Below are positions 1 to 64,000 of a stretch of 64,000 bases of DNA, piece by piece (positions within the stretch are counted from its first letter, which is position 1; each line of letters starts with the position of its first letter). The DNA is from Ascidiella aspersa. Its lineage: Eukaryota. The notes under the pieces were generated by a model. The model worked only from the letters and a program-made list of their open reading frames with translations. It had not been told where the DNA came from and made no database searches. The stretch lies in assembly GCA_963924565.1 (NCBI GenBank), contig OZ004608.1:37324001-37388000 (forward strand), written 5' to 3'. Position numbers and translations under genes: made by a program.

Positions 1-120
1 TTAAATGGGTAATTGTTTTTTTTCACAGTAATAAATGCAGTCAATTTAAAAAGTATATATATGCTTAGATTTATAATATGAAATTATGATTACCAATATT
101 ATTGCCTTGTTCCTGGAAAG

Positions 121-3100
121 ATTTACTCAATTTTTGTTGCACATTTCTTGTGGAAACATTGGATTACAACAACGCCGTGCACTATTGGAAAACTGGAGAA
201 AAATTGTGCATAGAGACATTGCAAAAAACTGCTCAACAATTTATCAACGATAACTTTGCGATGTTAACTGATGTTGAGACTATTAATGCAATGGATAGAA
301 CAACATTTGAGAAATTTCTACGAGCTAAACCAAAAGATGTAAATATGTTTTTTCTATTTTGATAATTAAAGCTACTGAACTTCTCCCCAAATTTTAGAGT
401 GAAGGAGAAAAAAGAGCTTTTCAAATGACAGTAGGCTGGGTCGAACATGATTTGAAAGAGAGAAAGTTATTATTTCCACAACTTTTTAATACGATCAACT
501 TGAGCCTTATAGATTTCGAGTTTTTTTGTTTTGACTTGGCTTGCGAGGTAATCTGATACAAATTACTTAAAGTATGTGATCGAGAAATGACAGTTCAATT
601 TGAACCTTACATTTTTACAGAGTCTGGTTCAGTCGTTTCAGGATTGTCTACTTCGATTGGCAAATCATATGAAGCATTTACATGGACCTCGTAAGTAGCC
701 TAGACTACTTTTAATAACGTCATAGAAAATTACTTTGCTGATTATTACCAGTGAAACACTTTTTTGACATTGTGTATCAATAATATCCAGATGAATTTTA
801 TACAGTAGTTGTTGGTAATATCTGACAAAAAACACTTTTCAAACAGGTTTAAAATGGAGCATTTTGGCCATCAATGAAAATTCAACAATCCTAAAAATGT
901 TGGACATAAATGCAAAAGTTGAAAAAGAAATTGCTGTAAGTTAAAACTTGCAGGTTTATTTTACTTTTCCAGATTATGTTTCAATGCTTTGTAGATATTA
1001 AACGAACCACGACGACAAGCCAGCTTTACAATGTACAAGAACTACTTATATATGATCGGTGGTTCTAGCGATGAGGAAAACAGAACTGACTCAGTGTTTA
1101 GACTGGATGTAAGATCACCAAATAAGGGTTGGGAGAAACAACTTTCCATTGATGATAAACGACGAAATGCTGGAGTGGCTGTTCTTAACGGTAACAATGA
1201 CCATCACTTTTTTTAGATTAAAACAAGGAAATTAAAGTAAAATTATGACCCAATATAATTATAAAAACAGATTAGTGTATTTACCTCGAAACTTATATAG
1301 TAGATATGTAAGAGAATGAGCACTGTGTATATGTTAAACACAGAGGTGTGCAACCAGCGGTCCGCAAAGCGTAAATTGCCTATGTGACTTATGAGAGACT
1401 TTAGTTTAATCTGCCGACTACAGTTATATTGCATATTTAAATTACTTATGTTTATTGCTCAGTTATTTTGTCATGCTTATATTTGCAATACTAACGAGCA
1501 TGTTCAATTAAATTTCTAACATTTCTGATTCCACTACGAAACCAGTATTCACTTAATGGGAGCGATACACAAAAACGCACAGCACAAAAAAATGTCGCAC
1601 CCTGTGGAAAGTTCTTCAAATCCAGGTTCTATAATGCAACCAGAGGCTTAATACACAAACTGCAAATATTTATTTTTAACGTATAGCAAGAGACAATGAT
1701 TTATATAGATATTCGCACTTGGCATAAATGTATTGACTAAATGTTTTCCCTGCAGAAGCAGAGTTATTTGTGTTCGGTGGTTATGCAGAGGATGATGGAA
1801 GTGGGACCTGGGTGACACCCATGAAACTCAAACTTGACGAAGAGGGAAGTGAATGGACAATAATGAAAGATTGTAGAAATACCTCCCTTGACCTTGTCGT
1901 CTGCAAAGGTTAATTAAGTTGAAGTGTTGGTCTCTCGATTTTTATCGGACAAGTGTTAGTAGCCTATTTGCTTTTCTCGATGAAGGACTTTCACTGAAAA
2001 CTAGCAAAATCTAGAATCCTAGTTTTCCCCGATTTCAATTCTTTTAACCGACTTAACGCAAATTCAATCGCTTTCACGCACGATACAAACAAAGCTTGTC
2101 AAAGGTTTCTCGTGTGGAGTTTGTTTTCCCTCAATGCAAATTACCATTTTGCATGTTTGTACCTTTAAGCAACCTTAAAATGTAGAACGGCAGTAACAAG
2201 GTGTACCAATCGAAACAAGGTCTGCCAATGGCCAGAGTTTTTTTGGGAAAAGTGGCGATACTATTGAAGTCTTTTAAATTCTGCCCTTATCATATTCAAC
2301 ACATTTTCAGACATGTTATACGCTCTGGATTATGACAGCCTAACATGTGAAAAATACGGCCCAGTTACTGAAACATCAACATTGATGCGCAAACTACCAA
2401 AAGGTTGTGTCAAGCTTGTGGTGGCAATGGAGGATCAGTTGTACGTGATTTGTAAGGGTGAGTTTATTTTTTCTACATTTATTGCCTCCGAATACAAAGC
2501 TCGGTGTGTTTAATACAGTTTAACTCAAACACCGTATCGGTTTTATAACTTTACAAGTTGTAGAGCATTATCACACACCGCGATGATTGTTTATAGGTCT
2601 TACACAACTAATTATAACGCTAAAAAGATATTAAAAACCAAATTAAATCAAAGCCCATACAGAAGTAGGTATCATTTTTTTTAACTCTTTATACATTTGA
2701 AAATGATGTTAATACATCATTAGGATTAGGTCATACCCCGTTTAGATTTCCTAATTTCTTAAACAAGTGGTACAACATTAAAGCGTAAATAAATGTTGAT
2801 AGTATTTGAATTACACAACAAGCAGAAACACAAAACGTTTGTAATCACAATATTATTTAAATAATACTCTATTTGTTTCCGCTTATACGTATCTTTTTAA
2901 AAATGTAAATTGTTTTGCAAAACATATTTTACTTTCTAGAGGTCTTATGAACTTGTTTATGCCTATTATCATTACTGGCTTTGTCTTGGGGTTGGGCTTA
3001 TTACCCCTTGCGCGCCAACAATTACAATATTATTAAAATAAACTTCATTTTTTGCTTGCGTATCTTTGTAAAAAATTAGTTTGCTTGTTTTGCAATATTT

Positions 3101-3802
3101 ACCTTTTTTACTTTGCAGAGGTCACCAGGTTGACCTTGAGAAAGTACGAACCGAAGAGCGGTAATTCGATTTACGTCACTACAAAAGATGACGTAGATGA
3201 ATTCCGTGACGCTTGCATAGCTCATGGGGAGTTTGTGGTTTCATATGAAAGGTGAGAAACTTCGTGATTATCTTGTGATATTTTTGTTTGTTAATTAGAA
3301 CGAATCCAGCGTAAAAAGTTAAACAATATGATGGATGTTATTCCATTAAATATTTATGTCTACTGTTATTTTGGTACTTCGGTCAATACTAATTTATAAA
3401 ACTACATATTTATAAAAAATAATTCGTAAACTGTGCAACGTTCACTTACTATAGGGGTTTGGAAAATATACCTCTCATTTTATTGTCAAAAATATTCCAC
3501 ATAACAGGTAACTTACTAGCTGTAATTATCACTGCAATAGTTGACCATAACCGCTACATTTAATTAAAAATCACTACCTTTAGGCATAACTCGGAAGTTT
3601 ATTGGAGTTGTGTATAGACAGGTTGGGCCTCAGAAGAAATCAGGGATAGAGTGATTGTTATTATTTTTCGCGCAGTCACCAGATGGTGAAAGTGTATTCA
3701 TACAACTTTAAGAAGAAGGAATGGGGGTTTATTGCTGAGAGTAGCGACCTTTCAAACTACTGGAATCTAATTCCGCTTCACTCTAATCCATTTGACTATT
3801 AA
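121..3802 (+). CDS. BTB-BACK-Kelch protein, copy A (5' part outside window). Exons 121-338, 398-547, 621-690, 847-935, 995-1190, 1756/1762-1908, 2311-2457, 3119-3251, 3676-3802
   Basis: GT-AG exons join in frame. BACK motifs (FCCTFL..LDYNNA; WVEHD..ER) and Kelch motifs (LYMIGG..W, LFVFGG, LYVI) present. Exon-for-exon paralogy to copies at 9956 and 16710. TAA at 3800-3802. Confidence 0.9.
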
Positions 3803-3905
3803 CTGATTTGCATAGAACACCTTGGATCTATAAACCATTTTTAGTTTTTTTGTGTTTTGTGTTTTTTAATAATATTTGTAGCTGTATTGTATCTTTGTTG
3901 TAAAC

Positions 3906-4230
3906 AGGACTGCTGTGGAGTCGGTTAAAAATTAACCTGAGTCCGGCTCCGTCCAAAAAATTAACCCGAGTCCGGAGTCCGGCTCCGACTATATCCTGTA
4001 TTTCGCTACTTTACGAAACCAAAATAAGGTGGATATTCAGCAATCCACTCGTAAGGGTGTCACCTATCTCATACACCTTAAATACCACAATGGAAAAGTT
4101 TATTGTGCTGCTCCACCTTTATAATTTACAGTTTGCGGCCTTATCAATTTCGAAATTCCGAACTGCGCATGCGTGCGTCGGACTCGGGCGGTCTTCTATA
4201 GTTTTACTCGAGTCCCGAGTCCAACTCTGA
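3906..4230. mobile_element. GAGTC/GACTC-repeat non-autonomous element downstream of the Kelch copies (also about 14414-14870 and about 22176-22552)
   Basis: Subterminal GGAGTCGG/CCGACTCC motifs. The 22 kb copy has inverted ends (GGCTGCGG...CCGCATCC) flanked by TTGTAAAC/TTGTAAAT. Duplicated along with the gene unit. Confidence 0.6.
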
Positions 4231-5417
4231 TAACTAGTGCCTTTCAAACACATCTTTCTGTGGTTTTTCTGGTGTCAGGGCTCTCCAAAGCAATGTTCTC
4301 TCTAATTGCGCAGCTGTACGACACAATTTGTGCAGTAAAATTGGCTTTTTGCGCACTTTCATACTAACAGTTCCGCTCACTATAAACAAGTGTTTAGAAT
4401 GCGATAAAATGCACACGAGTGGGTAAAGATGTTTGGGAGAAGTGCTTTTCTCCTTATAGACATTAGCTGATGTTACTGACTTTATCAAATCTCGCGCTCT
4501 CTTCTAAATTATAAGTACAATTTACAGGCTCTGAGTCGTTAAAAAAGACTGATAAAATATGGCAAATACTTTTTGGTTATAGAAGAAAGATAACAAAAAG
4601 TTGATTGTTTATTGTGTGATTATGTTATTTGTATCACTATTGACGCCATAACTTATGCGATAGAAGACATTTATTACGCTTCGCGCGAATCACTTTCGTC
4701 TTGTTAAAATCAAAACTACGTGACGTATTGACGTAACTTTATGACGTTTCGTTTTGACGTTATTTTGTGTATGACTGAAAATTTTTTCATGACCCCTCAA
4801 AAATGTCCTGGATCCGCCACTGTTATTCACAAATATTCATCAGAAGCAATTTATCAATGTGTGAGGTCAATATTTCATGCTTTGCTATTCTTCGACTTAA
4901 CCCAAGAGAAATAAGTTCTTAGAAAATACCGTTTGTAATGAAACCATAAATCAGAAAAAGGATATAACTGATTGCGAGTTTGCCTTGGCGTTATTAAATG
5001 AACCTGGGTTGAAATGTATAGTTAATTAGTATATGTCGAAATGTGAAGGATTTATTGTGCCGTTCAGATAGCACGGTGGTCATGTCATCCTGTTGAAATA
5101 TACATTGGAGACACAAACTAGATATAAACACGCAATTAAACCCTTATTATTTGACACGCTACTATTTTGCGACGTAACGCTATAGGAAAAATGATTGAAC
5201 TGCTCGCCAGTTTGCTTGGTCTTAATATACGTTGAACGGAAGTGTTGAATTTTTATTTGGTGACGTCACGCTTTTGCAAAGCTATTCGTTTGTTATTGTA
5301 GAATGCGTTATTGAAAGAGTAACGGGATAAATACGATATATACGAACATTAAGCAGCAATGAGTGTGTATTGGTCTAAGACAAGCATTTAAAGTGTTTTA
5401 TTAAATGCGAAGACATA

Positions 5418-5575
5418 ATGAGAACAAATGTTGATTCTAGTCACGTCAGCGATCTAATGGTAAATCTCAACATGTAATTGGTCCAAAAATTGTACATTGC
5501 AAAACGCTAAAAAAAAAGTTTTCTGCTGTCAGTCGATTAGAAATGTGAATTTTGCGCGCACAAAAGTATTCTTGC
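5418..5575 (+). pseudogene. Orphan Kelch-gene exon 1 (5418-5473, intact 56 nt, MRTNVDSSHVSDLMVNLN) plus a degenerate exon 2 remnant
   Basis: Matches exon 1 of copies B and C and ends in a GTAATT donor. TTTTGCGCGCACAAAAGTATTCTTGC (AHKSIL) remnant at about 5550. Confidence 0.75.
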
Positions 5576-5985
5576 ATTTCAAAGTATTTCTTGAGGTATT
5601 CTTAAGACGCGTGACCCAATTACGCCGCTTCGAACAGTTTGTTAAACCATGACAAAAACGTCGGATAATGTATAATATTTTTAACCTTCATAAGTAATAC
5701 ATATTACACTTATAAATAATACTAATAATCGCATTTTGAAATTCCAGGGTGGGACAAGAGCCCCCCTTTCCCCCCCTGTGGGCGCCCATGCCTACCAGTT
5801 TGACTTGGTATAGCAGGATTATAAGGCCTTTTAGCAGCGAAAGCCTAAAATAGGCAATTTGTTGTTTTAAATGTAGTTCAAAAACGCTTGTAATGTTAAG
5901 AAGTCTAGTCATGTCAGTGACCTTATGATAAAGCTCAACATGTGAGTAGCTTTAAACTACTACATTGTACACCCTTGGCCGCGAA

Positions 5986-7309
5986 CAGGGGCGCACGCAG
6001 AAAATTTTCCAGGGGGGGGCAATCAGAGGCGTAACCAGAAAATCAAAAAAGAGGTCCTGAATTTTCAACTTAGGGAATTTCCCTATTTTTCGCCTGATGT
6101 TAATGAGTAATGACGTCAATAAAACAGTGACTGTATGACGTCATAGAATGGTGATTGCAAGAAGAGATAGAAAAAAACCAGAAACAGCCAAATACGTCCA
6201 GCAAAAGCGAGCACGTGCGTCGTCGACAATCCTGTCAGGCGCCAGCTACGAAACCACAGTGTGCAATTGTTAACTTTAGGCAAAAAAACAACCGGCCCTT
6301 AAAATATGTGTGTTTAATTGTGGTAGAATCATACATAATTCGACTATTAGCAGCGCAGTTTTCAAGTTCCATGAACGGAACTAGCGCTAAATTACAAGCA
6401 AGTCTTTCACCACGTGCAATACTAAACGAAGATCGTTTTTACCGGGTGTTGTTATGCCACGATTGGCGCAACATCTGCGCCGAGCTGTGTACCAAGTTAG
6501 CTAAATTACAACTGTGGCTGAGGGAAATACGTCATGTCCATTGCACACTTAGCACGTGGTCTTAGAGTAGGCTTAAAGAGCAAAATTTTGCGTTAACTAT
6601 CATTACTTAAAAAGTTATACTTTAAAACGCGCACGACAGTCACCATTATATCTCCTTTTAAGAATGTGCTTCATTTAAACAAATGTCGATGTTACACCAA
6701 CATCGGATATTAGCGCAGAGACCGAACAGCGAGGAACATACTGCGTATTTAACTTGACGTTTTTAGCGAGAAAAAAAATAAGGTTTGACTTAGCGTTGTC
6801 AATTGTCGAATACACACCTGCTAATCAGTCAACCTAAACCAGCGCTTCTCAACCAGTCGGGGCCATAAAAACATTTGAGGTGGGCCACACACCAATTCAA
6901 AAAGCTAGATTTAGTTTCATTTATGTCATTATATTTAATTTTAAAGGAATAATGGCTCGGGAAGGAATTAAAAAGGAATTTAAATTTATTGTTAAGTATC
7001 TCACTAATGCACAGTTGATTAAATAATCTGTTTTGAAATATGTTCTGCGAAAGAAAAAAGGTTTAACCACTGACCTAAACAAATAACGAAAGAGAAAAAC
7101 TATCCAGTGTTTACGGCCGGCCAAACTAAAGACGAAAAACAGAGTTTTGCTCTCGATTTTGGCTTCGCATTAGATTAAGACGCGTGACCCAATTACTTAA
7201 AAAATGCACGCCGCTTCGAACAGTGTGCTAAACCATGACAAAAACGAACCAAAAACCATAATATCATTGCCCCCCCCCCCCCCCTTGCCCCCGCCTGCGG
7301 GCACCCATG
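5986..7309. mobile_element. Non-autonomous hAT-type element with 8-bp target site duplication (TSD)
   Basis: TIR CAGGGGCGCACGCAG / CTGCGGGCACCCATG (12/15 match). Perfect TSD GCCGCGAA at 5978-5985 and 7310-7317. A related right end lies at about 5604-5790. Confidence 0.85.
6840..7072. mobile_element. hAT/Charlie-like MITE nested in the 5986-7309 element
   Basis: Ends CAGCGCTTCTCAACC...GGTTTAACCACTG. TSD ACCTAAAC at 6832-6839 and 7073-7080. Same family occurs inverted at 29419-29743. Confidence 0.8.
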
Positions 7310-9563
7310 GCCGCGAAGCAGCCAAGTTTTTGTGGTCTTGTCAAAATAAACTGCTGATTATATTATTAAAAAACTTTGAGAACGAAAGCATAAAAAAAGC
7401 AAGAAACGGAGTTAGATTCTGGTCATGTTATTGACCTAATGAAAAAACTTAACATGTAAGTAACTTTGCAACTAGTACATCGTGAAAAATCCTTAGAAAT
7501 ATTTCAGTTTTTACGCTGTTTTTACAGACAAAGGCAAAATGGCGACGGAACTTGTGACATTGAAATGTGATGGAAAGGATTTTTGCGCGCACAAAAGTAT
7601 TCTTGCCAATTTGTCGGAATACTTCAACAGGCTATTCTTCGCTAAGGTAAATTTCTAAATACATTTTTCTCGTAAATCTTTGTAATATTAATTATTTTCC
7701 AAATTTAGATGCAGGAAAAGTTCCAAGATGTGATTGAAATTATGGCGGTAAACTCCGCTACATTTGAACGAATCTTGAATTTCGCCTACACTGGAAAAAT
7801 CCCAATAAATCGTGAAAATGTGGACGATTTACAATGCAGCAAATTATTATTTAGTTAAAGGTAAGTCATTAAATCGTGGTTTATATTTTTAATTTCAAAC
7901 TTGGCTGTTCCTCATAAGACATTTTGCGAACGCGTTTAACAAACAATTGCTTCATTTTAAAAGGTTAAAAAAGTTTTCGTAACAACTTGTGTGTTTATTT
8001 AAAAAGCTTAGGCTTTATTGAGATAAAAATTATATTAATATTTTTGTTTCTTTAAAAGATTTACTCAATATTTGTTGCACATTTCTTCTGGAAACATTGA
8101 ATTACCATAACGCTGTGCAATATTGGAAAAGTGGAAAATCAAATATGTAAATATGTTTTTTAAATTAGTTTTGATAATTAGTAACCTACCAAACTACTCC
8201 CAAAACTTTAAAGACACATCTCAACCCAATTGCAATATTTGATGTAACGTCTTATGCCATTGTCATTGACTTGACTTAAGTCACTGTTTTCAAATAACTT
8301 GACTTGACTCAAGTATTTTGACCAAATTGACTAGACTTGGCATATACTCTACTTTAAACTAAATATTGATTTGAAGAAGCAATTGTGTTAGGTAATCTAG
8401 CGCTATCGTACGTTTTTTTTAATGCAGTTCTTTCTAGTTTTTCTCGCCTTATTTCGGAATATTTATTATTTTGCTTTCTTAACATATTTTTTGTTATATG
8501 CATTTACCAATTATACATCAGTGAGCACTTGTCAAACATTTAGTCATATTCGCGATTCCTAAGACTATTTTTATATAAAAGTGGAATCCCATAAGATAAA
8601 TGCTTTGCAAAGGTTAAAACAATTATATCACTATGTAATAATACCTAATATAACGATCACCAAGCCAATTTAAACAAGAAAGGTTTATGCGTTTAGGACC
8701 GACTTTCAAATTACATCAAAACATAAGTTGATAAAATCGCCCGTCAATCGCATGGAAACACTGATGCATTTCACACTAAAACGTTATGCCAGTCGCTAAA
8801 AACACACAATGCATGCGCGTAATAAAGTGTGTACAATGGGTGAAATGCACACCAGTGGGTTGGAGAAGTGCTTTTCTCTTTACGTAGTCAGCTGATCCTA
8901 CTGACTTGTTTAAATCTCACGCTCTCAGCTGATTTCAATGTACAATTTGCAGGCTCTGATTCGTTAAGGCCAATGAGAAATGGGAAAATTATATTGTAAT
9001 GAATAGGTAACCAACTAAACAATTTACTTGATTTGTTTGTAGATTTATTATTCGCATCCATATTGACCGTCATAACTTATATAATAGGAAAATACAATAA
9101 ACACAAATATTGTAGAGTACATCTGTTCTATAGATCAAATCTCAATTAACTAACCCGCTATATTTAAGGGTGTGGCTGATTCAGTCGCATTTTCGGTATA
9201 TAGTCAAAATTTAGCAGATCTTGTTTAATTCAAAGCGTTGAGAGCGTTCACCTGTAATGACATAAGCGCTTCAAGTAGTTTATCAGCTGGTTATTTAGAC
9301 GAACAACGGGTACTAAATACAAATATTTATCCCAACCAACATATCAATATTTTTCTCAATTGTTGGTGTTTTGCGAACCTAAGAGCGAACAACTCACTTA
9401 ACATTTGAAATAAAACGTAATTTGGAAAAAAATATTTGTAATTCCACTCCAGTTAGACTTGGTGTTAGTAAATGAACATGGGTTGGAATGCAAATGGTGT
9501 TTAGGTAGTTTATGGTAAAATGTGCTTCAAACTTTTTGTGTGTGGCTTTGAAAATACTTGAAG

Positions 9564-9723
9564 CAAACGTCAAGACAAAGTTATGCTGGCTTTAAAAATG
9601 TCCATAAAACAAACGTCTGGACAAAGTTATACTGGCTTTAAAAATGTTCATAAAACAAACGTCAAGACAAAGTTATACTGGCTTTAAAAATGTTCATAAA
9701 ACAAACGTCAAGACAAAGTTATA
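9564..9723. repeat. 46-bp tandem repeat x3.5 upstream of Kelch copy B
   Basis: CAAACGTCAAGACAAAGTTATACTGGCTTTAAAAATG... starts at 9564, 9610, 9656, 9702. Confidence 0.9.
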
Positions 9724-9955
9724 GGAGTTAATATTTGACACACGACGATTTTTTTACGTCACGCTATGTATTTGATCAACGCTTTTCAGCGGGATTTGTA
9801 AAGGGCAATAAAAGCACGGTTCGCAGAGGAACTACACTCCCTTTTCAGTTTGACTTCAGTTTGGTGTGGTTGCTAGAAGATTCGGAAGCTGAATCTCTAC
9901 GAATATTCGATATAATTGACTTACGTATTTTAATAGTAGTTCCTACGAAGGCGCA

Positions 9956-12900
9956 ATGGAAGAGAATTTTGATTGTGGCCATGTTAGCGATCTAATGATA
10001 AAGCTCAATATGTGAGTTGGCCTACACCCACAACATTGTAATAGTTTGTTAAAAAGGTTTTTTGTTTGTATTTACAGACAAAGGCAAAATGGCGACGAAA
10101 CTTGTGACATTCGATTGAATTGTGATGGAAAGGATTTTTACGCGCACAAAAATATTCTTGCCAATTTGTCAGAATACTTCAACAGGCTATTCTTTGCTGA
10201 GGTAAATTTCTCAAAATATTGTTTTCTAAAGTTTTTAAATGTACTTTATTATACAAACTTAGATGCACGAAAAGTTCCAAGATGTGATTGAAATTACTGC
10301 GGTAAATTCCGCTACATTAGAGCGAATATTGAATTTCGCCTACACTGGAAAAATCAAAATAAATAGTGAAAATGTGGACGATTTACTGAATGCAGCAAAT
10401 TATTTTTTGGTTAAAGGTAAGTCAATTCAATCGTGGTTAATATTTTTATTTAAAATCTTTGAAGTTTCTTATTGGACTTTATTTTGCGAAGGCCTTAAAT
10501 AAGCAATGGCTGTATTTTAACAGGTTAAAGTTTTTTCTTATTAACCGTTTAGTTTATTTACAAAGCTTGGGCTTTTATTATAATATAAATTGTACCTATT
10601 TACTGATATGGTTTGTTTCTTTAAAAGATTTACTCAATTTTTGTTGCGCATTTCTTCTGGAAACATTGGATTGTAGCAACGCCGTGCAATGTTGGAAAAG
10701 TGGAAAACTATTCGACATTGAAGTTTTAAAAGAAACTGCTCAACGAATTATCACCGATTTCTTTACAATGTTAACTGATGTTGAGGCTATTAATGCAATG
10801 GATAGAACAACATTTGAGGAATTTCTACGAGCTAAATCAATGGATGTAAACATTTTGTATTAATTGATTTATATATTTATTTGAATGACACTGACTGTGA
10901 CTTACATTGTAAATTTTTCAGGTAAAAGGTGAAGAAAGAGCTTTTAGATTCACTGTGGCTTGGGTCGAACATGATTTGGAAGAAAGAAAACATTTATTTC
11001 CACAACTTTTTGAATTGATTGATTTTAACTTACTAAGCCATTCGTTTTTTTGCTTTGAACTGGCTGGCGAGGTAACTTAATACAAAGTTTGCAACAATAA
11101 ATAAATTGGTTATTCGAAAATTGCTCAAATTAATCTAACTTTTAACATTTAGAATCTGGTTCAGTCGTTTCAGGAATGTCTACTGCGAATAGCAAAACAC
11201 TTAAGGCATTTACATGGACCTCGTAAGTAGCCTACATCACTTTAATATCCCTCATAGCTTGCGGCTGAATTAGTTAATGATTTTTCTAATATTATAATTC
11301 AATAATATCGAGATGAATTTTAGACATTTGATGTTGATAATATCTGACAGTTGAAAATTTTCCAATAGGTCCAGAATGGAGCATTTTGATCATGAATAAA
11401 AATTCTACCATCCTAAAAATGTTGGACGTAAATGCAAAAGTTGAAAAAGAAATCGCAGTAAGTTAAAAAAAAGTTTTTTACACTTTTCCTGTTTATGTAT
11501 AATGGCTTTGTAGATATTAAACGAACCACGACGACAAGCCAGCTTTGCAATGTACAAGAACTACTTATATATGATCGGTGGTTCTAGCGATGAGGAAAAC
11601 AGAACTGACTCATCGTTCAGACTGGATGTAAGATCACCAAATAAGGGTTGGGAGAAACAACCTTCAACTCCTACAACACGGCGAAATGCTGGAGTGGCTG
11701 TTCTTAACGGTAAACAATGATCATAACGTTTACTTCTCAGATTACAACAAATCCCTAAAGTAAAATCAATGCCCCAATACAATTATGAAACAGAGTAGGG
11801 TATATATTTCGATATACGTACAGTAGATATACATGTGAATGGGCACTATCTAGTATCTATATCTTAAACCAGTGCGTGTGTAACCAGCGACCCGCACAGG
11901 GTAAATAACTTTGTGTCCTGTGAAAGGCTGTAGTTTACTCTAACCACTACAGTTGAATTGCATATTTAAAAAAACATGTTTATCGCTTAGTCATTTGGTC
12001 AAGTTTACATCTGCATTTCTACCGAGAATATCAGAGCTAATTCTCTTTTGTTTATTGTTGTACACTTAGAATTGTACTTAGTAATTCCCGTGGTTGCAAA
12101 GGTAATATTTGTTTAACGGACATGAGTGGACATTTTTTCTAAACTATAAGTGTACCGGTATAAGAATATCCTCATCGAACTAAAACTTTAAACATTTCTG
12201 ATTCCGGTGCAAAACCAATTATTTCCTTAACGGGAGCGATACACAAACTCTGTGGAAGTTTTTCAATGGCAGGTTTTATAATGCAACCAGAAACTAAATA
12301 CACAAATATTTATTTTTAACATATCAAAAGAGGCTATTCAAAGATTTACCTCGATAAAACGATGAGACATAAATGTATTGACCAAAGTTTTCTTCTCAGA
12401 GTTGTTTGTGTTCGGTGGTTATTCACGGGATGATGAAAGTAAGACCTGGGCGACACCATTTAAACTTAAACCTGACGAAGAGAGAAGTGAATGGATAAGA
12501 ATGAAAGACTGTATAAACGTCTCCCTTGACCTTGTCGCCTGCAAAGGTAAAGTTAAACTTGTTTGTTTTGCATCTTTTGTGTAATTTATCGAACAAGTGT
12601 TATTACTTGATTTTCTTGATGACGATTTGAACAGTTTTATCCGACTAAACCCAATTTCAATCACTTCCATACACGATATATGAAAGCATTTTCAAGGTTC
12701 TCGTATGTGTTTTCTCTTAATGCTGGATCCAGGGTTACAACACTTAGATTTTAACATTAAATGTGAGGGGATGGAAACTAAGTGCTAAATCTTCTGATCA
12801 TTTCTGTTGTGCTGGTGTTGCAATATTTATGTCTTGATGATATACACGCAAAATTAACCATTTTGCATGTTTGTACATTTAAACAACCTTAACATGTAGA

Positions 12901-14304
12901 AAATAGGAGTCTGCTGCATAAATTGTAACAAGGATTCACCAATTAAGTGATTTTGTTCTAACTGTGGAAATAGTGGCGACAATAACAGAGTCTATTCAAC
13001 TTTGTTTTAATCCTTATATCATCCAACTCTTTACAGACATGTTATACGCTCTGCTTTATGGCAGTCTAACATGTGAGAAGTACGACCCCGCTACTGAAAC
13101 ATCAACAGTGATGCATCAATTACCAAAGGGTTGTGTCAAGCTTGTGGCAATGGAGGAGCAGTTGTACGTGATTTGTAAAGGTGAGTTTGTTTTTGCTACA
13201 TTTATTCCCCTCGAAACAAAGGTTGGTATGTTAAATACATCACTACGATTAAGCCAAACCAAGTTTTCCAAACAAGTCGTACAACATTAAAACGTAAATA
13301 AATTATCTATAAATTTAAACTACGCAACAAGCAGAAACACAAAAGTTTGTAATCACAATCTTATTTGATTAAAACCTTATTTTTTGGCTTACGTATCTTT
13401 GTAAAAACTTTTTTTGTTTGTTTTGCCATTTTTAATTATTTTAATTTGTAGAGATCACCAAGTTGACCTTGAAGAAATACGAACCAGAGAGCGGTGATTC
13501 GATTGACGTCACTGAAAAAGATGACGTAGATGAATTCCGTGACGCTTGCATAGCTCATGGAGAGTTTCTGGTTTCCTATGAAAGGTGAGAAACTTCGTGA
13601 TTATCTTGTGATATTTTTGTTTGTTAATTAGAACGAATCCAGCGTGAAAAGTTAAACAATATGATGGATGTTATTCCATTAAATATTTACGTCTACTGTT
13701 ATTTTGGTACTTCGGTCAATACTAATTTATAAAACTGCATATTTATAAAAATTAATTCGTAAACTGTTCAACGTTCACTTACTATAGGGGTTGGAAAACC
13801 TACTTAGTACTAATGGGTGGGGTGGGAAAAGGGGAGTGAAACCTACAGTCATGGAGTTCGATCATTGTACTCATTTCGTACCCTGCGTTTTGTTGTCGCA
13901 CTCTAAGCCTTAAAATGACCTTTATGGAGTCTTATTGTTCTCTTTGAAAATATAACTATAAACTGCAGTTAATTAATACCATTCCTAACACCAAGATAAC
14001 AACATAATTTACATATCGTTTGCCATTGAGACAAAAAAAATTTAACCGTTTATTCCAATGTCGAAAATACTCAACAAAAACGTATAATTTACTAGGAACC
14101 ACTGTAATGATGATTCATCTTGTGTTCGCTTATGTTTTTGACGTATCTTTATCTAATATTTTTATCTTTTTACGCAGTCACCAGATGGTGAAAGTGTATT
14201 CATACAACTTTGAGAAGAAGGAATGGAGGTTTATTGCTGAGAGTAACGACCTTTCAAACTACTGGAATCTAATTCCACTTCTTTCTAATTCGTTTGACTA
14301 TTAA
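9956..14304 (+). CDS. BTB-BACK-Kelch protein, copy B, complete (about 535 aa). Exons 9956-10011, 10078-10201, 10263-10416, 10628-10845, 10922-11071, 11153-11222, 11369-11457, 11514-11709, 12400-12546, 13037-13180, 13452-13584, 14178-14304
   Basis: Spliced length 1608 nt, open. BTB signature CDIRL..DGKDFYAHKNILA..SEYF..LF and ILNFAYTGKI.I..ENV..LL.AA; BACK and Kelch motifs follow. Confidence 0.92.
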
Positions 14305-16158
14305 GTGATCTACAAAGAACAACTTGTATCCATAAACGATTTGTACAAACAAAAATCATTTAAACATGTTTTTGGTATTTTGTGTTTGTAACGTTGTTGT
14401 ATCATTGTTGTTAGCGGCTGCGGAGTCGGTTGAAACTAACCCCAATAGAACTCCGACCCAAAAATTAACCGACTCCAACTCCGGTCAAACTAATTTACCA
14501 AAGTCCCGATTCCTATTCTGGCCAAATATGCGATCGTCGAGTCCCGAGTCCGGCTCCGACTATATCCTGTATTTCAACCCTTTAAGTAACCAAAATCGTT
14601 ATAATTTACATTTTGCGGCCTTATTAGTTTCGAAATTTCCGTCGGACTTGGGACTCGGGTAGTTTTATGTAGTCTTACTCGGGTCCCGAGTCCAACGAAT
14701 TAACCGACTCTGTCGAGTCCAGAGTCTGGCTCTGACTATATCCTGTATTTTACTACTTTACGAAACCAAAATAAGGTGGATATTCAGCAATCCACTCGTA
14801 AGGGTGTCAACTATCTCACCGACCCTAATATAAGAATGGAAAGGTTTAATGTCCTATTCCACCTTTGCAACAGTTTGTTACCCAATTAGTTTAGAGAAAA
14901 TAGTCACGCCTATCATATTCCTCAAAAGCGACCGGCGGGAGAATAGCTTTTTTAGAGGCAATTTAAAAACAAGTCGTTCTGAAAATAACTTAAGTCCGAG
15001 TCAAGCCTCTTGCAGAAAATAACAAGTCCCAGTCCAAGTCATAATTAGAGCTTACAAGTCCACTCCCCTTATTTTATGCGCAAAATTTCAGGTTAATATT
15101 CCAATTTTATCAATAAATATTTAATAAAATTACCTATTTTTAACCCAAGTTATTTGACACAATGACTTATTCCAAGAGGTAAGTCAAGTCACTTAAACTA
15201 CTTAAGTCAAGTCGAATCATTTGAAAACAGTGACTTAAGTTCAAGTCATTTAAGTCATTGCAACACTGTAAACTAAGTGATGCGAATGCATTAATTACTG
15301 GAATAAGTTGACTTCAGCTTACAAACGAAACCGTTGTAAATATTTTACATTAAACTGTTGCTTTTAAGCATAAGGTGCATTTACTCCAAGTGGAGACCGG
15401 TTTAAAACTTCGAAACGTGAGAATAATATAATTTCAGATAAGTTATTTTTCGATAAATTTCATGTACGACTCTCTTAGAAACATAAAACTAGCAGCAAAT
15501 TGAGAAACATAACACTAGCCGGAAAATTAATGCATATTTTCGCCAACCTTGACGTTTTAGTTTTTCTGTGTTTGTTTTTACCAAAGCTTGTAGTTATATT
15601 AAACGATTACAAAAAGCGTTTTAAAATTATTTGCGCTACATTTAAGCTTTTGTGCATTTATAAAAACTAGGTTTCACATTTAATCAGTTTGTTCAGGATT
15701 TGTGTTTCCTAAGAATAAACAATTGACCAATTTTACTTTTTTGTGCTTGAAACCCAATTTGAACAAGTTACTCTATCAGTGATTTAGGTTGAATCTAGTT
15801 AAAGAGTCACCAAACCAAGGCCCGTTGGGCAAAATCCATCCCACAGAGTTAGTTTTACCGTCCCGCCAATATCATGTACAGTTGGAATGGTGTCCGATGC
15901 AATTCAAAACCAAATTTTGATCAAATTTATAAATGAACGACGTTTACTAAAGCTCACATCAATTTTGGTTACAATCAAACATTTTTCTTACCGAAAGTTA
16001 ATAAAGTTTGAAAGTAAATGTATATTCGGCCCGAAATCGCCAATCCATAAAGTTTTCCGGCCCATTATAAAAAAGGTGGCCGACAACCTGATCTAGGATA
16101 GCATTTAATACATAAAATACACAACAAAAAATGCGCGGCGTAACACGATGCCAGTGAG

Positions 16159-16328
16159 ACGGTTTGAGGGAATGCTGTAATGGCAAAACAAAATCCAGAC
16201 CAAATGTTGTAGTATGAGCGGATATTTGATATTGAGAGAAAGAAACGGTTTGAGGGAATGCTGTAATGGCAAAACAAAATCCAGACGAAATGTTGTAGTA
16301 TGAGGGGATATTTGATATTGCGAGAAAG
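16159..16328. repeat. 86-bp direct duplication upstream of Kelch copy C
   Basis: ACGGTTTGAGGGAATGCTGTAATGGCAAAACAAAATCCAGAC at 16159 and 16245. Confidence 0.85.
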
Positions 16329-16509
16329 GAGCCTCACCCTACGGACAACGATCGGCTGTTATTGTACGCGACAATGAAATAGCATTTTGGAAAAAGGAAC
16401 TAAAGTACCTGTCAGTTGGACTTGGTAGAGCAGCTTTATAAGGCCGTTTAGCAGCGGGAGCCTAAAGGAAGCTATTTAGTGTTTGAAATGTAGTTCAAAA
16501 ACGTTTGTA

Positions 16510-16565
16510 ATGTCAAGAAAATTTGATTCTGGTTATATCGGTGACCTTATGATAAAGCTCAACAT
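16510..16565 (+). other. Second intact first exon of Kelch copy C (MSRKFDSGYIGDLMIKLN), possible alternative start
   Basis: ATG, 56 nt and GTGAGT donor, same phase as the exon at 16710-16765. Confidence 0.65.
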
Positions 16566-19500
16566 GTGAGTAGCGTTGCAACTAGTATATTGTAAACCTT
16601 TAATCGCTAACTTTTTGTTAAAGATTAAGCAGCCGAGTTTTTGTAAATGGTCTATTCTAGATAATCCTCTAATTATATTATTTATAAGTTTGAGAACGAA
16701 AGCATAAAAATGGAAAGGGACTTTGATTCTGGTCATATTAGCGACCTAATGAAAAAGCTTAACATGTAAGTAACTTTGCAACTAGTACATCGTGAAAAAT
16801 CTTTAGAAATATGCAAGTTTGGCTTTCTCTTTAGACAAAGGCAAAATGGCGACGAAACTTGTGACATTCGATTGAAATGTGATGGAAAGGATTTTTACGC
16901 GCATAAAAGTTTTCTTGCAAATTTATCAGAATACTTCAACAGACTATTCTTCACTGAGGTAAATTTTCCAAAATATTTAACTGATGTTTTACAATTGTTA
17001 AGCTGCTTAATTTTCAAATTTAGATGCAAGAAAAGTATCAAGATGTGATTGAAATTACTGCGGTAAACTCCGCTACATTTGAGCAAATATTGAATTTCGC
17101 CTACACTGGAAAAATTACAATAAACCGTGAAAATGTGGATGATGTACTGAATGCAGCAAACTATTTTTTACTGAAAGGTTAGTCAATATAAACAAATTAA
17201 TTAAAACACTTTCTTACAACTTGTCCATAATTGAACCACATTTAATTAAATTAAGTATTATCTGCATTTAATTGGTTAATTATTTTTATTAGCAATAAAT
17301 GTTCAGCCTATCTAAAAAGCATATATTTGCTTGCATTACATAATAAAATTATGATTACCAATATTATTGCCTTGTTCCTGGAAAGATTTACTCAATTTTT
17401 GTTGCACATTTCTTCTGGAAACATTGGACTGCAACAACGCCGTGCAATATTGGAAAACTTGAAAACGATTATGCATTGCGACATTGGAAAAAACAGCCCA
17501 ACTATTTATCACCGATAACTTTGCCAAGTTAACTGATGTTAAGACTATTAATACAATGGATAGAACAACATTTGAGGAATTTCTACGAGCTAAATCAAAG
17601 GATGTAAATATGTTTTTTAAGTTAGTTTTAATAACTAGTAAGATAACAAACTACTCCCCAAATTTTAGAGAGAAGGAGAAAAAAGAGCTTTTCAGATGAC
17701 AGTAGGCTGGGTCGAACATGATTTGGAAGAGAGAAAGTTATTATTTCCACAACTTTTTGAAATGATCAACTTGAACCTTATAGATTTCGAGTATTTTTGC
17801 TTCAACTTGGCTTGCGAGGTAATTTGATACGAATTATGTAAAGTATGTGGCCAACAACAAAAATCGATTTAATTTAAAAATTGAGAGTTCAGTAGAAGAC
17901 TTAAATTTTTACAGAGTCTGGTTCAGTCGTTTCAGGAATGTCTACTTCGATTGGCAAACCACATGAAGCATTTACACGGACCTCGTAAGTAGCTTAGGTT
18001 ACTTTAATATCCCCATAGCTTGCGGCTGAATTAGTTAATAATTTTTCTAATATTCTAATTCAATAATATCAAGATGAATTTTATATAGTTAATGTTAATA
18101 ATATCTGACAAATAAAACCTTTCAAATAGGTCCAGAATGGAGCATTTTGATCATGAATGAAAATTCAACCATCCTAAAAATGTTGGACGTAAAAGCAAAA
18201 GTTGAAAAAGAAATGGCGGTAAGTTAAATTTTGCAGTTTTATTTGACTTTTCCTGTCTATGTGTTATTGTTTTGTAGATACTAAATGAGCCACGAAGACA
18301 AGCCGGCCTTGCAATGTACAAGAACTACTTATATATGATCGGTGGTTCTAGCGATGAGGAAAACAGAACTAACTCAGTGCTCAGACTGGATGTAAGATCA
18401 CCAAATAAGGGTTGGGAGAAACAACCTTCTAATATAGATAAACAGCGAAATGATGGAGTGGCTGTTCTTAACGGTAAATAATGATCATCGCTTATAATCT
18501 TCTCAGATTAAAACAAAGAATCAAAGTAAAATAAATGACCCAATTATGACAATAGAGTAGGGTATTTACTTCGAAACATGTACAGTAGATATATAAGAGA
18601 ATGAGCACTTTCTATATGTTTAATCAGGGGTGGTCGACCTGCGGTCCGCAGAACGCAAATAGCATATGGGCCCTCTGTAAAGCTTTAGTTTATTCTTACG
18701 ATCACAGCCGTTTAAATAACTTATGTTTATCGCTCATTCATTTTGTCAAGCTTATATCTTTAGTTTTACCGAGAATTTTGGCACTAATTCTTTTTGATAT
18801 GTTGTCCCAGACTATAAAATTCCATTAGTTCATTGCAACTCCCATGGCTTTAAAATTAATATTTGTTTAACGAACATGGATGGAAATTTTTCTAAACTAT
18901 AGAGTATAAGATTAACCTCATTGATTGACTGATAAACGCCTAGAGAATAAACTTTATTTTGTCAATAGTTTTGCTGAATCGGTCGATAAGAAATGCATTT
19001 GTAAAAGGTCGCACCAACCTGTGTTAAATAAACAAACCTTAACATTACAAATTCGATTAATTTCTAGCATTTTGGATTCCGGTGCGAAGCCATTATTTAC
19101 TTAACGGGAGCGATACACGAAAAACGCACAGCACAAAAAAATGCCACACTCTGTGTAAAGTTTTTCAATGGCAAGTTTTATAAATCAACCATAAGCTTAG
19201 CACAGAATTATCTTAAAAAAATTGTTTTTAACTTATCAGAAAAAGCTATTCAATGTTTTATTCAGAGAATCGAAAATAAAAACAAGTGGATTGACCAACT
19301 TTTTCTCTGTAGATGCAGAGTTGTTTGTGTTCGGTGGTTATTCACAGGACGATGAAAGTTGGACCTGGGTGACACCCTTTAAACTCAAACCTAACGAAGA
19401 GGGAAGTGAATGGATAAGAATGAAAAATTGTACAAAGGGCTCCGTTGACCTTGTCGCCTGCAAAGGTAAACAATGCTGTTGGTGTTTTGTGGCTTGACAT

Positions 19501-20183
19501 TTTTCGAACAAGTGATGACCGACGTTTATGAAAACTAGCAAATCTAGATTCCTTCTTTTTCCCGATTTTAATATTTTTGCCTGACTAAACCCAATTTCAA
19601 TCACTTCCATACACGATTTAGCAAAATGTTGTTCTCGTATATGGATTTAATTTTTTCTCAATGCTGGATCCAGGGTTGAACCACTTAGATTTTAACATTA
19701 AATGCGAAGGGATGAAAACTTAGTGCTAAATCTCCTGAACATTTTTGTTTGTGCTGGATTTGTAATATGCATTCTTGATGATATATCCACGTCAAAATAA
19801 CCATTTTGCTTGTTTGTACCTTTAAACAACCTTAACATGTAGAACGCCAGATTAACAAGGTTTACCAATTGCCTGATTTTGTTCTAACTGTGAAATAGAG
19901 GCGATAATATTTGAGTCTATTAAGCTTTGTTCTTATTATATTCAACACATTTTTAGACATGTTATACGCTCTGCATTATAACAAGCTAACATGTCAAAAG
20001 TACGATCCCGCTACTGAAACATCAACATTGATGCATCAATTACCAAAGGGTTGTATTAAGCTTGTGGCAATGGAGGATCAGTTGTACGTGGTTTGTAAGG
20101 GTGAGTTTGTGTTTTCTACATGTATTACTCTCGAAGACAAAGCTCGGTATGTACATCACTACGATTAAGCCATACCCCGTTTA

Positions 20184-21027
20184 CAGGGCAGGATTAAGGG
20201 TACTCTGTTTACTTGAGAAGGGCCTAATTTACCAGAGAAGGGCATAATTACCATAACTTCCATCAGCCTAGAGCCCCTAGAAACACTAACTCAGTATTTC
20301 TTAATGGCCAGTCCGCGTCAACTATCCTGCCGGTCCGCCAAATATATTACATTTTTTTATCTCAATGGCAAAACGCGAGATGGTAAAAGCTTGACTTTAT
20401 CTGTTTATACGTCACAATGCTGCCAGTGTTCTGCCCAACTGTTTAAAATTAGGCCACAACTCGTTTCAGTCTTGAACTTTAAGACCAGTTGTATGTAAAA
20501 ACTTCAAACCACGTATAACACGTATGATATCAAAAAGACAGCAGCAAATTGCTCATTAAATTAAAGTTTTAAATATTTGCTTTAAAGTTGCACACTTTTG
20601 TCGTAATTACATTTTGGGTTGATTTTGACTTTTGAAGATTCACCGGGCCGCAAAACTTGTTTTGAAATTTTACCGGACCGTACAAGCTCAAAAGGTTGAG
20701 AACCACTGCTCTAACTAACCTGGCAACTAATATACAAATACGATTGTCATTCTAACTAGGCTAGCAAAGACATAACATAAGTCAATCAAGATCAAGTATG
20801 CTTTCTGGAAAACAAAGAATGACAACAATTATAATTCAATTATGATGCAACAATGTGACACGTCGCCAAACCTAGTTCGCAGAAATTGCTTAATAATGGT
20901 GACAATAGACGCCAGTCACGCAGCAACTCTATTGAGTTCCAACTATTGAACAAAAAACTAACTGAGGGCCGAATTTGCCAGGGCCTAATGCTATAGGCTT
21001 ATTAGCCTAATGATTAATCCGGCCCTG
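20184..21027. mobile_element. hAT-type non-autonomous element in intron 10 of copy C
   Basis: TIR CAGGGCAGGATTAA / TTAATCCGGCCCTG. TSD CCCGTTTA/CTCGTTTA. Empty site CCCCGTTTAGATTTCC visible in copy A at about 2736. Confidence 0.9.
20292..20708. mobile_element. Charlie-like MITE nested in the 20184-21027 element
   Basis: Ends CAGTATTTCTTAA...GGTTGAGAACCACTG. TSD CACTAACT/CTCTAACT. Confidence 0.75.
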
Positions 21028-23544
21028 CTCGTTTAGATTTCCTAAGTTTCTTAAACAAGTCGTACAACATAAAACTGTAAATAAAATATCTTACTATTTT
21101 ACTACGCAACAAGCAGAAACACAAATGTTTGTAATCACAATCTTATTTAATTAAAACTCTATTTTTTTCCGCTTACGTATCTTGGTGAAAATTTAAGTTG
21201 TTTGTTTTGCAATATTTAATTATTTAACTTTGTAGAGGTCACCAAGTTGACCTTGAAGAAGTACGAACCAGAGAGCGGTGATTCGAGTGACGTCACTGAA
21301 AAAGATGACGTAGAAGAATTTCGTGACGCTTGCATAGCTCATGGGGAGTTCGTGGTATCATATGAAAGGTGAAAAACTTCGTGATTATAGAGTTAAACAA
21401 TGTGTTGCATGTTTGTTTATTAAGTGGTTTACCTCTACTGTTTTTTTGCTACTTCGGTCAATACTAATTCATAAACTACAAATTTAAAAAGAGTAATTGC
21501 TAAACTGTGCAACGTTCACTTACTATAGGGTCGGAACCTACTGTCATGGAGTTCGACCATTGTGCTAATTTCAAACCCTGTGTTCTGTTTTTGCACTCTA
21601 AGCCTTCAAAAGAGCTGTATTCAGTCTTACTGCTCTCTTTGAAAATATAACCGAGTATAAACTGCGGTCAATTAATACATTTGTAACACCAAGATGATAA
21701 CATAATTTGCATACAAATGTCCCAAACTTAAACATTGTAACGCTAATAATATCGTTTGCCATTAATGCCAAAATTTAACCGTTTATTCTAATGTCGAAAA
21801 TACTCAAAAAAAACGTATACTTTACTAGTTGGGATTACAGAAGCATTGTAATGATTATTCATCTTGTGTTCGCTTATATTTTTGACGCTTCTTTACCTAA
21901 TATTTTCATCTTTTCACGCAGTCTTCAGATGGTGAAGGTGTATTCATACAACTTTGAGAAGAAGGAATGGAGGTTTATTGCTGAGAGTAGCGACCTTTCA
22001 AACTACTGGAATCTAATTCCGCTTCTTTCTAATCCGTTCGACTATTAAGTAATCTATACATAGACGGCCTTGTATCTATAAACCATTTGTATATATAGAT
22101 CACTTGAAGATATTTTGCTTTTGCATTTTGTATTTTTTATAATGTATATAGCGTTATTGTATCTTTGTTGTAAACAGGGCGGCTGCGGGATCGATGCAAA
22201 TAACCCGTGTCCAACTCCGACCAAAAAATTAACCCGAGTCCCGAGTCCGGCTCCGACTATTTCCTGTATTTAACTACTTTACGGAACCAAAATAAGGTGG
22301 ATATTTAGCAATCCACTCATAAGGTTGTCACCTATCTCATCCACCTTAAATATAAGAATGGAAAAGTTTAATGTGCTGTTCCACCTTTAAAATTTACAGT
22401 TTGCGGCCTTATTAGTTTCGAAATTCTGCACTGCGCATGCGCACTTAGGGACTCGGGTAGTCTTAAGTAGTCTTACTCGATTCCCGAGTTGGACTCGAGT
22501 GAAACAAACCGACTCTGCCGACTCCCGAGTCTGACTTCGACTCCGCATCCGTTTGTAAATAGCCACACTGTATTGCATACAAAAGTCGATAAGCTTTATA
22601 AATGCAAAACTAACAAACGCGTTCACAATTTTGTTCTTAACTTTTTCAAAAACCTAGTTCTATAGGATCGATTCGAAGTCTAGAATATTTAAAACCAACA
22701 AGATATTTTTATTTAAAAGAAAATGAATGTTAAGGTCATAGTATTCAATTGTTATATACTCTACTTTAAACTAAATATTGTTTTCAAGAAGCAACTGTGT
22801 TGTGTAATCTAGCGCTATCGTTCGTTTTTTCGAATGCTTTTCTTTCTAGTTTTTCTCACCCTATATTGGAATATTCATTTGTTTGCTTTCTCGACATGTT
22901 TTTTTGTTATATGCATTTACCAATTATAGATCAGTAAGCGCTTGTCAAACATTTTGTCTTATTCGCAAATCCTAGTGATATGTTTATATAAAAGTGGAAT
23001 GCTATCACATAAATGCTTTACAAATGTTAAAACAATTATATTAACTAGGTAATAACATCTAATGAAACCAGCACCAAGCAAAATTTTAATAGGAAAACTA
23101 TGTATATTGCGTTTAGAACTTATTTAAAACTTACATCAAAATAAACGTTGATAGAATCATCCGTAAATACCATGGACACACTAATGCGTTACACACTAAC
23201 ATTTTATGCCAGTCGCTATAAACATGCAATATATGCGCGTTACAAGTGTCTAGAATGGCTTGAAATGCAGTCGAGTGAAGATGTTTCGGAGAAAGTGCTT
23301 TTATCCCTAAACGAAACCAGCTGATGTTGTTGACTATTTTACTTACAATTTGCAGGCTATTAATCGTTGAAAAACAGTGACAAAATATGGGTAAATCCTT
23401 TGTTTTGTCATAGATGAACGATTGAACAAGTTGATTGATTATTGTTGAGTATGTTATTTGCATCAACATTGGCGCCATAACGCTGTGATATAAGAAATAC
23501 TAGGAATGCAGAATCCAGGTGTGTTGCTAGAGGTCAAGCCGACT

Positions 23545-24030
23545 CCAGCCATAAGATCGAAATAAGAACAACATTAACATCGGAATAAAACATAGTTCGG
23601 AATAAGATCAAAATAGGGTCGATACCTAGTAGTCGTAATACTGTCTAAATCAGAATTGGTCCTAAATCCATCGGAAAAAATCCTAAATGGCCAGAACAAG
23701 GCCTATACCACATTTTGCCTAATCTCAAGCCCATCCCTAAGTACATGACCAACTCTCCTAATAATTTTAACCCCAACCAAATTTTTAACCCCTACCATTA
23801 ACCCCACTAACCCTAAACTGTAGCAAACAATCCGGTGCCGAACTAGGGAATCCAAACGTCTACAACCAAATGGCCGATTCCAGACCGTCAGCCCTCGATC
23901 GTCCCATACCTCTACCTACCGTTTGCCTAAATGGCGTTATTTTGGCCATTTAGGCCTTATTTCGATGAATTTAGGTCTTATTCCAACAGATTTAGGTCTT
24001 AGTCAGACGATTTAGGTCTTATTCTGCCGT
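23545..24030. repeat. Interspersed repeat with AATAAGGCCTAAAT-type subrepeats and a CCCTAA-rich core; inverted copy at about 42895-43210
   Basis: AAAACATAGTTCGGAATAAGATCAAAATAGG (about 23587) is close to the reverse complement of CCTATTTTGGCCTTATTCCGAACTGTGTTTT (about 43178). Confidence 0.65.
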
Positions 24031-25128
24031 GGATATTACTATGCATTTGGCTTTATTATGGTATTATATGGAATTATAGATTATTCGGCTTTAGATTTTG
24101 TTGTCTTGTAGGATAACGCGGTCCACAACTACATGATAGCACTAAGCTATTTAAATATAACTTGCCGCCCACTAAAAATGACTCTGCGGCCCACAATTGC
24201 CGACCACTGAAGTACATGAAGAATTAAATTTATAACACCAAAGTAGTTTAATTGCACCGTTTCATTGTCAATATGACCACTATTATTTTCACAGTGGCCC
24301 AAGGCCAGCTATAATATGCTGTCTGTTTCTCTCAAAACCTGCAGAATTTGTAACACAAAATGACTTCATCGAAATAATCCAAACAACATCAAAAAATAAA
24401 TACATAAAAAAGTCAAACTTTTAACCTACGTGTCGAAACAGCTTCCCAGAGGACAAGTGTTTACAGGGTTAGAGCCTTGAGTTATAGGTCCTATTGTGTG
24501 TTCCCTGATCAAACATACAGCAACGCAAGTAGAGCGATGCAGCAATAACTCTAACATACAACACTGTATTACTGATTCAGTCGCATTTTCCACGTTATTA
24601 TAGGTCCGATCAAATAATTAGGCAGATGTTGTTTAAGGGCGTTGAAAGCGTTCACCTGAAATGATAAACCTGTCAAGTAGTTTATCAGCTTGGGATTCAA
24701 GACCAACATCGGGTACTAACTACAAATATTTATCCAACCAATATATCAATCTATGTGGTCAATAGTTCATGCTTTGCTATTATGGAATTTGCACTAAGAG
24801 CAAAGAATCCGTATAACGTCCGTACAAAATATGCGTCACCTTTGATTAAAGAAAGTACAGAAAAAGACATATTAAGTGCATGGTGATTGATCGGCTTTGC
24901 TTTACATGACGATGCTTTGGATACAAATAGTAAAGAGAAGTGATGCACGGAAATGTGGAGGTGCGATTTCGTGACGTCACGCTCTGACAACGCTATGGAG
25001 TTTTTAAAAGAGGAACTAAATTAGCTGCCAGTTTGGCTGCTATTAAGCCGGTAAAAAGAACATACAGCAGCAGTAAGTGCGTATTAGTTTAAAATTATTG
25101 AAATAGTAGTTTTGAAAACTAAAGCACA

Positions 25129-25521
25129 ATGGAAAGGGATTTTGATTCTGGTCATGTAAGCGACCTAATGAAAAAGCTCAACATGTAAGTAGCCCTACAA
25201 CCAATACATTGTGATAGTTTGTATAAAATAAGCAAGTTTTCTATGTGCAAATTTGGCTGTCTCTACAGACTAAGGCAAAATGGCGACGAAACTTGTGACA
25301 TTCGATTGAAATGTGATGGAAAGGATTTTTACGCGCACAAAAGTATTCTTGCCAATTTGTCAGAATACTTTAACAGGCTTTTATTCTCTAAGGTGAATTC
25401 CTAAATATATTTTCCAGGGGTTTGAGAGATTTCAACTTATTGTTTTTCCTTTAGGTGCAATAGCGACCTTTCAAACTACTGGAATCTAATTCCGCTTCAC
25501 TCTAATCCGTTTGACTATTAA
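25129..25521 (+). pseudogene. Collapsed BTB-Kelch copy D: exons 1-2 intact, start of exon 3 fused to the tail of exon 12
   Basis: Exons 25129-25184 and 25269-25392, then TTTAG|GTGCAA followed directly by TAGCGACCTTTCAAACTACTGGAATC... (exon 12 sequence), giving an immediate TAG. Confidence 0.88.
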
Positions 25522-26106
25522 GAACACCCCATATCTATAAATCATTTGTACATATACAAAAAGCAAAAATAAAACTGTGAAAATTACAAACAAACTAATA
25601 TGAAACTATTTAAGCTAATTCATCTACAAAATTATACTAAACTATATTTGAAACAGATGATTGTTTATTTTTAGGCCTTGGTTAACCATAAAGTTGTGCC
25701 TCGCCATGTCTTCTGTATTGCTTTGATTAAGTGATGTTCCGCTTTGATACGTTTGTAAACAATCATGAAACTGTAGATAAAAAAATTTCAACGGTTTTTT
25801 GTCAAATATAATAACGTACAACCAGTTGTATGAAGGTTTTTTGTTTGGGGGTGATCATGAAATGTGAAGGTGAGTGTCATCTAATCGTGACGTAAATGAA
25901 GTAACCTTGTTACTTTCAATGCGAAACCTATATTATAAAAATTTTATCGATTCACCTTTAAATCGTTTAACTAAACTTTCATTTTTAAGGCAGCATAGAC
26001 ACAAAAGACGCCTTGGGGCTAAATCAATTATTCAAAATAGGCTTAGACATACTTGGAAGCAAAAAAGATAGCCCGAAAAAGTTTTGCATTTACGGGAGGG
26101 GGGAGG

Positions 26107-26285
26107 GTATGACCAAGACCGTGAGTTCTAACCTTACCACAGACTAGTTTTACAAACAGGATGCATCAGGCAACGGTGCTATGGTTGTTTCTCAATTTGA
26201 TCCTATCTGAGTCTGTGCAGCTCAGTTGGATAGGTGACGGTCCCGGTATGACCTAGGTCGTAAGTTCGAATCCCATCACAGGCTA
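26107..26285 (+). repeat. tRNA-derived repeat (SINE-like), about 1.5 units
   Basis: A-box-like CAGCTCAGTTGG and B-box GTTCGAATCC. Spacer CTAGTTTTACAAACAGGATGCA...GCTATGGTTGTTT shared with the copies at 59.2-59.45 kb. Confidence 0.75.
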
Positions 26286-27633
26286 GATTTGCTTGTTTGT
26301 AAAGCCAAACAGTCCAACTAATGCTTTGAAATCTATATTTCATTGCAACAACACTTGTTTGTGACTTTTAAGTCCAAATATTCCCTCCCTTTTGTATTTT
26401 TTTAGCAAACCATAACGTTCTGCAGCTGAACAGGTTTTCGTAAAATTTACATAAAACTCCGCAACTTAACATCGTGCTTCATCCCCCTTTAACAAAACGT
26501 GACGAGAGCTGAACCTGCGCAAACCAAACGAAAACGTTCTCGCTGGAACGAAGGCAATTAACCTTCATCGGTTCTGATCGGGACTTTCTAGGCAAGCGTG
26601 GGAAATATAATTTAAACCTCAATCTCGACCTCAATCTCGAGGATCAGAAGTAGGATCAGACTGACAAACAGCTCAAAAGTAAGGTATATGGTGGGAATAT
26701 AAAGCTGTTTACTCGAGCAGTGTCTACATTCAACATCATATTTTAATTTTTTTAACATTGGAATGGAAATATATGAGTCTCTAGGAATATACGTATATAG
26801 GGGATTTCAATACTGCCTAGCTTTTTTTTACCACATTTTATATTAATAAACACATAGATATTTGATTGCTTAGCTATAATTTTATTTAAAAGAACTGTTC
26901 AAATAGAAGTTTTTAGCTTTTGTTTTAAATACCTTCGAATATTGCTGTTAGGTCTTTTATAGTTGTCACGTCAATGCAAAAACTCAGCTGTTATCCCAAA
27001 GCCTATATTTAAAGAAAACAAGCAGGAATAATATAATAATTCGAATCAAGGATATGCATTTTGACAAATGACAATTAATCTACAAGGGTGTTACAACAAT
27101 AATACTATACGTAACAGTCGGTGTACAAGTTTAAAACAAAACATAAACCTCTAAAGGGTAAAAAAATAATCTTGGATCTGTTTTAAGTATTTTCTGGTGT
27201 TAACTGCCACTTAAAAGTTTTTTCGTTTTATTATTTTGGCACTAATTTCGCACAAAGCACAGAAATGCTAATTTACATAATGATAATCTACATACACATA
27301 ATATCTTTAAAAACTAATCAAACTGAATGTCAAACAAATTTGAGCTCTGAAAGTGACTTGTCCTTTTAAACCGGTTCGGAAAACACCTGTAATTTATTGC
27401 AATCAGACACGAAGCAATTTCGGGAAAGCCACACGTAATGTTAAACGCAAGCCTCGTTCAACACAAACCGAAAAATAACGGCAACGATTTCTTGTCGGCG
27501 GAACATCTCGCCTTAAGCATCGCACGGGGAAAGATCGGCGTCGCAATCCACCTACGTCACAATGGCACGCACGCGCTGCGCTAAACTTTGCGGGCCTCGG
27601 GCGCGTGAAAACGCAATGTTCGAGTTTTGAGCT

Positions 27634-27640
27634 TATAAAA
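27634..27640 (+). promoter_or_regulatory. Candidate TATA box of the WxxW gene
   Basis: TATAAAA about 90 nt before the ATG at 27727, in a locally GC/CpG-rich patch (27480-27690). Confidence 0.5.
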
Positions 27641-27726
27641 GCGACCGACGCTAAGTTGTTAATGTGCGTGTTTAACCGGGCTTCGCATGCAAGAGTTTTG
27701 TTTAAAGTATAACACTAAGTTTGAAG

Positions 27727-30700
27727 ATGATTGGAATTGTCACGAAGATAGTTTTTGGGTTGATGTTGTTGACCACTGCTGCTTACGGGCGCCCTAAACA
27801 TGGTATGTTGCACTTTAAGTTGATGTAAAGCTGTTATTTAAACTTGTTTTAAAAAAACGTACATTGTTGTTTTTTTTACGATTTTATGAGTATATTTTTT
27901 TAATGTAAATTTTACTTAAAACGGTTATTGTACTGTTATTGAATAATATCCCAACAGTTATTGAATAATATCCCAACAGTACACAATTTTACCACTTAAG
28001 ATTTTTTCGATTAATTATGTTTAGAAGTGACGTTTTTTAATAAATACATTCAAGTTAGGCAAGTCAGCTTGACTTTGATGTTACGTTTGCAAAAATTAGC
28101 TAAACTTTAAAATGTTAAAAAGTCTTACAGAAAATACCCTTACTGCAAACCAATAAAATTTTTGGCCAAAATTAAATATTCTCAAATCCATATGTAGTTT
28201 AAAAAAATAGCTCCACAGAGTGTATCGCAGTAGCATCGTTTTAAAGTTAAAACAAAAGAAAAGTTGATGATTTTTTTTGATATCAGTGTTGCATGTTTTA
28301 TATAGTTTTTTATAAAAAACACAACACAAAATGTATATTGGTAATTTGATAATCATGCTTATTTAGTTTTGTTTAGTTTAATTTCAAATTAAAAATATAC
28401 ATTGATATTCAGATGATATTCAGAGTCTTACCTATTTATAGTTTTCAATTTTATTAAAAAATTATAAAAAATACTGATTTCAGAGTATTACTTATTCCGT
28501 TTTTTTTTCAGGTAAAAAAATCACAAAAGGTAAAAAATTACAAAATTCTTTTCAAAAATAAATTGAAAAAAACACAATATTTTTGTATTTTCAGATTGTA
28601 TTTTGGGAAACACTGAGCCGGCACCGAAGCCTCCTACACCAGAATGTAAGAATGGTGTTTGGACGAATTGGTACGATACCGACGATCCTTCGAACGGCTG
28701 GACATTCCAGGATAACTGCGACATTGAGAAGTTCAGTGTAATCCGGGACCTTCACCCCGAGATATGCGCCAACCCTTCAGCAGTTGATGTTCAGGTTGTG
28801 AATGGACCCCCGCACCAACTGGCTTGGAACATTGACATCTCTGTGAGCGAAGTCAAGTGCTGTCATGGCAGCAACATGATATCATCGACCGCTTGCCTTG
28901 TGTGCCATGACTATGAGGTCCGCTACTGTTGCCCTGCAAGTAAGTAAAACACTCTTTTGTTTGCCAGTAAGTTACTATTGCCCTGCAAGTAAGTAAAACA
29001 CTCTGTTGTCTGCCAGTAAGCTACTATTGCCCTGCAAGTAAGTAAAAAACACTGTTTTCTGCCAGTAAGCTACTAGTGCCCTGCAAGTAAGTAAAATCAA
29101 TATAAAATAGTATCTTATTTGGTCAATTGTATTTAGACCAGTGCTTCCCAACCAGTGAAAGCTATTCCAGGTGGGTCGCGAATCATTTCTAAATGTTACA
29201 GTTTTCTATCTGATTTATATTTTTGCATTATCATTACGTAACATACGTAACTACCTCATGTTTCGCATTAATAGCAAATTACCAGTTTTGTTATTATGTG
29301 AAATTTCACCATCAAAACTGTAATCGTTAGACAACGTTTGTGGCTTTAAGTTAATGTTTAATTTGATGTTTGGGAAAATATAACGTTATTTTAATTTATA
29401 AGCTTAATTATGCTAGACCAATGGTTCTCTACCTTGTTCTTTCGTGGCCCATTTACGTTTATTTTTTTGAAAGAAAAAGCTTTAAAATAGGTTTAGAACA
29501 AAACACAGCAGAACATATTTTAAACAGATTATTTATTCAACCGTGCATTAATTAGTGAAATACTTGCAGCTGAACAATAAATTTGCATTCCTTTATAATT
29601 CCTCCCCAAGCCATTATTCCTGCAAAATTCAATATAATGACACAAATAAAACTAAATCTAGCTTTTTTAAATTGGTCCGTGGCCAACCTCAAATGTTCTT
29701 ACGGCCCAGCAGTCAGCCATGGCCCACTGGTTGAGAAGGGCTGTGCTAGAACTTTCTACGTGGTATTGCCGAAAAGCATGGGCTACATCAAATCAATTCG
29801 GATATTTCAGTTAAGAGTAGTATTAGTATTAAATCCCATGTTGAAAGCAAATAAAGAGTTGTTCGAGACCTTCACAAAATGTTACCTATGATACTTCTGC
29901 ATGGGATTTGATATTTATTCTACGTCCAACTACATCTTCTAGCCATTATCTTAAGATTTATGCGAAACATTCAAATTGCTACCCACATTATGTATGGGCT
30001 GTTATATTTTTTCTACGTCCAACTACAACTTCTAGCCATTATCTTCAGATTTACTCGAAACGTTCAAAATGCTAGATACTTCTGTATGGGATTTGATATT
30101 CATTCTACTTCCAACTACAACCTCCAGCCATTATCTAAAGATTTATTAAAAACCTTCACAAAATGACACCTACTTCTGTATTTGCTTTGATATTTATTCT
30201 ACGTCCAACTACAACTTCCCGCAATTATCTTAAGATTTATGCGAAACATTCAAATTGCTACCCACATTATGTATGGGCTGTTATATTTATTCTACGTCCA
30301 ACTACAACCTCTAGGCATTATATTAGGATTTATTCAAAACGTTCAAAATGCTAGATACTTCTGTATGGGATTTGATATTCATTCTACGTCTAACTACAAC
30401 CTCCAGCCATTATCTTAAGATTTATTCGAAACATTTTAAATGCTACCTATACTCTGTATGGGCTAAATATTCCTACTCACCCTTGTTTCTTCGTTACAGC
30501 CGTCGGTAAATGTGAGGTTGGAACTCAATACTCTTCCGTTAACTGGGGTCCGTGGTGGAACGTTGACACCCCAAACACTAATGGAGACGACCTGGAAGTG
30601 GTTACTAACAATATGCTTGGAGGAAAAATACCAGTTTGCGCTAATCGAATCGCCATCGAGGCGCGTGTGGTATTAACCAACTTGCCTTATGCGTCCGGGG

Positions 30701-30852
30701 GTGATATTCTTACTTTCGTGAGCGCTGCTAATGGTTTAAAGTGTCCCTTGGGGGGAACAGAGTGCAAGGATTACAAGGTCCGCTTCTGCTGCGCCAAGAA
30801 AAGGACAACTGTGGGTGTGAGCCAGCACATGTTTCAACACGAGAGGCAATAA
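27727..30852 (+). CDS. Secreted protein with two WxxW (mucin CysD / CILP-type) domains, about 257 aa. Exons 27727-27802, 28595-28939, 30500-30852
   Basis: Signal peptide MIGIVTKIVFGLMLLTTAAYG. Domain 1 WTNWYDTDDP...C.DYEVRYCC; domain 2 WGPWWNVDTP..NGDDLE...CKDYKVRFCC. Phase-1 introns; spliced length 774 nt, open. Confidence 0.9.
28923..29097 (+). repeat. 49-bp tandem repeat x3.5 spanning the exon 2 donor of the WxxW gene
   Basis: CTACTRTTGCCCTGCAA|GTAAGTAAAA occurs four times. Confidence 0.92.
29419..29743. mobile_element. Charlie-like hAT MITE in intron 2 of the WxxW gene
   Basis: Ends CAATGGTTCTCTACC...GGTTGAGAAGGGCTG. TSD TGCTAGAC/TGCTAGAA. Confidence 0.8.
29860..30470. repeat. About 92-bp minisatellite x6.5 with ABC-ABC higher-order structure
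   Basis: TGTATGGG..TGATATT.ATTCTACGTCCAACTACAAC recurs at about 29897, 29991, 30082, 30177, 30270, 30361, 30454. Confidence 0.9.
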
Positions 30853-30904
30853 TATTTCAAGGAACCTGAAAGAACTGATAACGGAACACGACGCCTTGCT
30901 ATGT

Positions 30905-31056
30905 AGTTAAAATTATATCCTGCTAAAATGAACGCTTGTTAGAATCATATCTTGCTAAAATGAACGCTTATAGAATGATATCCTGCTAAAATTGTGCGCT
31001 TATTAGAATCATATCTTGCTAAATTGAACGCTTATTAAAATTATACCGTGTTAAAA
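30905..31056. repeat. About 32-bp tandem repeat x4-5 in the 3' UTR region of the WxxW gene
   Basis: TTAGAATCATATCTTGCTAAAATGAACGCTT units. Confidence 0.85.
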
Positions 31057-32723
31057 TATAAAGTTAAAATTTCTGCATTTGTTTTTGTTGTCTGCAGCAA
31101 AAAATATAATATTTGTTATATTTCTCGACATGTAAGAGTAATTTTACTCAATATGATTTTGGCGATGCCGCTTGTATTTTAACAACATTCATCATATAAT
31201 ATTCACTTTAAAATACTATCACAATATGTTTGACTTTAAAATGCTTTAAAAGTGTCTCAATATTGATGTTACAAAAATAAAACATTTGCAGAACAAAGTG
31301 TAGTGTGTAATACTTTTATTCTTGTCCAGTGTTTAATGGACTTTGTTTATTATAAATTTTAGTGCATTATTTTCTGATGCGAAATATCTGGTAAATTTTC
31401 AATTTTTTTTAATTTTTTTTTTCATTAAACAGGACAAAACTATAAAGCCTATTTTATTTTAAGGGGTTAAACCGTTGCAGGTATTAAATATATACACTTT
31501 CCAAAATGTTAACAAGTTTATATAAAAAAGGTTTAAAAGAGCAACACTGTTATCTTGGCATAATTTCAGTTATTGCAAATATTGGAAACCTGTTAGCCCG
31601 AAGTTATGTCTATCTGTCACACTCAAAAAGTTGATCCCAAGAAACATATTGGCTGCTAAAAAAATACCGTGAGCCTGCGTCTATATCCATTGTAAACTTT
31701 TGTATCTATACAAAGCACTTACAATTTTAGATATTTTATTTTCTAAAAGCCATCAAAACATTAAACGGACATTTGAACTTTATAAAAGTTTTGCAAATAC
31801 AACGAAATTAATGCATTTTCAAATACAATTGGCGATAAAATAAATGAAAAACCTTTTCGGGCTGGAAAGCAGCTTTAGCGATTATTGTTATTCGTTTTTG
31901 CCTTAATTTAACTTTTCAGCAAATATAATTCAACACTTATGCATTTTAAAAATAACTTTTTGTCGGATATATTAGGGCACTTTAAACTAATATTTTTTTA
32001 AGTCGCCCAGTGAAAGACCAAATTAAAAATTTCTTGCCTGGTTTTCTATTTTTCTTTGTAATTTCTACTTTCTTTAGAATTCATCGGGTTTTTCTTTAGC
32101 AACATAAAAGCCCGTTTTTTTTTCCTATTCAAATCCCAGCAGTTCAATATTAAAATTCCCATTTTAGGTTGCGGATTCAATGAAATTATAAAAATATACA
32201 AAACCTTTTTTTTTCAATTTCAGTCATGTTGCAATATTATAAACCTATTAGAAAAAAATTATGTCAAATCGTCACACCGAAGAATTCCGTTTCCAAAGAA
32301 AATGATTTGCCGCTAAAAAAACACACTAAAAGCTTTCATCTATAAAAGGCTTAGCCTAGTTTTTTTTTGTTTTTTCTTTATTCTACTAACCTTTGTTTTT
32401 TTTTGTTTTTTTTGTTTTTTTATTCTGTCCTATTCAAATCACAGTATTCAAGATTACGGAATCAAAACGCAAATATTGCGAAGTACCAATCTTTTCATCA
32501 AACTAAGATCCAAGAAGCAAAAAATTTCACTCGAACTTTAAAAAGTCCATACATCTTTATAAACGTATGAAATTTATCTTTATTCGTTGTTTGAGAAGGT
32601 AAAAATAAATGAAGAATTATTCGAAACGTTTAAAATGCTACGTACTTCTGTATAGGCTTTAATATTCAACGTCATACTACAACCTCCAATTATTATGCTC
32701 TGAACCTTTACAGTTTCACAAAA

Positions 32724-33803
32724 CTACAAGTAGAACTTGCACACAGTGCTCATGTCCACGTTTCCCCCGCACAGAACCAAACCAACGTGCTTAATATCGT
32801 CTTTTGCGACCTTAGCGAAAGCCTCGCTCATAACAACAGCAACAGCAACCCCAGCCACCGGCTCAATCAACAGCTTAGCTCTCTCCCAAATCAGCTTCGT
32901 AGCTTCTATGATCTCCTCTTCTCCCACCACGAAAGCGTCCTCCACAAACTCCTCCAGGATGGGCCACGTCTTCTCCGATATGGTGCATCCCACTCCTTCA
33001 GCCACCGTGTCCAGATCCCGGTCCACATCAGTCCTCCGCCCATTCCTCTTCGACACGAAGAAGCTGTTCGCTTTCTCCGGCTCCGCTGAGAAGATCCGGA
33101 TGTTGGGATTGAGTTGCTTAGCAGCGATCGCGATCCCACCCATGAGGCTCCCGGTTCCCACCGGGATCACAAGAGCATCTAAGTGAGGATGATCTTTAAG
33201 CATCTCCAGGCCGACAGTTCCGTTCCCGGATATGATTCCAGGGCAGAAAGAAGCAAGGACTCGAACCGCTTCTCGCTCCCTGTGGATCTCATCCACCATC
33301 TTGTCTTGCTCGTCATGCTCGATTCCACCATCCACAATCTCGGCTCCAAAGCTTCTCATCGCATCCAGCTTGCTCTTACTTGCTGCAGGTGGAACCACGA
33401 CAACGCTATTGACTCCGCGAAGCTGACAGACCTTGGCCAAAGCCTGGCCTTGATTTCCACAGCTGCTAGTAACTGCACATTTAAGTCCATCTTCTTTAAT
33501 GAGCTCCAATGCGTTTGTGATTCCTCTGTATTTGAAGCTTCCAGTGCTCTGCAGATTTTCCGCTTTCATGTAGACCTTGAATCCCGAGCGCTGGTTGAGA
33601 GTCGAACACTGAACCGTCGGAGTTCGGACGACAAAAGGCTTGATGCGCCGCCCTGCCGCCACTACGTCATCAAAGTCGATGCAAAAACGCTTCTTGACCT
33701 TAAGTGACCCCGCCTTGAACTCAGAATCGAAACTGAAATATAATGATTTGCATTTTTTAAACTTTTGTTGCTGTCGCTGATTCTTTTTTAAGGAAAACAT
33801 CAA
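32724..33803 (-). CDS. SRR: Serine racemase / serine-threonine dehydratase family PLP enzyme (fold type II). Catalytic domain is in one exon; true start uncertain (acceptor-like TTTCAG at 33733-33738)
   Basis: KAENLQSTGSFKYRG (PLP lysine), SSCGNQGQALA, GNGTVGLE, PVGTGSL, AEP, WERAKLLIEP..GVAVA and LCGGNVD. The WERxKLLIEP stretch resembles animal serine racemases; orthology not proven. Confidence 0.88.
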   Translation of the reverse strand: MMFSLKKNQRQQQKFKKCKSLYFSFDSEFKAGSLKVKKRFCIDFDDVVAAGRRIKPFVVRTPTVQCSTLNQRSGFKVYMKAENLQSTGSFKYRGITNALELIKEDGLKCAVTSSCGNQGQALAKVCQLRGVNSVVVVPPAASKSKLDAMRSFGAEIVDGGIEHDEQDKMVDEIHREREAVRVLASFCPGIISGNGTVGLEMLKDHPHLDALVIPVGTGSLMGGIAIAAKQLNPNIRIFSAEPEKANSFFVSKRNGRRTDVDRDLDTVAEGVGCTISEKTWPILEEFVEDAFVVGEEEIIEATKLIWERAKLLIEPVAGVAVAVVMSEAFAKVAKDDIKHVGLVLCGGNVDMSTVCKFYL

Positions 33804-36645
33804 TGTATATTATTGACAATTCAAGTATCTTTTATCGAAAATCCCTAATTTTAAAACATGTTTTAAAATAATATTTTCCTATTTTTTACCATTTATCGTT
33901 TTATTTTCATTTCGTACCGACATATTGGATTTTTGTGCTTTTAAAACAGGAGTATTTCTGGTAATATGAGGTCCGATCCCGTACAATGTGACATTACCAC
34001 AATTACTTTTCCTTGCAAGTCTTGCAGTGCTATTAGTTGTTTGTTTCTATCGCCACAAAATGACTGTTTTTAGATTTGAGTTAAAATGAAGATAAAAACA
34101 TAAAATACGTTTCTATTTGATATAAAAAAAGCTTGTTTAATTATTTAAGTGTTTGTATTTGCTAGCAATTTGCAACGAATGTCGAACTGCAAAAAAATTT
34201 GTGGAAGGGATCATTTGTCAGCATTTAAGCAATGTTGCCAATAAGTTGCTTAGACAAAACGACTTGAAGTTATTTAAACACACATAGTTTTTTTTGTAAC
34301 GAAATCAGGTTGCAATTAAGGGTTTATTTGTACCTTTAATGTTAAGAGTTTTGTATTTTATAATTATGTCTCAAATGTCATAGTATTAAAAGTTATTAAC
34401 AACATAGGGGTTAAATCTAAATGATTATAATAAGCTCTGTATGAGCTTATATTGAGTTCCATAGAAACTGTATGAACGTTAAATATAAAGTCTCATACCT
34501 TCCATTCTGCATCTTAAAACTCATGTCCGCTTCCAAAAATACGTTATTTCTTCAAATGATGGCAATACGAGAACAGTGTATCAAAGGAACACAGTGCAAG
34601 AAATTTCAAAATAGCCCCAACACTTTAGTAGTGCGCGAACTTCGCCGATGCCCTAAGCCTTTCAACACCAGAAGAATGCCTAAAAAAACGAAGTATGTGT
34701 GCTATTTAACCATTTTCACCGTCGTACGAAAACTATCAATAACTTCGTACACCCCGCAAGTGCACCAAGGCGTACAACGTGGCGCCGTGAAGCCGGCAAC
34801 CCTAAAACCTGCTGTAAAAAAAACTAGGGCGCACTACAAAAATCAAGCCCAACTGCTATAGGTTTAAATTGCCAATCTTTTTGTGTAGAGGATACGTGAC
34901 GTAGGGATCCATGTATCCACTTTTAAAAAACTCTTTTGTCCCAAGATGGAGTTTTAAGTTACTGGCTGCAATAAGAATAATAAAACACCAAGGCGTGAAA
35001 GCCACGTGGCGCAATGGAACCGGCAACCTTAAAAGTTGCTGTTTTACGAACTGGGCTACAAAATCGAGTTTATAAATGCGTCAGGTTTTGATTGTCAATC
35101 TTCCTTTGTAGAGAGCCTTTGGCAAATGCCTTCACATAGGGCAAACAAGTTGTGGGCCGTTTACTGAACAGCTGTATGGCTCCATAAAAATCGTTGCATA
35201 AGTTTGCGAGCGCAAAACCTGGCTATAATGCTTTTACATTCGTTTAACTTCTACACGTGGTTATTACGATACAACAGCCAGATTCTCCCAAAATAAATTG
35301 TTCAATGTAATTTTGTGACATAAATAGACAAACAGTATTCGCGAAAAGCGCGATTTTTTTCATTCACGTAGTTAAAGCATGCAAACATTATAGTTTGGCA
35401 GGCATTGCCTTGTGCATAACCAGTCAGAAGCGTGTCTTCAAACAAAATACAAACATGGGCCATGATAAAGATAAAAATATTCTGCCCCTCACTGTTGTAA
35501 CATGCACTGACCAAGTCTATATAGGCCTACCCTTTGCATTCCTTAAATCAGTTTCACATTAGCTTTAGTCATGTGTACAGTACAATCTACCCGATTAAAA
35601 AGCACTGTTTTAAAACATGCTTATGCCGAAAAAAAACTATTGTCATGAAAATGTGTTGAATAGTAACGTACGTAAAACGTTTTAGTGCAGAAACAGGATG
35701 CTATGTCATGGCAAAGCTAGACAGGCTGCGGTAATTATGCTTCCTGTCACGACAGATGGCTTGCTTCGACGCCAAAGAATGTTACAGCGAGTGACAAGCT
35801 TTTTTTGTGAAAGTGACTCTCCCAGAAAAGGCGCTATGAACTCAGGTCTGTTTTTTTAGTGATTAAAAAACTTTTTTTCGCCCAAAACTGCGAACAATAC
35901 TCAGTGTAAGTTTTTTCCCTTTCGCCATAGTTCCATGTTTTGTTCTTGCACGCGCATAAGCACACTCACTTAATTAGGCGCGGTTCCACGTAAAGAATGT
36001 ACTTAGCTTCTAGCCTTTGGGCCCATTTAGTTGCTATTTAAACTCTTGTTTATCGGTGCATGGTGCAGTCGGACTACTACGAAACACTTTACACGCCAGA
36101 CATCAAACTTTGGTATGTTTTTCGCAACCTTTTTTGTTTGTATATGAAGTATTGTGCGCTAAACATTTCCTTTTTCGTCTTACAGAAAACCTGCAGCGTT
36201 TCTCTACTGAACTTGCTTTCTACTGTGCGAGAATTGTACGTTCGCTATTGTCCTTGTAGACGCAAGCAATTCATAAAAAGAAGTGCTGAGTATTGCAACG
36301 CTTGATTTCTACACTCAGATAATTTCAAAATATACATTGAAGTGAAACAACGCATCAAATTTGACAAATATCAGCACGAGAGTTGGCAGTCAAATATCTA
36401 CGGCACTCACACGAAAATACACAAATTTTATATTTGGGCCACATATTTTGGCCATCGAGATTTATAAAAACCCTAGCCAGAAATACCTATAGAAACCTGT
36501 ATAAATTGCAATGAACAGTACAGTCCTAAATTAACCTCAAAAATCAACATAAAGTTTAGGACACAATGGGCGTATTATTGCTGTGTTGTTTTTTTTTCTT
36601 GGAATTACAGAGCCAAAAGTGATCCATTATAATAATAGTCTAATC

Positions 36646-37266
36646 TAAGGTGTCGGCCACCTTTTCCTACTCGTGGTTTAAATCCGAACTCAGAAAGACG
36701 GCGGCGGGCCGTAATAAATTTTAACCGACAATTTTGTTAAAATAAGTATTATGTTAACAGCTGTTGATTAGGGGCGGACCTACAGGGTTATTTTACGATT
36801 GAAAATAGGTAATTTAACATTAAAGAAACAATGCGGTACCGCGCGAAAAACTCATTAGTTTTGTTCAAAATGATCCATGATTATATTTTCACCAGATCCA
36901 TAATCACAATGAAAAGGTAAATAAACGTACTTTAGGAAAACACGATAAACGTAAATGTTAATCTAGTGCGTAATTTGAATAAGTTCGTTAAACTCTCGAT
37001 GCTAAATTGTTTATATTCACAATGAATTCGTGCGGACGCAATAAAATGCATTCAGATTTACAAAACTCCCATTGTAGATAGTTGCAGGGTATACTCGGCG
37101 TCTTTAGATTAAAAAGGTTCCCTTTAAGCGTAAACATACCACAATTTAAATCTAGATGCAAGAACAAGGGTACAATTTTTTTATTTTACAGCCTCGGGTT
37201 CAGTTTTTTAAAGGAGGTGGCGGGTGAAATGATTTACATTGGCGGGACGTAGGTTGTCCACCCCTG
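36646..37266. mobile_element. hAT-type MITE
   Basis: Ends TAAGGTGTCGGCCACC...GGTTGTCCACCCCTG with GGCGGGCCG subterminal motifs. TSD GTCTAATC/GTCTAAAC. Confidence 0.7.
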
Positions 37267-38343
37267 GTCTAAACTCTAAATCATCAACAAAGTGTCTGTT
37301 CAAAATAATTTATGATAAATTTTCCTCTTAATATGTTCGATTATTAAAAAAGCAAATAGCTTATTTCCCGTATTAGTGTTCCCTACTAGTGATAGAAGTG
37401 TGAGGGCAGTTGACACACCTTCAAAAACTACTGTCAAGCGTTTCGAATATTTTCTTTGTATATAAAAATACATTTTGAAGGGGTTCTTTCGTAAACTATT
37501 TTCAACCGAATACCAAATGCTGGAAAAACAAGTTTAACCAAATACCCCCGAAACAGGCGCGGATCCAGAATTTTTTCCGGGTTGTATTAATATTTAGAAG
37601 TGACGTCACAAGCGAAATCTTAACGTGACGTCATAAAAAAGTAACGTTAAAAACACCACAAAGTTCGGTTATTATGTTAAAGTTTAGGGTTGACAAGATG
37701 CTAGTTTCAATAGAAAATCTACATTATAAAGAAGAAATATATATGTTAATGTCTTATAATCTGTTGGTGACTCCTTATTTATGCCATTTTTCATTGTATG
37801 TAACCCGTATTGCTTTCCTTTTAACCTGCATTGTATTATACCCACACAACCCACAAATAAGAAAATAAACACCGGCACCTGGCCGAAGAGGCAATAAACG
37901 AATGATGAGGCTAGTCATACCCAAACCATCCCCCGATAGCGCCTCCCCTCCCACAATGAATTCCGTGCCACTCCCTTCTGAAGGACTGGTAGACGGTTGT
38001 CCGGAGGCGGAAGCCCTCACCTCGAATATAATAGATAAAGTAACTTTGGTATTTTTTTTGGTTTAAATAATACCAATGACTAAATTCTGAGTTTTGTGAA
38101 AAAAAAAAATTTCCGCAGCTTGAAACTCGAGAGTTTGTAACAGACCTGGTCTGAATTTGCCAGATTATTTACAAAAAAATATTAATTTGCGCAAAGCAAA
38201 AAATCCCTTTAAATCGTTTAATCTGCCAAAAAGATAAGCAAATTTAATAGGGGGAAATGGACATGTCCCCCGAATCCGCTACTTCCCTCAACTATTCACT
38301 GAGCTATAAGGCGACTAGCAGCATGTTTTTTGTTGTTTTAAAA

Positions 38344-38797
38344 CAGTGGTCGGCAAACTTTTTTTGTCGCGGCCCAAAGTACTCTTTCAAAGCTATTGAA
38401 GGCCCACTACGTTAAACCACTACGAAAAAGTGGCGGATTCGGGATATTTGACTTTAAGGTAAAATATAATACGGCGCCTTGGTGCCCAAAACACTGCCAT
38501 ATAATAATGTAAAACATACTATAAAACGAAGAATATACGCACGAAGCGCAACAATATTTTCAATTACCGGTACTTACAGTTTAAGTTGGCAAACAATATA
38601 GTTGGACAGGCTCCCACATTTGGCACGCGGGTCTTTCTAAGCTGAGCCAATTTAAAAATTATACGCCACACCAACTTTTAAAAGTAGCGCAATGAATGCA
38701 CGACTATCACGCGGCCCACAAATACATTATAAATCTAAGCAATTCAAAAGTGATACACCGGACACGAAAATTGGCTCTGCGGCCCACAGTTTGCCGA
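38344..38797. mobile_element. Charlie-like MITE (left TIR intact, right TIR clipped). Right-hand portions also at 43245-43481 and about 24115-24209
   Basis: CAGTGGTCGGCAAAC at 38344. GGCTCTGCGGCCCACAGTTTGCCGA(CCACTG) at about 38773 and 43451-43481. Confidence 0.75.
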
Positions 38798-41700
38798 GAG
38801 GCCCACAATACCCATTAAACTCCCCTCCATATGGATTCCGTACCTCTCCCTTGTTGGACGAAACGGTTGTCCGGAGGTGGTAGCTCTCCCATATTCACTC
38901 TAACAAATAATCGGTAGCTTAAAGCATTACCATGGGTATTACTTTTGGTTGTTTTTAATACCAATAATTTTAATCGGAGTTTCTTACCTAAAGAAGCAAA
39001 AAAAAAAATAAATAAAAAAAATATATATAATTCTTCAAAACAATAATTGTTCTGAAGAAACAGCTTAAAGTAACCAACGTTATTGTTACGATGTTTTGCT
39101 CCAGGTGCGAATTCATTAAATCAAACTGAGTTGTATTGCAAATCATATGTCACTTAGGATCTAACCAAAAACCTGCTTTTTCAAGTTATATTATTATGTT
39201 TATTTTTGAGATGTGTATTACCACCTTAAATCTACTTTAAAAAAAGCAATTTACTTTTAATACAGTTTTACCTCCAAATACAATATAATATTTTGGTTGT
39301 TTTCACTTACGTGTATAATTGGTAAAAAAAATCGCCTGTTTAAAATTAATATAAAGTGCTGGAGTTTCGTCGAGAAAAAAAAACTTATTTACAAACCAAT
39401 AAAAATGAAAACTTATTTACAAACCCATAAGAAAACCATAACCAAGGCAATAACACTGATTTATTATAGAATTATAGCTTTCGCATTTATGTTTTTCACA
39501 AATATTGAAAAGCTTTCTTATTTTTTTTTTAAATATATGGGTGTAATTAGTTTTTTCCTATAGACCAGTATATAATAATGAAAAAATTGTATATATACTT
39601 GTCCTCAACATTGAACATAACTTGCGTTATAAAAAAATAACAAAAAAAACACTGCGTCGTCGCTTAGGTGAAGCGTTGTAATTTTCATAATAATATTTTG
39701 ATTCATATTTCAAACGAGAACCAACCAACAAACTAAAGTTTAAACGCAGATTATTTGTTAACGAAAAATAGTTTTTAACCGTTTCTTGGATGCCCGACAA
39801 GAAAAAAAACGACTTTGTACAGAACATTCTAGTAATTAAAAAAAAAAAGTAATTGCATTGTAGACTTCATAAGTAAAATTCAAAGTGTTTGTTTTAAGTT
39901 TTAAGTCAACTGACATCATTTGCTTCAAACTGTGAAAGGGGCTTCTGCAAAAATGTAAATGTAAAAACAATAGAAACGAAATAAACAATTTTGGTTTTTC
40001 ACTGTCTGGTTCTCACGGAGAAACTGAGCTCTTCGTCGCCAACCAACAAATGAAAGTTTAATCGAGGATTACTTAAAACGAAATTTAAGGTTTAAAGATG
40101 TCTTCTTCAAGATTGGCGGAGTTCTGATTGACAAGTCCTAAACCTTGGGTGAGCTTGTCCGATCTAGGAAGTTAAGCTCGAGCTTGGCTTAGATTGGCGG
40201 TTGTAAGAAGACTGTTGTTAGTTGGTTGGTTGTTAATTGGAACGAGTGGAAATTACTGAAAACGGTTGTTTCAACGCATTTTTCTATATTGCAAAGTTAC
40301 AAACATCGCGCCTACAAATAACAACCACCAAAAAACTCGGCTAAAAAAATTAAGACATCTTCGAAAAAAAACGAACTTAAATTAAAAAATACCAAAAAAA
40401 ACTTACAAAAAATAAATTACAAAAAGAACATTTCGTTTTATACTAAGAAATAAAAAAAAATATATATTTTTAGCCAGCCAAAACATTGGCAGTTTGTCCA
40501 AACGCACTTGGAGAAACTGCAAATTATAATTTATTCATTCTGAAGTCATTTTCACAAAAACAGTAGCGTTTGTGGATTCTGAAGATTGGTTTATAAAGTA
40601 CTTCTGGTGAATATACACAGTTCATCTTAAGTTGGATTTCAAAATCAACAATTTTCCCAAAACGACTTCTAAATAACAGGTTGACGACAAGGAGCTTATC
40701 GCAGCCTACAAATAGTTATAAGAACTAGATTTGTCTGTTTGATATAACGCTTGACTATTTATTATGGCGCATTTCACATCATCAGTATTCCCTATCTTAT
40801 AACATAGGGCTAAATCGGCAAAATTGGCCAATTTCGACGCTCATATACCAGCGATTTTTTTCGAATTTTTTTCGACCTGCTCCGATTTGGCTGAAATTTT
40901 CACCAAAGATGCGTTAAGACAATATGAATTCAATGGTAACACTCTTATAGTCCAATTCTTTATAATTAACGAGAAAATGGACATTTTTTATAAAAATTAT
41001 CCAAAAAAACGCGATTTTGGGCGTTTTTTTTAAATCGACCTTCTCCGATTTGAGTGAAACTTTGTGCGTAGATGCGCCTTGGGCGTAGAAACAACATGGT
41101 AAAGTTTCAACCCCCAAACACTTAAAATAAAGCTAAAAATCGACTTTAAACTTTTTTCGATTTTTTTTTTAATTTTTCGAATTTTTGAAAAAAAAATCCC
41201 CCTCAATATTGATCAGTGGTTAATTTTATTTAGTATTCATTATTTATTCTGACAATGTCAGATTTTCTGTGTGCAAATTAACTCAAACGCCAAAAATTGA
41301 TGCTAGCAAGCAACAAAACAATTGACAGCAAGCACTTAACCAAGTAGCCAAATACATTCCCATCCAGTGAAGCTCTTTACGGGAGCAATTTGCTGCGCCC
41401 AAAAGCCACAAGTCGGGTGTTAATAGCTTGTTGTAATGCAAAACCTCTATGTTAAATTAAGGTTATAAACTGTATGAAAAAATTTTCGTTTGTTGGTCGA
41501 AATTGTAGCAAAAATTGCCTAAAACGTTGTTTCAATGAGTTTGGTAAATTGTGAATAATTTGTTTAAGCAAACCATTTGAAAAATCCAGGCCAAGACGTG
41601 CGTTTTTTTAAATAACTAAACAACGTAAACTTTTTTTTTCTTCGCCTGCTGAACTTAGCTGATAGAATGTAAGTTGTAGTAATCGTTTTGGCTCGATTCT

Positions 41701-42094
41701 TCCAACTGAAAAAAAAGGCCGGAAATACCACAACAAAGTTAGTGATGGTCTGAGCCAAGCCCTTTATTAAACCTGTCTCCACCAGGGAACAGGTGCCACC
41801 ACGAAGGTAGGGTCCGAGTTGCAAAGGGGAGTAGGGCATTTTTTTCACGATAATTTTCATTTTTGGAAAAGTAGCCAACTTTTTGTGTAATACGCAAATA
41901 TTTTGGTACCGAATAAGAAGTTATCTAAATGTAAAAAAAGACGTTTTTATTATCTCTATACAATAACGACAGTCTACATTTTTTTAAATTAAAGGTTAAA
42001 AACACTAAAAAATGAACAGGCGGTCAGAAACAGCCTCTGTTTTCTTCAAATAGTTCAGACGGTAATGCCAAGTTTCATCATTCTACTTTTTTTC

Positions 42095-42355
42095 TTCACA
42101 TTTTAATGGTATCGGAATGGTACCCGTGGGTGCCATGTGAAAAGTTGAGCCGGGCAACGTTCATTCCACACTTGATCATATTCTGCAGAACTTTGACTTT
42201 GTTCGAGTGGGCCAATCGTGCAAATAATTGATGTATTGCGGCATGTGATCGGTTCAGAGTCGATGGCCAATGAACAAGCGTGTTCCAGCAAAAGTCAATG
42301 CAGTGACTGGCCTGGAACTTTGGAATTGGTAAAATGCATCGTCGCTTTGTGCCAT
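42095..42355 (-). pseudogene. Pyruvate kinase N-terminal fragment, frameshifted and intron-free
   Basis: [28 protein letters not shown], then after a frameshift [35 protein letters not shown] (pyruvate kinase signature IICTIGP...[12 protein letters not shown]). No further PK sequence recognised. Confidence 0.9.
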
Positions 42356-43936
42356 GCTGATAAATTTAATTGAAGTAATACTTTAAAAGTTTTGATCTAA
42401 TTTGTACTAAGATCTCTCTTATTCAAATAGAACACAGTTTCACAATTTGTATGTGCTGCTAGGTTTATTTAGTAGGTAGGTATAACAGGTAAATGTTTAA
42501 ACCTTTTGTTTGTGGTGGAGGTGGTACAATTTTGACAGCTCGTTTTGTTGCTTTAAATAAAAGTGGTAGGATTCTAGATCAACGCCCTTTTTTCACAAGA
42601 CCATTGTTATTTATAAGTTTAATCACTTTTACATCATAATTTCAATAAACACTTTATTATATAATTGCTATTCACAAATACCGCCGACGATTTTAATAAC
42701 GGTGTCAACAACGAAAATTACCCGGAAATTAATAACACAATGAAGCTCTAATTGTATTTTACTACAAGGTATTTATATTTGGGAAAACACAATAAGACAA
42801 AGCAACAAAACCTAAAGCAGAACAATTTATAAAACCATAGTAATAAAACCAACGACATAATAAAGCCAAACACGCATATTACTGTCCTATACAGAACAAG
42901 ATCAAAATCGTACCCGAATAAGGCCTAAATGGCCAAAATAACGCCTCTGGCGCCGCTTGTTTTGGCACCGGATTTTTGGTCCTGTTTGAGGTTATTGTAG
43001 GTTAATTAGTGGGTTAGAAAGTGGTTTAGGGTTGAAATTATTACGGGAGTTAGAAAAATTCTTAGGGGTTTGGGGTTAGGTAAAGTGTTGTTTAGATCTG
43101 ATTCTTACCATTTAGCTCTTATCCAGACGGATTTATTTATTTATTTCGATTTAAACGTTTTTACGACTAGTATTAGTCCTATTTTGGCCTTATTCCGAAC
43201 TGTGTTTTAATCTAAAGAAAATGTTGAAAATTTTTGCGTTTACGTATAGTTAAGGTTGGCCAAAAATATAGTTCGACAGGTACTCAGGACCACATTTGGC
43301 ACGTGGGCCAGAACCACGCTGGGACAATATAAAAGTTCTAAACCACATGTACTTTTAAAACAAAGTGCAATAAATGTACGGCTATCATGCGGCTCACAAC
43401 TACATGATAACACTAAGCTATTCAAAAGTAACTTGCGGCCCACTAAAAATGGCTCTGCGGCCCACAGTTTGCCGACCACTGTTTTAAAAGAAAAAAAAAA
43501 AATATTTTTTTAAACTCCAATTTAAAATGTGTTTTGTGTGGGTGCACTATGCACGGACCTGTAAATTCATTATCACGCTAAAACAAGTTTACCATCGTAT
43601 TTTAGTAAAATGTATACACGGAATACATTTGAGGTCAGAAATTTATTCGTAAACTAAACCATCACAAATACAGTGCAATATAAATTAGAAACATGCTTAA
43701 ACAAGCGATCAATTGGACGAAACTAGTAAAAGGCGAAAGCGTTAGAGGTCTACTGTTATATAAAAGTGGAAAACAATTATTTTGTTTAAATTAATTGGAC
43801 AATTTCACTTGGTAAATTTTACAAAATTACAGCGGAAAATTTAAGTATACCCAAAATTTTTGGCGTTTGATTTTTTACAAATAGTTTTTAGAGGATTTTT
43901 AGTTTGCGAATTACCGGGAATTAGAAATATACACAA

Positions 43937-44285
43937 TAGGGATGCCAGATATTATAAAATCCGACCAGACATCCGATATCAAGTGGTAGTATCGATACTC
44001 GTCCGATACTAGGATGGTATCGGTGCTGATCAGATACCAAAATTCAACAATGGTTGAAAATCTTTGTAAGTGTTTTTTTGTATTTTGAGGGGAATTTTTT
44101 AAACAGCTTAATTACAATAAAAATAAGTTTCTTAGTAGTTAAGCCAATTTTGCTTAAAAACAGGAAACATTTGGTTTTTCAATTCTAATTCGATTTTGCA
44201 TATTTCCCATAGTGACGTCACGCGGTATTGGTAGTTTTACCACAAATATTAGGTATCGAAACAATTTAAAGTGATTGACATCCCA
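43937..44285. mobile_element. TAGGGATG-ended hAT MITE (another left end at 47909)
   Basis: TAGGGATG...CATCCCA with CCGATA subrepeats. Perfect TSD ATACACAA at 43929-43936 and 44286-44293. Confidence 0.8.
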
Positions 44286-44818
44286 ATACACAAGATACAT
44301 CGATATGAAAACAGAAAACACGCCAACACGTATTTGTGACGTCAGAATGCAATGGTAGATCTACAGTGATGGAACATGTATATGACGTACGGATGCAAAT
44401 GTCATGCAGCATCGTTTACAAGAAGAAAAAATGCATTTTTATGCGATTTTGCGTCAAAAAAACTTGCTCGTAAAGTAAACTGGATTTTGGACGAATAGAA
44501 AATTAAAAAAACGAACGAGTTTAAACGATTTAAAGAAAAATATATCTCATTGAAATAACGATGAAAAAACTTGCACAAAGAAAAAGAAAATTACTTTACA
44601 AAAGCATAGGCGTAAGAAACACTCAAATTTAATTTCAAATAAAACAGTGAGATAAGATTTTAAACATATTTCTAGAAATTAAAAAATGCGCTAAAAAGAT
44701 CAAATTACTTTTAAAAGAACAAACATGAATCCTTAGCGAAACTTTAATTTCAAATACAACAGTAAGAAAGTATATTTAGCTTTTGTTACTTAACAGCCAA
44801 CGCTCGATGACGTCACCA

Positions 44819-47800
44819 TTATTGGTTGGCCTCGTCATCATCGTCGTCGTTTCGGTCCCACGTGATCTTGAGGTGCGTCACAATGGCTTGCGTCATGCCT
44901 TCAATGGTGCGTGACCGCTCGTCCAATCCGGCGAGGGCACGCCTGACTGACTTCACGCGCCCGGAGAGAACATCAAGCTGCGATTCCATTTCTTCGAGTT
45001 TCGACTAAAAAAGATGAAGGTTTTGCCAAATTTGAAGAATTTCGACTAAAAAAGATGAATGTTTTGCCTAATTTGAAGAATTTCGGCTGAAAAGATGAAT
45101 ATTTTGCCAAATTAAAAAAAAAATTCGACTAAAAATGTGAGTGTTTTGCCTAATTTAAAGAATTTCGACTGAAAACATGACTGCATCGCCTAATTTACAC
45201 AATTTCGACTGAAAAACATTATAATTTTGCCTAATTTGAGAAATTTCGGCTGAAAAAATGAATATTTTGCCAAATTAAAAAAAATTCGACTAAAAATATG
45301 AGTGTTTTGCCTAATTTAAAGAATTTCGACTGAAAACATGACTGCATCGCCTAATTTACACAATTTCGACTGAAAAACATTATAATTTTGCCTAATTTGA
45401 GAAATTTCGGCTGAAAAGATGAATATTTTGCCAAATTAAAAAAAAATTCGACTAAAAATATGAGTGTTTTGCCTAATTTAAAGAATTTCGTTTAAAAAAG
45501 ATAAATATTTTGCCTAATTTGAAGAACTTCGGCTGAAACGAAAAATAAAAATCGACTGGAAATATAAGTGTTTCGTCTAAGTCAAAAATTTCGACTTAAA
45601 AAGTGGATGTTTCGCCTGATTAAAAAAAAGAAAAAAAAGGAACTTTATCACGAAAAGTGGAGGTGGTATCTTGTTTATTGTTTATAATTGTTACTATAAA
45701 CAATGGATCCTGTGACACTTTGCTGTGTTAATTGATTGTTGTTAACTGTAATTTCCCTTAATTGTATTTTATGTGTCATTTACTTTTATGTCATGCTTGA
45801 CTGATTCTTATGCATGGCTAATTTTATATGCATGAGTGACTTTATATGCATGAGTGATTTTGTACATGTGGCACTGTGCCAGCATGCTTGCCATTTATGT
45901 TAGTGCTGTCCTAATGTCATTTAGTTGGTGCTGTAGTTGTGTTATCAAGTGTTAGCCTTTGTTGTATGTTCCTACTTATATTTCTTTTAGCTCATCATTA
46001 ACTATATGGATTCATTCGAATTAAGGATGCTTCATGTTAATAATAATAAGTTACTTGTTGTTAAATTATATAACTCTGTGCACTTGTGTGCAACAAGATT
46101 CTTCTCCCCATTGGTGGTTGCTTGAAGATAAGTTTACAGAACACTTTAACCCTAACCCTTACCTTCTCTGGGTCCAAAGCCTCGTTAATCGTGTTGTGGT
46201 TGAGGTTCTCCTCGGAGTACAACCACTGGACAAGTCGCGATCTCTTGCGGTGCTTGTTGGGCGAGAAACTTCGGTATTTCTTCATAAATCTTCGGCGAAT
46301 GAACTGGGGGAGCGTGTATTCGACGTCTAATGTCAGCTGGACCTGGGTGTAAGAATGGTTGGCGTTTAAATCTCTATGTGTGTGTGATAGTGCAATGGCT
46401 GTAAACCGAGGGTCTGCCGTTTTTTACGATACTTTGTGATGAAATATGATATTTTTTTTATGAAATATGATATTTTAGATAAAATGTGATACTGTTGTTA
46501 AAATAAAACATGCCATTTTTTTAATGAAACAAAATATTTTTTAAAACAATATGATATTTTTGATGAAATATGATATTTTTCTAAGGAGTGTAAAAAAAAA
46601 TAAAGTAAACAAACCTGCATCCCCAAACTTTCAAGTTCGGCGTTATCCTGGACAGCTTTGATGTCATCAACAGCCAAACCGACCTACATAATGTACATAA
46701 TGTAAACAATGTACACAGTTAAGATATTTAGGTTGCATATACAATTTACAGAGTTAAGCAGGTGGCGTCTTTAGGGCTTTATTATTTCAAGTTGCGTGTA
46801 TTGTGTAAACGAGTAATTATTAACTATATGTATTAAACCGAACAAGGTTATGTTCATAACAATTTATATAGAAAAAATAGTTTAAATTATCAACAGCTAA
46901 ACCGACCTACACAATGTACAGAGTTAAAAGATCTTAAAGGGACTTGAGGTTTATTGGCACAAGTTCCATTAATATTTTTTATTTACTTTTCATATAACAC
47001 GTAGTCATTTCGATAAACTCAATAAGGATAATCTCATAATTATTTGAATAAAAAAGAGCTCCAATAAATAGTAATTTTGTTATAATTTGCTTAGCGGCAA
47101 CTTATACGCAGTGAAACAACATTCCAAAAATATAAAGCTGAATTGTTTTGTTTGAGCCTGCTTCTTTACGGTCAGTAAACACGTATTAGATACAACAAAA
47201 ATACGTACAATGTTGAACTACCAATATGTGTTGACTGTTAAAAAAATCAATTTGACGTATTAACTCACGAGCAAGTTCATGATGATGATGCTCATGAGAA
47301 TCATGAAGATCACGAAAACGATGTACGTCACAGCTCTGTAGTTCACCTGTGAAAGGAAACGGACAGAATTTTTTTTAGAAAAATAAAATAGGCCAAATAA
47401 TGATCAGTTTTTAGCAACAAAAACTTATCAATAATATCCATTCTTTTTTTTTAAACTATTTATTTTCACTCACCAATACCATAAGTTTTTATAAAGATAT
47501 GTCGGAAATTCACTTTTATTGGATATAATAGTTTTGTTACAGAAATAGAATAATAATTAGAAAAAAATAGAATAAAGTCAGATATAGTTAAAAGAAAGAA
47601 ACAGTATACGGCAATGATTCCAAGCCAGGTACCCTTTCAAGCTTATTTACTCCCCAATTTTTAAGACTGACCTGACAAACAACCTTGCATGGAAATAACC
47701 AGGGCTATGTAATCTATTATTCACAACTTACAGCCGACACGAGCAGAGTGTGAGCATCAGCTCCGGTTTCCTGAGCTTCGACCTCAGCGTTGAAAATTCC

Positions 47801-50800
47801 CTCGAACTCGAACTCACCGATCATCATCACAGATGTCTTCAGGATCGCGTTCCACCACTCGCGGAACGCGTACTACGTCACAATACAACCATTGTTAGCG
47901 GATAGAACTAGGGATGTCCGATAATTAGTATTTTTTTAGAAAGCGATTCCCGATATTAAAATATCGGGAATCGCTTTCTAAAAAAATACTAATTCAAAAA
48001 AAAACAAAAAAAAGCAAAAAACATCGCGATTCGGTTCGATTCCCATTGGCGTTATTGGTTTGCTCAAAGCGAAATAGATAAAGTTGAAACATTCAAAAGT
48101 AATTTTCAATATATCTATTGGCTGTTGGCAACAATCGTCTAAATAAAACGCTGAAAAGTGAATGTGGTAAAACAATGGTTAAGAAATCACGATAAAAGAA
48201 CTCTCAACCACTAGAAAACTTTTAACAGTGTTGTGTTCTGAGTGCCCTGTGTTGAAAAAAGCATGACATCTAACAGAACATCGATTTAACATTGGTACAT
48301 AATTGTATTCCAGTTGTTTGCCAAGATTTCGTAATAAACAGTCAGTGAAATACGTAAAATAATTTGGTACCGGATGGGCAACGATACCAGTCAAACATCG
48401 GACAAGTATCGATGCCAATGCTTGGCGTGGCTCATCGGCTTCCATCTTATATTATCCGGCATTTGGTGCAAACCTCGGAAACGAGTTTAGTATTTTAAGA
48501 TGTTTGTGTCGAGAAACAGCGAATCCCACAGCGGGGATTCGATCATAGCGCATTTCTATAGTTAGGGAAATTACATACCAGTAGTTGTTAACCAATATGG
48601 GTCAAATAAAAATCGTTTGGGGCGGGAATCGAACTCATGATAATTTGATCACTTCTCAAACCGATTCAGTTTTTAAGCGACTTGGACGGGATTCGAACCC
48701 AATACCCTCGGAACATACCTGGTTCTGCAGGAGGCAATAGAATCCGAGTCCGAAGGCAAATATAAAGAGGACAAATACAACGAAGAAGGATATAAAGGTC
48801 CGGAGGACGTCGTTGAACATGAGGACGTAGATCCCGAATCTCGGGAGGTTCTGGATGAACATGACGAGTCCGATCCACGAGAGGAAGACTGCTACAGCTC
48901 CGCACTGCCACTGCCAAGCCTGGGTTGCAACATCGTTAACAGTGAATGTTTGCTCGCTATAGCAATGATTGTACAGACATTGAGAACAATGGTATTGTGA
49001 ACAATTATACGATTATAAAACTGCCGATGTTTTAAAGAAACGCCCGGTAAATTGTCGATACTAAATTGGCACCATATTGTTATTTATCAAAATAGAAAAG
49101 CTATTTAAGCAGGTCAAAAGGCATTTCTTCTCATTTCTTCTATGTCCAATATATTTTTAAGTTTACTACGTTTTCAAAAAGATTTATTTTTTAATTAAAC
49201 TTCAGGAAACCTAGCGAATCTAAAGCTAATGCGAAAAACAGTTATTAGACACACCAAAATCGAATTTTTCCCCAATTTGATTAAACTAATCTGGCAGAGA
49301 AATTGACCTCATTGCCCATTTGAAATTATGTTTGCGAAGAAAACAAATTCGGTCACCTTTTTTGTAAAACAAATTAAATGGCAAAAATAAAATTTTCAAG
49401 TGGTGTAGTTTAGAAACAAAAGAAGAAATGGAATTGATGCTGTAAAGGTCCAAGGGCAGCAGAAATTGTTAAGTACCAGTGTGTAGCAAACAGCAAGCTG
49501 TGAACCTATAGCCGACTCGACAAAATAAATTTTTGTCAGTTATTATATTTTCTTTTCGCCTTTGCGACGTCAAAAGATTACCTTCAGAAGACGAACTTTA
49601 AAATCTGTTTCTTGATTTTTTGTAAAAACTAGTTCTGGTTCTCACCTCTCTAATGCCCGGGTTTTGTGCGTTGGTGTCATTGGATTGAACAGCTAGAATC
49701 GCGAGGATGTAGAGCGATAATTCCAACAGGTTGGTGGCGGATGTGACGTAATAAAAGTGTTGCTTGTACATCTGGTACAACTGAAAAACAATATTCACAA
49801 AGTATAAAAAACTAGTTTTTATTGCATCCTCAATACTACGACTGTTTATCATAACACATTTTCTTGGATCTTTTTGTTCAATATAATTTTTACAATTTTT
49901 TGTGTCTTCCATTTTAAACAAAATACCTGACTTTTTATTAATAGATACCAAACAGGAATTACGTATATATTCGGTCAAAAAATCAGAAAATAATTTGTTT
50001 TTTAAATATAGCCTATAATAAAAAAAATGGAAAGCAGACAAACTATAATTGGTTGTGAAATTAGTAACATCATACAATTCGTCAGTAATTATTCATAACA
50101 CCCACCAGGAAACGTTTTAAATTAAAATAACATGGCCAAGACATAATAAGAAACTGTGACGTCATAAATAGGTACCATTTTAAGGTAAACAAGCGGTTAA
50201 AATACCTCCTTTGCCAAGCCGAAGCCTGCCAGCACGTATGTTATGTAGCTCGCTATTCTTCCCCATGTATAAGTGTGACAAGCTCCGAATACAGATTGAG
50301 CCTCGGTGATCACAGATATACAAGTTGCGTTGCTAATACTCTGGTCTGTAATTAAAATGCAGTTTGTAAAGTTGGGATTGGTAAATTAGCATACCTATGC
50401 TATTAAGCCAAAAAATAAAAAAATATAAGGCAATTAAAGTGTTTACTACGCAAAAGCTATTTTATAACACTGTAAGCAATAATATGCTATGACAAAATAC
50501 TTGAATCTATATTTTTTAAATGTCTTGACTTGACTGGAGTCGTTGGGAAAATTGACTTGACATGAAATTAAGTTATTGAGCAGAATGACTTAACCTATTT
50601 TATTACATAATCTGTTGATAATTGTCTCATTATTCTTAACTTTGTAGACGTAAAACATTTTGTTCTGCTTAATGTTTAGTTCCGGCCTTGCTATGCGAAA
50701 TATTGCTCAGAATGTAATAGGTTAGACATTTTAACAATTTGAAAGCATTCCAAATGTAACAGAAACTTGACTTGACTTGACTTGCAATTTGTTTCGAAAA

Positions 50801-53800
50801 ATAATTGTTTTTCTGCTTAATATTACAAGTATCAATGTTAAATATTCAATATTGCAAAATCTGGTTTAGTTACGAATAACAATAATTAGTTGTTCGTTGT
50901 CTTCCATTGTCTTATTGTGATCCTACAGCTTACTAGAAATAATATTCGCCACTTTAAGCTCCCCGCCTTTACCACAGTCTGTTGAGGCTTTGCTTCCGGC
51001 TTAAAGACACAGTGTAGTGTTACGTGGTAAACCGCAGGCGATCAGCTAGTTACACAACTGCTAAAAATGACTTAAAATATTTACAGCACTGGAAGCACCC
51101 AATGGTTTAAAATAACATGGTTGTGCTCAAATCATTTTTACTAAATTACTTAACGACTTAAGACTTGAATATTTTGACAAAATTACATTTTCATTTTATT
51201 ATTATTAACTTTTTTGTTGCAAATGACTTGTATCCTTCTTGAGTATTGTTGCAAAATGGCTCCACAGCTTTGTCTTAAGTATCTTAGCAAATTACTTGTA
51301 CTCAAGGTATCTTGTCTTGATGACTACCACCTACTTTTTGAGAAAGGTGAGGGTTTGTGATTAAATTGTTTTTGCATTGAACTTGCAAACCTAGTTTTTG
51401 CAGATTTACTTTTAGACTTATTTAAGTTTTTATTGCTAATTGACGGCCAAACATTTAAACATACATATCAATGAATTTTATGGTTAACAATAGTAAACAC
51501 ACTTACTAATAAAGAAAGGCGACCAAAGTTGTAGCATATCTGCTTACAAGCCTAACATTTACGTATTTGTTGCTTTTTTGACGGATAAACACCTAAGCAT
51601 ATTTTAGTGTGGCAACAGTAATACACTCACTGATAGAGAAGGGCGGTGGTTGTGTAAGCATGTATGAGTTGAAGAAGCCGAGGAAAGCGACATACACGAG
51701 CAGGTTGAGGTAGTAGACAGCACGACCGTACGATCTCCACTTATGGTTTAACAAGCTGATCACAAGCGGATGACGTAACAACTTGCCACGTCTCCAGTCC
51801 ACCTGAGAAGAAGTGACGTCATCGTTACCTCACGGTCAATGAACATACGTTGCATGCAGGGATGAAAGTGAAATAATTTTCTTACTTTTTACGAATTTTC
51901 ACATAAGTCATAAAGTGTCTAAAACAAGCAAACTTTGGAAACCTGAAGTTATCGATCAATGTGTAACTAAATCTTAGTTGATTAACTTTCGATAAGTTGC
52001 ATGCAGCACGGAAGTAAGGTTTGTAAACGTATGCCATCCTTGCAAAAACTACGATCATGTGTAAAATAATTTAACTTTTTTTACGCAGCGTTTCTTCGAC
52101 AAAATAGCATCGTGGGTTTCAAGATAACAACAACAATGGATCCGACCTACCATGACCATGAGTGGGTGGTTCTTTTTTACCAACGAAGTATCATCTGTGT
52201 ATGGAACGGCATCTTTCACGATCCTGCCGTTTTCATCATAAACCTATCACGAGGATCATAAGATAGGTTCAATGAGATAAAATATGCTGCTTATACAAGA
52301 TGGAGTTTAGAAGCATTTCCAACAGTTTAAGACAAACATGAAACAAAATTGGACTTCTTATCTTGTGATTGTACTAAATTCGACTTTTTTTTGAGTAAAA
52401 AAGGTTCACTACTGTTGTTGACATATTCGAAAATGATGCACAACTTAGGTTAACCATGATTTACACGGCGATACAATAAAAATATAAAGTTTAATAAAGT
52501 TTAAGAAAAAAATAGATCTTTAAGGTAGTAAAGGTATCCACCATAAATGTACAATACAGTAGCAAACACAGTTTTTGTTTACAAATTATATAAAGCTTCG
52601 CCCGTTGCAGCTGAAAAAACTGACTTGTTGTAGCATATAACGTATCTTAAACGTCGATTAATAGCGCTCGCAGGTAAGTTATTACGAATTGTTAGATATC
52701 TAGTTATAACAGGTCGCAAGTAAATTAAGAAAAGCAGCATATGTTACAAAAACAGTGGCTATCATTAAGTTAAATAAACGCGAGTTATACAGATGTTGTA
52801 AGTTTAAAGGTCAGAATTTATTTTCATGGTATTTCGGGTTATTGAAATTTAAAAAAGATACCCAAAGGCTTTCGTATATTAGTTAGCCAAAACAACGAAC
52901 AAATTTTTGAGAATTTTTTTCACTTTTGTCATAAAAGCAACAAGGCATATATACCATGCTGATATTTGCATTGTTACAATACAAATTATAATTAAACAAA
53001 ATAAAAATAAAACAAATAAAAAATACAAAACGGATCCATAACAAAAGACAAAAGCTGAACAAAATAACAACATAGAACAGGACAGTCATGCTAAAACAAT
53101 AATTAACTGGTATGCTTTCAGGCATCATGCCACCGTAAGAAAATGTAGCTTAATTTACCGGGATGTCCAGCGGGTCGTCCAATGATTCTTGACGCTTGGA
53201 AATGGTAGCGATATTATAAGATTGGGAAAGTATAAAAAGAACCCGAAACTAACATCCAGATTCGAAATATATTTATATTTTTTAAGGGAAAATAAAATTG
53301 TTAAGTCTCTAGTCACAATACAGTTCGACCTAAGGTCTAATATATTTTATATAGCATCAAAAGGCTTTTTGTAGTTTATTAGGAGCTGTAGTGCAGGAAA
53401 GGCAAGGCTTGAAAAAGCTATACTGCTGTGGTGAGATTCGAACTCACGACCTCGGACATAACGCTACCAACTGGACCACAGAGGCCAAGTAGTGAAATAT
53501 GTTAATATGTGTGACGTTGTAGGTTCATGAGACTACATACGAAATGTAAACAGTTGTACAAAGTTGTGTAAAAATGTGCGTATGTTTTATAGAAAGAAGA
53601 AAAAATGTCACTAAACAGAAATTTCTAACAACTTTACAACATTTATATTTTGCATACCGTGATGATTTAAATTTTCACATCAAGATATCGCATTTGAAAA
53701 GGAAAAATATAAGTAGATTTGCTTGAAAATCAGAGATCCTTTTATTTCAAAGTGAGGAAAGGTAATAAAATGTGCAGTAAAGGTAATCGTAACGGTTTGA

Positions 53801-56800
53801 AGTTGGAGTGAAGTGTTAAGAAAAACCACATGCCATAGAGCAGTAGCCAACTTTTAAAAAACTTTAAAACAAAACTTTAATCAAGCACGATTCACTAAAA
53901 AAAGGTAATCTATAAAGAATTATATAAAATAAACTAAATGTAACGTTGAAAAAACACACAGCACAGATAAATCTTAGTTTATCTTTTAAAACAGTGTGTT
54001 TCAACCTGAAGGATTTGGTCAACTTTCTTTTTTTTTACTAACATCATTTACTTTTTACTAATTAGTAGTAATTTGCATTCACTATTATTGTATTTCAACT
54101 TACAGCGTAAGGAACGTCGTGGATATTGAGGTTAACTTCTGAGGAAGAGTCATCAGCTTCAAGCCAGTTCGTACTCGAAAACTCGTCGTCGATAAACTCG
54201 TAATCGAAGGAGATCTGGAAATACGAGATGTTGTGGCGCTGTTGGTTTCACTACGCAACATGATATCATTAACTTTTTCAAGCCACATTTATTAACTCAA
54301 AAAGAAACAAACGTCGTCAAATTTGTCGTTCTATGTGCGGTTAGATGTTGAACTGGAAAATACTTCATTTTTTAATTTTCGAAAATCAACTTGACATAAA
54401 AAAAACGAACCAAACAGACAGGACTGGAATGTAAAATATTTAATGGTCTTAGTGTTGTTATTGCAAAGCCTTTATATTTTGAAACACCGTAATAACCCAT
54501 CCGCCATATTTATAGTTTTTAGTAAGAAATTATGTATTTTTAAAGTTTAGTTTTACCCAAATTTAAATACAAATACCAGTGTCATTTACGTATTTCTACA
54601 AATTAACCTTATTACGTATAATATCAATTTAATGATTACAATAGTACAACTTTAAAGTATGGTCAACAATAGTACCTGTAGTATTTTATTGTGTATAGTC
54701 TAGCATTTCCACCTAACAGTTCTATAACAAAGTAATTATACCTGAAATGATCTATGATCCTTGTTCTTGTTATTTCCCTTCAGGCATTTTGTGAAGACTT
54801 CCTCCGCAACTTCCGGCATCTTCTGGATCATTTTGCGGATAGGGGTGTTAGTTCGGTTGCCTGCAAAAGCAAGCGTAGCATTAAAACGCAAATAACATCG
54901 TTTACTTTATTTCGCTTTGTTTTGTCTTAAAGTCACCTTTCACTTTATTCGTTTCTGTTGCTTTTTCAATTTTTCGTTTTCACTTATCAGCATTAATTGT
55001 TTTATGCCTTGTTTTTATGCTGAAGGAGAATTCTTTTGTTTCAGCAACCATTTGGAACGCAAGAATTTGGGTAACAGCATTACTTACAGCAGGTTTCCAA
55101 CAAAGCATTTTAAAGAGATTCAAATATAAATGTTAACAACTATCAATTTATTAACAAAATACCAAACCAAATAACAAGCACCGCAAACCAACAACATATC
55201 GATCAAAATAACCAACAACTATGTTCAATCCCAAGTTAATGTATTTCTGTCGAACAAAATAGCAACAATCGATTACCATATCTAGCAACCACTTGGTCAA
55301 TTAAAAATAATCAACTAACCAACAATAAATCACCATCAATTACCCAAATAATAAAAATCAATCAAATTAAAACGGATGAATAAATTAAACAACAAATTAC
55401 CAACAAACCAACAACAACAACAATATACAACCAACCAAAAAAACAAATTACCAACCAGCCAACTAACCACTAACAACCATACAAATACAACAATAAACAA
55501 CCAACCTAAAGACCTAAATTAAACCAACCAATCAAAAGATCTAAATCCAACCAATCAACCACTAACAACAATTAAACAAACAACCAACCAACCAAATAAT
55601 AAATTACCAACCAACCTGAAACGATGTCGATGGTCCTGTTCTTCAGCGCATCTCTCCACTTATCAGATCTTATGATCTCCAAGGCGCACGAAGCGTGACC
55701 AGAATCAACGGCAAAGTCCAGAGCGTTCCTCCCATCAACTGAACGATTCGTTACATCAGCGTTCCACCTAAAGCAATCAAGAAACATTGGGAGCACTAGC
55801 CTTTGTACTAATACTTGTTAGCTTTCAGTTGCAGTTGCTTGCATTGCTAATATATTTACTATTCTTATACATATATTACAATATATTATACTTGTTTTAC
55901 ATAACATTGTTGTTTTAGATTTATTCGTAGCACATTTTACGTACGTATAACAGATAAAGACTTGTTTGTTTATGATTAAATTGGATTAACATATAGCATT
56001 AGTAAGGGTATCACACCAGAGCAGTAGCTCATTGTTCTTACTGGAGGAGTCGTTCCACCATGTCCTTGTGTCCCTGTTGACAAGCAAGATGAAGCGGAGT
56101 AATCTTCCTCTTATCTTTGGGATCAACAGGTGAGTCAGCTTCCAGAAGAACGACTGCTGATTTGTGCATTCCGGCGTAAGCGCAGCAATCAAGGGGCGTC
56201 CATTGCTTCGCGTTTCTACACCGAGTCAAAAAGTATTAAGTTTGTTTAGTTTAAGGTATGTCAAAAAAGGTTAGGTTTCATTTGAGCAAGTGTTTTTTTA
56301 AAATAGGAAAATATGTAGCATTTCATCTGACGTTTTTTAGTGATGATGATGCATATATTGAAAGGTTTTTAATATTTTAAGTACTAGTTTAAAGCGATTT
56401 TAACACAAACGGTTTATGTGGCCCCATCACAGATAAAAAGCATTGAATATGTTTAAGATATGCAAAATTCAACCAATCTATTCAAGGTTAGGTTTGATTT
56501 AAGCACGCGTTTTTACGATAGAGTGATTTTCATCTGTCGTTAATTGGTGATGAATATGATGCATATATTGAACAGTCTTTGATATTTTAACAACTAATTT
56601 AAAGCTTTGGTTTTTAAAAAAATGGTTTATAATGGTCTCATGTGTGTAAATATACGCAAATAATTGTATAAGTTTTAGTTGCTGCAATATTTTATGCATT
56701 TATCATAGCCCTCTGCGTCCTATCGGTTTACTGCGATCAATAACACGAACAGGCACACAAAAAGTAGTTCTAAAACAATATTTTTTTGTAAATTAATCAA

Positions 56801-59800
56801 GATAGAAAGCGTTAGATGTGTCCTATGCGGGTTACACCACCTTTTTCTAAACCGCTGTTTTAAATCTCCCTTTTCTGAACACATATTTTTCGATCCTTCT
56901 CTTCATAAAAAGCTAAAGTACCTTCTTTGCATCAGCTGAACTTATTTCTGGCACTTTTAAACAATAAAATAACGTTCTGCATATTGGGCTTAACGTATAT
57001 AAAAAGGTAGTTCGACTTTTTGTACTATACATTCTAGTACCTGTTACTGAGCTTACACGTTGCTACGATCTGATAAGACTGATGCTTGCTAAATCTTTCC
57101 ATACTTTTCGACTTTCGAGCACTGCCGAGCTGCAAAAACATATTCACAGCATTTAAATACTTATAAAGCAATACCTAATATCTTAGGCAAACAACTTAAG
57201 TCATTGTTAAACGTGCAACTACAACTGTGCTATATGTAAAGTATCCGTCTTAATCTTACTGCTCGGCGTAACAGGAGGCTTATTTAGCTATACAATAGCT
57301 ACAGTCTTATCAAATATTAAAAAATATATCCTTTTCACAATATTTATTATGCCAGTCCTTTTTACGAAAAAACCTAAACCTAAGATGTCCAATAAGCTAA
57401 ATTTTATCCAGAAATACCAAAATTAATTTAACTAATCAGTAAACTAAGTTAAATAACCCCATATTTCGGGGGAAGCACCCACCTGGCCCCAATATTAACT
57501 CTGATATTACGAGAACATTAGTTTTACAAAATCACAACCTTACTTAGCTGCTCAACGTGCATTTTTTTTTCTAGAAAACACCAAAATAATCAATAACTAT
57601 TCTAGTTAACCCAAACTTTAAACTAAATTAGCCAAAAAAAATAAAAGTTTAACTCCATATGTTTGGAGAAGCACCTACCTGGCCCCGATGTTAGCCCCTA
57701 GTCTGACCAGCTCCCTGACCACGTGGGTCCTCCCACAAAGTGCGGCAAGATGAAGTGGAGTGTTGGCGTTCTCATCATCATCATGTACGATCTCGTGTTT
57801 CCTAGCAACAAGCGCTTGTACAATCTTCAACCTCCCGTTGTCGGCCGCAAGATGAAGAGGAGTTTGCTCATCTTCGTTCTTAGAATCGATCTCCGCTCCA
57901 GCGTCCAACAGGATCTGAGATGTTAAAGGGGAGGGTGACACTTGGTCGCTAGCTTTGTAGTGTTTTGCGAGTGTTTGTTTAGGGAGGACACCGTATTTTA
58001 AGAGCTTTTCTCAGAACTACTACAAAGATGGGTAAAGATGCAAATTTTACTTTTTCGTTTTTAAATCAGCTTTTAAATGCTACACGGAAAACGAAAAAAA
58101 ATTAAAAGCTAAGAAAATATTCAGAAAACCCCGACTGAGCGTTGATTTCTAAAAGCTTGTTATACATAGTTGATTGGTCATTTCTCAAACTCTTTGAATA
58201 CATGGCGGAAACATTAAGTGCAAGCAGCCATTCCCACTCGTGCTGGTTGGACATTGTTGGCAAATATATTTTGTTTTATGTTTAGGTTTGGAACGCCGAA
58301 GATAAAACTTGTAGTGAGCTTAACTGACACATACCAATAAACACCAAATCGTATTTAAATATTCTATTATTGCTGTAGTAATACACTTATAGTTCAAAAT
58401 AACATTGTTGAAATTTTTTGGTTGAAACCAACATTTTCTTTAATTTAAGCAAATAAGAATAAACAATACTTTAAGTGTTTTTCCACGAAACTTTCAACCG
58501 ACTCACTTTTACGACGTTGAAGTGTCCCTTCTCCGCAGCGACATGTAGCGGCGTGTTGTCGTAACGATCGGTCAGTTCCAATAACCCGTTTCTCACTTTC
58601 TTGCTCTTTAGTAGGAGCTGAGAAGAAAACAACACATTAGGAGCGACATATCGCAGGTGGGGTAAATATAAAAGAGGAAGTACCGCACGACAATTATAAT
58701 AATATCGGTTATAAGCTTAGTACGTGTTTTCACAACAGAATATTTCCCTTCAACAAACCACATCATGCCGACGACAAAAGTTTTAAAATTTTATAATAGC
58801 TTGAGAAGCTCACCGCGTCGAACAACAATCAGTCAGCAAGGTCTAAAGCTTTTAATGTATAAAATGAATTTTTGTAGAAGCAAATAAATAGTAAAAAAAT
58901 TAAAATAATAAAATGTAAAATAAATAAATAAATAAATAAAAATACATCCAAGACTAACATGGACACAGACAACTTTTCGGTTATGAATTACTTATTTAGG
59001 TTGAATGCTTGAGTAAGGTATTATATATGCTTTCAAAACAAGGTGTAGCTAAAAGTTGAATTTGATTATATTTATGCAGGGCAACGCTTCTAGTACCTAA
59101 TACGAACAACCTGCACATCTCCTAAATTATCTTCAGTTAAATTACAAGCAAAATGGCCTTGGGTGAGGTTTGAACCCAGAACATATTCCGAGACCGTCGC
59201 TCTACACACTGAGCTACACAGGCTCAGAGGGGAGACAGTCGAGAAACAACCATAGCACCGTTGCCTGCTGCATACTGTTTGTAAAACTAGGCTGTGGTGA
59301 GGTTAGAACTTACGACCTCGGCCATACCGGGAACGTCGCTCTACCAACCGAGCTACACAGGATCAGAGGGAGTGAGTTGAAAAACAATCATAGCACCGCT
59401 GCCTGCTGCATCCTGTTCGTAAAACTAGCCTGTGGTGAGGTTCGAACTCACAACCACCGGTTTACCAAAGTTTTATATGTAAACAACGAAAGATTAAAAT
59501 GCAGACTGCGCTGGGATTCGAATCCGTGACCATATTTCGGCCAACGAACCTGTAGAGCGTCAGGTCTGTCTTCCTCAGCGCACTGATACAACACCGTCTT
59601 GTCGTTCTTGTCAGTTGCTGTGACGTTTGCTTTGTGCTTAAGGAGGATCTCTATCGCCTCCGTGTGGCCGTAGTTGGCGGCGATCAACAGCGCCGTAAAG
59701 TGGTCGGCGTCGTGAAGCTCAATCTTTGCTCCGCTGTGAGAAAACATAAGATGTAAGACAACATTTATCAACCATAAAAACATGTTGAGGTGGACCACAG

Positions 59801-62789
59801 ACAAAAAAAATAGATTTATTGAAGAATTTAGTTTCAGTTGTGTCTCTATACTTAATTTTTAGGAATAATTCCTTAGGGAGAAATTGAGAAGGAATGTAAA
59901 TAAAAATGAAATGTAAATTTATTGTTCAGCCCCAAGTATCTCACTAATGCACGGTTGAATAAATATTCTGTTTTGAAATATGTTCGGCTGTTTTTGTTGT
60001 ATACCTATCATAAAGTTTTTTTTGTTCTTTCATAAAGTTTGTTGAACCGCATGACTTTTTCGCAACGATCATGGGCAACAAAAGAAAAAAGTTAGAACCA
60101 CTGATTTAAGATAGGGGGGTACTTAAGCGGATAAGCTCATATTGAAATGTGGCATGTGTGTAAAGTATGGTAGGGTTAACAAGTTTAAAATATAATTTCG
60201 ATGTCAATTAAGGATATTAAGCTCGATATGAGTGTTAGGTTGGTAAATGTTATCCAGGGGTGGCCAACCACTCAGATACCAAGAGCGGCATTAGTTACTT
60301 GGTTAACCGCTAAGAGCCACACCTTACACACATGGAACGAAAATAATAGCCTATCACTCAATTTCTTACTCATAACAACAAAGCCATCGCAAAAAGCGCG
60401 AAAGAGAGCCTTTGTTTCGTTAAAAAGACAAAATTGGAACTTAGCCTACAAGGAGATACGACGCATTAAATGAGAAAATACACATTTCTCGATATAATGT
60501 GATTTATCAATATTATTTGGGCATATTGTTTGCGTTTAACTTGTTTCAAAAGTGTTTGGCAGGCAAAAAGTCTGAGTCGAAACCATCAATAATCCATAAC
60601 TTAACCTAACGAAATCGAGTCACTCTAATCTAATATCATATGTGCAACACGAAGGAGCCGCATATAACTCGGTGAAGAGCCGCATGCGGCTCGCGAGCCA
60701 CGTGTTGGCAACCCATGTTATATACCGTTAAAAAGTTTCTTAAAGTTAAAGGAGGCGTTTACAGCCTAATCTATTTAGAACTAAAAAGCATTGGCCCTAA
60801 CGGCTCGAACTATTCTGAACTTAAATTTTATCTCCAACTCGGCAATGGTGTTGCTCAGGATAGCCATTTGTCATATACATCATAAACACCAAACTTATGA
60901 GTTGGAAAAAATGCAAAAACATATAAATCACAAAAACACAAAAAACACCACAAACGCTATAAATATACGGAAGGAAAGTTATCTGTTTGTTTAGTAGATC
61001 TAATATCGCCAATATGTATAAAAATACAATGCTACCAATAACTACAAGAGTTTAATCAGGAGCACTAATACGTTATCTGTTGTAAAAATTGACAAGAAAC
61101 TAAAGATCATAAAAAATTATCAGCAGTTAAAAATAGACTGTGCAAAAATAAAAATAAAATCAGCCAACACGAACAATACAAAATCACGAGCTTTGCGAGA
61201 AGAATCTAAACGTATTTTTATCTTTTCTTCCTTTATAATAATTAGGTCAATTGAGGCAAAGCAAAAAAAATAAATAAAACTTATAATGTAAGTGCTAGTA
61301 AAACAAATAGCAAAAAAATCTCGAACCTCGTGAGTAGAAACTCGACCACCTTGAAGTGGTTGAATTGTGACGCAAGAATGAGCGGGGTTGACAACGATTC
61401 GTCCCGCTCGTTGACCTTTGCCCCCTTGGCCACTAGGAGGCGGGCGATCTCAAGGTGACCGTGACGGGCGGCCAGGTGAAGGGGGGTTTCGCGGTTCGAT
61501 CGGAAAGAATTGAGGGCGGCCGGGTAATCTGGAAATTTTCATGTTTTTTTTAATTTCTGTGTTTAGGTTTGAATTTTTATCACTTTTCGCCATTTTTTTT
61601 GGATCAAAATCTGTTTTCTTTGCGTGAATATCTGTTTAAAAAAAAATTGAGCTTTCAGATTACACAAAAAATAAAATATTTTATTAGTTTTATGAAAACT
61701 AAACAGCTCAATTAAATGACAAAACATTAAGAAAAAACAGATTTAAAAAAAATACTAAAAAAAGTAAAAAATGCATCGTAAAATCGGTGAAAAGTTGTTT
61801 AGCATTATCCGGCGTTAGATACTTTAACAAAACCTTATACTTTTCGTTAACCAATTATTTCTTAAAAAGTTATTAAAACTCACTATTTGCGAGGCAGGCT
61901 TCGACGATGTGCTCGGTGACCTTGAGATGACCGTTGTCGACCGCCAGGTGCAAGGGGGAATTCCCATCGTTGTCCTTCTCATCAAGGATATCCAGGAACC
62001 GAACGTTGTGTCGCTTCTTGTAGTTGTCAAGCATAAGCTTCACGATCTGAGCACAAAGAATATGTGTTGTTTATATGAAAATCTGGAAAAAATCAATACA
62101 CAGTCTGAAAAAAAATAATGAAAAATCGGAAAAAAAATCTTAACTGTAAAAAAAAATGATTAAAATTTTATTTAAAATCCAAAAAAATAAATAGATTAAA
62201 ATAAAAAACTTATTCAAACCGTGAAAAATAAATGGATTTCAACTTTTAAATAAAAATTAAATTTCAAATCTGAAAAAAAATTAAAATGTAAAAAAAAAAC
62301 TGTGAAACAAAAAGGATTTGAACTCTACATAAAATTTAATTTAAAATCTGAAAAAAAAAAATTGCATTTCAACTGAGGAACTTTCTATTAATTACACTAA
62401 AGTTTAACGATCTGTGGGTACACAAATAATGTATGTTGATTAAAAGGAAAAGTGGTAAAAACATTGGTTGTGCGAAAAATTATCATATTGCTGTTTTCTA
62501 GAGACTGAAACCAGTTAGAACCTTAAGGCACACAAAGGACTACTTTAAACCTACTCCAGACCGTTAAAAAAGCTCCTCCAACAAGCAAACATTTACTTGA
62601 TTGGATTAATTTATAATTATCGCTACTCACTTCTAAGTTTCCTTCTGCTGCTGCAAACTGAAGAGGCGTCCCATTGTCGTCATCCTGGCATCTGATCTCG
62701 GCTCCTTGCTCAATCAAGATCTTCGCAACATCAACTCTTCCATAGACCGCTGCTATGTGCAGGGGGGTCATCTGTTGTCTGTCACGAGC
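44819..62789 (-). CDS. TRPA1: TRPA1-like ankyrin-repeat TRP channel, 5'-partial (about 1013 aa in window). Exons 62789-62631, 62046-61884, 61528-61327, 59733-59550, 58617-58507, 57914-57679, 56215-56042, 55767-55616, 54860-54742, 54214-54104, 53194-53159, 52243-52151, 51802-51631, 50345-50206, 49780-49646, 48919-48719, 47872-47732, 47346-47269, 46683-46615, 46342-46163, 45004-44819
   Basis: More than 10 TPLH-type ankyrin repeats, LLRHPLV..LL..KW, six TM segments, pore MMIGEFEF, S6 IMNLLVGLAVDDI and a C-terminal coiled-coil-like helix. All junctions are GT-AG and phase-compatible (3042 nt). The 36-nt exon is the least certain. Confidence 0.93.
45001..45620 (-). repeat. About 40-bp tandem repeat x16 (161-bp higher-order unit) beginning at the acceptor of the last TRPA1 exon
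   Basis: TTTCGACTAAAA/TTTCGGCTGAAA at 45001, 45042, 45083, 45125, 45165, 45205, 45246, 45286, 45326, 45366, 45407, 45448... Confidence 0.92.
47923..47994. repeat. Perfect 72-bp inverted repeat (35-bp arms, 2-nt loop)
   Basis: AATTAGTATTTTTTTAGAAAGCGATTCCCGATATT-AA-AATATCGGGAATCGCTTTCTAAAAAAATACTAATT. Confidence 0.95.
53427..53483 (-). repeat. Truncated tRNA-derived repeat
   Basis: CTGTGGTGAGATTCGAACTCACGACCTCGG matches the units at 59.3 kb. Confidence 0.65.
59160..59455 (-). repeat. Tandem tRNA-derived repeat, 138-bp unit x about 2.2, in a TRPA1 intron
   Basis: Minus strand TAGCTCGGTTGGTAGAGCG (A box) ... GTTCTAACC/GTTCGAACC (B box). Units start at 59292 and 59430; no convincing anticodon stem. 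Confidence 0.8.
60255..60717. mobile_element. Charlie-like hAT MITE in a TRPA1 intron
   Basis: CAGGGGTGGCCAAC...GTTGGCAACCCATG with GAGCCGCATGCGGCTC subterminal motif; TSD degraded. Confidence 0.7.
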
Positions 62790-63550
62790 CTACAGAGATG
62801 TGAAATAGTAGTGATTATGTGGGGGTCATCTGCTGCCTGTCACGAGCCTAAAGAGATGTGAAATAGTAGTGATTAAATTGGGGTCATCTGCTGCCTGTCA
62901 CGAGCCTAAAGAGATGTGAAATAGTAGTGATTAAATGGGGGTCATCTGCTGCCTGTCACGAGCCTAAAGAGATGTGAAATAGTAGTGATTAAATGGGGAT
63001 CATCTGTTGCCTGCCACGAGCCTAAAGAGATGTGAAAAGTAGTGATTAAATGGGGGTCATCTGCTGCCTGTCACGAGCCTAAAGAGATGTGAAATAGTAG
63101 TGATTAAATGGGGGTCATCTGTTGTCTGTCACGAGCCTACAGAGATGTGTAATAGTAGTGATTAAATGGGGGTCATCTGTTGTCTGTCACGAGCCTACAG
63201 AGATGAGAAATTGTAGTGTTTAAATGGGGGCCATCTGTTGTCTGTCACGAGCCTACAGAGATGTGAAATAGTAGTGATTAAATGGGGGTCATCTGTTGTC
63301 TGTCACGAGCCTACAGAGATGTGAAATAGTAGTGATTAAATGGGGGTCATCTGTTGTCTGTCACGAGCCTACAGAGATGTGAAATAGTAGTGATTAAATG
63401 GGGGTCATCTGTTGTCTGTCACGAGCCTACAGAGATGTGAAATAGTAGTGATTAAATGGGGGTCATCTGTTGTCTGTCACGAGCCTACGGGGATGTCAAA
63501 TTGTATCGATTAAATGGGGTCATCTGCTGTCTGTGACGAGCCTAGAGGGA
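62763..63550 (-). repeat. 58-bp minisatellite x14 (degenerate copies continue to about 63850) spanning a TRPA1 splice acceptor
   Basis: TCATCTG repeats at 62768, 62826, 62884, 62942, 63000, 63057, 63115, 63173, 63231, 63289, 63347, 63405, 63463, 63520. Confidence 0.95.
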
Positions 63551-64000
63551 TGTAAAACAATGTTGATTAGTTGGAAAATTGTTACAGGCCTACTGAGGTG
63601 TCAAATAATAGTGATTAGGAGTAGGGTATGTGACGGGTCTGCCAGGAAGCGAAATAGTAGCGATTAAAGCCACGCCTCACCGAGCTGTCAAATAGTAGCG
63701 ATTGAATGAAAGATTTGCCACAAATTCACTTGTGGATGCCAAAAAAATAGCGATTAGGTGGATGAATTGTCACACACGGGTGTTTATTAGTTGCGCTCAA
63801 GGGTAGGAATTGTCGCGGGCCACAAAGATGTACAATGGCGGTAATAAGGTGTAGTTTTCTATATTTTGCCGTCTTTAAAGTGTAATTTGTCAGGTCATGC
63901 GTAGTTCTGGAAATCGACTAAGTTTAATAATATTGTGGCTGTCGTAAGTTATATTACCTCAAAAAATGGACCGATAATAGTCCGCCTGTAGAGCCGAGAG

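What the first reader, a model, noticed from the sequence alone, without database searches (positions are those of the whole stretch)
28923..63550. Recurrent splice-site-anchored repeats: arrays of decoy or poison splice sites in two unrelated genes
Seen: at least five independent repeats begin inside an exon and extend into the adjacent intron, so each unit carries a real splice junction (58-bp x14 at 62.8 kb, about 40-bp x16 at 45.0 kb, 49-bp x4 at 28.9 kb, single duplications at 46.9 kb and 57.5 kb). The units share no sequence with each other, so this is not one mobile family. In each case the exon-proximal junction restores the normal protein. Inference: this is either a mutational process that nucleates at exon boundaries (a possible route to intron growth and new micro-exons) or a copy-number-tunable way to adjust splicing and expression. 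Junctions are a small fraction of intron length, so five hits looks enriched, but I could not test this statistically.
Basis: partly seen in the sequence, partly recalled or inferred. Interest (0 to 1): 0.85.

Follow-up and report, generated by a model that had tools for sequence, protein, structure and literature searches.

The report
Splice sites copied inside intron repeats
In two sea-squirt genes, several short intron repeats each began by copying a real exon-intron junction; this is a known kind of minisatellite that lengthens introns and fills them with spare splice sites, and their number here is close to what random placement predicts.

Summary
Each carries a real splice junction whose position is fixed by protein homology. 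The three arrays are private to this locus.

- The genes are an ascidian TRPA1-like channel (minus strand, 44.8 kb to beyond the window) and a CysD/mucin-like gene (plus strand).
- Every extra site would give a premature stop or a junk tail if used, so "decoy/poison" is a fair description of the sequence.
- The claimed enrichment does not hold up. This gene has a junction about every 500 nt, so a 40-58-nt unit has roughly a 5% chance of straddling one.
- Placement tests: this gene 3 observed against 1.28 expected (P=0.11), or 4 against 1.39 with a looser rule (P=0.034, post hoc). Five paralogs: 0 against 2.39. All six genes: 4 against 3.78 (P=0.55).

Boundary-spanning minisatellites are a described class (human F7, IFI6, CBS, LMNB2, PDGF; PMC1557585). 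In those genes the exon-contiguous site is the one used; in IFI6 and CBS the two nearest extra sites are used as well. The multi-copy acceptor-side arrays are the less documented variant.

No RNA or read evidence could be obtained, so use of the extra sites remains untested. First readers flagged similar repeats in other windows of this genome (unchecked notes).

The parts
62763..63557 (-). 58-bp x13.7 minisatellite. Each unit is about 31 nt of intron 3' end, an AG acceptor, and the first 27 nt of ankyrin exon E4. There are two unit subtypes.
   Evidence: private to this locus
63558..63759 (-). 4-5 decayed older copies of the same unit (38-57 nt each) on the intron side of the array
62625..62789 (-). 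TRPA1-like exon E4 (ankyrin repeat). Its acceptor at 62790|62789 is the last, exon-contiguous copy of the array.
   Evidence: profile position 189->190; Phallusia alignment SIE|ARD; Pfam Ank
44997..45538 (-). 40-bp x13.3 minisatellite with a 161-bp higher-order repeat. Each unit is about 31 nt of intron ending in a pyrimidine run plus AG, then 9 nt of the terminal exon. Decayed copies continue to about 45620.
   Evidence: private to this locus
44822..45004 (-). Terminal TRPA1-like exon E22 (C-terminal coiled coil, ends at the stop codon). Its acceptor is at 45005|45004.
   Evidence: weak TRPM_tetra match
28922..29096 (+). 49-bp x3.6 repeat. The unit is two half-units, each with a GTAAG donor. 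The first copy holds the last ~18 nt of the CysD exon and the true donor at 28940|28941.
   Evidence: private to this locus
28567..28940 (+). CysD (Mucin2_WxxW) exon whose 3' end is the founder of the 49-bp repeat. The start coordinate is where the open frame begins, not a mapped acceptor.
   Evidence: Pfam PF13330, E=1.4e-11; phase match with the exon starting at 30499
46889..46928 (-). Single upstream copy of the E20 acceptor (23 nt intron + AG + 18 nt exon), 223 nt from the true site at 46684|46683
57446..57497 (-). Single downstream copy of the E9 donor (16 nt exon + GT + about 33 nt intron), 196 nt from the true site at 57678|57677

Best explanation
These are ordinary minisatellites and local duplications. 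They arose by replication slippage or unequal exchange in a repeat-rich region near a chromosome end. In each case the founding unit happened to straddle a splice junction of a compact, exon-dense gene.

The copy that stays joined to the exon is intact, so the normal mRNA can still be made. The other copies sit in the intron as spare (pseudo) splice sites that are mostly ignored. The main lasting effect is a longer intron.

Shown here: the anatomy, the exactness of the junctions, the private origin of each unit, the stop codons behind every extra site, the intron growth, and the lack of excess over random placement.

Inferred, not shown: the slippage origin, and that the splicing machinery prefers the exon-contiguous sites.
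For: - Junctions are exact by homology.
- The exon parts of the units code residues conserved in Phallusia (ARDKQEMTP, TKLEE, VGL.VDD), so the exon was the source and the repeat the copy.
- The units are private to this locus and unrelated to each other, so there were three or more independent births and no mobile element is involved.
- Unit subtypes, a higher-order repeat and decayed distal copies are the usual marks of unequal exchange.
- Placement tests: 3 observed against 1.28 expected (P=0.11) in this gene; 4 against 3.78 (P=0.55) over six TRPA genes.
- The window has 2-4 times more arrays per kb than the paralog loci (30 in 74 kb, against 4-12 in 40-60 kb). It lies 2.4 Mb from the end of a 39.8-Mb contig.
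- The old 40-bp array (units 76% alike) sits beside a terminal exon that is still 74% identical in protein to Phallusia. The gene has therefore stayed functional with the array in place.
- Precedent on the donor side: in human F7, LMNB2 and PDGF only the exon-contiguous donor is used; in IFI6 and CBS the two nearest extra donors are used as well (PMC1557585).
- Precedent on the acceptor side: in CBS 844ins68 the exon-contiguous acceptor is chosen (PMC1802585).
Against: - No RNA data: use of the extra sites is unknown.
- For acceptor arrays the productive site is the last of 14. Simple first-come or intron-definition rules would favour the upstream copies, so some unproductive splicing is plausible.
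- Within this one gene, 4 junction-spanning repeats against 1.39 expected gives P=0.034 once the looser detection rule is allowed.
- The two largest arrays in any of the six genes are both junction-anchored.
- All five decayed 58-bp copies still show an AG at the matching place. This was judged by eye and not tested.
- First readers noted similar cases in other windows.
Confidence: 0.65

Rival explanations
1. The arrays act as a dial. Extra acceptors or donors divert part of the pre-mRNA into transcripts with early stops (removed by nonsense-mediated decay) or into a channel without its C-terminal coiled coil. Copy number then sets the output of productive TRPA1 or mucin mRNA.
For: - Every extra site is followed by a stop within 0-28 codons or by a junk tail.
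- The extra sites are nearly identical to the true ones, including the pyrimidine tract and a possible branch site.
- In human IFI6 and CBS the two nearest extra donors are used (PMC1557585).
- AG is kept in 15 of about 16 units of the old 40-bp array.
Against: - None of the five paralogs has such an array, so it is not a conserved feature of the family.
- AG retention is not beyond neutral expectation (about 12 of 16 expected; my arithmetic), and the units are not independent.
- In F7, LMNB2 and PDGF the extra sites are silent (PMC1557585).
- No RNA structure and no known RNA family in the units.
- No expression data were available.
Confidence: 0.12
2. A mutational bias seeds tandem duplication preferentially at exon-intron junctions in this genome, for example through transcription- or splicing-linked DNA damage. 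Junction-anchored repeats would then be commoner than random placement predicts.
For: - 4 observed against 1.39 expected in this gene under the looser rule (P=0.034).
- The two largest arrays are both anchored.
- A 93-bp array stops 34 nt short of another acceptor, and a 19-bp array starts 16 nt after a donor.
- First readers flagged similar cases elsewhere in the genome (unchecked).
Against: - Five paralogs: 0 observed against 2.39 expected. Six genes: 4 against 3.78.
- Under the uniform rule, this gene gives P=0.11.
- The P=0.034 is post hoc and needs a repeat that the uniform rule missed.
- With about one junction-spanning repeat expected per gene-dense window, repeated sightings are expected anyway.
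- I know of no mechanism that would do this.
Confidence: 0.12
3. The arrays are assembly artefacts: reads of a shorter repeat were collapsed or expanded.
For: None found. It could not be tested because no reads were available.
Against: - The arrays are under 1.1 kb and have ordered internal variants (two subtypes in blocks; a 4-unit higher-order repeat; decayed ends).
- The assembly is highly contiguous, 75 contigs for 308.6 Mb, which suggests long reads that would span such arrays.
Confidence: 0.03

Closest known systems
Human F7 intron 7 minisatellite (37 bp, 5-9 copies), and the class listed with it: IFI6/6-16, CBS IVS13, LMNB2, PDGF (PMC1557585)
   Same: It is a tandem array whose first monomer spans the exon-intron boundary, so the true donor is followed by identical pseudo-donors. 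The 49-bp array at 28.9 kb and the donor duplicate at 57.5 kb have exactly this layout.
   Different: - Different organism (an ascidian) and different genes.
- Only 3.6 copies in the donor-side array.
- Site usage and copy-number polymorphism were not measured here.
- The two large arrays here are the mirror image: acceptor side, with the true site last rather than first.
CBS 844ins68 (Romano et al. 2002, as cited in PMC1802585)
   Same: It duplicates the 3' splice site at an intron/exon junction and leaves two identical acceptors, of which the distal, exon-contiguous one is chosen. The 46.9-kb duplicate has this layout, and the 58-bp and 40-bp arrays are multi-copy versions of it.
   Different: - One extra copy in CBS, against 13-14 here.
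- In CBS, G runs between the sites favour the distal one; no such runs are evident in these units.
- A search of the held library found no multi-copy acceptor-side array.
Intron creation or sliding by tandem duplication (PMC3265369; PMC2891723)
   Same: Tandem duplication of a segment that carries splice signals, tolerated because one pair of sites restores the reading frame.
   Different: Here no new intron is made. An existing intron is lengthened, and the intron positions are shared with paralogs.

Membership tests
Boundary-spanning minisatellite (F7 IVS7 type) | Tandem array of units of roughly 10-100 bp inside a gene | tested here: met
   58 bp x13.7, 40 bp x13.3, 49 bp x3.6
Boundary-spanning minisatellite (F7 IVS7 type) | The terminal monomer spans a true exon-intron boundary, so the splice site is repeated in the intron | tested here: met
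   Junctions fixed by profile continuity and the Phallusia ortholog; units laid out
Boundary-spanning minisatellite (F7 IVS7 type) | The extra sites match the true site in sequence | tested here: met
   Acceptor copies are identical or nearly so from -31 to +27; donor copies read CAA|GTAAGT, CCA|GTAAGT or CCA|GTAAGC
Boundary-spanning minisatellite (F7 IVS7 type) | The exon-contiguous site is the one used in mRNA | not testable with these tools
Boundary-spanning minisatellite (F7 IVS7 type) | Copy number varies between individuals (VNTR) | not testable with these tools
   No reads available
Regulated unproductive splicing (poison sites) | The alternative site brings in a premature stop | tested here: met
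   Stops within 0-28 codons, or a junk C-terminus
Regulated unproductive splicing (poison sites) | The alternative site is used, and its transcripts rise when decay is blocked | not testable with these tools
   No RNA data
Regulated unproductive splicing (poison sites) | The poison element is conserved in related genes or species | tested here: not met
   None of the five paralogs has a junction-anchored minisatellite. Orthologous introns of other ascidians could not be fetched.
Mobile or dispersed repeat family (introner or transposon-borne satellite) | Copies of the unit elsewhere in the genome | tested here: not met
   Each array matches only its own locus in G000
Intronic RNA gene array (snoRNA or miRNA cluster) | Match to a known RNA family, or a fold better than shuffled sequence | tested here: not met
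   No Rfam match in the window; z-scores -0.5 to +1.6
TRPA1-type channel gene (the host gene) | N-terminal ankyrin repeats, a six-helix ion-transport domain and a C-terminal coiled coil, co-linear with known TRPA1 proteins | tested here: met
   22 co-linear exon hits to a TRPA1 profile; 64-88% identity per well-aligned exon to the Phallusia TRPA1 homolog; Ank domains

The most novel reading that the evidence does not exclude
In this ascidian, multi-copy acceptor arrays (13-14 self-contained 3' splice sites ahead of the true one) are used at a level set by copy number, and so tune how much full-length TRPA1 channel is made. Alternatively, tandem repeats are seeded at junctions more often than chance genome-wide. 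Neither is excluded: no RNA data and no genome-wide annotation were available.
Probability: 0.1. Interest if true: 0.7.

Novelty: new member of a known kind. Interest (0 to 1): 0.3.

Why it matters
The result explains a pattern that first readers flagged repeatedly in this genome. Where exons are dense (a junction about every 500 nt) and minisatellites are common, a unit of 40-60 nt has about a 5% chance of straddling a junction. Roughly one such repeat per gene-dense window is therefore expected without any special mechanism.

The finding does show directly how minisatellite growth lengthens introns three- to ten-fold.

The two acceptor-side arrays are a natural test case for how a 3' splice site is picked among 14 near-identical copies. 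Far less has been published on this than on the donor-side case (F7).

Tried and rejected
- Transcript fragments: a search for same-species fragments starting in exon E3 found only one genomic ORF from a relative (P0265, 68% identity).
A genome-wide test was therefore impossible.
- Annotation-free proxy: a test for an open, GC-rich flank next to an array edge was dropped, because 12-24% of random positions passed it.
- Own annotated protein: the search with P0005 listed relatives only, none from the window's own genome.
- Rejected identities: dispersed or mobile family; RNA genes; structured RNA.
- The 93-bp array at 29892-30464 was considered as a sixth anchored case and rejected. It ends 34 nt before the acceptor, and any similarity beyond that point is unconvincing.
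- A 10-mer shared by the 58-bp and 49-bp units occurs in only one 49-bp copy and is probably chance.
All searches were exon by exon, by reference.
Full report
**What the window is.** The window is G000:C2:37324001-37388000, 2.4 Mb from the end of a 39.8-Mb contig in a 308.6-Mb genome. GC is about 35%. The closest protein to its largest gene is the TRPA1 homolog of the ascidian Phallusia mammillata (P0209), followed by Styela clava. The organism is therefore a sea squirt.

The stretch in question holds two genes:
- A CysD/mucin-like gene on the plus strand, with Mucin2_WxxW exons at 28.6-28.94 kb and 30.5-30.82 kb.
- A TRPA1-like channel gene on the minus strand, running from its stop codon just below 44822 to beyond the window end.

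A profile built from 20 full-length TRPA1 homologs gives 22 co-linear exon hits from 68.1 kb down to 44.8 kb. The spliced protein was never joined or searched; all work was exon by exon, by reference.

Tandem Repeats Finder finds the three arrays at the stated places. On the gene strand they look like this:
- 58-bp array: 14 full copies plus about five decayed ones reaching 63759. Each full copy has about 31 nt of intron, an AG, and 27 nt that code ARDRQQMTP.
- 40-bp array: units of about 31 nt of intron ending in a pyrimidine run and AG, plus 9 nt of the terminal exon. They are organised in a 161-bp higher-order repeat.
- 49-bp array: two half-units per unit, each with a GTAAG donor, giving seven donor motifs in 150 nt.

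The two single duplicates are also real:
- The acceptor copy at 46.9 kb is 88% identical over 41 columns.
- The donor copy at 57.5 kb is about 79% identical over 52 columns. Its alignment score is 49, against a maximum of 31 in 300 shuffles.

**The junctions are real.** Profile positions run on without a gap at each claimed junction: 189 to 190 at 62789, 1032 at 46683, 1118 at 45001, and an exon end at 57678. The Phallusia protein aligns across each of them:

| Junction | Phallusia | This window |
|---|---|---|
| 62789 (acceptor) | SIE, then ARDKQEMTPLH | SIE, then ARDRQQMTPLH |
| 46683 (acceptor) | NLLV, then GLPVDD | NLL, then VGLAVDD |
| 45004 (acceptor) | PEK, then TKLEEMET | PEK, then SKLEEMES |
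| 57678 (donor) | exon ends IGAR | exon ends IGAR |

Donor and acceptor phases agree. The exon parts of the units are therefore ancestral coding sequence. The repeats copied the junction; the exon was not recruited from a repeat.

For the CysD exon, three things fix the donor at 28940|28941:
- The Pfam domain ends four residues before the open frame ends.
- The first GT after the domain is a perfect GTAAGT.
- The phase matches the acceptor at 30498|30499.

**What the units are not.**
- Each array matches only its own locus in the whole genome, so none is a mobile or dispersed family.
- The units are unrelated to each other. One 10-mer is shared by the 58-bp unit and a single 49-bp copy, which is about what chance allows.
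- No Rfam family matches anywhere in the window.
- No unit folds better than shuffled sequence.

**What the extra sites would do.**

| Extra site | Outcome if used |
|---|---|
| Any upstream copy of the 58-bp acceptor | ARDRQQMTPI, then a stop |
| 46.9-kb acceptor copy | Stop after 28 codons |
| Donor copies at 57.5 kb and 28.9 kb | Stop within 0-3 codons |
| 40-bp acceptor copies | The 60-residue coiled-coil tail is replaced by 13-31 unrelated residues |

"Decoy or poison" is thus a fair description of the sequence. Whether the sites are used is a separate question.

The TRPA gene has about 40 junctions in 19.5 kb, one per 500 nt. A unit of 40-58 nt then has about a 5% chance of straddling a junction.

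I mapped exons in the five paralogs of this gene with the same profile. I detected repeats in all six genes by one rule, then re-placed each repeat at random within its gene.

| Set | Class | Observed | Expected | P |
|---|---|---|---|---|
| Six genes | Arrays | 2 | 1.42 | 0.42 |
| This gene | Arrays + local duplicates, uniform rule | 3 | 1.28 | 0.11 |
| This gene | Looser rule that catches the 57.5-kb pair | 4 | 1.39 | 0.034 |
| Five paralogs | Arrays + local duplicates | 0 | 2.39 | |
| Six genes | Arrays + local duplicates | 4 | 3.78 | 0.55 |

Rows caused by a 4-bp microsatellite in one paralog were set aside. The P=0.034 is post hoc and depends on the looser rule.

The exon map of the mucin-like gene is too incomplete for the same test. 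A modest local excess cannot be excluded, but nothing here requires one.

**Why this gene.** The window holds 30 arrays with a period of 12 or more in 74 kb. The paralog loci hold 4-12 in 40-60 kb each. Repeat birth is therefore two to four times more frequent here, and the window lies near a contig end. From general knowledge, minisatellites tend to cluster towards chromosome ends. I did not test this for ascidians.

**What the arrays have done.**
- The intron between E3 and E4 is 1329 nt, of which about 970 nt is array. The homologous intron in the paralogs is 125-590 nt.
- The last intron is 1158 nt, of which about 616 nt is array.

Intron growth is therefore shown directly.

The 40-bp units are only 76% alike, so that array is old. 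The terminal exon beside it is still 74% identical in protein to Phallusia. The gene has lived with the array without losing function.

**What is known.** Minisatellites whose first monomer spans an exon-intron boundary are a described class (PMC1557585):

| Human gene | Array | Site use |
|---|---|---|
| F7 | 37 bp, 5-9 copies | Only the most upstream donor |
| LMNB2 | 100 bp, 10-15 copies | Only the true donor |
| PDGF | 81 bp, 16-18 copies | Only the true donor |
| IFI6/6-16 | 25 pseudo-sites | True donor plus the two nearest pseudo-sites |
| CBS IVS13 | 15-20 repeats | True donor plus two pseudo-sites |

On the acceptor side, CBS 844ins68 duplicates a 3' splice site, and the distal, exon-contiguous copy is chosen (Romano et al. 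2002, as cited in PMC1802585). A search of the held library found no multi-copy acceptor-side array. That mirror-image form is the less documented part of this finding.

**Verdict.** The most likely reading (about 0.65) is independent, ordinary tandem duplications whose founder unit happened to include a junction. They are tolerated because the exon-contiguous site still works, and they lengthen the intron.

The rivals are:
- a splicing dial (about 0.12),
- a junction-linked mutational bias (about 0.12),
- an assembly artefact (about 0.03).

For the acceptor arrays, some leakage into unproductive transcripts is plausible, because the productive site is the last of 14 near-identical ones. Only RNA data can settle this.

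**What could not be done.**

First readers flagged similar junction-seeded repeats in other windows of this genome. Those notes are unchecked. With about one such repeat expected per gene-dense window, they are not evidence of excess.

Noticed in passing
window 29892-30464 and 30907-31057: The second CysD exon (about 30499-30816) is bracketed by two more arrays. A 93-bp x6.2 array ends 34 nt before its acceptor, and a 32-bp x4.7 array starts about 90 nt after its likely donor. Neither demonstrably includes the junction.
   Followed up: partly
window 54169-54208: A 15-bp x2.8 repeat (in frame, 5 codons per unit) lies inside coding exon E13 of the TRPA1-like gene, in a Ser/Thr-rich stretch.
   Followed up: no
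window 46439-46584: A 19-bp x7 array starts only 16 nt after the donor of exon E20. It is close to a junction but does not span it.
   Followed up: no
window 59188-59455, 53425-53463; possibly 26206-26367: A 138-bp x1.9 GC-rich repeat in a TRPA intron has a related 39-nt copy 5.9 kb away (87% identity). A similar translated motif appears at 26.2-26.4 kb. It may be a small dispersed element.
   Followed up: no
L026-L027 (G000:C4:30707272-30717307): A 10-kb satellite of 177-bp units (TRF score 16726) lies about 4 kb upstream of the first mapped exon of a TRPA paralog.
   Followed up: no
G000:C6:12489959 and 12509567; C4:14724870; C4:30692993; C2:18173839: Five TRPA1-like paralogs, two of them in tandem 19.6 kb apart on C6. 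The C2 copy has an in-frame TAA in its pore exon and an irregular exon order, so it may be a pseudogene.
   Followed up: partly
L015 (G000:C6:12494914-12495233): A 320-bp microsatellite of 4-bp units abuts or overlaps the edge of a TRPA paralog exon hit by about 31 nt. The profile hit may run into it.
   Followed up: no
window 29003-29012 and 62772-63476: The 10-mer CTGTTGTCTG is shared by one 49-bp copy and the type-A 58-bp units: 9 matches in the window against 0.09 expected. These come from only two independent loci, so it is probably chance.
   Followed up: yes
window 63458-63759: The decayed copies of the 58-bp unit keep the intronic motif TAATC(A/G)CTA(C/T)TATTT better than the exon-derived part, and each still shows an AG at the matching place. 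This was judged by eye and not tested for constraint.
   Followed up: no

Follow-up and report, generated by a model that had tools for sequence, protein, structure and literature searches.

The window, the whole 64,000-nt stretch of DNA that was analysed, carries on its minus strand a gene that, judged by its homology, encodes a TRPA1-family cation channel with a long N-terminal ankyrin region and a TRPA1-like pore domain. Homology searches were run exon by exon, by reference. In the ankyrin region at least five exon segments gave Ank, Ank_2 and Ank_4 matches, and tblastn showed the gene to be collinear with homologues of 1244–1282 aa. All nine PDB matches to the S4–S5 exon were TRPA1 chains, human and other (E ~1e-12), and S6 gave a weak Ion_trans match. 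The closest full-length relatives carry the NCBI name 'TRPA1 homolog', and no database record was found for the species' own protein. Thus, the PDB, Pfam and homologue matches to the TRPA1 family agreed with the earlier note on this DNA, which had named the gene TRPA1 and assigned it an ankyrin exon. The acceptor of that exon is preceded by a tandem array, and the junction is laid out as follows:

62631–62789, minus strand: authentic ankyrin exon of 53 aa that starts and ends in phase 0; the 27 nt at its start also form the exonic portion of the last unit
62790–62820, minus strand: intron portion of the authentic unit, the last of the array; AG acceptor at 62791–62790; from alignment and sequence
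62821–63572, minus strand: 13 decoy units, u01–u13, each with a pyrimidine tract and TAG before an exon-like stretch of 27 nt
62822–63515, minus strand: 12 units, u02–u13, together 694 nt, without counterpart in the allele of X2 (another sample of the same organism), from the X2 contig
63573–63760, minus strand: at least four decayed older units, spaced 38–52 nt apart, several still ending in AG; present in both samples
63761–64000, minus strand: remaining part of the 1329-nt intron; the preceding ankyrin exon ends outside the window at 64119 (L008:2119)

The exon at 62789–62631 matched Pfam Ank/Ank_4 with E=3.6e-16 and is directly followed by a GTGAGT donor at 62630, while the donor GT of the upstream ankyrin exon lies at L008:2118–2117. 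Residues 256/257 of the homologue P0005 align to 64119/62789, and P0004 aligns alike, which places the exon start at 62789. The ~33-residue ankyrin periodicity also runs across this junction. Two related genomes (L010 and L011) have an intron of the same position and phase with a single acceptor, and no tandem repeat was found at the orthologous intron in either of them. Another possible acceptor within the exon (AG after ...cacatag) was discarded, since splicing there would break the frame set by the phase-0 upstream donor and take away the ankyrin repeat's TPLH core.

Tandem Repeats Finder (TRF) reported the array at 62763–63557 with a period of 58, 13.7 copies, 94% matches, zero indels and a score of 1331. 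On the minus strand, a motif scan found TAG/GCTCGT kept in 14 of 14 units at a spacing of 57–58 nt, with exon-like starts at 63541, 63484 ... 62847, 62789. The units stand head to tail, and each 58-nt unit is made of 31 nt from the 3′ end of the intron and 27 nt from the start of the exon. A branch-point-like TTAAT lies 26 nt upstream of the AG in each unit, together with a pyrimidine run, and the TTAAT of the decoys fits the branch-point consensus better than ATAAT in the authentic unit. An alignment of the 14 units showed an invariant 3′ splice-site core and a column identity that averages 95%. Subtype A comprises units 2–8 and the authentic unit (...ctgtag and AGA CAA), and subtype B comprises units 9–13 (...ctttag and AGG CAG), with unit 10 being mixed; u03–u05 are mutually identical. 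A-type decoys show no difference from the authentic site between −28 and +27, and the intronic part of the authentic unit differs from the consensus decoy at −30/−29 only. In B-type decoys the pyrimidine tract is cleaner, with T replacing G at −4.

TRF, motif scan and alignment agreed on the 13 near-identical 58-nt copies that the earlier note had placed before the acceptor. Its description of the unit as the acceptor plus the first nine codons corresponds to the 31 nt of intron and 27 nt of exon, and its two unit subtypes were seen as blocks in the alignment. The recent staged expansion that it proposed is supported by the identical units 3–5, by the block structure and by the second sample, which lacks 12 units. 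The older decayed units that it saw trailing upstream are real but can be followed only as far as ~63760 rather than 63850. Within the window there are 19 matches to a 15-nt core motif, compared to 1.6 expected; 17 of the 19 lie at 62803–63756 on the minus strand, and those in decayed units are at 63617, 63666, 63704 and 63756.

When read in the exon frame, all 13 upstream copies hit a stop after 9–18 residues, mostly as ARDRQQMTPI-stop. The premature stops anticipated from the upstream copies were thus found in 13 of 13, within 10–19 codons. Among the 14 copies, the one at 62789 is the only one that continues into the 53-aa ankyrin exon, as had also been claimed, with the exon start fixed by the homologues. 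It was further remarked that units shift the frame since 58 is not a multiple of 3, which is correct but beside the point, because a stop is reached first in each copy.

The X2 allele, deduced from a short-read contig, lacks exactly 12 units, or 694 nt (57+57+10×58). The contig, 785 nt long and of even depth, joins L008:821 to L008:1516, and the array is therefore polymorphic in length between haplotypes, with 13 decoys versus 1. The X1 short-read contigs break within the array, and an 87-nt piece has a depth of 305 compared to ~55 in the flanks. Gaps in the depth table carried no weight here, because some contigs are filtered out of it. The X2 exon differs from the reference exon (62631–62789) at three positions, 62667, 62679 and 62757, all of them synonymous, and one decayed relic in X2 has 19 additional nt that restore its exon-like part. 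That the exons are intact and open, with only synonymous differences in this one, while 12 units are missing suggests that the gene is constrained and the array dispensable. By copying of its own boundary the intron has more than doubled, from ~635 to 1329 nt, which is relevant to models of intron growth and of intron gain via duplication.

In the 308-Mb genome, the 58-nt unit matched its own array only, as expected for a locally generated repeat. The window holds two further arrays at exon–intron boundaries, which the earlier note had overlooked:

28922–29096, plus strand: donor-side array in a WxxW-domain gene, 49-nt unit with four ...CCTGCAA/GTAAGT sites, from TRF and sequence
44999–45594, minus strand: second array of the same TRPA1 gene, at the last-exon acceptor, ~40-nt units with 16 acceptor-like sites, from TRF

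The sites at 44999–45594 consist of a pyrimidine run and YAG followed by TCGAA or CCGAA; the last of them starts the final coding exon at 45004, and homology puts the start of this exon at most one codon from there. In the donor-side array, the first site closes the Mucin2_WxxW exon, where the Pfam WxxW domain also ends, and the intron begins at 28940. A later donor copy, if used, would lead to an in-frame TAA. Searches of the own genome showed each of these two arrays to be locus-specific. An origin of the three window arrays from a transposon or a dispersed satellite was thus rejected, because their units match their own loci only. The presence of two more arrays within 64 kb, in two genes and on both the acceptor and the donor side, points to a general mutational process rather than a TRPA1-specific device. 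Across 282 kb surveyed, ten arrays qualified; three of the ten span a junction, and seven are without a Pfam-supported exon at their ends. A comparison of array ends with the ends of long stop-free segments had no power, since random placements score 62%. For two of three gene arrays to lie at a junction P was ~0.03, a rough post hoc estimate that assumes our own count of ~50 junctions in 24 kb.

The TRPA1 array is a new locus of an already described class that the earlier note had not recognised, the boundary-spanning minisatellites known from lancelets and a few human genes. Its 58-nt units lie head to tail and within minisatellite size (10–200 bp), intron and exon of a real junction meet in the unit, and the array ends in the authentic copy. 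The amphioxus 'mirage' in Adh3 reportedly goes back to a paper by Canestro and colleagues in NAR in 2002, and somatic instability is reported for it. Mirages are present in Adh3, the globins BflGb6 and BflGb9, TnC, retinol dehydrogenase and PGBD5, and they vary in length without disturbing splicing, which was normal by RT-PCR (PMC3087553, PMC3902484). As in the TRPA1 array, their units cross an exon/intron boundary, on the acceptor or the donor side, AG or GT is retained in many units, and the central units are homogenised while the edge units are older. BflGb6 resembles it further in the duplication of the 3′ end of the intron with the 5′ part of the exon, and the copy number differs between haplotypes in both (6 versus 3 in BflGb6, 13 versus 1 TRPA1 decoys). 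Several genes carry boundary-spanning arrays in the amphioxus genome as in the present one. The unit of 58 nt compares to 150–160 bp in BflGb6 and 10–72 bp in Adh3, and the TRPA1 copies outnumber those of the amphioxus mirages.

In the polymorphic human minisatellites of F7 (37-bp VNTR in intron 7), IFI6/6-16, CBS (intron 13), LMNB2 and PDGF, the first or last unit spans the junction (PMC1557585), as in the TRPA1 array. Both have identical pseudo-sites beside the authentic site, with correct mRNA expected from the exon-proximal copy alone. Of these genes, only IFI6 and CBS make use of proximal pseudo-sites; those of F7 are functional yet silent, and in LMNB2 and PDGF they are silent too (PMC1557585). 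The 49-nt donor array at 28922–29096 is the direct counterpart of the human donor-side minisatellites (PMC1557585). F7-type minisatellites repeat the 5′ splice site, for which 5′-to-3′ scanning was shown (PMC1557585), whereas in the TRPA1 array it is the 3′ splice site that is multiplied; no 3′ splice-site equivalent of the F7 scanning experiment was found in the literature searched. NAGNAG and other tandem acceptors are similar in that adjacent alternative 3′ splice sites compete for one exon, but they lie 3–12 nt apart, share one branch point and give mostly in-frame variants (PMC2699507, PMC2018619). In contrast, the TRPA1 sites are 58 nt apart, have their own branch-point-like motif and tract and all lead to stops. 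Decoy exons that promote intron retention are another parallel, as non-productive intronic sites may engage the splicing machinery in both cases; however, a decoy exon is a lone cryptic exon that has a 3′ as well as a 5′ site (PMC6097662, PMC7373989), and the TRPA1 units are without a usable donor behind their exon-like part.

The TRPA1 array is a real feature and has most likely arisen as a side effect of minisatellite instability that is tolerated. It is probably a mirage minisatellite, neutral or slightly harmful, and not a regulatory device. A tandem duplication would have taken in the 3′ end of the intron together with 27 nt from the start of the next TRPA1 ankyrin exon, and slippage or unequal exchange would then have expanded and contracted the array. 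By this geometry, a readable mRNA would come only from the copy that is contiguous with the exon body, and the other copies would be intronic. The decayed relics and u01, common to both sampled haplotypes, may represent an old component, and the 12 units that one haplotype has and the other lacks may be a young and unstable one. The spliceosome would normally take the last acceptor, and decoy-spliced transcripts would carry an early stop and be subject to nonsense-mediated decay. We infer this acceptor choice and the lack of an array function, and we assume by analogy with the published cases that the decoys are silent. Because the decoys match or beat the authentic site, intrinsic strength cannot explain an exclusive use of the last copy.

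The decoy acceptors might instead compete with the authentic one, as the earlier note had it, so that a length-dependent share of the pre-mRNA receives a stop and is degraded and the array length tunes TRPA1 dosage. The 13 decoys, with pyrimidine tract, AG and 27 exon nt all intact, are at least as strong as the authentic site, each decoy stop comes early, with more than 20 exon junctions far downstream, and 13 versus 1 copies between samples is variation open to selection. Human IFI6 and CBS do use their proximal pseudo-sites (PMC1557585), and splicing-linked tandem repeats are common in humans (PMC10078293). However, splicing is normal at the amphioxus mirages, on the acceptor and the donor side, and at the minisatellites of F7, LMNB2 and PDGF (PMC3087553, PMC3902484, PMC1557585), and similar arrays lie at unrelated junctions close by. 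The array is also missing in the two relatives and nearly so in the X2 haplotype, which argues against a conserved regulator, and we consider a control of dosage by array length unlikely. Far less probable still is a role of the array as splicing enhancer or landing pad, by which locally more U2AF, SF1 and U2 would give faster removal of the intron via the last acceptor. Every unit does have the branch-point-like TTAAT and a pyrimidine run, and the repeat number in F7 intron 7 has been associated with the factor VII level, but the short X2 allele and both relatives manage without an array and the units show no sign of selection.

Two further explanations appear highly improbable. The junction made by a decoy could rebuild a weak GC-type donor, which would be re-spliced stepwise, 58 nt per step, to the true exon. 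The junction GAG/GCTCGT shares 6 of 9 positions with the donor consensus, +1, +5 and +6 included, but the GC donor is mismatched at +3 and +4 and thus very weak, and a precedent was not found in the mirage literature examined. The repeat could also have been over-expanded in the long-read assembly, as tandem arrays can be mis-sized and no read was seen to cross the whole array. Against such an artefact, the X1 contigs break in the array and one piece has ~5.5× the flank depth, which fits several near-identical copies, the unit variants are ordered in blocks and the X2 deletion comprises exactly whole units.

The locus bears on how the spliceosome chooses among identical candidate sites. The F7 minisatellite is a natural model for 5′ splice-site choice, and the TRPA1 locus offers a 3′ splice-site match. 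It is a rather doubtful proposition that boundary-spanning minisatellites are frequent genome-wide and, moreover, that the 13-versus-1 polymorphism measurably alters productive TRPA1 mRNA via decoys and nonsense-mediated decay or else the decoys are fully silent. Fully silent decoys would imply a strict rule of 'last acceptor before the exon body', the 3′-side mirror of 5′-to-3′ scanning in F7. If the host is not a cephalochordate, mirages would extend to a new animal group. The polymorphism is a useful natural experiment, and the three synonymous exon SNPs can tag the alleles in heterozygotes. For TRPA1 biology itself, the array locus shows nothing special.

RNA structure that masks the decoys was rejected, as 291 nt across the last units fold worse than shuffles (z = +2.33), and so was a known RNA family in the intron, as Rfam gave no match with E ≤ 1 over L008:1–3000. 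A separate observation on exon size speaks against silent decoys: the exons defined by the nearest decoys would be only 217–333 nt long, inside the normal exon range.

The array of 58-nt units lies in an intron of the following gene, which was recognized from Pfam, PDB and homologue matches:

About 68100 (beyond the window) to 44820, minus strand: TRPA1-family channel gene.

Searches with the gene's sequence were run one exon at a time. Ankyrin Pfam matches were found in several of its exon segments, the PDB matches to the S4-S5 exon were TRPA1 chains only, and the closest full-length relatives (1244-1282 aa) carry the NCBI name 'TRPA1 homolog'. The ankyrin exon preceding the array ended in phase 0 at window position 64119 (L008:2119 in the genomic stretch that includes the upstream flank) and was followed by GTATAA. 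Residues 207-256 of the homologue P0005 aligned to 64268-64119 and residues 257-310 to 62789-62628 with zero residues missing, and a second homologue, P0004, behaved in the same way across the junction. The TALH-to-TPLH spacing over the junction was 34 residues, as for consecutive ankyrin repeats, and two related genomes, whose exons showed 72-77% protein identity, had the intron at the identical position and phase. Homologue alignments, ankyrin spacing and related genomes thus fixed the predicted exon start at 62789, so the acceptor named in the earlier note was the correct one. Given the upstream exon end at 64119, the array-bearing intron is 1329 nt long, and with the exon starting at 62789 the whole array is noncoding. 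The next gene on this strand, beyond the 3' end of the TRPA1 gene, was marked by a pyruvate kinase barrel-domain exon (42099-42365; Pfam PK, E=1e-9).

The array itself (63572-62763, minus strand) consisted of 14 units of 57-58 nt arranged head-to-tail, and Tandem Repeats Finder (TRF) gave it a score of 1331 with a period of 58, 13.7 copies, 94% matches and no indels. Each unit combines 31 nt resembling an intron 3' end, in which a branch-point-like TTAAT is followed by a short run of pyrimidines and TAG, with 27 nt equal to the exon's opening nine codons, ARDRQQMTP. A motif scan returned 14 TAG/GCTCGT sites, and the splice-site core was invariant throughout the 14-unit alignment. When read in the exon frame, all 13 upstream copies (u01-u13) reached a stop after 9-18 residues, and only the unit at 62789 continued into the 53-residue ankyrin exon with a GTGAGT donor at its end; both the premature stops and the single copy reading into the ankyrin repeat that had been claimed from the sequence were thereby confirmed. 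Units u03-u05 were identical to one another, u09-u13 formed one block in which T replaces G at -4 and two A-to-G changes, by chance synonymous in the exon frame, occur, and u01 and u02 showed the greatest divergence. Upstream of the array, a 15-nt core motif traced at least four decayed units as far as about 63760; this motif occurred 19 times in the window compared to 1.6 expected by chance, with 17 of the 19 within the array and the relic stretch. These relics show that array formation began long ago.

When three units were searched against the complete 308-Mb genome, only the array itself matched, and this confinement to its own locus ruled out a transposon or dispersed-satellite origin. 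The intron in the two related genomes was 527 and 1165 nt long with a single acceptor in each, and no tandem repeat was found in the orthologous intron of either. With one acceptor and no repeat in these relatives, the array is lineage-specific and was built from the junction itself. Just downstream of the TRPA1 donor, at L008:2052-2099 (equivalent to window coordinates 64052-64099), there was a core of about 45 nt containing CTACTTCTGYATGGGCTTT; its short-read depth of about 27,000-85,000, versus 55-90 for single-copy sequence, identified it as a very abundant dispersed repeat. Two tandem 138-nt copies were located beside an ankyrin exon (59188-59455), and from translated motifs reminiscent of tRNA-derived SINEs we take them to be a candidate only.

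The contigs of X1 and X2, two DNA data sets of one organism, were compared over L008:300-2500. In X1 the contigs broke within the array, and an 87-nt array piece had a depth of 305 where the flanks had about 55, as several near-identical copies would produce. In X2 one 785-nt contig with flank-like depth ran from the exon into the authentic unit and then jumped from L008:821 to L008:1516, skipping 694 nt that correspond exactly to u02-u13 (57+57+10x58). The unbroken de Bruijn contig leaves no place in X2 for additional copies identical to the authentic unit, and from it we infer one haplotype with 13 decoys and another with one decoy plus relics. About 3-5% of the intronic positions in this stretch differed between X2 and the reference, and the X2 exon carried three changes only, all synonymous. 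Such divergence suggests either a highly polymorphic species or a cryptic lineage bearing the same label. One relic unit in X2 had 19 extra nt that restored its missing exon-like part, confirming the relics as old copies of the 58-nt unit. Unit u02 looked old yet was missing from X2, which hints that the short allele may be a contraction by unequal exchange.

Neither site strength nor RNA structure would explain a choice of the last acceptor. A-type decoys matched the authentic site at every position between -28 and +27, the pyrimidine tract was better in B-type decoys (those with T at -4) than in the authentic site, and the TTAAT of the decoys fitted the branch-point consensus better than the ATAAT of the authentic unit. 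The array region was less structured than shuffled controls and gave no Rfam matches. The last copy is distinguished only by being followed by the remainder of the exon and the exon's donor.

The array belongs to an already described class, the mirage minisatellites, whose units span an exon/intron boundary. Amphioxus Adh3 was the first gene in which they were found, and globin genes, TnC, PGBD5 and a retinol dehydrogenase followed (PMC3087553; PMC3902484). The unit of amphioxus BflGb6 is composed, like that of the TRPA1 array, of an intron 3' end and an exon 5' part; BflGb6 has 6 or 3 units depending on the haplotype, its central units are homogenised, and RT-PCR indicated normal splicing (PMC3087553; PMC3902484). 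Human F7 intron 7 carries a polymorphic 37-bp minisatellite with its first unit across the exon-intron boundary, where the pseudo-donors are functional yet silent due to 5'-to-3' scanning, and the LMNB2 and PDGF minisatellites behave likewise (PMC1557585). Our literature search found no experimental studies of such a repeated 3' splice site.

The evidence best supports reading the array as a mirage minisatellite that is unstable and was generated locally, and our analysis suggests that it is probably a tolerated by-product with largely silent decoys. It would be tolerated because splicing would use the exon-contiguous acceptor and any mis-spliced product would be cleared by nonsense-mediated decay (NMD). 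NMD is triggered by a stop that precedes many exon junctions by more than 50 nt, and a decoy-spliced product would be cleared for this reason. The idea in the earlier note that decoys are used appreciably, with array length setting the productive fraction, has a partial precedent in human IFI6 and CBS, whose two closest pseudo-sites are used (PMC1557585), but it runs contrary to most documented cases and to the dispensability of the array, which one haplotype and two relatives show, so we consider such a dosage effect unlikely. The little probability left is divided between three readings: the array as an enhancer, recursive rescue, and an artefact.

TRF detected several minisatellites in the 64-kb window, and besides the TRPA1-intron array two of them spanned junctions:

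44999-45594, minus strand: second acceptor-side array, in the same TRPA1 gene.
28922-29096, plus strand: donor-side array in a Mucin2_WxxW-domain gene, with the exon end at 28939.

The second acceptor-side array had units of about 40 nt within a 161-nt higher-order repeat at 95%, and it contained 16 acceptor-like pyrimidine-run/YAG/TCGAA sites, the last of which opens the final coding exon (the C-terminal coiled-coil exon) at 45004; homology placed this start at most one codon from 45004. The donor-side array repeated four times a 49-nt unit made of the last 18 nt of the Mucin2_WxxW exon and a perfect GTAAGT donor, giving four CCTGCAA/GTAAGT copies 49 nt apart, of which the first is the authentic donor and a later one, if used, would lead to an in-frame TAA. 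This arrangement directly parallels the human F7 intron 7 minisatellite. Both arrays were locus-specific, and three other arrays in the window were merely intronic. Boundary-spanning arrays appear to recur, with three cases in one 64-kb window.

Two WxxW-domain exons (28567-28939 and 30500-30814, plus strand) were about 1.6 kb apart, which suggests that the gene is mucin-like and its WxxW modules are repeated. The intron separating the two exons was crowded with minisatellites, and at 29892-30464 the CTACTTCTGYATGGGCTTT-containing element formed a 93-nt tandem array upstream of a WxxW exon.
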